64,000 nt of DNA from positions 6,014,001-6,078,000 of the forward strand of contig CM075988.1 of the NCBI GenBank assembly GCA_038087875.1, given 5' to 3'. A program made the translations under genes and the position numbers. Within the stretch, counting starts at the first letter, position 1, and each line of letters starts with the position of its first letter. The stretch is from Malacoraja senta (Eukaryota). Below the pieces are notes generated by a model. That model did not search any database and was not told the DNA's origin. It saw only the letters and a list, made by a program, of their open reading frames with translations. Below are positions 1 to 64,000 of this stretch, piece by piece.

Positions 1-120
1 CCTGCATCTGAGACCTTCGGGGATCTCTACCTGAAATGTCACCTACCCATGTTCTCCAGAGATGCTGCCTGTCCTATTAATTATTCCACTACTTTCAGTC
101 TTTTTTTTGGTCATGTTTAG

Positions 121-455
121 GTGGCATGGTGACGCAGCGGTAAAGTTGCTGCCTTACAGCGCCAGTGACCCGGGTTCCATCCTGCCTACGGGTGCTGTCT
201 GTACAGAGTTTGTACATTCTCCCCGTGACAGCTTGGGTTTTCCCCAGGTGCTCCGGTTTCCTCCCACACTCCAAAGACGTATATGCTCATGGTTAATTGT
301 CTTTGATAGAATTGCAAATTGTCCCTAATGTGTAGGATAGTGTTGGTGTATGGGGATCGCTGGTCGGTGAGGAGTCGGTAGGCCGAAGGACCTGTTTCGA
401 CATTGTATCTCTCAACTGAACTAAACTAAACTAAACTAAACTAAACTAAACTAAA
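121..455 (+). mobile_element. HE1/V-SINE (tRNA-derived)
   Basis: tRNA-like head, V-domain CTCCGGTTTCCTCCCACA, GGCCGAAGG.CCTG and (AAACT)n tail. Confidence 0.85.
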
Positions 456-654
456 CAAGATCTCAAGTGGCCAACTCTTGCTTCTCTCTCTTGTGTTCTT
501 ATGTTCTCAGTTAAGTACAGAGCCTCTTCAGTCTGCTCTCTCCCTGCCTTGCCAAGCTCTGTCAGTACCTGGGGACACGTGGGGTGAGCAGGGCAGCAAG
601 CTTTTACACCTTATATATTGTTACATGATAAAACCATTTTGCTTCACTGTTTTC

Positions 655-860
655 TTTTTACTAATACTTTTATTCATAAAACAAAAACAGACATACAGAC
701 TATTAACACGACCAAAGGCTGCCTATATTGGCAGTTAACAAACAGACAGTCATCAAATTAATATATCACCAACTTTATCAATAATACACTCAACCTCCCG
801 TGGCCTCCAGAGTCCCCGTGGACAGTGCATGTTCCCTCTCCAAGGACACGCGGGCACGAT
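655..860 (-). mobile_element. Tx1/L1-type 3' fragment
   Basis: Minus strand RARVSLEREHALSTGTLEA followed by AATAAA and an A-rich end. Confidence 0.5.
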
Positions 861-1846
861 TTTGCTTCACCGTGGGAGTGGACCAGCAGGTCAGTAATGT
901 AGAAACAAGTGGCTCAATTATTGATGCTTTCATCTTAGAATCTTTCAGCAGGTGGGAGTTAGGATTAGAAACTCAATCTGTAACAAACTCCTCTCTACTG
1001 TGTGAATTATTCAGTTCACCGGTCCATCACATCAAGCATATCAGACCTCTGTTCTTTTATAAATCTGTTTTTGTGCTCTTGACAATGTTTCTGTGTGTTT
1101 GCTATTGTCTAATGACTTCTTAAGTTCCATTCAGATGCTAAATTCGAGTGGTACATCGTGAAGGGTCTAAATTCATCCCTGTCCTTTCAGCCCATGAATG
1201 ATGGATATCTATATCTGACAAATATCTACGATAAAACAATACTCGCTGGTGGTTTATGTCCATAGTATGTTTAGATGCTACCCATCCTATTTCTCCAGAG
1301 ATGCTGCCTGACCAGCTGAGTTACTCCAGCGCTTTGTGTCTATCTTTGACATCTCGCTTAGATGCTCAGTCACTTAGTCATTCAGTCACTCCATCCTCAA
1401 AATGACAAAGAGAAAGATGATCCTTGCACAGCAACATGATCACCATCGACGGGTAATTATCATCGGATATATATTCAGTTGGAGTTCACTGGTCCAAGTG
1501 GAAATGCCTGATTTCCAGTGCCATGTGAAACCTCTCACATACCCTACTCCATTCCTCCTGGACCACGATCGTGGTTTAAATTAATATTGTTGCTTCTACA
1601 CCATCATGTTTTAAAGCCCTGGATCACATCATCGTCTCAAGCTCCTCTCCTGCTTTGCGAAGGCAAGATTCCCTCCCCTGCTGTCAAAGCAAGAATGAAA
1701 CGATTGAATATTTAAAGCAACTTATCATTTCATGAAGAGGCTTACAAAATAATTAATGATGACAGTGCTGGGGAGTCTGATGAACAGCTTCAAGCATTAC
1801 ATTCTCTTCCACAAAAAACATACTCATTTGTTTTCACTTTCTTGTT

Positions 1847-2028
1847 TAAGAAGGAACTGCAGATGCTGGAAAATCGAAGGTAGACAAAATTGCTGGAGAA
1901 ACTCAGCGGGTGCAGCAGCATCTATGGAGCGAAGGAAATAGGCAATGTTTCGGGCCGAAACGTTGCCTATTACCTTCGCTCCATAGATGCTGCTGCACCC
2001 ACTGAGTTTCTCCAGCACTTTTGTCTGC
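1847..2028. repeat. Penelope terminal-repeat foldback (about 70 bp arms)
   Basis: GACAAAATTGCTGGAGAAACTCAG...TTTCGG|GCCGAAA...CTGAGTTTCTCCAGCACTTTTGTC. Confidence 0.85.
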
Positions 2029-2912
2029 TTTCAGTTTCTTTTCAATAATTCACTTTCAACCACCGGTTGTCATGGAGAGGAACGTGGGTGGAAAGGTTTA
2101 GAGTCTGAAGAAGGACCTCGATCCGAATCGTCACCCATACCTTCTCTCCAGTGATGCTGCCTGTCCCGCTGAGTTACTCCAGCTTTCTGTGTCTATCTAA
2201 GGTTTAGAGGGACATGTGCCAAATGCGGGCATATAGGACCAGCTTGGATGGGGCATCTTAGTCAGCATGGACATGTTGGGCAGAAGGGCCTGTTTCCATG
2301 CTGTATGACTCCATGACTCTGTCTCTAGAACTCACCTGGTCAGTTATGTGTATCAGAGATAAAGGGCTGATCATTATTTTTCATCAATTGATGTACAATA
2401 GTGACACACATGAGATACGTGGAAAACTAGTGATAGAAAGCTTGGAGAATTATTAGTCTGAGGAAATTTTAATTTCCTAAAATTGCTCACTCATTGCATG
2501 CTAAAACTATGCTTTCTGAAGGTGTAGAACTGGTACAGTCATATGGTGTTTACATTACTGGACTTAAAGCCCATAGACGTGAGTTCTAATCCCAGCAAAA
2601 AGATTTAAATTCATTTTGTGAAATAAATTCTCAGAAGTAGTCAATGAGATTAAAGGTGATGATAAAACTACCACCTCATGAACCAGATGAAATCAGGCAT
2701 CTTTCTCTGATCTGGCCTCTATGTGGCTCCAGAGGAGGAAGCCCACACGGTCACAGGGAGAACATGCACACTCCGCACAGTCAGCAACCCGAAGTCAGGA
2801 TTGAACCTGGGTCTCTGGCACTGGGAGGCAGCAGCTCTACCAGCTGCGCCACTGTATCACCCTAATGTATTTACTTGCATCTACTGCCTTTGTTTGAACA
2901 CATCTGGAGCAA

Positions 2913-4028
2913 TGTGTAGGAAGGAACTGCAGATGCGGGTTTAAATCGAAGATTTAATCGAAGAGGAATATTTAACTTTAAGAAACAAAAAGTCCGTACG
3001 ACTAGAAAAACCTTTTGTATTTCGGTTTGTGGAGTAGGAGTGTGGAATAAATTGAACGGGGAATTGAAGCAATGCACAAACATGAATCATTTTAAAATGA
3101 TATATAAAAAAATAATGCTCAAGGGGTACAGGGATGGAGGGGATGGTTGACAAGTGGGGGTTGATGTTTATCTTGTTTACAATCGTTGATGTTTATCTTG
3201 TTACTATTGTTGATGTTTATCTTGTTTACTATTGTTCACTGATGTTGGGTACTTCAAATATGAAGATTGTATGTACATAATAGTTGTATGTATATATGTG
3301 TCTGTATGTATTATGGGAAATTGCCTAGGGCAGTACTATTATTAGTAAGGAATTGATTTTTAAATACGATAGAAGTGTTGGGGAAAAGGGGTGAGATTTA
3401 ATAAGTTATTCTTCTTCTCACTCCTTTTCGAGCTTGTACAGACTCTGAGTTGGACATTGGAACCTTGATTTTGTTCTTCTCATTTGTAAATGTTGATTGC
3501 AATGTTCAATTGTTTGATAATTTCGATTTTGTTAATATCAATGTCTTTAATGTCTTTACTTGTTCGGAATAAATAAATAAATAAATAAAATAAATAAATA
3601 AAGATAGACACAAAAAGCTGGAGTAACTCAGCGGGTCAGGCAGCATCTCTGGAGAGAAGGAATGAGTGACGTTTTGGGTCGAGACCCTTCTTTAGACTGA
3701 TGTCAGGGGAGTGGGCGGTACAGAGATAGAATGTAGTCGGAGACAGTAAGACTGGTCAGAGAATTGGGAAAGGGGAGGGGATGGAGAGAGAGGGAAAGCA
3801 AGGGCTACTGGAAGTTAGAGAAGTCAATGTTCATACCACTGGGGTGTAAGCTACCCAAGCGATATATGAGGTGCTGTTCATCCAATTTGTGCTGGGCCTC
3901 ACTCTGACAATGGAGGAGGCCCAGGACAAAAAGGTCAGTGTGGGAATGGGAGGGTTGAGCAACCGGGAGATCAGGTAGGTTTCGGCGGACTGAGCAGGTA
4001 CCACTGGGATGTAAGCTACCCAAGCAAA
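2913..4028 (-). mobile_element. Penelope-like 3' end interrupted by a LINE fragment
   Basis: EQHLIYRLGSLHPSGMNIDFSNF plus a terminal repeat split at AAGAT. Confidence 0.8.
2954..3600 (+). mobile_element. L2-group (Crack/Daphne-like) LINE 3' end
   Basis: Translates RGIFNFKKQKVRTTRKTFCISVCGVGVWNKL, ends in an (AAAT)n tail, TSD AAGAT at 2949-2953 and 3601-3605. Confidence 0.65.
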
Positions 4029-4934
4029 ATATCCTTTTGTTTCATCCTTTGAGGAAGAATGGGCTTGCCTTAGAGATGATTCAGCCACATGTCATTTGGT
4101 TGATTGTTGGGATGAAGAGGTTAGTTTATAAATAAGATCAAGACTCAAGAGTGATTAATTGTTACTGTATATATTCTGACAACGGAACAATGAAATTCTT
4201 ACTTAGGCAGCTTAACAGGCCCATAAATGAAACACGCACTAATACAATATAATAATCAATAATTCAATACACTAATAACCGCGATGATAAACTGTTCATT
4301 TATTTATCCATTTGTCTATTAATTAAATTATTTATTAAGATTAATTATTAAAAGAATGAGCTTTTATTATGTGAAGTTTGGAAGTCAGAGAGCTGATATC
4401 ATTGTATCACAGGCTGGGCGTTGAGGGTATTAAACAAAGTAGATGCTGTGTGAATCTTTCCCCAGGTGGGTAGTCTGAACCCAGGGACACCGTCTCATGG
4501 TAAGGAGTGATCCATGTAAGACTGAAATGAGGAGCATTCTCTTCTCTCAGAGAGTTGCAAATCCTAGAAAATGTTGGTTGTTGCCAAGATAGATAGGGGA
4601 ACTCAAAAGGTATATAAGGGATTGGATAGGACCATTGAATTACAGCCAAAAATCACAATAGACATGGTCTTAGTTTTGTGCTCAGGGGGCTGCATGGACT
4701 GCTCTTGCTCTTGCTTCTTATGTCCTTATGTAAGTGTTTTCAGCTGGAAGCTAGAGGCCCTGAGCAGATTCTCAAGTTGACCTAGTTGTACTGGAGACAC
4801 TGCAAGACAGAGCAGGAATGCTGGAAGTTCTAAGGCTGCCGACTAACAGTCTGAAGCCCATTGTCTTTTCCCCCCTCGCAAACCTTCTTCAAACGGCCTG
4901 AGGATCAATTTACACCTTCGACATTCGACATTGG

Positions 4935-5247
4935 TGGCATGGTGGTGCAGCGGTAGAGTTGCTGCCTTACAGCACCAGAAACCCGGGTTCCATCCTGACT
5001 ACGGGTGCTGTCTGTACAGAGTTTGTACGTTCTCCCCGTGACCTGTGTGGGTTTTCTCCGGGATCTCCGGTTTCCTCCCACACTCCAAAGACGTACAGGA
5101 TTGTAGGTTAATTGGCTTGGTATAATTGTATATGTTCCTCATGTGTGTAGGATAGCGTTAGTGTGCGGAGATCGCTGGTCGGCGCGGACTGGGTGGGCCG
5201 AAGGGCCTGTTTCTGTGCTGTATCTCTAAACTAAACTAAACTAAACT
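4935..5247 (+). mobile_element. HE1/V-SINE
   Basis: Full-length copy with the same motifs as 121-455. Confidence 0.85.
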
Positions 5248-6832
5248 ATCCTCCATGTATGGTTTGCAACTGAAGACAGGCACAAAATGCTGGAAGAACT
5301 CAGCGGGTCAGGCAGCAACCCTGGAAAAAGGAATAGGTGGCATTTCGGGCCGAGACCGTTCTTCGGACTGAGAGTCAGGGGAGAGGGAAACTAGAGATAT
5401 GAAAAGGTACAAGAAACAAAAGAATGAAAGGTATGAAAAGATCTAATCAAAGCCAGCAAGGATGATGAAAGAAAGGCGGAGCCCACAATGGTCCATTGTT
5501 GGCTGTGGAAGCGGTGATATCAAGAGGGTATGAACTGAAATTAAGCAAGACGACAATGAAACTAGTAGGACGATTAGGGTAGGGGAGGGTTGGAGAGAGA
5601 GTGAATTCAAGGATGACTGAAAATTAGAGAAATCAATATTTACTTAAAATGAGAGAAATCAACATTTACTTAAGATTAGAGAAATCAATATTCACTCATC
5701 TACATTTTAATTTATGACACACTGTGTTTATTGGCGCTTAAACCTCTCTGTGGTCAATACTTCCTTTATGTCCTTTTCACTGAAAATGAGCAGGATGTCA
5801 TCTATTATTCAGTGAACTCTCAGAGATTAATTATGACCTCAATGGTGGATCTTGGCACTGTCATTCAATGTGGCTCCGTGCTTGTTTACGGTGGAACTTT
5901 GCCATGTCCCTGGACGTTAATAAGGTGGAAAGTTAGGACCAGACTTGATACTTGAGAATCGAGCTGAATGATTTATTGCTCTTTGCTTCAGCCTTCTAAT
6001 AGATCTGAGGTTTCACTTCGCCCGCCATGTGAAATTGCAGTTTGTTAACAAACCGAAGGGAAAAAGAGGAGTACAATTGTAAAATTCTATTTTCTCACGG
6101 TACTTTACAAGAATTCAGAACAAAATCCAATTGAGCTGAAGGTGGTCACTTAATTGGAGTGTGCCGTGACTCTGGCTCCTCTGGTGATCAGCTTGTGTGG
6201 TCTGTACACTGCTCTGTAAGCCTATATGTCTCAAGGGAGCGTAGTCATGGTGATCTGTGGCTGGCTGAAGTCACTGAAGAGCTTGTGTTTCTTGCTGATG
6301 AAGACTACCTATTCATTGGGTCTTGAGTATCTTGCAGAAGGTTATTACTGGAATTTCATTGCAAATATTGCCCTTATTAGTCAGAACCCTTCTCCACCCT
6401 AGTTTCTAGGACCTCAAAGGATTGTCGAATGTTTTCAGCATGGATGAAGGTTATTCAGCCCATCCAATCTATACTGGTTGTGTGCTAGAACAGTCCACCT
6501 AGCCCCACTCCCTCACCTTGCTCATTCTTTCCTTTCCAATCCAGTTACCCTTTAGAGGTTGTAATTGAACCTACTTCCACTAATATGAAGAGAATGGGGT
6601 TGAGAGGCAAAGATAGATCAGCCATGCTTGAATGGCGGAGCAAACTTGATGGGCCAAATGACCTAATTCTGCCCCTCGAACCCATGAGGAGTGGCAAGTT
6701 GCTGGCTTATTGTGCTAGAGCCCGGGTTCGATCCTGACTATGGGCGCTTGTCTGAATGGAATTTGTATGTTTTCCCTGTGACCTTGACACAGGTCTCCCT
6801 CTCACCTTGACAGCCAGATGGGGGGTTATGTG

Positions 6833-7188
6833 GGACGACAGATGGCGCAATGGGCTAAGTGTTCGGCTGGCAACCGGAAGGTAGCCGGTTCGAATCCCGC
6901 TTGGAGTGCATACTGTCGTTGTGTCCTTGGGCAAGACACTTCACCCACCTTTGCCTGCGTGTGAATGTGTGTGAATGTGTGTGAATGTGTGTGAGTGATT
7001 GGTGGTGGTCGGAGGGGCCGTAGGCGCAAATTAGCAGCCACGCTTCCGTCAGTCTGCCCCAGGGCAGCTGTGGCAACAGAAGTAGCTTACCACCACCGAG
7101 TGTGACTGATGAGTGAATGAATAATGCGATGTAAAGCGCCTTGAGTATTAGAAAGGCGCTATATAAATCCCATCCATTATTATTATTA
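6833..7188 (+). mobile_element. tRNA-derived SINE with CORE-like centre and L2-type tail
   Basis: A box TGGCGCAATGG, B box GGTTCGAATCCC and GTGTCCTTGGGCAAGACAC. Tail TGTAAAGCGCCTTGAG...GCGCTATATAAAT(ATT)n. TSD TTATGTG at 6826-6832 and 7189-7195. Confidence 0.8.
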
Positions 7189-8095
7189 TTATGTGAGGAT
7201 GCTGTTCATTAACTTCAGTTCAGCCTTCAACACGATAGTCCCCACCAAACTTGCTGAGAAGCTGCTGGAACTGGGACTTAACACTCCCCTGTGTGCCTGG
7301 GTCCTGGACTTTCTCACCGCCAGGCCCCAGGTAGTCAAGATGGGAAGACATACATTGAACACCCTCACCCTGAACACAGGATCCCCCCCAGGGTTGCGTC
7401 CTCAGCCCCCGTCTGTACTCCCTATACACACATGACTGTGTGGCTAGGTTCAGCTCCAACTCTATAATCAAGTTTGCTGATGACACTGTGGTGGTGGGCC
7501 TGATCTCCGATAACGATGAGAAGGCCTACCGGGAGGAGGTGGCTGATCTGGCACTCTGGTGTCAGGACAACAGCCTCCTCTTGAATGTCATAAAAACTAA
7601 GGAGCTGATTGTGGACTAGAGAAGGGCACAACATCTGAGGACATACACACCATTGAGGATAAATGGGGATACGGTGGACAGGGTGAGCTGCTTTAAATAC
7701 CTGGGAGTCCACATCACAGAGGATTTAACATGGACATCACACGCTGCTGCACTGGTGAGTAAGGCAAGGCAGCTCCTTTACCACCTCAGGCAATTGAGGA
7801 AATTCAGAGTCTTCAATACTTCCACTCGGGGGCTGTAGAAAGCATCTTGTCCGGCAACATCACAATCTGGTTTGGGAACTGCTCTGCCCAGGACAAGGAG
7901 GCTCTGCAGAGAGTAATGCGTTCAGCCGAACGCACTATGGGAACTCCACTCGCCCCCCTGTAGGACCTATACACCAGAAGGTGCAGATCCAGAGCCAGCA
8001 ACATTATGGGGGACCCCTACCACCCCAGCAAAGGACTGTTCCAGCTGCTACGGTCAGGCAAATGCCTCCGCTGTCATGCTGTGTAAACAGAGAGG

Positions 8096-10646
8096 ATAGA
8101 AACATAGAAACATAGAAAATAGGTGCAGGAGTAGGCCATTCGGCCCTTCGAGCCTGCACCGCCATTCAATATGATCATGGCTGATCATCCAACTCAGTAT
8201 CCTGTACCTGCCTTCTCGCCATAACCCCTGATCCCTTTAGCCACAAGGTCCACATCTAACTCCCTCTTAAATATAGCCAATGAACTGGCCTCAACTACCT
8301 TCTGTGGCAGAGAATTCCAGAGATTCACCACTCTCTGTGTGAAATTTTTTTTCTCATCTCGGTCCTAAAGGATTACCCCTTTATCCTGAAACTGTGACCC
8401 CTTGTCCTGGACTTCCCCAACATCGGGAACAATCTTCCTGCATCTAGCCTGTCCAACCCCTTAAGAATTTTGTAAGCTTCTATAAGATCCCCCCTCAATC
8501 TTCTAAATTCTAGCGAGTACAAGCCAAGTCTATCCAGTCTTTCTTCAAATGAAAGTCCTGACATCCCAGGAATCAGTCTGGTGAACGTTTTCTGTACTCC
8601 CTCTATGGCAAGAATGTCTTTCCTCAGATTTGGAGACCAAAACTGTACGCAATACTCCAGGTGTGGTCTCACCAAGACCCTGTACAACTGCAGTAGAACC
8701 TCCCTGCTCCTGTACTCAAATCCTTTTGCTATGAATGCTAACATACCATTCGCTTTCTTCACTGCCTGCTGCACCTGCATGCCTACTTTCAATGACTGGT
8801 GTACCATGACACCCAGGTCTCGTTGCATCTCCCCTTTTCCTAATCGGCCACCATTTAGATAATAGTCTACTTTCCTATTTTTGCCAACAAAGTGGATAAC
8901 CTCACATTTATCCACATTATACTGCATCTGCCATGCATTTGCCCACTCACCCAGCCTATCCAAGTCACCTTGCAGCCTCCTAGCATCCTCCTCACAGCTA
9001 ACACTGCCCCCCAGCTTCAAGTCATCCGCAAACTTGGAGATGTTGCATTCAATTCCCTCGTCCAAATCATTAATATATATTGTAAATAGCTGGGGTCCCA
9101 GCACTGAGCCTTGCGGTACCCCATTAGTCACTGCCTGCCATTCTGAAAAGGACCCGTTTACTCCTACTCTTTGCTTCCTGTTTGCCAGCCAGTTCTCTAT
9201 CCACATCAATACTGAACGCCCAATACCGTGTGCTTTAAGTTTGCATACTAATCTCTTATGTGGGACCTTGTCGAAAGCCTTCTGAAAGTCCAGATATAAC
9301 ACATCCACTGGTTCTCCCTTATCCACTCTACTAGTTACATCCTCGAAAAATTCTATAAGATTTGTCAGACATGATTTATCTTTCGTAAATCCATGCTGAC
9401 TTTGTCCAATGATTTCACCCCTTTCCAAATGTGCTGCTATGCCATCTTTAATAACTGACTCTAGCAGTTTCCCCACTACCGATGTTAGACTAACTGGTCT
9501 GTAATTCCCCGTTTTCTCTCTCCCTCCCTTTTTAAAAAGTGGGGTTACATTAGCTACCCTCCAATCCTGAGGAACTACTCCAAAATCTAAGGAGTTTTGA
9601 AAAATTATCACTAATGCATCCATTATTTCTGGGGCTACTTCCTTATGTACTCTGGGATGCAGCCTATCTGGCCCTGGGGATTTATCGGCCTTTAATCCAT
9701 TCAATTTACCTAACACCACTTCCCGGCTAACCTGGATTTCACTCAGTTCCCCCATCTCATTTGACCCACGGTCCCCTGCTATTTCCGGCAGATTATTTAT
9801 GTCTTCCTCAGTGAAGACAGAACCAAAGTAGTTATTCAATTGGTCTGCCATGTCCTTGTTCCCCATGATCAATTCACCTGTTTCTGACTGCAAGGGACCT
9901 ACATTTGTTTTAACTAATCTCTTTCTCTTCACATATCTATAAAAACTTTTGCAGTCAGTTTTTATGTTCCCTGCCAGTTTTCTTTCATAATCTATTTTCC
10001 CTTTCCTAATTAAGCCATTTGTCCTCCTCTGCTGAACTCTGAATTTCTCCCAGTCCTCTGGTAGGCTGCTTTTTCTGGCTAATTTGTACGCTTCATCTTT
10101 TGTTTTGATACTATCCCTGATTTCCCTTGTTATCCACGGATGCACTACCTTCCCTAATTTATTCTTTTGCCAAACTGGGATGAACAATTGTTGTAGTTCG
10201 TCCATGCAGTCTTTAAATGCCTTCCATTGCATATCCACCGTCAACCCTTTAAAAATGAATTGCCGGTCAATCTTGGCCAATTCACGTCTCATACCCTCAA
10301 AGTTACCTTTCTTTAAGTTCAGAACCCTTGTTTCTGAATTAACAATGTCACTCTCCATCCTAATGAAGAACTCAACCATATTATGGTCACTCTTGCCCAA
10401 GGGGCCACGCACAACAAGACTGCTAACTAACCCTTCCTCATTACTCAATACCCAGTCTAGAATAGCCTGCTCTCTCGTTGGTTCCTCTACATGTTGGTTT
10501 AGAAAACTATCCTGCATACATTCCAAGAAATCCTCTTCCTCAGCACCCCTGCCAATTTGATTCACCCAATCTATATGTAGATTGAAATCACCCATTATAA
10601 CTGTTTTACCTTTGTTGCACGCATTTCTAATTTCCTGTTTGATGCC
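8096..10646 (-). mobile_element. CR1 LINE, 5'-truncated within the endonuclease domain; ORF2 largely open
   Basis: ORF 8373-10667 has MGDFN, SDHN, PGPD, LDFQKAFD, PQGSVLGP and FADD. (TTCTATGT)n tail at about 8096-8118. The ORF ends early (RIKG*) relative to the second copy. Confidence 0.93.
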
Positions 10647-11975
10647 GGAGACGGAGTTTCTTCCCACAGACCATCAGGACTGTAAACTCTTATCTTACCA
10701 GAGACTAATTTACTGTTCTGTTGTGTCTTTAAAAAACATTTTTTTTTTCTTCTAACATGTAAATACTGTTTCTGTTCTATTCTGTTCTGTATTTTTTGCA
10801 CAATCCGCAGGCATTGCTACTTTCATTTCACTGCACATCTTGTATGTGTATGTGACAAATAAACTTGACTTGACTTGACTTGACCTGTGTGTGTTTTCTC
10901 CGGGTTCTCCGGTTTCCTCCCACGCTCCAAAGACGTACAGGTTTGTTGGTTAATTGGCTTGATGTAATTGCAAATTGTCCCTAGTGTGTGTAAGATTGTG
11001 TTAATCTGCGAAGATAGCTGGTTGGCACGGAATCGGTGGGCCGAAGGGCCTATTTCCGCTCTGTATCTCCAAACTAAACTAAACTAAACCTTTGCTCACA
11101 GTGGGGTCCAGACCTCATAATGCTCCATGTAAACATGTTTCGCCATATGTTATTTTGTTTCTGTTGCAGTCACTATCATTCTATGTTCCAAGGATGTTGT
11201 TTATAGGACCAAGAGGCAAATGGGTTAAACATCTTGGTCAGCATGGATGAGTTGGGCCTGATTCCATCCTGTATAACACACAGCAATGGGATCAGTTTCT
11301 CTCTAGCCATCTTGTCTAAGCTTGACATGGTCTCCCACAACCTCTTCCGTTCTAAAGAGAAGTCTTGCATCCACAATACTGAAGTTATTTATCCCCAAAA
11401 TCATTTTAGTAAAACAGAAGGTGCTGGAAGAACTCAGTCTGAAGAGGGACCCCGATCTGAAATATTACCTGTACATTCCCTCTACCGATGCTTTGTTAAG
11501 GTTAGTTTAAAGATACAGCGCAGAAACAAGCCCTTTGCCCACCGAGTTCACGCCCACCAGCAATCCACGTACACTAGCACTATCCTACACACTAGGGACA
11601 ATTTACATTTTTTTCCGAAGCCAATTAACCTACAAACCTGTATGTCTTTGGAGTGTGGGGGGGAATCGGAGCACCCGGGAAAACCCATGCACAGGAACAG
11701 AACTTGTAATCAGGATCAAAGTTTATGAGGAGTTACGTTGAGGGACTACGTGAAGAAGAGCCCGTCCAGCCGCACCCGCGTCAATCTTCAAAGCAGCGGT
11801 GTGAAATCACAGACAACAATTACTGAAGTATGATAGTAAGCTACGTAAAGACTAGAACTACCAGCTCGATCTTTATGAGGGTTGGGAGTGGAGGGCACGT
11901 AGTCCCTCATCGTAACTCCTCATAAAATAAAGATCAAACTTCAAACTGGTAAGTTCTCGTTTAATCTTACTATTT

Positions 11976-12677
11976 ATATCTAACCCGTTTATATCAACGG
12001 GTCGATGGTTGAAAGGGTCAAGAGCTTCAAATTCCTGGGAGTGCACATCTCTGAAGATCTTTCCTGGTCCGAGAACAATGATGCCATTATTAAGAAAGCA
12101 CATCAGCGCCTCTACTTCCTGAGAAGATTACGGAGAGTCGGTTTGTCAAGGAGGACTCTCTCTAACTTCTACAGGTGCACAGTAGAGAGCATGCTGACCG
12201 GTTGCATCGTGGCTTGGTTCGGCAACTTGAGTGCCCTGGAGAGGAAAAGACTACAAAAATTTGTAAACACTGCCCAGTCCATCATCGGCTCTGACCTCCC
12301 TTCCATTGAGGGGATCTACCACAGTCGCTGCCTCAAAAAGGCTGGCAGCATCATCAAGGACCCACACCATCCTGGCCACACACTCATCTCCCTACTACCT
12401 TCAGGTAGAAGGTACAGGAGCCTGAAGACTGCAACGACCAGGTTCAGGAACAGCTACTTCCCCACAGCCATCAGGCTATTAAACCTGGCTCGGACATAAC
12501 ACTGAACTTTACTAGCCAATACTGTTTACTTTATCAGTTTATTGACCATTGTGTATATATTTATAGAATGCCTTGTAGTAAATGCCTACTATGTTCTGTT
12601 GTGCTCAAGCAAAGCAAGAATTTCATTGTCCTACCAGGGACACATGACAATAAACTCACTTGACTTGACTTGACTTG
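11976..12677 (+). mobile_element. Rex1/Babar 3' fragment inserted in the DIRS ICR
   Basis: ORF 12005-12499 (FKFLGVHI, QRLYFLRRL, NSYFPTAIRLLN), (CTTGA)n tail, TSD ACTATTT at 11969-11975 and 12678-12684. Confidence 0.9.
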
Positions 12678-12848
12678 ACTATTTTACTTCGGAGTCACGT
12701 GAGTGACTACGTGAAGATTTCAAAGCTCTGTGATTTCACGCCGTAGATTCAAATCCAGGCGTCTCACTGCATTGATTGACTCTAAATAAGTAAAGCAATC
12801 AACAATGCATAACCACAACATGGATGCAACCAGTTAATGGTTAATTTA

Positions 12849-13847
12849 TCACCACAGTAGTAACCCCTTTATCACAAGGGGAAACTTAATACTGAATCCA
12901 AAACAGCACCACCAAATAACCACAGGTACTATAATCTCCTTATGGTAATACTTGTGAAACATCCTTTCACTTTGTCGTGTGGCCGCGAGGATATGTTCTA
13001 TTGGAACATCCAAATCCTTGGCCGCCGATGTTGATGGCGCCCTGGTGGAATGAGATTTAAATTTGTCAGTATCAATACCTGCATCAAGCAACACCTGCTT
13101 CAGCCATCTTGAAATAGTCTGAACCGACACTTTCTTATGCAGTTATTTATGGCTGATAAAGAATGCTGATACTGCACCTCTTAAGGTTCTGGTGGCTTCA
13201 ATGTAACATCGTAAATGTGATGCTACACATAGACGTGGATCCGTAGGATATGCTGAAAACCCCAACTTACATCCTGTGATTCCAGGTCAGAGTTTAAGCA
13301 AATCATAGACATAGAACGCAATAGTATCTGTTGCTATTTCCATCATGTCTATTCATAGTTTCTGCAATGTTTGCACTCTCTGTGCTGAAAACAGTGCCCT
13401 GAGCATGACTACCTTCATGGTAATTTAGGCCAAGGACAGCACTGCAATAGGAGTCCATTGACGAAAAAGCATTAACATATCTCTTACATTCCGGATTTCT
13501 GTATACCTGTGTCTAGGAGGCTTAGAATTGAAAATTCCCTTCATAAATCTACAGACCAAAGGGTGTGACCCTACAAAATTTTGTTCTGATTCCCTCCATA
13601 GATATGCAGAGAGGGCACTCCTTGCAGTATTGATAGCACTATAGCTTAACTGCCAATCAAAATAAAGAGTTGACAGAAACTCTAACACGTCTGAGATGTC
13701 TGCAGTGTGATATGTAATATTCTGCCTTAAGCAAAAAATATCCCATTTCCTTATGTAAGAAATGTACTGCTTCTGGGTACTATCCCTCCAGGTTGCCGCA
13801 ATAACATCCACAGTACGATCTGATAGTCCTCTTCCGAGATATGGCAC
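12849..13847 (-). pseudogene. DIRS tyrosine recombinase, frameshifted
   Basis: WRDSTQKQY..W, SAINTARSALS, HPLVCRFMKGIFNSKPP, TISRWLK and FKSHSTRA. Confidence 0.85.
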
Positions 13848-16519
13848 TCCTTAGAATCTGCAAATCAACAAACCAACACGATTATGTAAAGGATGTGAAT
13901 CATCAGTTATAGGGTGCACAAACAGGTTAATTCTGTTTGGGAAAATCATAAGAGGCTTTGTGATCATTTTTAACACCAGAGGGTACCATGGTTGTGTAGG
14001 TCCAATCTGGTACCACCAATACTCCCGAAGCGGAGCCCTGTTTGATCTTCTGTATACACTGACTAAATGAGGCAAAATGGAGAAAATGTATACAAAAAAC
14101 ATTCTACCCCAATGCAGCGAGAAACATCCACCGCTACTGCCCCAGGATCAGGTTCCCATGACACATATTTAGGTAATTGGTGGTTAACTCTGGATGCAAA
14201 CAAGTCAATCTTTGCCGTGCAACAATATTATTACATTTGTCACGATCCAACATTCATTCTGTATTGTCATTGAATTTACGTGACCTTGAGTCTGCAACTA
14301 TTTTGAATCTACCTGGTAGGTAGATTGCCGAAACCAAATATTTCTGGTAAAAACGCCAGGTCCAGATCACGTTAGCCAGTCTATCACAAGATTCTGACTT
14401 AATACCACTCAAATGATTAACATACGTTTTTATTTCGTAGTGTTGTCAATCTGTACCTAAACATGCAAACTTTGCATATTAGAGCAATAAGCTTTAGGCC
14501 CATAAAATGTTCCTAAAACTCTCATTAAATGATCCCTTGTTATTGGATCAAAGGTACTTTCTCCACATTCCATCTACCTCCACAGCTGGAAATACTTATA
14601 AGTATCACCCCAACCTAGAGCACTAAAATTAGTCTGTAGAATAATGGAAGGTGTTTCAACCAGGATCTCTCTGGAAGCATTTGAGACACTCATGATCCAC
14701 CATAGTATTCCAGTAATAACTGCAACTGGCAATTACATGGGCCTGGCAAAATGCCCTGAATGTATTCTCAATGCCTGTACCTATGCTTGCTGTAAATGCT
14801 GATAATGCAGCTAAATTGTACAGCCGAAAATAAGCAAATAGTTTGCAAAGCAGGCTTGCTACCTGCCTAATTGAGGGTTGGTGCTCTGTAATGAGCTTAA
14901 TGCAACTTCCAATTAAATGCAGCCTTTATCCTTGGGCTGAATCACTACCATGTGTTCTCATTTAATAATGAAACCCAAGTAATCAATTACTGTGCTTGAT
15001 AATAGTTTGGATTTATCTGGATGGATAATGAATCCCAGCCTCTCCAAAGTGAGCGTGACACTCATAGTTCTGTTGTAGCCTGAGTGTTTCCTACAATCAG
15101 AATATATCAAAATAGGCCATTACCAAATGGCCCTGAGCTCTTAGTAGTGCTAAGATTGGTTCCAACAACCTGGCAAATAGTCTCAGAGCTGAGGCTAAAC
15201 CTTAATACAATGCTTTAAATTGCCATAATTGACTCATCCAGTTAATTTTTTAATATCTATGATTATTACCATATACAGCCCCACAGTAATATGCATCTTA
15301 TGATCTATGCTAGCCATATAGCATTTTCTTGAAATTGGCTGTATAGTATTGGCAAATGTCTCCAAAAAACTGTTTTTTATACTGTACAAAAAAGGGTTAA
15401 GACTTGTCAGATCTAGAATAATTCTACACCCACCATCCTTATTTCTCTAATAATACACTTGGCATAAATTGGTGGTGATGGTGAACTGACTTCTTAATTA
15501 TCCCTTTTACACAATATTTTATGTTCTGCCTGAATCTGCATATTCTCTTATTTTGAGAAATATGTGTCCGGTTTGAAATATGCTGAGTAGGAGAATCCAA
15601 ATATGGGTAGAATTCAATTCTAAACCCCACAATACTGTACTGTATAAATACATCAGATTGCCATTCTTTTAGGAAGAATTGTAATCTTCCCCAACTTGTA
15701 AGTGTAAAACATTAATATGTCTCTCACAGAACCAGACCCCCTACCTCAGGGTTTGCCTGTGGCAATTGTTATCCCCTGATCTTAGTGGGCATATTGTAAC
15801 CTCCATATACCTCAGGAGGAGTGCGCCAATAACGCAAATATGGGAAAGACCGATTTGATCCTTCACTGTCCCCAGTCATCCACACATTGGTAGGGAAAAC
15901 TGCCTTTGATTTGATCTGCCAATCACCGACAGCTTCATCGAGGTCTTTTACCCTTTTTTTTTTTTTTGGCTAGATTCTTTCCAAAAACAGATTTTAGGCA
16001 ATTAAATATTAGATGGTTTACAGAGCCCCGCAAACTTAGGGTATATGTTAGGTCTTATAGCACTTTTATAAATACAGTTTATTTCAAAGTGCACACTACA
16101 TATGAGTGCTAAGTCAACCTTGTTGTGATACAGATACGTGATCTCCATCCAAACCTCTGGCCAAAGCCGTAATGCCTGACCAGCAATTTCAACACGCTCT
16201 GTCATTTTTCTATTTTTATTTTTCACCGCTGAGACTGCTTGCAGTGCTCAATATTGCGGGTTTCATATTTTTTGACAGCTCATGCATGGTCAGAACCTGG
16301 AGCTGCTGGGAGAGCAAGTAATTTATTGACATTGCTAATTTAACTCCCAATGGTTCCCCTGATAGTTTTGGAACCACAAATTTTATATATTGTGCCAAAC
16401 CTGGTCCTTTAGGCTCTGTTATTGGGCTCTGGTCCTCATATGATTCGTCTCTGAATCTTTGCGTAAAATAATCCTCCTCATGGAGGCGGCGAATTGGCAT
16501 CCTGCTTCAGGTGTTTCTA

Positions 16520-16965
16520 GCGCTGGCTCTCACATAGGCCTACGCATAGTAAACCCTTTCCCAGGTGCTCGCCGCGCAGGCTCTCCTGTAGGCCTATGCA
16601 TAGGCAGCCCTCTTTCAGGTGCTGCTGGCGCTGGCTCACCTGTAGGCCATTGCTTAAACTGTCTTTCTCCAGACATAGTTGGCGCTGGCTCTCCTGTAGA
16701 CCAACGCATAAAAATGCGCTTATCCAGGCATCGCTCACGCTGGCTCTCCTGTAGGCAAGCGCTGAGCCGGACCTTTCCAAGTACTCCCTGCGCTGGCTCT
16801 CCCTTAGGCAAACGCTGAGCCGGACCTTCCAAAGCACTCCATGCGCTGGCTCTCCTATAGGCCAACCCTAAGCCCGGACCTTCCCCAGGCACTCCCTGTG
16901 CTGGCTCTCCTGTAGGCCAACGCTAAGCCGGACCTTCCCCAGGCATTCCCTGCGCTGGCTCTCCC
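16520..16965. repeat. GC-rich minisatellite (about 50-60 bp unit) in the DIRS gag region
   Basis: About 9 recurrences of GCTGGCTCTCCTGTAGGC-like motifs; the later units add GCCGGACCTTCC. Confidence 0.8.
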
Positions 16966-17092
16966 AACGCAGACCCGAATAGACAAAATGTCTGCCTGAC
17001 TCCTCAGAGTCTACTGGCCACCCGGCCTTTTGTCTCTTGCGCCCTACAACGGTATATTTTTTAACCGTGTTAAAAAAGTCGATGGCCTTGCT

Positions 17093-18139
17093 GTAGGTAT
17101 GTTACAATGCTTACCTTCAGCGGCGCTGCAATTCTGCCACTGGCCGTGTGCGCGATTTTGGCGCCTTTGAGGGGGGGGGCGGGGATAAAACGCGGGTTTC
17201 TCCCACCTTGTCCTGGATTATATTTCGTTGGAGTGCAACCTTCTGCTGAAGAATCGTTCCGACGGGCGTTCTGTGTATTTTGTTTTAAAAATCCCCCGAC
17301 AATTTCAGCGCTGGAGTTATTTTAAAATCAGCTTCTAAAGCCGTCAACGCCAACAACGGGGACGGATTTCACGCACGGGACAGGTAAACGAAAGCCCTTT
17401 ATTTTATGTATAAAAGTGCTCCTTAAGATGCCTTTAATTCACATTTTAAGTTGCGAAACGGTGATTTTTTACCCCGAACGAACCAGCAGTATTTTTCATG
17501 CCGATACCGGTTTAAATTCACCGCAATTGCAACGTTCCAAATGATCGCGTTCCAGAAAAACCCACTCGCAAGATGATTTAAATGGCCATTAATTTACAGG
17601 TATTAAACATTAAATTCCTTTCATTTGGCCTATAAATCCATGACAATGAGATTTAAAAATTATGTTATATTGTGAATTCTTGTGTGAATGTTATTTGGAC
17701 ACTTAGGCTTTTAAAAAATGTTAATATATTCTTAAGAAATTGATAGATGTTTAGATCTAGTAATTGAATTTTGTAATTAGCTACAATTAGGTAACTAACT
17801 AATTATATGCTTTAATTTCATGTCGTCTAAGCAAGATTGTTTCATATTTGTTTCAGAATGCTTCAATCTATAATAACTGAAAATTTCTTTCAGTTCTCTT
17901 AATTTTTAAGAAAGTTATGGGCTTTTGACTGTCCTCGATCACAGCTTTTGTGTTAAGTCAATGAAAAAACAATAGGGAACAAGATGCTAATTTCCGAGTA
18001 TGAAAATGGCCATAACTTCTTTAACACTGAAGATATGAAAGTGAATTAGGTGTCAAATTAAACTTCTTTTTATGCTTTATCTGATGGGATAAATTACAGA
18101 CTTGATTTTTAAAATCTCAAAATATTGTAACATTGCTAC
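17093..18139. mobile_element. Non-autonomous DNA transposon, unclassified, 5-bp TSD
   Basis: TIRs GTAGGTATGTTACAAT / ATTGTAACATTGCTAC (14 of 16 match). TSD TTGCT at 17088-17092 and 18140-18144. Nested in DIRS; no transposase ORF. Confidence 0.75.
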
Positions 18140-18769
18140 TTGCTGCTCAAAAGGGCGCCCGCTACTCGCAGACCCGCGGTCTTTCTCGAGCTTACCTGCG
18201 GTACGCCTCTAACATCCTTTCTACATTCTGACTTGTGTTGTTCCAACTACAAGTTCTCTGAAGAAATCGACCTGAAAAACGTAAGTAAACACTTACCTTC
18301 AGGCTTTTTACTTACCGGTTTGGAGGAGCTCTGCTCACCCCAAACACACGGTCTCTGCGCTATGCGTCTGACGATATGACGCGTGTGCGGCTGGACGGGC
18401 TCTTCTTCACGTAGTCACTCACGTGACTCTGAAGTAAAATAAATGTTTGTCGTGACTTCTTTGCTCTTGTAACCTATACCCCCATTTATAAAACCAGGAT
18501 CCTACTTTCTCAAACTGTCCTTCCATTTTCAACCTTCTATGTGTATATACCCACAGACTTCTTTGCCTTTGTACCCACTTTAGTTTAGGTTGTCTCTTCT
18601 TATTCGTCCCACCATCATTTAGAATATCACATTTATTCACATTTAAATGTAATGTACCATCTATCTGTCCATCCTTCCAATCTGTCTATATCTCCTTTGT
18701 CTCTGTCGAAAAGTCCCCAAGATACCACAGGGTTCTGTTCCATTCATAACCCAATGCTCCTAGTAATTC

Positions 18770-19668
18770 AAGCCGGCGCCCTGTCAGCAGCGTGTCAGTT
18801 TTTTTCAACTTTGTTTGGTTTTTTAGTATGTTTAAATGTATGTTTTTAATGTTTCTTTGTGTGTCTTGTGTGGGGGGTGGTGTGGGGGGGGTGAGGGGGA
18901 AACCGTTTCGGTCGCCTCCTCCACGGAGAGGCGACTTTTTCCATGTCGCCTCCCCCGTGGCCTAACATCGAGGATCGGGCGGCCTTTCCCTGCAGACGAG
19001 CCCGGGGCTTCAGCGGCGGGCACAACGTGGACTCTCGCCGTGGAGCGGGCGAGCCCTCGCTGGGGCTCGCCGGAGGGGAGCGCTCCGTTCGCTAGCCCGC
19101 GGCAGCCGGCAGCCTGAAGCCGCGGTCTGCAGCCTGGGATCCCTCATGGGGGACCCGGGAGAGGAAGAAGCTTCCACTCCGCCTGCCGGCCCGCGGCCAA
19201 CGTCTACCGTGGGCGCGGCATGGACTTACCATCGGGAGCGGGGTCCCTCGCTGGGGATCCCTGGAGGGGAGCTTCGACCGACTGCCGGCCCTGCGGTCTG
19301 CGTTGCTTCTGGCTGCGGCGCGAACTTTAAATCACCGACCACCGGCCTACGGCCTACACCAACCTGAAGCCGCGGTCTCCGGGGTCTCCGGAGGCACCGA
19401 TTCAGGACTTACCTTGACTTTCATTCATCTGGACGCCCGCAGCGGCGACTGCGGAGGATTGAGGTCCTGACCACGGGGGAAAATTGAGGAGGACTGGCCA
19501 AATTTTGTGCCCTCCACCACAGTGATGAATGCTGTGGTGGATGTTTGTGTTAAATTTTTATTGTGTTTTTGTGTGTTCTTTCTCATTGTACTGCTGCTGG
19601 CAAATTCATTTCACTTGCTCTTTATGTGCAATGTGACGAATAAAACCGTATTGTATTGTATTGTATTG
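18770..19668 (+). mobile_element. GC-rich non-coding retroposon, copy A (Rex1-type tail)
   Basis: T-tract, G-tract, CpG-rich body, then GTGACGAATAAA and (GTATT)n tail. Homologous to 51072-51773 and 57958-58788. Confidence 0.7.
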
Positions 19669-19999
19669 TTAGAATCGACTGTACACTAATTCCCGTCCAT
19701 TAAACAACCTATGTTTCACTACACTGTTTCCTGTTCTTAACTTAAATTATTTTATCTGCTGATCACTTTCTTTCTTTTATCAATTTATTTTATTATTTAA
19801 TATAACATACTCAAATCCCTGGATAACATGCTCCCTGCTACCGTGTATTTGTGGACTGGCAGGATAATCAAGCGTGCATCTGTGTCTGCTCCGAGTGTAA
19901 CATACTCAGCAACCAGACCCTGTTTACACTTTGCTTGGCCGGCCAACAACAGACTCCTGAAATAGAGAGGCAAGCCTTGAGTCTTGTCAAGAGAAGGGA

Positions 20000-22900
20000 A
20001 CCAACAGCTGATTCTTATTGAAATCAAAAATATTGGTTTAATAATTAAACTCTGATATATATATATGTTATAAGGAAATATCAGGGTAAAATTGTATTAT
20101 ATATATGAATGTGAGGCCTCGTTTTAATATTTTAATATGTTATGATTAACTAAGAGAGCGGAGCGAGTTGAGCAACAACGCAATGGAAGTCAAAATAAGG
20201 TTTTTCCCCACCTACAGGTGGGTCACTTGCTACAGTGCCGACTATAGACACTGTAGCCTCACTCTTTTAGTTTTTTTTTTATTACATAAAATCACTTGTT
20301 TGTGTTTTGTGTTTAGTGATAAGAATAATATGGACATACCAACAAAAGTTAATAATTCAAAAACTCCCCCAATACCTAAAGACCTGGGATATGGACGCAC
20401 CACAAGATTCAAAGGTACTATAATTATTCAAAATGCATGACACCACACAAAAGAACCTAGGAGGAGTCTCATTTTGTAGTTGGAATATAAGAGGCATTAA
20501 TGAACCTATCAAAAGGGGTAAGATATTAGCTCAGCTAAAAATGTATAATTCTGACATTACCTTCCTACAAGAAACACACCTAAAACCTCAGGACCAAGTT
20601 AGGCTGAGGGCGAAATGGATAGGTCAAACATACCACTCTTCATTCACTTCAAAATCTAGAGGCACGTCAATTATCATAAGAAAAGGTATACCATTTAAAG
20701 CAAAGAATATTATAACAGATATAGAAGGGAGATACCTAATAGTTAATGGAGAAATCCATGACACTCCACTTACTTTGGTAAATATATATGCCCCTAACTT
20801 TGATAACCCCCACTTTTTCAATAAAATCTTCAATATAATTGCAGAGTCAAACTATCAAAATGTTATAATAGGCGGAGACTTTAATTGTGTTTTAGACCCG
20901 TACTTAGATAAATCAAGTCAAAAACAGAGAGGGAATATGAAATCGAAAACTGGGGAACTCCTCAATACCTACATAAACAACACTAATATAGCAGATGTTT
21001 GGAGAATTGTGAACCCAACTGGCAGGGAATATTCGTTTTACTCAATGGTACATAAGACATACTCACGTATAGACTACTTTCTGCTGGATACAAAATTAAT
21101 CCCCCAAACATCTAATGCAATATATCATACAAATTCAATTTCAGACCATTCTCCACTAACTTTCTTTTTAAAACTGGAAGGATTGTCTAAGAATAATTCA
21201 TTCTGGAGATTTAACTCTCAAATTTTAAAAGATCCACAAGCGAGTATATATTTAAAAGAACAAATGGAGGTCTTTTTTCAAACAAATGATACTTCAGATA
21301 TATCGCCTACTTTACTTTGGGAATCTTTTAAAGCATACATTAGGGGTATTATAATTTCATATCAAGCTTTTCAAAATAAAAAGAATAAGAATGAACAAAG
21401 ACAGTTAGAAGAACTTATTAGACAAATGGATATAGATAATGCTAAAGATTCAACAATAGATAAACATAATAAAATAATAATTTTAAAATTTAAATTAAAT
21501 AAATTATTATCTGCCAAACTTATAAGACTTTTTCAAATTACAAAACAAGAGCACTTTGAATTTGGGGATAAACCGCATAAACTTTTGGCTCGCCAGCTAA
21601 AAAAACGAGAAAAGGAACATACTATACCAAAGATCAAATCAGATAAAGGGGAATTATTAACAACACCGAAGGATATTAATAAAAGATTTGCGCAATTTTA
21701 CGAGAATTTGTATACATCTAAAACGATAATTGATTCCAATAATATCACAAAGTTCTTGGATACCTGTAATCTTCCAAAGTTAGAGCTGAAGGAACAAGAG
21801 GAACTGGGTGCACAAATCTCAATTAAGGAATTAGAAGATACAATAAACTCACTAAAAAATGGAAAAACACCAGGCCCTGATGGATTTACTAATGAATTTT
21901 ATAAAAACTTTTATGAAAAAATAATACCAAGATTACAAAAAATGTACCAATACGCTTTTAAAAAACGAATACTACCTGATACATTAGCGGAATCAACGAT
22001 TACATTAATACCTAAGAAAAATAAGGATTTAGAAGATCCTGGCTCATATAGAGCTATAGCATTGTTAAACACAGATCAAAAAATATTAGCGAAAACATTA
22101 GCCAGAAGATTAAGTAAATACATTAGTAAATTAATAAACCCAGATCAGACAGGGTTTATCCCTAAGAGATACTCTTCTAATAATATGAGACGTCTACTCA
22201 ACATAATGCACTCACACAAATCTGAAGATCAAGAATTATCAATTATTTCGCTGGATGCTGAAAAAGCATTTGATCAAGTAGAATGGAATTATATGGATAA
22301 AGTATTACAAAAATTTCAACTGGGAGAGAATTTTATTTTATGGATTAAGTTACTATATAACAAACCTACAGCTAGAATACTTACTAATAACATATTATCC
22401 TCGAAATTTCAACTATCAAGGGGAAATAGACAAGGATGCTCATTATCACCACAGCTGTTTGCTCTCATTATTGAACCGCTAGCAGAAAAAATTAGAATAC
22501 ACCCTGATATTCATGGATATAATACTAAAGACTCATATAATAAAATATCTTTATACGCGGATGATATATTATTGTATATTACAAAACCTCAAATCACTAT
22601 ACCAAATATATTAAATTTAATTGAAGACTTCGGATCTTTTTCTGGATATAGAATAAATTGGAATAAAAGTGAAATTATGTCAATAAAACCGAAAGATTCA
22701 ACACATCTTTTAAAATTCCCTTTTAAAATAGCTACAGAAAAATTTAAATATTTGGGAATCGAAATTACCAGAGCATATCAAGGTATGCTCAGGGCAAATT
22801 TTGACCCCCTACTTAATAAACTGAATACATTAATTAAATTCTGGAAAACGCTTCCGATGTCTTTAATAGGCCGAATAAACGCAATAAAAATTATCTTTTT

Positions 22901-24641
22901 ACCACAAATTTTATACCTATTTCAATCAATTCCTATATACTTACCTAAGAAGTTTTTTAAAAAACTCGACTCAGATATCACTAATTTTATATGGGACTAT
23001 AAATCACATAGAATACAAAAAACCCATCTGAATAAATCTAAAGTATTGGGAGGTCTAGCACTACCCAATTTTATGTATTATTATTGGTCAGTAAATATTA
23101 AAAACATGATTCAACTGATGGATAACTCCGCCCAGCAAGTAGACTGGATTGTAATGGAGAAAGAGGATTGCTCCTCTAGAAACATTGGAGCGATCCTCCT
23201 CTCTCCAATGAAATTGAATAACATAAACTATAATAAGAACCCAATTATTCATAGTACAATCCGTATTTGGAAACAAATAAAACAAAATTTAAAATTAAGA
23301 AACTTATCACTTTTATTACCTATAGTCAATAACCCTTCGTTTAGTCCTTCTATTATAGATAAAGCTTATACACAATGGGATAGACTAGGAATTAAAACGC
23401 TTGGTGACTTGTATGAAACTGGAAAATTACTTTCATTTCAACAATTACAAATAAAATATAAACTCGGAAATAATCAATATTTTAAATACTTTCAAATATG
23501 CGACTATTTGAAAAAATATATAAAAGATCATCATAATAACCCAGCAGATGTACTGGACGAGGCAATGCAGACAAAAGCGGAATCAGCAAACTTAATATCA
23601 TATTTGTACAATATTATCTTAAATGTACAAATACCATCTACGGAGGGTATCAGAAGAGACTGGGAACAAGAGTTAGCTATTAAAATTTCAAAGGAAAGTT
23701 GGAATGAATACTTATTAAAAGTACATAAATGCTCGATTAATGTAAGACACACTTTAATACAATTTAAAATTTTACATAGATTATATTATTCGAAAACTAA
23801 AATTCATAAAATTTTCCCAAACGTATCATCTATTTGTGATAAATGTCAATCCCAAGAAGCAACTATAGCGCACTCATTTGTCTTCTGTACAAAAATTCAA
23901 AAATTTTGGAATGAAATTTTTGAAATCTTTACAAAGTTATTTAAAACAAGACTGATACCCAAAGCAGAATGGATTATCTTCGGAATAACGGAAGATGATC
24001 CAGAACTAAATGTGTTTCAAAAGAAATTAATGGATTATGGGTTAATAACTGGAAAAAAGCTAATTCTAAAATTTTGGAAGAAGGCTCCAATACCAACTAT
24101 AAATATGTGGATTTCAAATATGTTTGAAACACTACACCTTGAAGAGATAAGACTCCTCCTAGCAGGTAAACCAGATCACTTCCACCTGACGTGGTCTGCA
24201 TTTATAGAATTATTACAAACATAGGGTGCAAAAGTACTTTAAAAAAATAAAAAATTGAGGTCGGGTAAGGGGGGATGATAGTTGAAGAGTTGGTATGTCC
24301 TATTTACGTGATGCTCAAAAAAAAAAAACATTTGTTTTTCTTTTTTTCTCTCTCTCTTTTCTTTTCTTAGGGCCTATTTCTTAACTCTTTTTTTTTTGTT
24401 TTTAATTTCGCTTTCATAGGGTCCTCGTCCTTTTTTTTTTTTGTTGTTACATTTTCTACACTTTTCTACACTTGCACTTTTTCCTTCACTTTCTTCTCTC
24501 TTTCAATCTTTTCTTTCTTTAGCGTAAAAAAAAAAATAAAGGGAGTACATTAATTGTAAGAAGATATAAATGACGAGTATTAATGTATGTGGCTGTGATG
24601 TAATGTACTTCTAATAAATAAAAATTTAAAAAAAAAAAAAA
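20000..24641 (+). mobile_element. L1-clade LINE, 5'-truncated (ORF1 missing), inserted in a decayed RTE remnant
   Basis: TSD AAGAGAAGGGA at 19989-19999 and 24642-24652. AATAAA plus poly-A at the 3' end, T-rich 3' UTR and intact ORF2. Confidence 0.93.
20433..24224 (+). CDS. L1 ORF2p (APE endonuclease, reverse transcriptase, CCHC), 1263 aa
   Basis: Motifs SWNIRG, LQETH, GGDFN, SRIDY, SDHSP, PGPDG, SLDAEKAFD, RQGCSLSP, YADD, KYLGI and CDKC..HSFVFC. No stops. Confidence 0.95.
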   Translation: MHDTTQKNLGGVSFCSWNIRGINEPIKRGKILAQLKMYNSDITFLQETHLKPQDQVRLRAKWIGQTYHSSFTSKSRGTSIIIRKGIPFKAKNIITDIEGRYLIVNGEIHDTPLTLVNIYAPNFDNPHFFNKIFNIIAESNYQNVIIGGDFNCVLDPYLDKSSQKQRGNMKSKTGELLNTYINNTNIADVWRIVNPTGREYSFYSMVHKTYSRIDYFLLDTKLIPQTSNAIYHTNSISDHSPLTFFLKLEGLSKNNSFWRFNSQILKDPQASIYLKEQMEVFFQTNDTSDISPTLLWESFKAYIRGIIISYQAFQNKKNKNEQRQLEELIRQMDIDNAKDSTIDKHNKIIILKFKLNKLLSAKLIRLFQITKQEHFEFGDKPHKLLARQLKKREKEHTIPKIKSDKGELLTTPKDINKRFAQFYENLYTSKTIIDSNNITKFLDTCNLPKLELKEQEELGAQISIKELEDTINSLKNGKTPGPDGFTNEFYKNFYEKIIPRLQKMYQYAFKKRILPDTLAESTITLIPKKNKDLEDPGSYRAIALLNTDQKILAKTLARRLSKYISKLINPDQTGFIPKRYSSNNMRRLLNIMHSHKSEDQELSIISLDAEKAFDQVEWNYMDKVLQKFQLGENFILWIKLLYNKPTARILTNNILSSKFQLSRGNRQGCSLSPQLFALIIEPLAEKIRIHPDIHGYNTKDSYNKISLYADDILLYITKPQITIPNILNLIEDFGSFSGYRINWNKSEIMSIKPKDSTHLLKFPFKIATEKFKYLGIEITRAYQGMLRANFDPLLNKLNTLIKFWKTLPMSLIGRINAIKIIFLPQILYLFQSIPIYLPKKFFKKLDSDITNFIWDYKSHRIQKTHLNKSKVLGGLALPNFMYYYWSVNIKNMIQLMDNSAQQVDWIVMEKEDCSSRNIGAILLSPMKLNNINYNKNPIIHSTIRIWKQIKQNLKLRNLSLLLPIVNNPSFSPSIIDKAYTQWDRLGIKTLGDLYETGKLLSFQQLQIKYKLGNNQYFKYFQICDYLKKYIKDHHNNPADVLDEAMQTKAESANLISYLYNIILNVQIPSTEGIRRDWEQELAIKISKESWNEYLLKVHKCSINVRHTLIQFKILHRLYYSKTKIHKIFPNVSSICDKCQSQEATIAHSFVFCTKIQKFWNEIFEIFTKLFKTRLIPKAEWIIFGITEDDPELNVFQKKLMDYGLITGKKLILKFWKKAPIPTINMWISNMFETLHLEEIRLLLAGKPDHFHLTWSAFIELLQT

Positions 24642-24754
24642 AAGAGAAGGGATTACCAGGCAAACTGAGGCAAAGGTTCGAGGATGAGCTCAAAGCCTCT
24701 TCAAGGAAATGTAATGTCCTCACTGACTCCAGGGAATCCCTGGCCCATGGTCAT

Positions 24755-25345
24755 AGAGTCATAGTCATAGAGTGTGGAAACAGACCCTTCGGCTCAACTT
24801 GCCCACACTGATCAACATGTCCCGGCTACAATAGTCCCACCCGCCAGCATTTGGCCCATATCCCTCTAAACCTGTCCTATCCTGTCTAATTCTTTCTTAA
24901 ATTTTGCAATAGTCTCTGCCTCAACTACCTCCTCTGGCATCTTGTTTTGTGTGTCGTCTGTGTCCTCGGATTCCTATTAAATCCATTTCCCTTCACTTTA
25001 AATCTATGTTCTCTGGTTCTTGATTCCCCTACTCTGGGCAAAAGACTCTGTGCGTCTACCCGATCTACTCCTCTCATGCTTTTATATACATCTATAAGAT
25101 CAGCCCTCATCCTCCTGCGCTCCAAGGAATTGAGTCGCAGCCTGCTCAACCTCTCCCTATAGCTCAGACCCTCTAGTCCTGGCAACATCCTCGTAAATCT
25201 TCACTGTACCCTTTCCCACTTGACAATATCTTGCCTATAACATGGTGCCCAGAACTGAACAGAGTACTCTAAATGTGGCCTCACAAACAACTTATATAAC
25301 TGTGACATGACCTCCCAATATAACTGCAACATGACCTCCCAGTCC
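24755..25345 (-). mobile_element. CR1 3' fragment
   Basis: VRPHLEYSVQFW and MLPGLEGLSYRERL; (GACTCTAT) tail. Confidence 0.8.
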
Positions 25346-26000
25346 ACCAAAGTAAAGAAGGAGCAAATAGAATGGTGTTGAGAACCACAAGTCCATTCAT
25401 CAGAAGCACACAGAAGGCCTATATGAATTCTGAAATGGCATAACATCTCAACAACAGCCCACCATCTCCCCTTCAGCCACCTCCTGCCCCTTCTATGGTT
25501 CCTACATTGACCTCAGGGGTCACCCCAGAACCTACAAAACTGGTAGAAGCAAGTCATCCTTTGCCTAAAGAATGAAGACTATAACTTATAACTTTAAGTT
25601 ATAAATATGTCACTTTATTCATTAGTTAGATTTCTGTCTTTTATTCACAGGTATCAATGTTTCTGCAATTTGAGCAAATCCTAAATAAAAAAGTTTCATT
25701 TGGTTATTATTTAAATTGAGTAAGATAATCAGACAAGTGGCTGGGAAGGAGAGATGTTTACTTCTGCATAATAGATTGAGCATAAAGCAGATTAGTAAAC
25801 TTGAGAGGAGTTTATCAAGGACGATGAAATAAATAATTCATGGTTATCTGAGATCTGGTCAGTGCCTCTTGTTCCTTGGGCCATGCCTGTATGCAACAGT
25901 CCAGGCACCTCACTGTGATTGCACCAGTCTTCCCATGAAAGCACTGTGGCTGGAAATCCCTCTGAAAGGACTGAGTAACGCACCCCAGGACAACTTGTTC

Positions 26001-26008
26001 TGACGTCA
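26001..26008. promoter_or_regulatory. Palindromic CRE/ATF site upstream of exon 1
   Basis: Perfect TGACGTCA about 60 bp before the predicted ATG, in non-repetitive sequence. Confidence 0.4.
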
Positions 26009-26068
26009 CGTTGATCAGAGGGGTGTTCTCCGCACATCCTGTGCCCTCTTCCGCAGCATGGTCCCGAA

Positions 26069-26141
26069 ATGGGTGATGGATTGACTTGGAATTCTCAAAC
26101 TCTGTTCAGGTTTCTCTGGATTCTGCCTCCATTGGCTCTTG
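26069..26141 (+). CDS. VSIG10L2: VSIG10L2-like exon 1 (signal peptide)
   Basis: ATG GGT GAT...GCT CTT G|GTAAGA encodes MGDGLTWNSQTLFRFLWILPPLAL with a strong phase-1 donor. It joins exon 2 in frame (G+GG=Gly, then LMILDP). Not in the ORF track because it is too short. Confidence 0.7.
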
Positions 26142-27139
26142 GTAAGAACTGGAAGTGCAACCTGTCTGTTCCTAACACCGCAGTTACGAATTGTGTTTTA
26201 ATGTCAAAGAGCAATACTTTACAATTGAAGATAGACACAAAAAGCTAGAGTAACTCAACGGGACAGGCATCCGAAAGGTCACCCATTCCTTCTCTCCAGA
26301 GATGCTGCCTGTCCCGCTGAGTTACTCCAGCTTTTTGTGTCTATCTTCGGTTTAAACCAGCATCTGCAGTTCCTTCCCACACAATACTTTACAATTGGAC
26401 TGGTTGGTTTCAAAATGTGTAGGAAGTAACTACAGCGGTTGGTTTACACCAAAGATAGACACAAAATGCTGGAGTAAGTCAATGGGTCAGGTAGCATCTC
26501 TGGAGAGAAGGAATAGGTAAGGCTTCGGGTCTAGACCCAAGTGCCTGAAGAAATATCTCGATCCAAATCATCGCCTACTCCTTTTCTCCAGCGATGCTGC
26601 CTGACCCGCTGAGTTACTCCAGCAATTTGTACCTATCTATGGTTGGTTTTAATCTGGTAAGGAAGTACTGTTGCAGGAGGATGTTCGGCTAAGCATTTCT
26701 GACCGTGTTTCAAACAAAATGTTTCGTTTAGTATATTATTATTGTCACGTGTACTGTCGTACAGTGAATGTGTTTTTTTGTACTTGTAAAGTCCGATTAA
26801 GATAGTCTGAGGATCTCCAATGAGGTAGACGGTCGGTCAGGACTGCATTCTAGTTGGTGACAGGATGGTTCAGTTGCCTGATAAACAGCTGGGGAATGGG
26901 TATGATCATCCCAAATTACTTAATTCATGAAAACTGCCTGTAGCTTGGGTAAAGCAGTAGCCTTCGTTCCTGGGAAAAAAATTCCAGGTTGGATTCTAGT
27001 CCAGGTTTCTCATTGTAAAGACTCTGTGAAAGAGACCAGAGCGAAAGCAGATCAGAGATAAAAATATCTCTCTTCCGCTGGAAGATTGAATGGAACAGAT
27101 TCTCCGACAATGGTAGAAAAAACTTTGATATGAGCAGGA

Positions 27140-27517
27140 CTTCGTGCAACTGGCTACTGCAGGAGAGGCTGAGTCAAATTGGTCCATTTGAAGGGAGGCT
27201 AGATAATTATTTTAAGTGTTAACTATAGAAGGTTTACAAAAAAAAACATAACTCAGGGGGACAAGCAGCATCTCTGAAAAACGATGGGTGATGTTTTGGG
27301 TCGAGAGCCTCTGCAGACTGAAAGTAGATACCAAGACGAAATGTCACCTATCCATGTTCTCCGGAGATGCTGCCTGACCCGCTGAGTTACTCCAGCATTT
27401 TATGGGGGGGGTTTTGTAAACCTTCTATAATTAACCCTTAAAATAATGATCTGTCCTCCCTTCAAATGGACCAACATATTTGACTCAGCCTCTCCTGCAG
27501 TAGCCAGTTGTATGAAG
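27140..27517. repeat. Inverted repeat of about 380 bp: unique arms around a Penelope foldback
   Basis: 27140-27241 is the reverse complement of 27412-27517, with a few mismatches and one 4-bp indel. Confidence 0.9.
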
Positions 27518-27917
27518 TATCTTTGGTACAAAGCAGTTATATTGCAGTTCCTAGTTTCTACATGGATAGGTAATGTTTCAGATTGGGACCCTTCTTCAGA
27601 CTGATTGAAACTGGTTAATGCTGCCGGACCCTTTGAGTTACTTCAGCACTTTGTTTTTTTGTGTGAACCAGTATGGGAATTCTATGAAGAGAATGGCTGG
27701 GCAAGTTACAACCCCAGTGTTGATGTCCCCCTTGCCTACATGTCCCCCACCCCCCCATGCTCCCACCCACCCACAACAAGCAATAACGTCAGAATTCAGT
27801 GACAGTATTGCAGGAAAAAAAGACACATAGGAGAATATGTATAGGTGACATTTCAGGTCGGGACTTTTCTTCGGGTCTGAGGAAGGTTCCCGACATCACT
27901 ATCCATGTTCTCCAGCC

Positions 27918-28751
27918 GTGCAGTATAATGTGGATAAATGTGAGGTTATCCATTTTGGTGGCAAAAACAGGAAAGCAGACTATTATCTAAATGGTGGCCG
28001 ACTAGGAAAAGGGGAGATGCAGCGAGACCTGGGTGTCATGGTACACCAGTCATTGAAAGTAGGCATGCAGGTGCAGCAGGCAGTGAAGAAAGCGAATGGT
28101 ATGTTAGCTTTCATAGCAAAAGGATTTGAGTATAGAAGCAGGGAGGTTCTACTGCAGTTGTACAGGGTCTTGGTGAGACCACACCTGGAGTATTGCGTAC
28201 AGTTTTGGTCTCCAAATCTGAGGAAGGACATTATTGCCATAGAGGGAGTGCAGAGAAGGTTCACCAGACTGATTCCTGGGATGTCAGGACTGTCTTATGA
28301 AGAAAGACTGGATAGACTTGGTTTATACTCTCTAGAATTTAGGAGATTGAGAGGGGATCTTATAGAAACTTACAAAATTCTTAAGGGGTTGGACAGGCTA
28401 GATGCAGGAAGATTGCTCCCGATGTTGGGGAAGTCCAGGACAAGGGGTCACAGCTTAAGGATAAGGGGGAAATCCTTTAAAACCGAGATGAGAAGAACTT
28501 TTTTCACACAGAGAGTGGTGAATCTCTGGAACTCTCTGCCACAGAGGGTAGTCGAGGCCAGTTCATTGGCTATATTTAAGAGGGAGTTAGATGTGGCCCT
28601 TGTGGCTAAAGGGATCAGAGGGTATGGAGAGAAGGCAGGTACGGGATACTGAGTTGGATGATCAGCCATGATCATATTGAATGGCGGTGCAGGCTCGAAG
28701 GGCCGAATGGCCTACTCCTGCACCTAATTTCTATGTTTCTATATTTCTATG
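27918..28751 (+). mobile_element. CR1 LINE 3' fragment, same family, in VSIG10L2 intron 1
   Basis: The 244-aa ORF is nearly identical to the C-terminus of the 8373-10667 ORF. TTCTATGT tail. It interrupts a Penelope terminal fragment. Confidence 0.92.
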
Positions 28752-28850
28752 TGCTGCCTGACTTGCGGTGTTACTCCAGCACTTTGTGTCTTTAAAAAAA
28801 AAAAAACATCCACAGTTTCTTGCATCTAGTGTTACAAGATATGGGATTGT

Positions 28851-29036
28851 AAGGTTTCAAAAGTTTCAAAGGTCTTTTATTGTCACGTGTACCAATTAAG
28901 GTACAGTGATATTCGAATTACCGTACAGCCATACTAAAAAACAGCAACAAGACACACAACTACATAAAAGTTCACATAAACATCCACCACAGTGGATTCC
29001 CCACATTCCTCACTGTGATGGAAGGCAATGAAGTCT
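28851..29036 (-). mobile_element. 3' fragment of the GC-rich retroposon family, copy D
   Basis: Minus strand reads TGCCTTCCATCACAG...CTGTGGTGGATGTT, then GTGACAATAAA and a (TTTGAAAC)-like tail. Confidence 0.6.
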
Positions 29037-30437
29037 AATCTATTGTGTAAGTCTGCCGTGAAAGTCTTTTAGGAGTTTATAGGTTTAACTTGCTATCCTT
29101 GATCATAATCTAAGGTGACAGGCAGGTACCAAGGAGGTATTGTGGTGTTGGGGGTGTGTGCTTTGGGCAGGATATCAAACCTGCTTAAGTGTATATATAA
29201 GTTACATGACAAAACATAAAGAACAGTGGCAAGTTTACTCGAAGAGCTGGCTGATCATATCTCTCAACCAAACCACAGAACTAGCTTGTTAAAGAAGGAA
29301 CTGCAGATGCTGGAAAATCGAAGGTACACAAACTAGCTTGACTGCTCGCTCTCTCAGCTGTCTGCAGGATCTCACTGAGGATGGGTATTGGTTCTGTTCA
29401 TCAGTAGAATGGAACTCATCACAGTTCAAAGTGATTATATGTGAGGAAAATTTAAAATGTCCATTTGTGATGCAGTGAGGCGTTATGTAAATACAAGCCT
29501 GACTGAAGAATGCGTCTGTGACGTGGGGTTACACATTGACTTTTCTCCTTCTACCTGACACTGTTGACTGCCACAACTTTCCATGTTCAGCACCGCTCCC
29601 AGTTTGCATCGATGGAGGTTGGCCACATCTAGAAGTGGTGCAAGTCTGAGTCTCTGCTTGAAGTGTGGAATCATCTGCTTAACAATCTGGTGTTCCCCTT
29701 GGCCAAGCCCTTGCGCTAATCCCGCCTTCCATGACCACATTCTCAGTCCATGGCAGCCTTCTCCTCTTTCATAGCTTTTCCATGCACCCTACCCTCTGCT
29801 TCTCTGCTCTAACACCATCTCCAACCATTACTTCTTCCTTTACTTGGACCAGGGATATGAATTTTGATTTCTCTAACTTCAAGTAACCCCTGCATTCCCT
29901 CTCTCCCCATCCCTCCCCCACCCAAGTCACACCAGCTTTCGTTCACACCCAGCTACAGCTAACAATGGCCTGTTTCCTTTATCATTGTTACTTTTTTGCA
30001 TATCTTTCATCCACCTGCTCTACAACATCGTCTATATCCCTCGTTTCCCTTTCCCGTGCCTTTCAGTCTGAAGAAAGGTCTCAACCCGAAACATCACCCA
30101 TTCCTTCTCTCCAGAGATGCTGTCTGACCCGATGAGTTACTCCAGCATTTTGTGTCTATCTTTGGCCATTACCACCTTCTTTATCCTTATACAGTAGCTC
30201 CATCTCTTCTGTACTTTCCTCCCCATTTCTCACCCTCTGAAAAAGATGACATCTCCTGCACCTGGAAGATTAGTCAAGAGTGTTTTATTGTCATATGTCC
30301 CAGATAGAACAATGACATTCTTACTGAAGAACTGAAATGCTATTTGTTCCTCTCTCCACCAACAGTGTTGGTTTATTTAGTCCTAGAGCTCTCTGCCGTT
30401 TACTTGTTCACTTAACTTGTTTTCCTTTCCAATCCAG

Positions 30438-30791
30438 GGTTGATGATCTTGGATCCGGAGGAGGTCACGTACATTGAGGCCGAGGTGAAAGGGGTCATAG
30501 GTCGATCTGTGGTGTTGGAATGCGGCCAGTCCTTGCCCACTATTTACATCTGGGGCTTCACCCGGCCTGGGTCCAGTGGCATCCGAGCCGTGCTGTATGA
30601 CTACGGGATGGGCGCCAAACTGCAGAAGATGGCTTCCGTGTTCGGTGAGGTGAAAGTGCTCTCCGACAGTGCGTCGCTGGTCATAGGCAATCTGCAGCTG
30701 GCAGCAGAGGGCCGCTTCACGTGTCAAAGCTTGTACGACAGCAACGATGGAGCCAGGCTGGTGTACATCTATGTGGATGTGCACGTCCTTG
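30438..30791 (+). CDS. VSIG10L2: VSIG10L2-like exon 2, N-terminal V-type Ig domain
   Basis: Acceptor tttcctttccaatccag, donor G|GTGAGT. Peptide SVVLEC...IYIWGF...ASLVIGNLQLAAEGRFTC has the Ig Cys/Trp pattern. Confidence 0.85.
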
Positions 30792-32194
30792 GTGAGTTTG
30801 AGATTTGAATCTGGGAGGCAGTGCAAGCCCAGTCCAGTACATTGTGCGTGATTGAGTTTTGCTGTACTTTTCTCACCAGGATGCAGATATGCATGCTCAC
30901 ATTTATTAGAGCTGCTGCCTCACAGTGCCAGAGACCCAGACTCGATCCTGACCTCGGGTGCTGTCTGAGTGGAGATTGAACGTTCTCCCTGTGTGTGTGT
31001 GTTTCCTTGGGTGCTCCGGTTTCCTCCCACATCGCAAAGATGTGCAGGTTTGTAGGTTAATTGGCCTTCTGTGAACTGCCCTCAGTGTGTATGGAATGGA
31101 TGCAAATGTGGGATAACATAGAGCTAGTGTAAACGGGAGATCGTGATGGTTGACGTGGACTCGGTGGGATGGAGAGCCTGTTTCCATCCCTGTGTCTTTC
31201 AACCGATTAAGCAATCAAGCTGGATTAGACATGACAGAAAATAAGAATCTCCAATTATATTCAGCAACATATTGTTAAGCAGATTGTTCATCTGCAATTC
31301 TCTCTGGGGTGACTGACGGTGAGTTGGATGGCTTTGTCAGGACTATTGTACTTAGGAAATAAAATTATAAAGAGCCGAGGCAAGTAGGAAGGAACCAAGG
31401 ATAAAATACATTGGTAGAAAGAATAACGAGGTGGGAATGAAGAAATATTGTTTCACCTGGATGGTGAGATGAATCTGGAACTCACTGCTGAACGAAAGGT
31501 GGAGACCAAACTCTTTCCGCCTTTATAAAAAGCCAGAGACAAAAGGCAACATTTATGAGGGGTTTTGCCATTTTGATGACGAAAGATGAGAGGATGCTGA
31601 AAGGAGATTTAATCGAGGCAAATAAATGCTGGAAGGTAAAACGAAAACAAAACACTAGAGGAATTAGCAGTCACGCAGCAGCAGTGGAGGCAAAAGTTGC
31701 AAGTTGACTTAGTTTGACTTAGATACAGTGTGGAAGCAGGCCCTTCGGTCCACCAAGTCTGCGCCGACCAATGATCACCCATACGCTAGTTCTATCCTAC
31801 ACACAAACTTGCATGTCTTTGGGATGTGGGAGGAAACTGGAACACCTGGAGAAAACCCACAAGGTCACAGGGAGAACCTGCAAACTCCACACAAACAGCA
31901 CCAGTGCCAGGATCGAGCCCAGGTCTCTTGCACTGTAAGAGCGGCATTGTGCCACTCATTGACGGTTTGAGTTAAGACCCTTTATCAACACTGGAATTAT
32001 GCTGTGTTTCTCCAGTGTATTGTTTGAGAAAAGTTAGACGTGTGTTTGAAGAACCATGGATTTCAGGGCTATGGTACTGGTGCTGGAAGGTGGCATTTGG
32101 TTGGGGTAGTTCTTATTAGACTGGCACGGAATTCATGGGCTGAATAGCTTCCTTTTGAGTTGTAATGTTTCTACGATTCAGAAAGCAATCCAGC

Positions 32195-32640
32195 AGTTCA
32201 GTTTAGTTTATTCTCACATGTACCGAGGTACAGTGAAAAGTTTTTGTTGCGTGTTAACCAGCGGAAAGACAATACCTGATTACAATCGAGCCATTCACAG
32301 TGTACAGATACATGATAAGGGAATACGGTTTAGTGTAAGGTAAAGCCAGCAAAGGTCAATCATAGATAGTCCGAGGGTCACCAAGCAGGTAGATAGTAGT
32401 TCAGGACCGCTCTCTAGTTGTGGTAGGATGGCTCAGTTGCCTGATAACAGCTGGGAAGAAACTGCTTCTGAATCGGGAGGTGTGCGTTTTCACACTTCTA
32501 CACCAATTGCCCGATGGGAGAGGGGAGAAGAGGGAGTGACCAGGGTGTGACTCGTCCTTGATTATGCTGCTGGCCTTGCCGAGGAGGCGTGAGGTGCAAG
32601 TGGAGTCAATGGAAGGAAGGTTGGATTGTGTACAGCACAC
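32195..32640 (-). mobile_element. Rex1 3' fragment
   Basis: KASSIIKDESHPGHSLFSPLPSG...SFFPAVIR. Confidence 0.8.
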
Positions 32641-32774
32641 CTTAGAGTTTATACCCCAAGCCTTTCTGACGAATTTCCCTCCGGGGATGAATTAAGTTTT
32701 ATCGTATCGTATTGTATTGTCCACGTGACAATAATAAACTGAGCTACACTAACTGAACCATGGACAAGAGGATT

Positions 32775-33056
32775 AGGCCTGTCCCACTTTCACGACCTAA
32801 TTCACGGCCTTTTTTACTCATGGACATTTTTCATCAGGCTAGAAAAAACGCCCCGACCTACTTGATGCCACGAGTACCTACGACTAGCATCACGGCCTGC
32901 TACGACCTACCTACGACCTCCCACGACCTCCCATGACCTCCCACGACCTCCTACGACCTCCTACGACCTCATGACGACCTCATGACGACCATGCTGCGAG
33001 TCAAGGGTAAACTCGGCAGAGGTCGCGAATTAGGTCGTGAAAATGGGACATGCCCT
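32775..33056. mobile_element. PIF/Harbinger-type MITE
   Basis: TIR GGCCTGTCCCACTTTCACGACCTAATTC / GAATTAGGTCGTGAAAATGGGACATGCCC; internal ACGACCTC repeats. Confidence 0.75.
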
Positions 33057-33204
33057 AGTGTTCGACTTCATGAACTGGACCAAGACCACATAATCTCACT
33101 TTCCAAGCGACGGTTTCAGTCAGGGGGTAGGAGGGGTTGTTGAATTGAAGTGAAAATATCCGTGCTACTTTTGTGGAATTGACCATGTTTCTTTAACTCC
33201 ACAG

Positions 33205-33483
33205 TTCCAATTACCAACCCGTCCATTCAGATGAGCACCTCGGCGCCAGTGGAAGGCTCCACGGTTTCAATCCAGTGTTCTGTGGAGAATGGGACTGGGC
33301 CACTGGAGTACACATGGAGCAGGCAGGCCACTCTGTCCAGGAGCCCCGTCAACATCTCCCAGACAGACAGCAGCCTGCTCAACCTCACCACGGTAAACAG
33401 GAACCACACCGGCTGGTACACCTGCTCTGCCAGGAACGAGGTGAATGAGGCCACCAGCAACCGGGTCTGGCTCGACGTCATCT
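33205..33483 (+). CDS. VSIG10L2: VSIG10L2-like exon 3, Ig domain
   Basis: ccacag|TTCCA...ATCT|GTGAGT. Peptide VSIQC...YTW...HTGWYTC; phase 1-1. Confidence 0.88.
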
Positions 33484-33704
33484 GTGAGTCCCCATCAGTA
33501 CTCGGACAGCAGGACTTATTGACCTGTGCAGTTGAAGATCATAAGGTCATGAATGATTGGAGCAGAATTAGGCCATTCGGCCCATCAAGTCTACTCCGCC
33601 ATTCAATCATGGCTGATCCATCTCTCCCTCCTAACCCCATTCTAATGCCTTCTCCCCATAACCTCTGACAAGAGCTCCTGGTGGGTCGAGATGTTCTGAA
33701 AGTC

Positions 33705-34340
33705 AGTTTAGTTTGGTTTGGAGATAGAGCGTGGAAACAGGCCCTCTGGCCCCCACGGCCCAGTTCATGCCGACCAGCGATCACCCATGCACTAGTTCTA
33801 CCCTACACACTAGGGACAATTTACAGAAGCCAAACCTACAAACCAGCACTTCATTAGAGTGTGGAAGGAAACTGGAGCACCAATACAAATTCCACGCGGT
33901 GACAGGGAGAACATGCAAACTCCATACGGACAGCATTCAAAGTCACAAGTCCTGGAAAAATGACTCACCCCTCATGTTTAGTGAGGCACAGTGGTGCAGC
34001 TGGTAAAGCTGCTGCCTCGCAGCACCAGAGACCAGTGTTTGATCCTGAACTCGGGTGCTGTCTGTGTGGAGTTTGCACGTTCACCCTGTGAACCGGGTGG
34101 GTTTCCTCTGGTTGACTCTGTTTACTCCCACATCCCAAAGACATGCGGGTTTGTAGGTTAATTGGTTGCTGTAAATTTCCCCTAGTATGTCGGGAGTGGA
34201 TAAGAACACACTGTGTGTGTGTTAACTAGTGTGGATAGATACAAAGTGCTGGAGTAACTCACTAGGGCAGGCAGCATCTCTGGAGAAAAAGGACAATTGA
34301 CATTTTGGGTTTGCACCCTTCTTCATGGCACTAGTGTGAA
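33705..34340. mobile_element. Head-to-head HE1/V-SINE pair (33705-33935 minus, 33985-34340 plus)
   Basis: SINE motifs on opposite strands about 50 bp apart. The plus copy carries a Penelope fragment with TSD ACTAGTGTG. Confidence 0.75.
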
Positions 34341-35064
34341 TGGGTGATTGTTTATGAGATATTCAGAATCGTTTATCCAAGGTGGGAATGTCAAGGACTA
34401 GAGGGCATAGATTTAAGGTGAGAGGGGCCAAGTTTAATGGAGGTATGCGGGGTTTTTTACACAGTGAGTGGTGGGTGCTTGGAACAGGCAGATACGATAG
34501 TGGCATTTAAAAGGCTTTTAGATTAGCATGGAATGGAGGGACATGGACCATGTGCAGATAAAATGAGATTAGTATATCATGGCATCATGTTCGGCACAGC
34601 CATTGTGGGCCGAAGGGCCTGTTCCTGCACTGTATTTTTCTATGTTCTATGATTTTAGTTGATTTTACTATAATTCAAAGTTTTTAATTAGTATTTCATT
34701 TGTGTAATTACGTATTACTTTTCATTCATTAGAAGGGCCTGTTTCAGCGCTGTATCTCTAAATTAGATCATTTATTAGATAATTTTTATATTTTAAATTA
34801 TTTGAATAGTTCCTAAATGCAAAAAGTCCAAGAAGTCTTTTCAAGCCTGACGTGTTAGGTTGGGATCAGCTTGTTCAGTTCTCTGCTACTGGAGGATGGG
34901 AGTGCGTGCAGGCGGGCTGGGAACTCAAGAAGCTAACCTGGGCTGTAGGCCTGGTCCTTGAATAATCCACTTCACTCCCGATCAGCTGTAGTTGAGGCCT
35001 TAATGTCATAAATCTAGGGATTCCTACGCCAGAAATATGTGAGGCAATATTAGTCAGTGTCTCA

Positions 35065-35720
35065 GTTTAGTAATTTAGTTTAGTTTCGAAAATCAGTGTG
35101 GAAACAGGCCTTTCGGCCCACTGAGTCTGCACCGACCAGCAATCCCCGCACATTATCACTACCCTACACACACTATGGACAATTTTACATTTATCCCAAG
35201 CATGTTTTTGGTGTGTGGGAGGAAACCGAAGATCTCGAAGAAAACCCACGCAGGTCACGGAGAGAAGGTACAAACTCGGTACAGACAGCACCCGTAGTCA
35301 GGATCAAACCCAGGTCTCTCGCACTGTAAGGCAGTAGTTCTACCCCTGCACCACCAGTACTGAGGGAGCACAGCACAGTCAGAAGTGCATCTGTTTGAAT
35401 GGGATGGTAAGAGTTTGGTTTAGTTTAGTTTAGAGATACAGCGTGGAAACAGGCCCATCGGCTGACCGAGTCTGCGCTGACCAGCGATCCCCATACACTG
35501 ATTATATCCTACACAATAAGGACAATTTACAGAAGCTAATTAACCTACAAACATGCACGTCTTTGGAATATGGGAGAAAACCGGAACACCAGGAGAAATC
35601 CCACGTGGGTCACAGGGAGAACATACAAACTCCAAAGAGACAGCACCCATAGTCAGGATCGAACCTGGGTCTCTGGCGCTGTAAGGCAGCAACTCTACCG
35701 CTGCACCACCATGCCGCCCC
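35065..35720 (-). mobile_element. Two tandem HE1/V-SINEs
   Basis: Each starts with (AGTTT)n and ends with the complement of the tRNA head. Confidence 0.8.
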
Positions 35721-36625
35721 TAAGAGGGCCACATTTTATTTCTCATTTGGATGTAAAAGATTCCATGGCATTATTTGATGAACAACAAAGGTTTCACTCA
35801 CTGACAAGAACATTACATGTCATTTTAGTATGAGTATGAAGGAGAATGTTATTAGTAATGGGTGCCACATTTTCTATTGTAGAACAGTGTCTGTTTCTTC
35901 ACTGATGCATTGAGGACTATCCTTCAGTGCTAAAGCTATTGGACCAATTCCATAATCGTTGTGTAGAAACTAAGAACTGTTGATTCTGGCTTACACGAAA
36001 GATAGACACAAAGTGCTGGAGTAACTCAGCGGGTCAGTCAGAATCTCTGACGAACATGTACAGTTGATGCTGTGGGTCGGAACCCTTCTTCAGACTGAAA
36101 GAAGGGGATGGGGTGGTGGAGGGTGGGGGAGGGATGGATGATGAGCTGGAGATGAGAAAAGACCAGGAACTATCAGGGCTGGCCACAAATGAACTCCGGC
36201 AGATGACAGTGGTCCTGTCCCCCAATGGTCTCTGTGGAAGGCGGGAAGGGGTGATGATAGAAAGATGTGATTAGGTGGTGACGGAAATGTCGGAGGAAAA
36301 TGTGTTGGATGCAGAAGCTGGTGGAGTGAATGGTGAGGATCGGGGAACTATGTCCTTGTTGCATCTGGGGGGAGGGGGAGCAAGACCAGAACTATGGAAC
36401 ACAGAGAAGACAGGTGTGAGGGCCCCATCCATGACAGAAGGGGGCATCCAACATTCCCTGAAGAATAAGGACATCTCAGATGACGTCACCTATCCTGTGT
36501 GATTTATCTTCCATGACCTCTGATCCTGGTTGATAAGACTAATGGAAATAATTACCACCTGCCTGCAAACAGCACTATTACCAATATGCAATATTGATCA
36601 ATAATTCAATAATAATCAATAACAA

Positions 36626-36910
36626 GGGTGGCACGGTAGTGCAGCAGTGGAGTTGCTGCCTTACAGTGCTAGAGACCCGGGTTCGATCATGACTACGGGT
36701 GCTTGTCTGTACGGAGTTTGTACCTTCTCCCCATGACCTGCATGGGTTATCTCCAAGAACTTTGGTTTCCTCCCACACACCAAAGACATACAGGTTTGCA
36801 GGTTAATTGCCTTGGTATAAATGTAAAAATTGTCCCTAGTGTAGGATCGCTGATGTGTAGACTGAGTGGGCTGAAGGGCCTCTTTCCACACTGTGTCTCT
36901 AAACTAAGCT
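36626..36910 (+). mobile_element. HE1/V-SINE
   Basis: Same head, V-domain and tail motifs. Confidence 0.8.
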
Positions 36911-37195
36911 AAAAGAAATTCATGATAGACACAAAATGCTCGTGTAACTCAGTGGGACCGGCAGCATCTCTGGGTAGAAGGAATGGATGACGTTTTGGGT
37001 CAAGACCCTTCTTCAGTCTGTTTGTAATTAGGGCTTCTATGCTGGGAAAGGATATGGACATTGCTTTACTTTTGGTGGAGTTTACAGTGACTGCATTGTT
37101 GGTGTGGTGCCAGTGCTTTGAGGTGCCTGGTGTAGAAGGCCAAATGGAAGATGTGTGTAACCACGCAAGGATCACGGCTGCCCATTGAAACTTTG

Positions 37196-37957
37196 TGTAG
37201 GAAAGACCTGCAGATGCTGGTTTAATCGAAGGTAGACACAATATACTGGAGTAACTAAGCGGGACAGGCAGCATCTCTGGAGAGAAGGAATGGGTGGCAT
37301 TTCATGTTGGGACCCTTCTTCAGACTGATGTCAGGGGAGTGGGCAGTACAGAGATAGTCAGAGACAGTAAGACTAGTCAGAGAACTGGGAAGGGGGAGAG
37401 AACGGGGAGAGTGGGAAAGCAAAGGCTACTTGGGTGGGGTGTAAGCTGCCCAAGCGATATATGAGGTACTGTTCCTCCAATTTGCGCTGGGCCTCACTGA
37501 CAATGGAGGAGGCCCAGGACAGAAAGGTCAGATTGGGAATGGGAGGGGAGTTAAAGTGTTAAGCAACCGGGAGATCAGGTACGTTTAGGCGGACTGAGCA
37601 GAGGTGTTCAGTGAAACGATCGCCGAGCTTGCGCTTGGTCTCGCCGATGTACAGGAGTCCACACCTGGAACAGCAGATACAGTAGATGAGTTTGGAGGAG
37701 GTGCAAGCGAACCTCTGCCTCACCTGAAAAGACTGTCGGGGTCGAGGGTGGAGGTATAGGGACAGGTGTTGAATCTCCTGCAGTTGCAGGGAAAAGTACC
37801 TGGGGAGGGGGTGGTTTGGGTGGGAAGGGACAAGTCGACAAGGGAGTTGCAGAGGGAACGGTCTCTGCGGAAAGCGGAACGGGGTGGAGATGGGAAGATG
37901 TAGCTAATAGTGGGATCCCATTGGAGGTGGCGAACGTGTTGGAGGATCATGTGCTGT
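37196..37957 (-). mobile_element. Penelope-like 3' fragment (GIY-YIG, frameshifted)
   Basis: Homologous to 59166-59750 (PSPGTFPCN...). Terminal repeat at 37196-37330. Confidence 0.85.
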
Positions 37958-38018
37958 AAAAAAAATTCATCACTGTCTTGCTCTTGAACTGATGGTGGCT
38001 CACCCTGTTATTTTCCAG

Positions 38019-38294
38019 ATGGACCCGATCAGCCAGCCATCAACATAACTCCCTACTCTCTCAATTCAGTCGGTTACTCAGCCATTGAGCAAGACACCGT
38101 GTCTATGATCTGTTCAGCCCCTTCCAACCCACCCAGCCAGTACGTGTGGTTCCACAACAACTCACAGGTCTACGCCGGGCAGCAGTTTATCATCGAGAGG
38201 ATCTCCCAAAGTCAGACGGGGACGTACATGTGCCTTGCCCACAACACAGTCCTCAACACCAGAACTAAGTCCGCCATCCTACTCACTGTCTACT
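38019..38294 (+). CDS. VSIG10L2: VSIG10L2-like exon 4, Ig domain
   Basis: ttttccag|ATGGACCCGAT (YGPDQP) to TACT|GTGAGT. Peptide CSAPSNPPSQYVW...QTGTYMC. Confidence 0.88.
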
Positions 38295-41200
38295 GTGAGT
38301 AGAATTTAATCACAAATGATTTGGTTTCACGAATTCTTCTGCAATTCAAACGGAACGCGAAAAAACTGCAGATGTTGGCTATCTGAAATATAAATTCTGG
38401 CAAAACTCGGCTGGCCAAGCAGCATCTGTGAACGACCATCCTCTGGAAACATTGATTGTGTTTCTCTCTTCACAGATGCTGCCTGACCTTGTGAGTATTT
38501 CCAGCATTTTCTGTTTTATTTCAATTCTCTGTGTTCTCTTGCCTTCACTGTGTTACTGAACGCAGTGATCTTAGGAAAGCTCAATTTTTTGGCAAACGTC
38601 AAGATTGTCGATGATATGGAGACCTCTTAAACCTCTGTTGTGAGATTAATAAACTTGTGATGTGCAAGGTGCTGTCAGCATATTATTGTAACATCCTGCA
38701 CCAATTCCGAACACTATCATTGAGGCAGTCGACACAGCTGTGATGGCTTTTTGTATTGCGAGTACAACTTAGGACAGATCCAGATTAATTGAAATATGGC
38801 TTTGGAAAGGGACTGATGTTTTCTGTGAATGCTATGATATTATTCTCAAACAATTATCTATCACGTAATGAAATAATTATGCGACATTATACTCAGAATG
38901 TACAGTAAATGGAAGCTGAAACAGGGGGCATAGGTTGCATGAATGGAAGTTATTGTTGTACCCTCGGCCATCTTTCTGGCTAAAATCAGCCACCGTAGTT
39001 ACTGTCAGGGTCTGCCACAGTGGAAGACATTTATGATTTCATGGAATAGAGAGTTCTACGGCGTGAGGTATAAATGGAGTCAATGGAAGGGAGGTAGGTT
39101 TGTGTGATGGTCTGGGCTGCATCCACAATTCTCTGCAATTTCTCGCGGTCTTGGATGGAGCTGTTCCAAAACCGAGCTGCGATGCATCCTGATAAAATGC
39201 TTTCTATGGTGCATCTGTATGAAATACATATAATGGAAATGTGGCACTAGATCATTCCTTTGTGATGTTTGTGGAAGGCATTAAGATTTGCGGGTTCATT
39301 TTTGCCCACCTTTGCTCAGGTATTAACCACCTTACACCCAGCCACCACAGGCATTAACCACCTTACACCCAGCCACCACAGGCTTGGGTGCTTTTCCCAA
39401 TAACCGCCGTCTTCGATGCTCGATAACAGATTCCCGTGAGTCCAAGCAGATGAATCACATATATCTAAGGTAGACAAAGGTGCTGGAGAAACTCAGCGGG
39501 TGCAGCAGCATCTAAGGAGCGAAGGAAACAGGCAATGTTTTGGGCCGAAGCCCTTCTTCAGACTGATGTAGGGTGGGGGGGATGGGGAGAAGAAAGGAAA
39601 AAAGGAAAAAGGAAGAGGAGGAGCCTGAGGGCTGAGGGAGAGCTGAGAAGGGGAGGAGACAGCAAGGGTTACCGGAAATTGATGAATTCAATGTTTATGC
39701 CACTAGGGTGCAGACTGCCCAAGTCTGTGGTGCTATGAGGTGCTGTGCCACATATATCTGAATGTTATCCAGGCACCTAGATCTCATGCTTAAAGAAGAT
39801 GTTAGGAAGAACTAGCCTAGTTGACGTGATGACTACTTCAGTACATTGGTATTGTGATGGTGATAGAGGCAAAAATCATAAGGTCATAAGGTCATAATTG
39901 ATTGGAGTAGAATTAAGCCATTCAGCCCATCAAGTCTACCGCCATTCAATCATGGCTGATCTATCTCTCCCTCCTAGCCCCATCCTCCTGCCTTCTCCCC
40001 ATAACCTCTGACACCTGCACAAATCAAAAATCTATCTCTGCCTTAAACATATCTGCCGATTTGGCCTCCACAGCCTTGTGTGGCAAAGAATTCCAGATTC
40101 ACCACCCTCTGACAGAAGAAATTTCTCCTCATCTCCTTCCTAAAAGAACGTCCTTTAATTCTGAGGCTACGACCTCTAGTCCTAGACTCTCCCACTGGTG
40201 GAAACATTTGAAGTCCATTTGAATGGAGTTGGTTGCTTGGACAGGAATACTGAGGATCACCCTCACTGTGATCTCGTGTCCATGGTGAGATGTCTACTTT
40301 AAAATCATAGCATCTCTGGGGTATACCTGTTCAGAATATACCCAGTTGGTCGGCACAGTGACATAGCGGTAGAGCTGCTGCCACACGGAGTCAGAGAGCA
40401 AGGTTTGATCCTGACTACGGGCACTATCTGTAAGGAGCTTGTACCTTCTTCCGGGTGCTCCAGTTTCCTCCCACATTCCAAAGACACGCAGGTTTGTAGG
40501 TTAATTGACATCTGTAAATTACCCCTAGTATGTAGGATGCAAAAGTGGGATGACATAGAACTAGTGCGAATGGGCGATCAATGGTCGGCGTGGACTGGAA
40601 GGGCCAAAGGGTCTGTTTCCATACTATATCTCTAAACAGAATAGAATGTATTTTTCTTGAGAATGAAGCCAACATTCTCCCTCAATTATGGATTCACCTC
40701 AGAAGAACACCACGTCTGACTAACTTTTACTTCTTGAAATTTGCCACTTTTGGCATTGTACAAGTCAAGTCAGAGGTTCTGCAGATTCAGAATGACGGAG
40801 GCAGTGTGGAATGGAAGACACAATTTCTGTTTTCAATCTGTTTAAATTACCCTGTCTCTCTATGGAACATCAGAGGCAACTAGCTTCAAGCTAACATTTG
40901 CCCTTTAACCCCTTTCCTTTGCACCGTCTAGGAGTCCTTACAGGTGGAAGATCATCTTTGCCCTCTCCATTTTCAACATTCAATAGGGATTGTTCATCTT
41001 GCAACCCTTCCATCTCCATCAACTCCCTATGGCACTTTCCCACACTATTTTAGAGATGCAACTCCTGCTCTTTTACCTCCCCACCACATCCCCTTCACCC
41101 CCCAACGGTCCTTCTAGGTGAAATGCCAGGCCTCGTTAATCTCAGCATGAAACTATTTTAATTGCTGCATTTTTGACATTGGGTATCTGAATTGTACTAG

Positions 41201-43814
41201 ATACTTGCAATGGCGGTTAATGTGACTGGTGATTAGATTCCCAATAGGTCAACACAAAGTTTGGGAGTAAAGGGCCTGTCCCACGGGCATGCGACTCCAT
41301 GCGGTAAGCGCGACCTAACCGCAAGCGGGGGCCGCGCGGAGGTCGAGTGATCAACTCAGCGGGTCAGGTAGCATCTCTGGAGAAAAAGGATGGGTGATGT
41401 TTCGGATCAGGACCCTTGGTGGCTCTGTGTTATTAGAACCTCTCCAGTGAGAGTTGATTGAATTGGACTGCACAGCGTAACGAGTTCACATACTAGAATG
41501 GTGACAGGTACAGTGACGGCTGAGTTTAATAGTCATTTTTTAAGATGGATACGGTAACCAAAATACAGCCAGTTATGTGACAAGACTCAGTGCCAGTGAG
41601 TTTGTTCCGATAGCAACACATTTCATTGTTATAGCTCCCTTAAATTTGAGAAGTGTCCCAAAGAGTTTCATTTGCACACGATCGGACATTGACACCAACT
41701 CACATTAATATTGGAACAAGACCAAAGGTTTGGCAACAATGTTTCATGATGTATTTAAAGGTTGAGGAAACAATAAAAAGGGTAGAGATTTAAGGTTAAA
41801 TTTTCGGGACGAGACAGATATATAGGCTAGAATTAAAGGGACATATTGTTGGAGAATTGGGGGTGACTGCAGATTGATCCTAAGGTCTACTGTGCTCTGC
41901 AGAAGCTCATAATAATGTTCATTAAGAATTAGAACATCATAATGATTGAGACAAATGTAATCTGTGCTAATGAGCTTCAGTTGGAGGAAGAGGGGACATC
42001 CAGTCACAAACCTTTGTTTGCTCACCTTACAGGTAAGTTACTGTATATCATTTTCCTCAAACTTAGACAATGACCATCAGTGAAAGAGACTTACTCAAGC
42101 TGCTTGTAGTTACACCATCTTGATGCTCTATCTAAGCTCATGTAAACAGAACCAGTACTGTCATTCTATTAAATCACAGATGATCTGTGTACTTTCCCTT
42201 GGTTCATATTCTATATTAGCATCACGTTATGAAAACTTACATCATTTTCAATCACAACTGTGAAATGGCCACCCAGCATTTTGGATAGAGATTTACAGAT
42301 TTCTACAACATCCATGAAGATTGGCTGGACACAAAAAGCTGAAGTAATTCAGCGGGACAGGCAGCATCTCTGGAGAGAAGGAATGGGTGACGATTCAGGT
42401 CGAGACCCTACTTCAGACCTATTTCTTCTCTCCAGAGATGCTGCCTGTCCCGCTGACTTACTCCAGTACTCCAGCTTTTTGTGTCCATCTTCGGTTTAAA
42501 CCTGCATTTGCAGTTCCTTCCTACACATGATGATCCCTTCCTGGTTTCATTCCTGAATGACCGAGCTTTAACTTTAAGATGTGCCTCCCTGTCCAAATTC
42601 TCTCATGAAATGATTTCCATCTTTTCTAAGTCTTTTGTTTAACCACATTTTACCCCGTCAATGCTGTGTAGTTCCCCTCTTGGGGCTGACTAAAGCTCCT
42701 TACAATTCAAGAATGACTTCTTCCTTTACACACCAAATTGTTGAGATGTAGACCATTAGATTTTTAAAATAATGATTCACATTTGGCCACCAGGTTTAAC
42801 TGATTTAAGCACGAGGGCATCAAATGTCTTTGTTTCCTGACAGTAGACTCTAACAGTGTTGACTCTAACAGTCGTAGACTCTAACAGTGTTGAAACAGGC
42901 TCTTCGGCCCAACTTGCCCACATCGGCCAACATGTCCCAGCTACACTAGTCCCACCTGCCTGCGTTTAGCCCATATCCCTCTAAACCCATTATTTCCATG
43001 TACCTGTCTAAATATTTCTTAAACGTTGTGGTAGTCCCTGCCTCAACTACCTCCTCTGGCAACTTGTTCAATACACCCACCACCCTTTGTGTCTTTTCCC
43101 CCTCACTTTAAACCAGGTACTCTGGTTTTCGGTTCCCCTACTCTGGGCAAGAGACTCCGTGTGTTTACCCGATATTGCTCTGACATTAATGTTTCACCTG
43201 AGCAATTGGTAAGGCAGTGTTTCCATGAACATTGACATGTTTTAATAACAAATATTGAAAACATTTGTGCAGACAAAAGACAGCAGGATTATGCGAATTG
43301 CTAGCTCCTAAGACTGCAATGGTAAAATCAATAGAAGTAGTGAATGAGCAGATAGCAGTTCTGGTTAAATGATGGTATGAGGATTTGCAGAGAAATCGTA
43401 CGGACTCAGGGGAAGGAGCAGGCTCTGGTTTTACAGAAGAGGCAGGATAATCTCTATGGACAAATTAATTGCTTCCAATTCCTACATAAGGTGTTTCCTC
43501 ATTGATCTGTTCATGTTAACCATATGTAATACCCTGTCTAAGAAGGAATTGCAGATGCTGGAAAAATCGAAGGTAGATAAAAATGCTGGAGAAACACAGC
43601 AGGTGAGGCAGCATCTATGGAGCGAAGGAATAGGTAACGTTTCAGGTTGAGACCCTTCTTCATATATGTAATACCTTGTTCCTTTTGATTGTCCACTGGC
43701 TAATTGTCACTAGGAAGAGCTGAAAGGCAAAGGCAGGACTAGATTCTGACTTGTTCGCTGGCCTTCCACCGATTTGGTGTGACTAATCTCTCTAGTCCTT
43801 CATGCCATGTATAG

Positions 43815-44075
43815 ATCTGCCAGCCGGGAGGCCCATCTGCACCGTGCTGTCTGTTAATGATAACCAGGATATTGCTCTGTGGTGCTCTTGGGAAGGTGGA
43901 GACCCTGCAGCGACCCTTCGCTGGGTTAATCCGCTGAGCGGCGGCACCGATGCTGAGGGAAAGTCCAGTGTTTCAAGAGTCATCCAAGGCCAGGAGATGG
44001 CACACAACAGTACGTACGCCTGCAGGCCTTCCCACCCAGCTCTGAGGGCAGACTGGTCATGCAAAACCACCGCAC
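43815..44075 (+). CDS. VSIG10L2: VSIG10L2-like exon 5, Ig domain
   Basis: tatag|ATCTGCCA (YLPAGRPIC) to GCAC|GTGAGT. Peptide LWCSWEGGDPAATLRW...YAC. Confidence 0.85.
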
Positions 44076-45241
44076 GTGAGTAGAACTGGTTCATATATAA
44101 CTGCGCAGAAAATCTAGCTTCTTACCATGATGCCCACTGCCGTCTCCACCTATCACTCCCCACCCCAGCCTCCACCCCTCAACCCTAAAGCAATAATTTC
44201 TCCCAACATCGGAAGCTTCTGATTATTTGTTTGTAGGAACTTTATACTGCACTCAATGCACAATGGTCAACTGGAATAATCACAAGGAACTAGGGGTAGG
44301 AGTAGAGCATTTGGCCTCTCCGTTCATTATGATCATGGCTGATCTACACTGGCCTCAACTCCTCTTCTGTCCCACTTCCCCAATCCCTCAATTCCGTAAT
44401 AGTCGTTGAGTCTCCCAGCGCAGAAACAGGCCCTTCAGCCCAACTTGCCCACACCAACCAACATGTCCCATCTACACTAGTCCTACCTGCCTGCGTTTGG
44501 CCCATATCCCTCTAAATCTGTCATATCCATGTAACAGTCTAAATGTTTCTTAAACTTTGCGGTAGTGCCCATCTCAAATACCTCCTCTAGCAGCTCGTTC
44601 CATACACCCACTACTACCCTTTGCGTGAAAACGTTAGACATCAGGTTCCTATTAACTCTTTCCCCCCTCACCCTAAACTTATGTCCTCTGGTTCTCGATT
44701 TCTGGCTAATATCCTCGTAAATCTTCTCTGTACCCTTTCCAGCTTGACAACATCATTCCAATAACATGCTGCCCAGAAATGAACACAATGCTCTAAATAC
44801 TCGAATCTATCAAATATTTATCTGTTTGCATCTTAAATATATCAATAATCCCGCCTCCCTGACCAGACATTGGACTGCTGCACTACAATGTTGAGAACTT
44901 GATTCTGCACTCTGTACCTTCTCAATTGCTTTACCTATGAGTTAGATTTGATTGTATGTAAAAGTATCATCTGATATGATTGAGCAGCATACAAAGCCAC
45001 CATTTTTCACTGTACCTTGGTACACATGACAATAATAAAGCTAAAATTAACCCTAAATATAAGCAGAGATATTTTTTCTGTGTCATTTCTGGCGTAATTG
45101 GGAAATCACTTATTTTTTTAAGTGAACTCTAGTTTTTGGTTTTCCCACAAGGGAAAACATCCACTTTATCCTTTATATCCTTTATCAACTTGCCTCACTT
45201 TAAATCACTTACACCTTGAGTTATTCAATGATTCATTCAGC

Positions 45242-46218
45242 GGCGGCACAATGGTGCAGTGGTAGAGTTGCTGCCTTACAGCGCCAGAGACCCAGGTTCA
45301 ATCTTGATTACGGGTGTTATCCGTACAGAGTTTGTTCGTTCTCCCTGTGACCATGTCGGTTTCTCCAGGTCCTCCCACAGACACTCCAAACACATGCAGG
45401 TTTGTAGGTTAATTGGCTCTCGTAAATAGTAAATTGTCCATAGTGTGTAGGATAGTGTAAGTGTATGGGGTGATTGCTGGTCGGAGCGGACTCAGTATGC
45501 CGAAAGGCCTGTTTCTACACGGTATATCTAAAGTCTAAAGTAAAGTAAAGACTATTTGATCTTAAAATGTGCTTGTGTTTTGGTTATCCCCCAGTGTTGC
45601 CTGAAGGCCGGCCCACATGTACTGCAACCAGCGTGAAGAGCTTGGTATATACCATGCTGTCGTGTAGCTGGGAAGGGGGCCTACCACAGGCTTCACTGCA
45701 ATGGACAGACTGGAGAAGTGTCTTCTTGGGCAAGGCTGAACGATCCATCAACAACCAAGTGCTAAAGTCCAGCCCAGCATACAATGGCAAGCAATTCATC
45801 TGCCAAGCAACACATCCGTTGACCAGAAGTAGGTCCTGCAACATTCAACTAGGTGAGGAGCGCTTCTGAGAAAAATATTATTTTACAGTTGCCATGCACA
45901 GCGGTACCGTGGTGCAGCGGTAGAGTTGCTACTTTACAGCGCTTTCAGTGCCAGAGACCCAGGTTCAATCCTGAATACGGGTGCTGTCTGTACGGAGTTT
46001 GTACGTTCTCAACCTGACCACGTGGGTTTTCTCCAAGATCTTCGGTTTCCTCCCGCTTTCCAAAGACGTACAGATTTGTAGGTTAATTGCCTTACTATAA
46101 ATGTAAATTGTCCCTAATGTGTGTAGGATAGTGTTAATGTGCGGGATCGCTGGTCAGCATGGACTCGGTGGGCCGAAGGGCCTGTTTCCGCACTGTATGT
46201 TCTAAACTAAGCTAAACT
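45242..46218 (+). mobile_element. Two HE1/V-SINEs closely flanking exon 6 (45242-45550 and 45901-46218)
   Basis: Full-length direct copies about 45-50 bp from each splice site. Confidence 0.82.
45595..45852 (+). CDS. VSIG10L2: VSIG10L2-like exon 6, Ig domain
   Basis: cccccag|TGTTGCCT to CTAG|GTGAGG. Peptide LSCSWEGGLPQASLQW...FICQATHP. Confidence 0.85.
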
Positions 46219-46733
46219 ACAGTTAATCACTGTTTTTACCCTCAAAGTGTGGAGTGGTTAAACTTTGATTAATACAGTGCTTAGTTCTTACCAAAGATAA
46301 ACACAAAATGCTGGAGTAACTCAGCGGGTCAGGCAGCATCTCTGGAGAAAATGGATAGGTTAAGTTTGGGTAGGGACCATTCTTCAGTCTCGAGGAAAGG
46401 TTTCGACCTGAAACATCACCAGTCCACTTTCTTTAGAGATGTTGCCTGACCCACTGAGTTACTCCAATATATTGTGTCTTTGGTTTAAATCAGCATCAGC
46501 AGTTCCTTTTTATTACATTTAGTTCATATCACTTTTAGTAAAGAATTGACTTGAGCAGGTATTGAGATTTAGGCAAAATGGTTCTGGGTATTCTCTGATT
46601 AACAATAGTTTTCGTATAAAAGCCCCACAATGGATAAAATACTCACACTCACATACTAATATGCGCATTCATTCTTATACAAAGATAACACACACACTCA
46701 AATACACGTATATAAATTTACACTTACTCACAT

Positions 46734-47144
46734 CTTCTCTGTGGATTGTCACCTTGTCGTGGCGGAGAAGCTTGTGTGATCCTGAGAGCGATGCCATCTG
46801 GAGCTATGCTCCTGGTAGGGCCACCCATGGCGGTAAGGTCGAGGGGGAGGTCTCTGACAAAGAGCAATCCAACCAAGACCTCAACGGTGGAACAGGCGGA
46901 GGACGATGGCTGACTTTAGTGGAGCGTCACAACGGCTGGGAAGGCGGATGAAGGCTGCAGCAGAAAAAGGGTCCCCGGTCGTCTTGGACTCCATGCCACT
47001 GGATTCTGACCTAGATCTGTCAAGGACCGTGGGGTGGCTGTCTGTGCACCAGTCTCCCCACGTTAAACAAAGTCACGCACAGGCGTCCTCCAACCCTGGA
47101 GACACCCATGGTCAGCCATTACCGAAGGGGGGCTAAGAAAGAAG
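46734..47144 (+). mobile_element. RTE-derived short non-autonomous element
   Basis: TSD ACTCACAT at 46726-46733 and 47145-47152. RTE/Expander-like 5' UTR (TTGTCGTGG...CCTGGTAGGG..CCCATGGC) and AAG-rich tail. Confidence 0.7.
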
Positions 47145-47750
47145 ACTCACATATGTACACATAAAGGAAGTCTTTGAGTATAGTCAGACAGCATGGAAAC
47201 AGGCCCTTCAGCCCATCGATTTCATGCTGACCATCAACCACCCATTTGTACCAATCCTACACTAATCCCAATTTATTCTCCCCACGTTTCCATCGACTCC
47301 TCCCAGACTTGACCATTCACCTACAAAACCAGGGGCAGCTTACAGCAGCCAATTAACCTGCCAAGCCACACAATTCCAGTCTAACATGACGGTGATAGTG
47401 GCTGGGGAAGGGCTCCCTCACCATTCACGTGGAACTCAATGTCACTGGTTGAACTCCTCACCATGTAACCTGCAGCCACGACATGAACAGCTGACAATAT
47501 CGCAGGCCACTCCTTTCATGGTGATGGAGGTTTTAGTGTTAGTTTTAGGTTTAGAGATACAGCATGGAAACAGGCCCTTCGTCCCACTGAGTCCACGCCG
47601 ACCATCGATTATCCCTTCTCACTAGTTATCCCACTAGACACTAAGGACAATTTACAGAGGCCAGTTAACCTATAAACATGCACATCTTCAGGATGTTGGA
47701 GGAAACCAGAACACCTGGAGGAAACACACGTGGTCACGGGGAGAACGTAA

Positions 47751-48288
47751 AGGGCCTGTCCCACTTGGGCAACCTTATCCGCGAGTTCTGGTGAGTTTAC
47801 CCTCGACATACTCACAGCATGGTCAGCACGAGGTCGTAGGAGGTCTTCGTAACTCTCCTTCATGCTCGAGAGTGGTCTCCGTGTACTCGAGGCCTCAGCT
47901 AGATCGGGGCGTTTTTTTCAATATGTTAAAAAATGCCCGCGAGTAAAAAAAGGTCGCCATGGAAAAAATCGATACTTTTTTTACGCGTAGGTTTGGCCAT
48001 AGTAGGTCGTAGTAGGTCGGCATGTTAGTTGTAGATAATCGAGGGTATATGAAGGTAGTCGAAAGTAGTCGTAGAGAGTCTTCAACATAGTCGAAGGGAG
48101 GTCGAAGGAGATCGAAGGAGGTCGTCTTCACTCTCCACTATTCGATGTCCAATTTTCCTGAAGTTAGTCGTAACTAGTCGTAGCTAGTCGAAGCTGGTCT
48201 TCAACATAGTCGTAGGAGGTCTTCATCATGTCATTTTTTAAAACTCTTCTAAACTCGTCAATTAGGACGCCCAAGTGAGACAGCCCCT
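47751..48288. mobile_element. PIF/Harbinger-type MITE inserted in an HE1 SINE
   Basis: TAA-AGGGCCTGTCCCACTTGGGC...GCCCAAGTGAGACAGCCCCT-TAA. Confidence 0.82.
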
Positions 48289-48519
48289 TAAAACTCTCCA
48301 CAGACAGCACCCGAGGTCAGGATCGAACCTGGGTCTCTGGCGCTGTACGGCAGCAACTCTACCGCTGCGCTAACAGGTCGCCCAAGGGCAATCAAACTTC
48401 AGGAAATCTATGTTGAAATACTTGGAATTCAGCACAACCTCTACCCGGGATCTCCTGTCCTTAGCGGGAGTAAAGGTGTTATTGAGATCTATAATTGACA
48501 GCTTTCGTCCTGATTGCAG

Positions 48520-48810
48520 AGGCTCCCAACCTTCTCACCCCGAGAAATGCAGTGACAGTTTTCGAGGGGAGTGATGTCCACATGACCTGCGTCCTCAAAG
48601 CTGCCTACCCCGCCTCAGAGATCGCCTGGCACAACAACAGGAACGAAAGCATCTGGCTCAAGCCCAAGAAGTACCAGCTTCACCACGAGGCCTTCTGGTC
48701 AAACCTGACCATTCGGGAGACAGACGGAGACGTCGACAATGGAACATACTGGTGCACATCCGTCAACGTGGTGGGGAGTGCGACTATGGGCATCAAGCTC
48801 CGTGTGAACA
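48520..48810 (+). CDS. VSIG10L2: VSIG10L2-like exon 7, Ig domain
   Basis: ttgcag|AGGCTCCC to AACA|GTGAGT. Peptide VHMTC...IAW...DNGTYWC. Confidence 0.85.
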
Positions 48811-48852
48811 GTGAGTCAGCCTCTCCCCACTGCTTAGCTCTGTAGAAAGTAA

Positions 48853-49101
48853 AGGGCCTGTCCCACTTGGCCGTCATTTGCGCGTAATTTACGCGACATC
48901 ATTTACGCGCCACGACGCACGATGCGCGCATCGTGACACGCACGTGATGCGCGCTTGGTGCGCATTACGCGCGCATGGTGCGTGATGACATAGGCAGTGA
49001 CGCGCGGTTGCATGCGGCATCACAGGATTTTGTGATGTTGTACAAAATCATCGCTCGCCATCTGCGTGACGTGCAAATGACGGCCAAGTGGGACAGGCCC
49101 T
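48853..49101. mobile_element. PIF/Harbinger-type MITE, CpG-rich, about 40 bp after exon 7
   Basis: Perfect TIR AGGGCCTGTCCCACTTGGCCGTCATTTGC; flanks TAA and TTA. Confidence 0.85.
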
Positions 49102-49517
49102 TTACACTGAGTCGTAAACTTTCTGTATGTGTGCATGTGGGTAGGTGTGAAATTGCACTTGGCTACTGGAGTGCATGTATATGTTTGAGCAGGAATGTTT
49201 ATGTGGATTACGCGTGTGGTTGCGTGTGCAGGCCCACCACCGATATTCCGGCAACTCCTGCTCCGGCACCTCCTTTAATCCAGACAAAATTACGAGAGCG
49301 CGTTTGAAATCTCCCACGGAGGCCCCCCCTGAAAATGTGGTGCCTAATTCGTTCCCATAGCCGACTTTTGCGGCCGACTTTGCGGGCCGGTATCTCAGCT
49401 CTTGGCCATCTCAGTCGAACCGATCGGTACTGTAGGATTCCTCTCGGAGAACGTGACCTCTGTTGGTCCAGCAAAACACATAATCCAGAAAGGCTCTGGA
49501 ACCATTCCTCATCTTTA

Positions 49518-49949
49518 AGGGCCTGCCCCATTTTCACGAGTTATTCACGAATTCTCCCAAGTTTTCCCCTTGATTCAAACTCAAAGAATGTTCATAACGA
49601 GTCCGTAGAAGGTCATAGGAGTTCGTAGATATATCGTAGCGGCTCGTTATGCCAGCCGTAGGTACTCGTGGCATCAGGTAAGTCGGGACGTTTTTTCCAG
49701 CCTGATAAAAAATGTCCACGAGTAACAATATGGTCGGGATGAAAGAAATTGCAACGTTTTACTCGTAAGGAGGGCATCGAAATAGTCGTGGGAATTCGTA
49801 GACATACTCGTAGGAGTTAGTAGGAGATCGTGAACAAAGTCGTGGAAGGTCGTAGGAGTTCGTAGATTACCACGATCTTGATTTTTTTTTTTAGGTCCCT
49901 TAAACTCGGCAGAGGTTTTGAATTAAGTCGTGAAAGTGGGACAGGCCCT
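49518..49949. mobile_element. PIF/Harbinger-type MITE
   Basis: AGGGCCTGCCCCATTTTCACGA...TCGTGAAAGTGGGACAGGCCCT. Confidence 0.78.
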
Positions 49950-50400
49950 TGAGGCTGTGGGATGGCTGTTGAAAGTTAAACCACATCTGTGATCACGTTG
50001 CTTTTAAAGCTTTGATCTTGACTACCACTGGTTATCCTAAGCAAATTTGGGGCAATGTTGAGGTGCAGAAGTCAATTGCTACCCCCATAATTAAAACGCA
50101 TACTATGCAAATAAAAGTAGAAAGTGCTGGAACTACTCAGCAATTCATGCAGCATCCATGGAGAGAGAATAATACAATTCATAAGCTCATAAGTGATGGA
50201 TTGAATCATGGCTGGTCTATCTCTCCCTTCTAACCCCATTCCCCTGCCTTCTCCCCATAACCCCTGCAATCCTTACTAATCAAGAATCCATCTATATCTG
50301 CCTTAAAAATATCAATTGACGGCCTCCACAGCCTCCTGTGGCAAAGATCTCCACAAATTCACCATCCTCTGACTAAAGAAATTGCTCCTTATCTCCTTTT

Positions 50401-50712
50401 AGTTTAGTTTAGTTTAGAGAGACAGCGCGGAAATGGCCCTTTGACCCATTGGGTCGGCGCCGACCAGCGATCCCCGCACATTAACATTATCCTACACACA
50501 CAAGGAACAATTTTACATTTATACCAAGCCAATTTACCTGCAAATCTGTACGCCTTTAGAGTGTGGGAGGAAACTGAAGACCTCGGAGAAAACCCATTTG
50601 GGTCTCGGGGAGAACGTACAAACTGCGTACAGGCAGCACCCGTAGTCAGGATCGAACCCGGGTCTCCGGCGCTCCATTCATTGTAAGGCAGCAACTCTAC
50701 CGCTGCACCACG
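50401..50712 (-). mobile_element. HE1/V-SINE inserted in a CR1 3' fragment (about 50200-51805)
   Basis: CR1 sequence ATCTCCT|...|TAAAGGAACATCC resumes after the SINE. Confidence 0.8.
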
Positions 50713-51071
50713 TAAAGGAACATCCTTTACTTCTGAGGCTGTGACCTCTAGTCCTAGATTATCCACTAGTGGAAACATCATCTCCATATCCACTCTATCC
50801 AAGCTTTTCACTATTCTGCACATTTCAATGAGGACACCCTTATCGTTCTAAACTCCAGCGAGTACGGGCCCAGTGTTCGTCAAACGCTCATCATATGTTA
50901 TTCCACTCATTCCTGGCATCATTCTTGTAAACCTCCTCTGGACTCTCTCCAGAGCCAGCACATCCTTCCTCAGATATGGTGCTCAAAATTGCTCACAATA
51001 CTCCAAATGCGGCCTGACCAGCGCCTTATAGAGCCTGAGCAATACATCCCTGTTTTTGTATTCCAGCCCCC

Positions 51072-51773
51072 TTTCTTCCAGCTGCTTCTTCGCCCCTTCC
51101 TCGCGGCCTACCATTGAACCTGGAGCGGCCTTTCCTGTCGGGACCGGCCAGGATTACAGCTTCGGCGGCGTCACAGCGCTGGGATACCAACACGGGGCGG
51201 GCGATGCCCTCTCCGGGTCACTGTGCGGTGACCACCGACTCCAACATCGAGGAGCTGTGGCTGCGGAGCGTCCAGCCGCGGACGGCGCTGGATTTAAAAC
51301 ACCGCGGAGCCTGGGATCCGAGATGGCCAGAGTCGGAGCACCAGCCAGCGCGGCCTGAGGACTACGAGTGCCGCGGTCTCCGGGGAGGAAGCAGCCGCTC
51401 CAGACATTTTCCAAGCCACTGAGGAGTGTTTACCCGACTCCGGAGTCCCAGCTTTCCGGCAAAGAGGGCCTGAAAACACCGGACTGGCTGCGGAGGCCAC
51501 AAATAGGCCCCGACCTTGGGTGTTTCTCAGAGGAAGAGGACTTAACTTTTTGATGCCTTTCCCCACATTGGAAAAATTTGATTCTGTTGTGGGGGGACAT
51601 TCATGTTGAATTGTATAATGTGTTATGTCATTTTTCTGATTTTTAATTTTTCTATGGATGTACGGAAACTTTATTATTTCTTTTATTATTTATTTTATGT
51701 AAAGCACTTTGGTTTCAACGCGAGTTGATTTAAACATGCTATATAAATAAAATGTACTTACTTACTTACTTAC
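51072..51773 (+). mobile_element. GC-rich non-coding retroposon, copy C (L2-type tail), nested in a CR1 fragment
   Basis: Body motifs shared with copy A (GGCCTA.CAT...GCGGCCTTTCC and GCCGCGGTCTCCGGGG). Tail TGTAAAGCACTTTGG...GCTATATAAATAAA(TACT)n. Confidence 0.7.
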
Positions 51774-52199
51774 TCTTGATATAAATGCTAGCATTGCATT
51801 TGCCAATATATGTTATGTTATTATTTTAGGGAGATGACCTTTCATTAGAATGTTTGGACTTTATTTCCAGTCATGTTGGATGTCCGTACATTGTCCATAC
51901 ATTGGGCATCCCACTCCATACCATACTGCTAACTGTGGGATATCCTCTATACCCCACTCACCTGATGCAATGGCCCAGTATATTTCTCACTCCATATTGC
52001 ATTGTAACCAAAATGCTGCCTGGATTAGAGAGTATTAGTAAGGAGGAGAACTTGGACAAACTTGGAAAACAAACCTAAAGTGCTGGAGTAACTCAGTGGG
52101 TCAGGAAGCATCACTGGAGAACATGGACAGGTGATGTGAATGTTGTGTCCTGCAGTCACCACTAGAGGGCTCTGTCTCGAAATGACTGTTTCCTCAGGG

Positions 52200-52615
52200 G
52201 GTACACAAAAATGCTGGAGAAACTCAGCGGGTGCAGCAGCATCTATGGAGCGAAGGAAATAGGCAACGTTTCGGGCCGAAACCCTTCTTCAGACTGATAG
52301 GGGGTGGGGAGAAGAAAGGAAAAAAGGAAAAAAGGCGGAGGAGGAGCCGGAGGGCTGGGGGAGGGGAGGAGACAACCAGAGGGCTGATGAAGGGGAGGGG
52401 ACAGCAAGGGCTAGTAGAATTGGGAGAATTCAATGTTCAAGCCCCCAGGATGTAGACTGCCCAAGCGGAATATGAGGTGCATTTCCTCCAATTTCCGGTG
52501 TTGCTCGCTGTGGCCATGGAGGAGACCCAGGACAGAGAGGTCAGATACGGAATGGGAGGGGGAGTTGAAGTGCTGAGCCACCGGGAGGTCAGGTTGGTTA
52601 TTGCAGACCGCAATA
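52200..52615 (-). mobile_element. Penelope-like 3' end with the best-preserved hammerhead-like core
   Basis: QPDLPVAQHFNS...GLNIEFSQF. Minus strand 52296-52261 reads CAGTCTGAAGAAGGGTTTCGGCCCGAAACGTTGCCT. Confidence 0.85.
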
Positions 52616-53792
52616 ACCAAGATCCTCAGGGGGGGATCTGCAGGGCTGGAGGGCAGCAATGTTTGGCTTGTAATAAATACACTTTGGGTTCTGGACACCA
52701 AGTGTAGTTTGTGAATTATTTAGCCCTCGAATACAACAGTGAACATGGACAAACTCGGATTGTTTTCTCTGGAGCGTCAGAGTCTGAGGGGAGACCTGAT
52801 CGAAGTATATCAAATGATGAGAGGCATAAATTAGGTAGACAGTCAGAATCTATTTCCCAGGATGGAAAAGTCAAAGGCTAAAGGGCATAGTTTTAAAGTG
52901 TGAGGGGCAAAAGTTAAAGGAGAGGTGCAGAGCAGGGGGGTTTTAACAGAGAGGGTGGCGAGTGTCTAGATCACACTGCTAGGGACGGTGGCAGAGGCAG
53001 ATGCGATAATGGCATTTAAGAGGTTTTTAGACAGGCTCATGGACATGCTGGCAATGGAGGGAGATGCAACACCTGCAGGCAGAGGATGTTAGTTTAACGA
53101 CGTCATGTTCGGTGTGGATATTGTCGGACATTGTGGTTTCTGTGCTGTTCGGTCTGAAGAAGGTTCCCGAAACATCACCCATCCAAGTTCTCCAGAGAAG
53201 CTGCCTGACCCGCTGAGTTACTCCAGCACATCGTATCCTTTTGTGTAAAGCAGCATCTGCGGTTCCTTGTTTCTGCTGTACTGTTTTGTGTCCTATGTTT
53301 TATTTCTTTTGGACTTTCTTCATCATTCATTTTGCGAGGTGTTTTCTGGAATTCCCTTATCATGTGTCTACACTGTGCATGGCTCGATTATAATCATATA
53401 TTGTCTTTGCGGTGGCTGGCGAGCACGCAACAAAAGATGCACAGAGTCTCTTGCCCAGAGTAGGTGAGTCGAGGACCAGAGGACATAAGTTTAAGGTGAA
53501 GGCGAAAAGATTTAATCGGAATCTGAGGGATAACGTTTTCACACAAAGGGTGGTGGGTGGATGGACAAGCTGCCAGATGAGGTCGTTGAGGCTGAGACTA
53601 TCCTAACGTTTAAGAAACAGTTAGACAGGTACATGGCTAGGACAGGTTTGGAGGGATATAGACCAAATGCTGGCTGGTGGGACTAGTGTAGCTGGGACAT
53701 GTTGGCCGGTGTTGGCAAGTTGGGCTGAAGGGCCTGTTTCCTCACTGTATCACTCTAAGACTCCATGAAAAGCTTTGCACTGTACCTTGCTA

Positions 53793-54856
53793 CCATTCCT
53801 TCTTTCCAGAGATGTTGCCTGACCTGCCGAGTTAATCCAGTATTTTGGGACAATCTTTTTGAACTTTGATCACCCTGCTCTAGAAACTGTCGTTAAGCTT
53901 GGGAGTAAACTGAACTGAATGTGTTTTTCTTGATGGCTCTGCATGCTGTGCTACTGCAAATGATTGTCCCTCTGCCCCTCACAGAGTATCCTACGCCGCC
54001 AAATGTCACCATCAGCAAGCTGTTGTACGGCCGCCAGCGGACGGAGGTGGTCCTGGAGTGGATAACCAGAGGGGTTGGCGATTTAACCGGCTTCATGGTG
54101 CAGAGGAGGCCAGCAAGGAGGTCCCTCGCTGGTCGGGCCATAGGCAACTTGAAGGAGTCCATCGTCGAACCACACATTCCCTGGCAGGTTGTCGCCAATG
54201 CCATTGACCCTGCGGTCAGGGGTCACAAACTGGGCGGGATGGACCCTCGCGTCCTATACGCTTTCCGCATCTTGGCCGTCAATCACAGGACCACAGGGTA
54301 TCCTTCAGAAGTGAAAACTCCAGGTAGGCCATCAAATTGTTTGGGAGTTTTAAAAATAATTTCACAAGAGCAGCTAATCTCTGTCTCAGTTTGTGATTTC
54401 AAGATGACGCTGGTGTTCGTAACGTAAGATACATTTATTGTCCATTTCCAGATACAATCTTTTTGGTTGCAATCCAGCAGTATAAATATTGATTTCTCTA
54501 ACTTCAAGTATCCCTTGCTTTCCCTCTCTCTGTGTCCCTTTCTCACCCCAGTTCTCCGACTGGTTTCACTGTCTTTCTGATTAATTTTACTGATTGTATG
54601 CCTCCCTGTCACCTTCCCCTCAGCCAACAATGGACCATTCTACTTTTCCTGGGCATTGTCTACTTTGATGTGTCATTTTCACACCTTGCCCTTCCATATC
54701 TCCAGACTCCCTCCCCCCTGACGATTGGTCTCGACCTGAAACGTCACCCATTCCTTCTTTCCAGAGATGTTGCCTCACCTGCCGAGTTACTCCAGTATTT
54801 TGGGATAATCTTTTTGAACTTTGATCAACCTGTTCTCAAAACTTGCCTTTAAGCTT
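53793..54856 (+). repeat. Direct repeat of about 105 bp flanking exon 8
   Basis: 53793-53900 and 54748-54856 share CCATTCCTTCTTTCCAGAGATGTTGCCT...AATCTTTTTGAACTTTGATCA...TTAAGCTT. Confidence 0.85.
53985..54323 (+). CDS. VSIG10L2: VSIG10L2-like exon 8, fibronectin type III domain
   Basis: cctcacag|AGTATCCT to CCAG|GTAGGC. Peptide YPTPPNVTI...VVLEW...TGFMVQ...YAFRILAVN...GYPS fits FN3. Six Ig plus FN3 matches the VSIG10L2 architecture as I recall it. Confidence 0.85.
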
Positions 54857-54859
54857 TAA

Positions 54860-55640
54860 GAGTGCAGAGAAGATTTACAAGAATATTGCCAGGATTCGAG
54901 ATCTTGGGTATAGGGACAAGTTGATGCAAAGGGACTTGGGAGTGCTGGTGCAAGATTCTCAAAATGTTAATTTGTAAGTTGAATAAGTAGTAAGGAAGTC
55001 AAATGCAATGCTAGCATTTATTTTGAAAGGACTAGAATTTAAAAACAGGGATGTTAAGCTACGGCTTTATAAGGCATTGGTAGGACTGCATTTGAAGTAT
55101 TGTGAGCAGTTTTGGGCCCCACATCTGATGAAGGATGTGCTGACATTGGAGAGGGTCCAGAGGAGGTTTACGAGAATGATCCTGGGGATGATTGGGTGAA
55201 TGTATGATGAGCGTTTGACGGCACTGGGCGTGTACTCACTGGAGTTTAGAACGATGAGGGTACTCTCAGTGAAACTCATTGAAACTCACCGAATAATGAA
55301 AGGCCTGGATAGAGTGAATGTGGAGAGAATGTTTCCACTAGTGGGCGAGTCTAGGACCAGAGGCACATCCTCAGAATAAAAAGACTTACATTTAGAAAGG
55401 AGATGAGGAGGAATTTCTTTAGTCAGAGGGTGGTCAATCTGTGGAATTGATTGCCACAGGCGGTTGTGGAGGCCAAGGCATTGGGTATTTTTAATGTCGA
55501 CATTGACAGATTCTCGATTAGTAAGGGTGTCAAAGGCTATGTGAGGAGCACGGGGTTGAGAGGGACAGATAGATCAGCCATGATTGAATGGCGGAGTAGA
55601 CTTGATGTGCCAAGTGCCATAATTCTGTTCCTATGACATT
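54860..55640 (+). mobile_element. Decayed CR1 3' fragment
   Basis: MLAFILKGLEFKNRDVKLRLYKALV...LERVQRRFTRMI. Confidence 0.8.
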
Positions 55641-57784
55641 CGAACTTATGAAGCTGTGTTGACTAGATCTTTATTCCTTGGAGTGCACATAATCCTTTTC
55701 TGAGCTGACAGAGAAAGTGATTAACGCTGGTACAATAACAACATTTAAAAGAATATTGGATGAGAACATGGATCGAAAAGATTTAGTAGGATATACAGGT
55801 AAATGGGACATCTTGGCTGGCATGAATGAGTTGGGCCAAAATACCTGTTTGTGTGCTGCACCAGTCTATTGACTATTGATTCTTTGACTATTGGCTCACA
55901 GTTAACTAGGTAGCCCTTACTAGCTTGTCCACATCACAACTGCACTCCCACACTGATCACTGAACCAGCTACCTTTGAGGTGATCCAAAACTCAGGATGT
56001 TAGGATGGTGGAAAACTGGTCCTTCCTCATATAGATCTTGTGGCTTTAATGTGTTAAAACATGCAGTAAAATAGCACACTGTGAAGGGTCAAGATTAGTT
56101 TCCTGCAAGTTCATAGGAAAGATTGTTTTCATTCACATGATGTGAAATATCTTGCAAGATCTACTGAAGGGTTACAAGCTAAAGGCTAAATATGGAAAGA
56201 TTTAATAGGAGCCCGAGGGGCACCTTTGTTACGCAAAGGGTGGTAGATATATGGAACAAGCTGGTGGAGGAGGATATGTTTAGAGGTATTTGGGCCAAAT
56301 GCAGCCAGGTGCGACTAGTGTAGACGGGGCATGTTGGTCGACGTGGGCAGGATGGGTTGAAGGGCCTGTTTCCACACCGTATGATTCTATGACTCAATAG
56401 ACAATAGACAATAGGTGCAGGAGTAGGCCATTCGGCCCTTTGAGCCAGCACCACCACTCAATGTGATCATGGCTGATCATCCCCAATCAGTACCCCGTTC
56501 CTGCCTTCTCCCAAATCTTCTCTGACTCGATGATTCATGCAAATGGTCTCACAATAAGGCAGATTTACTCTTAAGTTTCTGGTGGGCAGTGGGAGCAGAC
56601 ACTCCATGTCTCTGACTGACCAGAGAACAATGTGTAGTTGGAGATGGGCTCCCAAGACAAGGGCTGTAGCATCATATGCCCCATCCCAGCCCAACACTCT
56701 TCTGCATTGACAGAGAATGAAGGACATGGCTGTTGGATTAAAGACACCACAATCATTTGAGATGCTTCATGACTAAGAACAAGCCTTTTAGCTTCTGGAG
56801 CAGACCACCATGCTCCAGTGAAGTCTTGCTCCTGAATTCAAAGTTGTCACCATTTCTAAACCACCTCTGCACCACAACATCACATCAGCATGATCTTGCT
56901 GATTGACATCACTATATGTCCCCAGTCTCTGTGTGTAAGGGAAGAGAGTTACTGCTAATGTTTGATGATCAGTTTACAGGTTAAAAGGGAATCACATAAC
57001 ACATAAAACATTGGGCTATGTGATAGTGCTTCCATCCTATCGTATACTTGCATCTGCACAAAAGATAAGGTTCGGAGCCAGCTCTTTAGTTGTCCTGCCG
57101 AGAATCTGCCAGATAGGGTTAGTGCAGGAGATTGCAACATTGGCTTTGTGAGCAGTTGTTCAGAGAAGGAGCCTCTCAGGGTGGAGAGCTATGATGGTGG
57201 GGGGAAGGTAGTCGATCAAGAAATCCAATGATGGCCTGAAATGTACATTAACTAGGTCATTATTGGATCTACACCCATGCAGATACATGGACAATATTTA
57301 ATCACATTCTAGGCTTGGAGATAGTGGGAGAATGAGCAAAGCAATAAACTCATCGCCTCTGGCCTGCACTTTTAGCCACAGTATTAATGTGATATGCCAG
57401 TTGAGTAACAGGTTACGATGACCCCAGGGATGCTGACAGTGGGAAACTCAATGGAAATGCCATTGGAAGGACAAATGCAAGAGGAAAGTATATGGAGAAC
57501 ATCGGGACCCTTAAGAGCATCGATGTGTAAAGGGAACTTGGGTACACATCCATTGCTCCCTAAAAGTAGCAACAGAAGTGGAAAGGGTGGTAAAGAAGGC
57601 ATTCGCCATGCTGGCCTTCATCAGTCGGAGCACAGAGTCCACAGTCTGACGTGTTACAGGTGTATAAACCTTTGGTTAGGCCACCTGTGGTATATTGTGT
57701 GCAGCTCAGGTCACTGCATTACAGGAAAGATGTGTAGCTTTTGGAGATAGTGCAGAAGAGGTTTAACTGGATCGGAGTGAATTA

Positions 57785-58934
57785 TGGGCCTTTCCCACAT
57801 GTGATTTTTTTCGACACCCGTCATAGTCACAGCAGGTCTCCGAAAATGTTCAACATGTTGAAAATCCAGTGACGACCAGAACAAGGTACGACTCTTTGGG
57901 CGACTACTCATGACCATACAGGCTTCACCTCACGACATGTCGCCAGTGTGTCGCCTGCTTGGTGGGCAGCGCGACTCTCGTTTGCAGCGGCCTCTGCAGT
58001 CCGTCTGTCTTTTTATTATTTTTGTCTCGTTTTTATGTAGTTATTTATTTATTTTTTTGTCGGGGTATGTGTGTGGGGGGGTGGGGGGGGGGGAACTTTA
58101 AAATCTTTCCCCTGCACGGGAGACCCGACCTTTTCTTTGTCGGGTCTCCGTTGTCGTTGGGGCTGGGCAACGTGGAGCGGCCTCCAGCAGGAACGACCTG
58201 GGGCTCCAGTTGCGGAGCTGCGGACGACTCACCGTCGCGGGGCTGGCCGAGTCCGGAGCGGGTGAAGCTGTGGTGGACACAATCGCTGCTGCTACCCGAC
58301 CCCCGGAGATTCGGAGGCTACAACCGCGGGTCTGCCGGACGGCAACACCGGAAGCTTTTCGGGGTTTCCGCAGCGGCGACTTCTCCCTCCCGAGTTGCGG
58401 GGTTGAAGAGCACCTGGAGCGGGGCTTTACATCGTCGCCCCGCGCGGCTTGGAATGGCCGCCGGACTTTGCGAGCGCACGCCGGGGCTCTAACACCAAGA
58501 CCCGGTGCGCGACCTTGCATTAACCGGCGTGGCTTTAATGGCCGCGGGATAATCACCATCGCCCGCCGGGGGCTTTGATTTTGACTCTGACATCGGGGGG
58601 GGGGGGGGGTTGCAGTGGAGAGATACATTTTTTGCCTTCCATCACAGCGCTGTGATGGATGTATGAGTAAATTGTGTTGTGTCTCGGGTCTTCTTCGTTT
58701 TGTAATGTATGGCTGCAGAAACGACATTTCGTTTGGACCTCAACGGGGTCCAAATGACAAATAAATTGTATTGTATTGTATTGTATTGTATGGTCGTGAG
58801 TAGTCTCCTCAGTCACCCAAAGAGTCGTAGCGTCTTTCTGGTCGCTGCTGAATTTTCAACATGTTGGAAATTTTCGGCGACCTATGACGGGTGCCGGCAA
58901 TCGCCGAAAAAGTCGCGTAAGTAGGACAGGCCCA
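57785..58934. mobile_element. PIF/Harbinger-type MITE split by retroposon copy B
   Basis: TTA TSD at both ends; same family as 61191-61530. Confidence 0.8.
57958..58788 (+). mobile_element. GC-rich non-coding retroposon, copy B (Rex1-type tail), nested in a MITE
   Basis: Same layout as copy A; ends TGACAAATAAA(TTGTA)n. It splits the MITE at CCTG|TATGG when compared with the intact copy at 61191. Confidence 0.75.
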
Positions 58935-58969
58935 TTAACTTGGTTAAGGAGAGGTCAGGAAAACTTGGA

Positions 58970-60100
58970 GGTACACAAAAATGCTGGAGAAACTCAGCGG
59001 GTGCTGCAGCATCTATGGAGCGAAGGAAATAGGCAAAGTTTCGGGTCGAAACCCTTCTTCAGACTGATGGGGGGTGGGGGGAGGCGGGGGGTAGAAAGGA
59101 AAAAGGAGGAGGAGGAGGAGCCCGAGGGCGGAGGGAGAGCTAGGAAGAGGAGGAGACAGCAAGGGCTAACAGAATTGTGAGAATTCAATGTTCATGCCAG
59201 CAGGATGCAGACTCCCCAAAGTGCTGTTTGCTTGGACTCCCCATATGAGGTGCTGTTCCTCCAATTTCCGGTATTGCTCACTCTGGCCGTGGAGGAGGCC
59301 CAGGACAGAGAGGTCGGCTATGGAATGGGAGGGGGAGTTGAAGTGCTGAGCCACCGGGAGGTCAGGTTGGTTAATGCGGACCGAGCGGAGGTGTTCGGCG
59401 AAACGATCGCCAAGCCTATGTTTGGTCTCACCGATGTAGATCAGCTGGCATCTAGAGCAGCGGATGCAATAGATGAGGTTGGAGGAGATGCAGGTGAACC
59501 TCTGTCGCACCTGGAACGACTGCTTGGGTCCTTGAATGGAGTCGAGGGGGGAGGTGAAGGGACAAATGTTGCATCTCTTGCGGTTGCAAGGGAAAGTGCC
59601 CGGGGAGGGAGTGGTGCGGGAGGGAAGGGAAGAATTGACAAGGGAGTTACAGAGGGAGGGGTCTTTGCGGAAGGCAGACAGGGGGGGAGATGGGAAGATG
59701 TGGCGAGTGGTGGGGTCACATTGGAGGTGGCGAAACTGACGGAGGGCTATTTGTTGTATGTGACGGCTAGTGGGGTGAAAGGTGAGGACCAGGGGTACTC
59801 TACCCTTGTTGCGAGTGGGGGGATGGGGAGAGAGAGCAGTGTTACGGGGTATGGAAGAGACCCTGGTGTGAGCCTCATCTATAGTAGGGGAGGGGATCCC
59901 CCGTTCCCTGAAGAATGAGGACATTTCTGATGCCCTGGTGTGGAACACCTCATCCTGGGTGCAGATGCGTGTAGACGGAGGAATTGGGAGTAGGGGATGG
60001 AGTCCTTACAGGAAGCAGGGTGGGAAGAAGAGTAGTCTAGATAGCCGTGGGAGTCAGTGGGTTTATAGTGGATGTCCGTTAGATGTCTATCACCCACGAT
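58970..60100 (-). mobile_element. Penelope-like element, 5'-truncated: RT C-terminus plus GIY-YIG endonuclease and terminal repeat
   Basis: ORF 59166-59948 has CNRKRCNIC and NLIYCIRC..C..IYIGET...RFAEH. TSD GGAAAACTTGGA at 58958-58969 and 60101-60112. Confidence 0.92.
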
Positions 60101-61190
60101 GGAAAACTTGGATTGTTTTCTCGAGAGTGTCGGAGACTGAGGGGCGACTTGATGGAGGTATATACAATTATGAGAGGCACAGACAGGGTAGATTGTCAAC
60201 GTCTTTTTCCCAGATTAGAAATGTCAAAGCCTGGAGGGTATAGTTATAATCTGAGAGAGGGAAAGTTTGAAGGCAAAGTTTTTTATACCGACAGAAGTAG
60301 GTGGTTGGAACCCACTGTTCGGGAGGTGGTGGAAGCAGGTGAGTGAGCACTGCTTAATGGGGCATTTAGACAGGCACATATGCCAGCAGGGTATGGACGG
60401 GATTCCAGATCACACGTAGCCAGAGGGGATTTGTTTAATTTGGCATCGTGGTCAGGACAGACATAGTGGGACAAAGGGCCTGATCCTGTGCTGTACTGTT
60501 CTATGTTCTACAAATGCTTGTGTTCATTCAGAGGGTGGTGGGTATATGGAACAAGCTGCCAGAGAAGTAGTTGGGGCAGGTACTGTAACAACATTTAAAA
60601 GACATTTGGACATGTTCATGGATCGTAAAGCTTTAGAGGGATATGGGCCAATTGCGGACCGAGCGGAGGTAGATGGGGCATCTTGGCTGGCATGGGCAAG
60701 TTGGGTTGAAAGGTCTGTTTCCGTGCTGTATGTCTATGACTAAATGACAAAGAAATTTGTTAGACACTAATTTTGAAGATGGCTACTGCTTAGCAGTTGT
60801 ATGACAGAAATTATACTCGACCTGTCCATAAATGTTGTCCAGGACGTGCTGCTTGGGAAGAGACTGGGAATATTGCTCCTTGACTAATCATGTCGCCATC
60901 CCCTCCTCTGGTCCTACATTGGAATGAAGGACATTGGTAAACTTGATGAAGCTGGTGAATGTGAAGAAGCCATCTAGCATCATTTTAAGGAAGCACCTTG
61001 ATCATGTGCATCAGGCGTTTCCTACTCAGAAGATGTTGACAAAATGGAGGTTGTCCACAATGAAGTTTGATGAGGAGCTCAGAGGTAACTCAGTCAGAAA
61101 CCACGGAACATGACAATGAGTAAAGTACTGAAAGAAATGACAACCAAAAAGGTGTCAAAAGTAGTTGAATTACTTTATGGTTGACTTTAA

Positions 61191-61530
61191 TGGGCCTGTC
61201 CCACTTACGCGACTTATTCGGTGACTGCCGGCACCCGTCATAGGTCATTGCAGGTCGCCGAAAATGTTCAACATGTTGAAAATCCAGCGGCGACCAGAAC
61301 AAGGTAAGATTCTTTGGGCGATTACTCATGACCATACAGGCTTCATCCCGTGTCATATCGCTGGGGTGTCCCCTGTATGGTCGTGAGTAGTCTCTTCAGT
61401 TGCCCAAAGAGTCGTAGCGTCTTTCTGGTCGCCGCTGGACTTTCAACATGTTGAAAAATTTCGGCGACCTGCGACGACCTATAACGGGGCCGGCAGTCGC
61501 CGAAAAAGTCGCGTAAGTGGGACAGGCCCA
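61191..61530. mobile_element. PIF/Harbinger-type MITE, intact
   Basis: TAA-TGGGCCTGTCCCACTTACGCGACTT...AAGTCGCGTAAGTGGGACAGGCCCA-TAA. Confidence 0.88.
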
Positions 61531-62199
61531 TAAGTATAATTTCGCTTGAAAGTCTGCTGATGAGACAATGTTATTCAAACCAATGAAGGAGAAAGATGTG
61601 CAGAGAGGCTTGGAAAAAGAGAGATTTTGGGTCCGAAGAAATCCCATCCACAGATGCTGCCTAACCCATTGAGTTCTATCAGTTTGTGTTTTGCTTAAGA
61701 TTCCAGCTTCGACTGTTTCTTGTGTCTCTAGATTTTAGATGGTGATGGTTATGGGAGATATTAGATAGAATAGGTAGAATCCCACCAGGTAGCAATAATA
61801 TATACATGGTGCAAGGGTAGGTCTGGATTTCTAGATGGTACACTGGGACTTGCTTGTGGAGGGTGGAGCAAACTGAGGCAAACCTCACCAAACAAGTGGA
61901 AGCAATAGGAGGAAGGTTGACTAATAAGGAGGAGAAAACAACAGTGAAGTTGCTGGTGTATCTGAGGCTTCACTGGACCAATGCAATGACCAGTGAGATT
62001 TATTATAGAGATTCTCAAAGTCTTTAAGAATCATTGCAATGGGCCAAGTAATTCCAGTTTATGCGATCCTGTGCAAAAACCTCTGCATTCACTTGACAGA
62101 ACCGAAGTTGCTGACTGCAAATCATAACTTCCGAGATCTGAGGGACTGGATGGTCCGCGATTGGATTGTGTGCAGAATTGAACAACGTACAAGATTGGG

Positions 62200-62650
62200 G
62201 AGAGGTCACGGATCATCGTGATGGCAAGGAGTCACCGTAGAGCTGAGAGGCTTGACATGAAGTTGTTATATGTGCAGATCTACATTGGGAAAGAAATGCC
62301 TGAACATAAGATGCCACATCAGTCTTGGGCATGATAGCAATGGATCTCATCACAGCCAAGACCAATACCTATTGACAAGTGGCTATTTATCCAGCATCCT
62401 GGAAATAGTTTACATCAATAGAACTAGATCATCAACTATTATTCATAAGTTGACAGCACCTTTGGCCAGACATGATATTGCGATGGGAAAACACACATTG
62501 CTTTGGATGAGTTTCCAGTTTTCAGCGACGTGGGAATTCACTCATGCATCATGGTCACCACACTGGCCACAGTCCAATGGAATGAAAGAGGATATTTTAA
62601 AGGCAATCAACTGCTACCGAGAAAAGCAAATAATGAAACATGGTGCCGGC
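62200..62650 (+). pseudogene. Highly decayed Gypsy-type integrase remnant
   Basis: FQFSATWEFTHASWSPHWPQSNG resembles the integrase motif F...W.F.H.TSSP.YPQSNG. Confidence 0.55.
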
Positions 62651-63729
62651 TAAGACTCGTGGAACACGGACATACACCGATGCCAGAGTTCAGTCAAAGC
62701 CAAGTTTAGGGACTGATGAACTGTCAAAGAGAGCAACAGCCACAGGTGGGGAAACCTAACACTCCAAATGGAATAAGCAGATGGAGGAAAAGAGAGAAGG
62801 AAAGTAAACGTCCGACTACAACATGATAGCGAAGAAACTCCCACCACTCGAAATTCGACCATGATACCAACCAGGAAGAAGCAGGGAAGCTGGAGTCGTT
62901 GGGCACCTGTCACCATATCGACCCTGAAACCTGTGCACTGAGGATTGAGACAGGCGTGACAGACATAGAAATATACATAAGAAGACTGTGGAAGAGGAGC
63001 AGGAGACCAAAGCCAATAATGAACTCATGATGGGGTGGAAGATTGCAACCTTCACGTGGTTCACCCTGTTTCGACGAATGCAATCAACCCGGCGTGCACA
63101 ATCAAATAAGATCAAATAGAACAAGTTGTCCCACAACTTTAGGCTGTGCACACCATACGCAAGAAGAAGAAGAAGAAGAAGAAGAACTCAAGATGATGCA
63201 CCTCAACTCTTGTTCAACTGGGACACAATGACTAGCAACCAAATCATGGCTCTCTGAGTGCTATTACAACCAAATCATGGCTCTCTGAGTGCTATCTCTG
63301 AGAGCTATTAGAAACCAAAGCATCTTGTGAGCTTTGTGCTAAACCTGTGTATGTGTTGATTGAAAGTTTGCATTGAAAATTTATGTTGGCGGCTCGTCAG
63401 ATTATGTTAAGAAATAGCTTACATTTTCTGGAAGCTAATGCATATGAATTTATTTGTGTTTATTGGAACACTAGGAGTGTGGACTTACCATTTTATTGAA
63501 TGTTGAAATCAGCACAAACTGAAACAACTGTACAAGGAAAGATGGAGAAGATGTCCTGCCCTCCAGTGCCAACTGACAGTAATACAATTTAAGCATCCAG
63601 CATCCAGGGCTGGAGTTGTTGGCAAGATGGCGGATGACCACACTGCAGGCTTGTGAGTAGCCCAGAAATAATTTCATATTTTGACACCAAGAATATGATA
63701 AGGAATACATTATTTAACAAACTATCAAC

Positions 63730-64000
63730 TGCTCCCCGTTGGATTGAAATTGTCGTGGTCGGGGAGCTTGAGTGTCTCAGTGACCCCTAGAGCTATGCCA
63801 GCAGGAGATTTGTCTCCTGTTAGGGTCTCCCATGCTGGACAGGTCGAAGGGTAGAGGCGAGACGAAGAGCGATCCACTGGTCCTCCAGGTTGGAGGTTGA
63901 GCACAGGGCTAACAACCCTGTCTCGTAAAACAAATATGTTACAGAAACAGCAACTGAAGGAATCAACACTACTGAGTGGAGGACCTTCGTTGCTGCCCTA
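63730..64000 (+). mobile_element. RTE-derived bipartite element (5' UTR joined to 3' end), runs off the window
   Basis: The 5' part resembles the 46734 element. It continues GGGCTAACAACC and goes directly to GAGTGGAGGACCTTCGTTGCTGCCCTA (WRTFVAAL, typical RTE C-terminus). Confidence 0.65.

Follow-up and report, generated by a model that had tools for sequence, protein, structure and literature searches.

Bipartite LINEs that lack an ORF have been catalogued by Kojima (2018, PMC5786205), where they include RIME, NARTc, Bov-A, RTE-N, derivatives of Vingi and the SIDEs of R2; the sections of that paper concerned with them name no source clades other than RTE, Ingi, Vingi and R2. A further precedent, as outlined in PMC6740152, is Persaeus, a SIDE of Lepidoptera that stems from the CR1-group LINE Zenon. 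Rays are among the organisms with the highest Rex1 coverage, which reaches 6.6% in little skate by the coverage figures given in PMC13343379. Here we describe four insertions, A to D, in the window (the whole 64 kb stretch of skate DNA that was analysed) that likely belong to a high-copy family of bipartite, non-autonomous, SIDE-like Rex1 derivatives. A description of this family was not found in the literature searched, a search that mostly left out subscription papers and had Repbase Reports outside its scope.

Four insertions, their kinship and their targets

The preliminary description had reported four related insertions, and they are indeed present (Table 1). Kinship was judged pairwise from local-alignment scores, each set against 300 dinucleotide shuffles. 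In the body, no shuffle reached the real score for A-B or A-C (0/300 each) and five did for B-C (5/300); between the 3' hairpin and the tail, A-B, A-D, B-D and C-D each gave 0/300, B-C 3/300 and A-C 7/300. The T-tract and G-tract said to be common to A and B hold up (0/300), and the region of their 5' hairpin also aligns (0/300). The GC head that they were thought to share does not: 264/300 shuffles score as well, and the two heads each resemble another Rex1 5' end. Comparisons of the 5' hairpin that involve copy C stay at shuffle level (152/300 and 296/300), and because C starts at or inside this hairpin it is not demonstrable there. A pattern for the 3' hairpin has three matches in the window, in A, B and D, a number found in 0/100 shuffles; copy C, as had been noted, holds a variant of it. 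By these comparisons, the four insertions are related to one another as copies of a non-coding retroposon. The element measures 830-920 nt, with a middle of 600-700 nt in copies A and B.

Table 1. Features of the four copies and of the reference elements in the window
Feature	Position	Strand	Remarks
Copy A	18766..19669	+	near full length, the first ~20 nt of the family missing
Copy A, Rex1-type 5' terminus	18769..18849	+	degraded start-codon head, then T-tract
Copy A, G-tract and 5' hairpin	18862..18959	+	stem 18928-18952; folding z -4.8
Copy A, body	18960..19500	+	GC-rich and CpG-rich
Copy A, 3' hairpin	19513..19541 (pattern match 19508-19541)	+
Copy A, tail	19606..19669	+	Rex1-type terminal stem-loop, AATAAA, (ATTGT)n
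Copy B	57958..58789	+	full length, inside MITE-like repeat
Copy B, Rex1-type 5' terminus and T-tract	57961..58040	+	GCGCG-N-GCAGCGGC at 57969-57991, ATG lost
Copy B, G-tract and 5' hairpin	58076..58149	+	stem 58120-58148; folding z -4.1
Copy B, 3' hairpin	58638..58659 (pattern match 58633-58659)	+
Copy B, tail	58729..58789	+	terminal stem-loop, AATAAA, (ATTGT)n
Copy C	51070..51773	+	5'-truncated near 5' hairpin, inside repeat fragment
Copy C, variant 3' hairpin	51558-51597	+
Copy C, non-Rex1 tail	51697..51773	+	TGTAAAGC ... CTATATAAAT, (ACTT)n
Copy D	28851..29036	-	short, 5'-truncated; 3' hairpin 28983-29022 (pattern match 28983-29027) and Rex1-type tail
Reference: 5'-truncated Rex1 LINE	11984..12680	+	ORF C-terminus and ~180 nt 3' UTR, no 3' hairpin
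Reference: short Rex1 3' fragment	10640..10886	+	last codons and 3' UTR, no 3' hairpin
Reference: tRNA-headed SINE	6833..7192	+	A/B boxes at 6843/6888; tail resembles that of copy C

The copies bear the marks of retroposition, with empty paralogues for B and C and 5' truncation in C and D. The MITE-like repeat that copy B entered has an uninterrupted paralogue at 61187-61533, and the 5' boundary that this empty paralogue sets coincides with the Rex1-type head; for the repeat fragment hosting copy C the uninterrupted paralogue lies at ~55021-55029 (minus strand). At the 5' edge of copy A, read depth steps at ~18770 and flank contigs of three runs end at 18765, and from these three runs we infer an empty orthologous site. 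Loose contig ends at copy A represent a family head longer than its own.

Rex1-type ends around a non-coding middle

The Rex1-like tails ascribed to A, B and D are borne out by a shared fold, a terminal stem-loop being predicted in 6/6 Rex1-type tails with differing stems, and by likeness to the Rex1 tails of the window, which is clear for A and D (0/300 shuffles) and weak for B (1-6/300). The reference fragment in the window can be called Rex1 because 8/15 of its homologues of at least 900 aa have the N-terminal motif encoded by published Rex1 5' ends. Copy A's tail is nearest to one Rex1 fragment of the window and copy D's to two others, and A and D are very alike directly upstream of these differing tails, in keeping with the claim that LINE-type 3' tails vary between related copies. 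The tail of copy C matches only that of the tRNA-headed SINE (7115-7178; 1/300 shuffles), and both are probably of L2 type. The match to the SINE tail upholds that part of the preliminary description; this putative L2-type tail, found in a single copy, is the weakest link of the overall reading, and the proposed switch from Rex1 to L2 is seen in that one copy. Variable heads and tails around a common middle suggest that related copies exchanged ends.

The heads were compared with the first 400 nt of each CR1-group consensus of PMC13343379. Within that span the 8-mer GCAGCGGC has 44 matches, 28 of them no further than ~45 nt from the start of a Rex1 consensus, and the longer motif GCGCG-N-GCAGCGGC occurs once in the window, at the 5' end of copy B (0/100 shuffles). 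Comparison by eye of 17 nt sets the head of the copy A family, taken from reads, apart from the beginning of HypSab_Rex1-4 by a single substitution and a single missing base. Among the little-skate rows, 12/19 of those for Rex1 open with an ATGG(C/T)G head and 2/5 of those for L2 have the same head type, so the head is better called Rex1/L2-like than strictly Rex1. The head frames of A and B resemble Rex1 N-termini, and the 5' terminus of copy A encodes a short hydrophobic frame closed by a stop. At the level of motifs, compared partly by eye, the heads and T-tract of A and B thus appear to correspond to the 5' end of Rex1 LINEs as published, where the start codon is followed by hydrophobic codons; a head of non-LINE or unexplained origin is not supported. 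Insofar as the ends come from a LINE clade already known, an outcome that the preliminary description had itself named as counting against it, that description is in part overturned.

Could the family still be a genuine orphan structured RNA, SINE-like, with a non-LINE head and merely borrowed LINE tails? This was the original proposal. The lack of A and B boxes and of an ORF, together with local hairpins that hold compensatory pairs, would fit it, and the part of PMC5786205 that treats such elements records SINEs whose GC-rich head has no known source. Against it, the head of copy B has the Rex1 5' motif in the expected position and in frame, that of the copy A family matches a second Rex1 head type, and T-runs of at least 5 near the 5' end disfavour Pol III, which makes it highly unlikely. 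As had been claimed, tRNA A and B boxes are lacking: a regex search that recovered both in the tRNA-headed SINE, used as positive control, found neither in copies A, B and C. T-runs near a 5' end should terminate Pol III; in copy A a T7 at 18799 is joined by three further runs of at least 5 before 18941, and copy B has four before 58060. The copies also lack the small-RNA-derived head of a canonical Pol III SINE, and long T-runs precede their 3' end. With ends from Rex1, the proposed SINE-like RNA is better filed as a bipartite non-autonomous LINE.

Lack of a credible ORF is confirmed. The ten ORFs that overlap copies A to C gave no Pfam family above cut-off (GATase_2, at E 0.04, falls below), and tblastn of 120 Rex1-like proteins against A-D revealed no RT/EN remnant, with best E-values of 0.004-0.66, that for copy B on the minus strand, against 2e-107 in the control. 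The EN-RT ORF of ~1000 aa of an autonomous Rex1 LINE is absent from the copies. A coding body was rejected: blastp of all frames among A, B and C gave a best E of 0.007, in minus frames and at low-complexity ends; no frame is consistent, and the common indels of the family are of 1, 2, 4 and 5 nt. Rfam returned nothing on the copies at gathering score, and its E-value matches were at chance level. An HDV-like or hammerhead ribozyme, prompted by a GCC-loop-GGC word that copies A and C contain and copy B does not conserve, was likewise discarded: a self-written HDV descriptor, used with no positive control, had 0 matches, Rfam was negative here too, and the hammerhead core word is missing from the + strand of A and B.

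The conserved fold that had been proposed holds for the local hairpins, which beat shuffles, and not for the whole body, where 11/56 sliding 80-nt segments over A, B and C fold with z <= -2. The covarying 5' hairpin of A and B is retained with new coordinates (Table 1), 2/8 of its loop-proximal pairs showing a compensatory change; in the 3' stem one pair appears as C-G, T-A and T-G and another as A-T or C-G. Covariation in the hairpins, seen in 2-4 sequences, is thus anecdotal. In copy A the 3' arm of the 5' hairpin is duplicated upstream at 18911-18918, making an alternative pairing possible, and the body has imperfect internal repeats (19054-19081/19245-19272 and 19095-19128/19345-19378).

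Abundance and RNA coverage

The copy A family is abundant in runs of three other organisms, in which summed contig depth over the element is 4e4-1.5e6 compared with ~20-60 in the flanks. A link to the L1 at 20424-24224 was rejected, the flanks of copy A being near single-copy. None of the runs listed as containing the sequence is recorded as RNA; RNA reads, from run X22 of the study that also includes run X8, cover the copy A family with a strand bias and a 5' weighting, and are deepest over the first ~380 nt. They show no start pile-up, and extend a median of 51-53 nt past the part aligned to copy A, including upstream. Splicing within the element is not indicated, none of the 15 joints listed (of 180) having more than one RNA read. 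Elsewhere, the 3' hairpin pattern has 0 matches in viral contigs and 0 in prokaryote genomes, its three metagenome matches (3/3) were judged chance by their flanks, and a Rex1 protein search of viral contigs yielded 16 pattern matches, 0 confirmed.

That RNA reads reach upstream of the aligned head of copy A, and that C and D are 5'-truncated, is what would be expected if the copies were 5'-truncated pieces of a long LINE 3' UTR and no separate non-autonomous element existed. Copy B, though, begins exactly at a LINE 5'-end motif within an otherwise intact target, low-depth contigs pass from the head into 200-1180 nt unlike the window, and the known Rex1 3' UTRs of the window are AT-rich and only ~180-200 nt long. 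We regard this reading as the least credible.

The RNA depth peak also bears on another reading, in which the copies are plain internal-deletion derivatives that arose independently as A, B and C, their body and hairpins being simply lengthy UTRs, 5' and 3', from a Rex1/L2 lineage that is extinct or has yet to be catalogued, with neither a captured body nor an end swap. A common 5' UTR would produce such a peak; GC-rich repeated 5' regions do exist in the batoid elements LeuEri_Rex1-7 and -15, HypSab_Rex1-6 and PriPec_Rex1-1; one body 9-mer matches HypSab_Rex1-6, with a further short match adjoining; and Persaeus originated independently several times according to the account of its origins in PMC6740152. 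However, the diagnostic motifs of body and hairpins have 0 matches in the PMC13343379 consensuses (first 400 nt each), the 3' hairpin is missing from both Rex1 3' UTRs of the window, and one body with its hairpin precedes a non-Rex1 tail in C and differing Rex1 tails in A and D. Internal deletion thus seems to us an unlikely explanation.

A possible life cycle and its known counterparts

The anatomy, the homology between copies, their insertion into targets that were intact, the high abundance and the coverage by RNA are directly supported. Counting against the favoured reading, the analysis found no autonomous LINE whose head and tail both match. Under that reading, as bipartite Rex1 derivatives, a full copy would join ~60-90 nt from the start of a Rex1 LINE, through a common non-coding middle, to the last ~60 nt of a LINE. 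The 5' part kept would be a AAGATGGCG-type head with a T-rich stretch, which in Rex1 encodes hydrophobic first codons, and the 3' part a stem-loop, AATAAA and a microsatellite; the GC- and CpG-rich middle would carry the two hairpins. Copies A and B are probably transcribed by Pol II rather than as Pol III SINEs, and transcription may start from the Rex1-derived end and the CpG-rich body. The ORF2 of the cognate LINE would recognise the tail stem-loop, and target-primed reverse transcription would often truncate the 5' end, as in C and D. The body could persist across lineages by template switching, trading its heads and tails between Rex1 subfamilies and probably also with an L2.

A bolder proposal, which we hold to be doubtful, sees in the body an ancient RNA module kept by selection, equivalent under Pol II to the CORE, V and Deu domains of SINEs, which would persist while its LINE-derived 5' ends and RT-recognition tails were swapped among Rex1 lineages and to L2. 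Alu RNA is brought to ribosomes by SRP9/14; here the hairpins and a cap-proximal short frame inherited from Rex1 might deliver the RNA to ribosomes engaged in Rex1 protein synthesis, and a superfamily across rays might track horizontally acquired Rex1 and L2 partners.

If the favoured reading is true, Rex1 joins the few LINE clades known to give rise to bipartite parasites without an ORF, here within a vertebrate host and in thousands of copies or more, and Kojima's route of LINE ends with an exchangeable middle works without a Pol III head. For repeat annotation, one may speculate that a share of ray Rex1 coverage is made up of these elements. The natural series of tails offers substrates for studying RNA recognition by Rex1 ORF2, which for L2 has already been worked out in the experiments described in PMC4176376, and insertions that vary between related organisms could serve as phylogenetic markers.

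The skate element resembles Persaeus, as the latter's structure is set out in PMC6740152, in joining a LINE 5' end with the beginning of an ORF to an unrelated centre and a LINE 3' end, in lacking a Pol III promoter and in belonging to the CR1 group, Persaeus reaching up to 1e5 copies. It differs in having Rex1 (and L2-like) ends and a vertebrate host, in its length (263-386 nt in Persaeus), and in a centre that is homologous across differing ends, whereas that of Persaeus is taxon-specific. With the elements treated in PMC5786205 it has in common both LINE ends, presumed Pol II transcription and an occasional exchange of tails; unlike them, neither end accounts for most of it, and a ribozyme-like 5' end was not detected in the copies. 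A conserved middle that outlasts LINE-derived tails recalls the CORE, V and Deu SINEs as portrayed in PMC5786205 and PMC7245038, but these, like the GC-headed SINEs of birds, differ from the skate element, which has a LINE 5' end instead of a tRNA, 5S or 7SL head and A/B boxes. The SINE2-5_NV and Rex1-24_NV pair listed in PMC3747384 likewise unites a non-autonomous element with a Rex1 tail, SINE2-5_NV being a tRNA-headed Pol III SINE of a sea anemone. The family would thus appear to be a further case of a parasitic design already on record, and an uncommon one in that related copies have apparently swapped their ends.

Four homologous copies and their insertion sites

The four insertions proposed in the preliminary description are all present at the described places, and the pattern of the 3' hairpin claimed to be common to them occurs three times in the window and in 0/100 shuffles. 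Judged by alignment, the bodies and the stretches from 3' hairpin to tail are homologous. Out of 300 dinucleotide shuffles each, the real score was matched or beaten by 0/300 for the A-B and A-C bodies and 5/300 for B-C, and, over the hairpin-to-tail stretch, by 0/300 for A-B, A-D, B-D and C-D, 7/300 for A-C and 3/300 for B-C. The bodies have a GC content of 63-67% and a CpG observed/expected ratio of 0.85-1.01, versus 0.50 for the window. As described, the copies have no A/B boxes, which were found in the tRNA-headed SINE at 6833 used as positive control. A Pfam search of ten ORFs over A-C gave no family above cut-off, and an Rfam search gave no match.

A, B and C are insertions. B splits a MITE-like repeat, and the empty site is seen in the intact paralogue; its 3' junction shows microhomology with the (ATTGT)n tail, and a long duplication is absent. 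The MITE-like element is palindromic, with two copies at 57782-57957 plus 58790-58938 (the target of B) and at 61187-61533. C splits a repeat fragment, of which an intact paralogue lies close to 55021-55029. The left flank of A, up to 18765, finds matches in contigs of three runs from three other organisms, and their depths (23.5, 22.1 and 28.6) recur on its right flank, from which we infer an empty orthologous site in those organisms.

The window is vertebrate DNA, probably of an elasmobranch such as a skate or ray to judge from its SINE/CR1 tails and from the high Rex1 coverage reported for rays (PMC13343379). It is rich in repeats: CR1-type and L1-type ORFs, Penelope-like GIY-YIG fragments and Rex1 fragments accompany Ig/FN3 gene exons on the plus strand. 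These six frames (five Ig-type and one FN3 Pfam match, two of them weak) belong as exons to a gene for an Ig-superfamily receptor or adhesion protein; C lies in sense orientation, downstream of the fifth Ig exon and upstream of the FN3 one. The L1/Tx1-type element continues into a 3' UTR and a poly(A) at ~24625, with no ORF1 of at least 100 aa directly upstream of its ORF2, and the identity of the CR1 pair points to a young CR1 family. Units of ~53-54 nt, repeated in tandem, form a GC-rich array at 16508-16992. A weak phage-integrase SAM-like match at 13425-13847 (minus; E 1e-4, below cut-off) is possibly a fragment of a tyrosine-recombinase retroelement or Crypton.

Retroposon copies and neighbouring features in the window
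Feature	Position	Strand	Detail
Copy A	18766-19669	+	
Copy B	57958-58789	+	
Copy C	~51070-51773	+	
Copy D	28851-29036	minus	
Ig/FN3 frames	30416-30805, 33183-33665, 37988-38299, 45549-45866, 48495-48842, 53909-54424	+	
L1/Tx1-type ORF2	20424-24224	+	intact, 1266 aa; EN, RT, zf-RVT (Pfam)
CR1-type RT fragment	8096-10673	minus	766-aa open
Second CR1 copy	27919-28750	+	832 nt, 94.6% identical to 8096-10673
Penelope-like fragments	37559-37900 and 59166-60002	minus	weak GIY-YIG matches

A Rex1-like 5' end and LINE tails

A short GC head had been described as shared by A and B, as part of a SINE-like RNA. The two heads do not align significantly (264/300), and the head instead matches the Rex1 5' end. 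The comparison covered the first 400 nt of each CR1-group consensus in Supplementary Table 2 of PMC13343379 (row numbers reaching at least 972), a paper that places rays among the highest in Rex1 coverage. There, an ATGG(C/T)G head opens 12 of the 19 rows for little-skate Rex1, in most cases with a short stretch rich in GC and then a T-rich tract behind it, and the same head type occurs in 2 of 5 little-skate L2 rows. Of the 44 matches to GCAGCGGC in these 400-nt starts, 28 fall in the opening ~45 nt of a Rex1 consensus, 2 are internal to Rex1 and 14 belong to other clades. GCGCG-N-GCAGCGGC occurs once in the window, at 57969-57991 (0/100 shuffles), eleven nt inside the 5' junction of B; the head of A's family recovered from reads, GGCGCTGCAATGGCGGC, differs by eye from the start of HypSab_Rex1-4 in that supplement by one substitution and one missing base. 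Full-length Rex1-like proteins (P0016, P0022, P0044, P0078, P0119) start with MA(A/P), after which comes a hydrophobic segment resembling a signal peptide; this beginning is coded by the outermost 5' sequence, head plus T-tract. The head frames of A (ALSAACQFFSTLFGFLVCLNVCF-stop) and B (AARLSFAAASAVRLSFYYFCLVFM-stop) correspond to this start, which argues, at the level of motifs, that head and T-tract are a relic of a Rex1 terminus and its first codons. The short frame is not conserved, since the ATG is missing from B and a stop lies near codon 10 in one of the read consensuses.

At the other end, 11984-12499 is the end of a Rex1 ORF: its longer homologues carry RT and PF09004, and 8/15 of those of at least 900 aa have the N-terminal motif encoded by published Rex1 5' ends (linked by eye to the supplement rows); 10646-10717 closes with the same C-terminal motif. 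A terminal stem-loop ahead of GACAATAAA-like words folds in the tails of A, B and D and in three Rex1 fragments of the window; the stems differ among the six. Of the proposed Rex1-like tails, that of A is nearest the 10808 fragment and that of D nearest the 12600 and 30340 fragments, both at 0/300; that of B shows weak likeness to all three fragments (1-6/300). The tail of C differs, as claimed, from all three window Rex1 tails (148-237/300) and matches the SINE tail at 7115-7178 (1/300); this common tail is putatively L2. The tRNA-headed SINE (6833-7192, plus strand) combines a (GTGTGAATGT)n middle repeat with this C-like tail. L2 ORF2 strictly recognises its own stem-loop and swapped loops fail, according to PMC4176376, and a change of tail would therefore imply a change of partner; by analogy, such strictness may extend to Rex1.

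Body, hairpins and RNA

Could the body derive from a UTR? One body 9-mer matches HypSab_Rex1-6, whose 5' region in the supplement is also GC-rich, and a UTR origin may account for it. Diagnostic hairpin and body words have 0 matches in the first 400 nt of the PMC13343379 consensuses, and the 3' hairpin is absent from both window Rex1 3' UTRs. The body contains no RT/EN remnant, as searched for with 120 proteins, and no consistent reading frame; that of A has internal imperfect repeats. As to the claim of a conserved fold, the G-tract/5' hairpin windows have folding z of -4.8 and -4.1, but only 11/56 windows are at z -2 or lower; the z-scores of the separately folded hairpins and tails refer to windows chosen by hand. 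Compensatory changes affect 2/8 pairs of the 5' stem and two pairs of the 3' stem, one seen as C-G/T-A/T-G and the other as A-T or C-G: they are real but few, and suggestive only. In A the 3' arm of the 5' stem occurs twice (18911-18918 and 18945-18952), so that two exclusive folds are possible; the upstream arm copy is also found in family RNA reads and is absent from B. Splice-donor-like words (GGTAAG, GGTGAG, GGTAGG) lie on the minus strand of the A, B and C body modules (19230, 19413, 58233, 51112), against a window background of about 1.2 per kb per strand, an enrichment that is not established.

Reads and contigs were compared with copy A only, at 80% likeness, in 4 of 22 runs. Summed contig depth is about 20-60 in the flanks; within the element it reaches 2e4-5e4 in the first bin, then 4e4-1.5e6 in the remainder, peaking over both hairpin regions. 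The element/flank ratio of 1,300-43,000 in run X8 is fairly read as thousands of copies or more, summed depth not being copy number. Low-depth contigs extend from the head into 200-1180 nt unlike the window. In the poly(A) RNA run X22, from an organism other than the window's, 13,101 of 7,335,232 records (0.18%) were placed on A. First mates show a 14-22 fold excess of minus over plus across 18770-18979 and 2.5-8 fold beyond, so the RNA would be sense strand for a library of conventional type; with reversed orientation, the signal may be oligo-dT capture of the antisense A-tract. At the 3' hairpin the RNA/DNA depth ratio is 10-70 fold lower than in the first bins. Two observations speak against a simple reading in which the element uses its own promoter: no pile of read starts at A is listed in X22, and the loose ends before 18769 and 18778 (median lengths 53 and 51 nt) are near the expectation for 151-nt reads spanning the boundary. 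The RNA may instead be read-through, or come from diverged expressed subfamilies.

Proposed mechanism and known systems

For this family, the Rex1-like 5' end, LINE tail, lack of coding, insertions, truncations, abundance and RNA coverage are established. Early T-runs in a unit should terminate Pol III. Together with the view, found in PMC5786205, that bipartite LINEs use Pol II, this suggests that Pol II would transcribe the element. A partner ORF2 would then recognise the tail, target-primed reverse transcription would insert copies, and template switching would exchange the ends. As a guess by analogy with human L1 (PMC4859970), the head might have a YY1-like role.

A literature search found no description of the A-D family, in keeping with the suggestion that it may be undescribed; so abundant an element likely sits in automated repeat libraries, and it is a real, probably uncurated family. 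In the available portion of Kojima 2018 (PMC5786205), tail exchange is documented, and the sources listed for ORF-less bipartite elements are only RTE, Ingi, Vingi and R2. A Rex1-tailed tRNA SINE is already known from a sea anemone (PMC3747384). The closest system is Persaeus (PMC6740152), which joins a LINE 5' end with an ORF start, an unrelated centre and a LINE 3' end.
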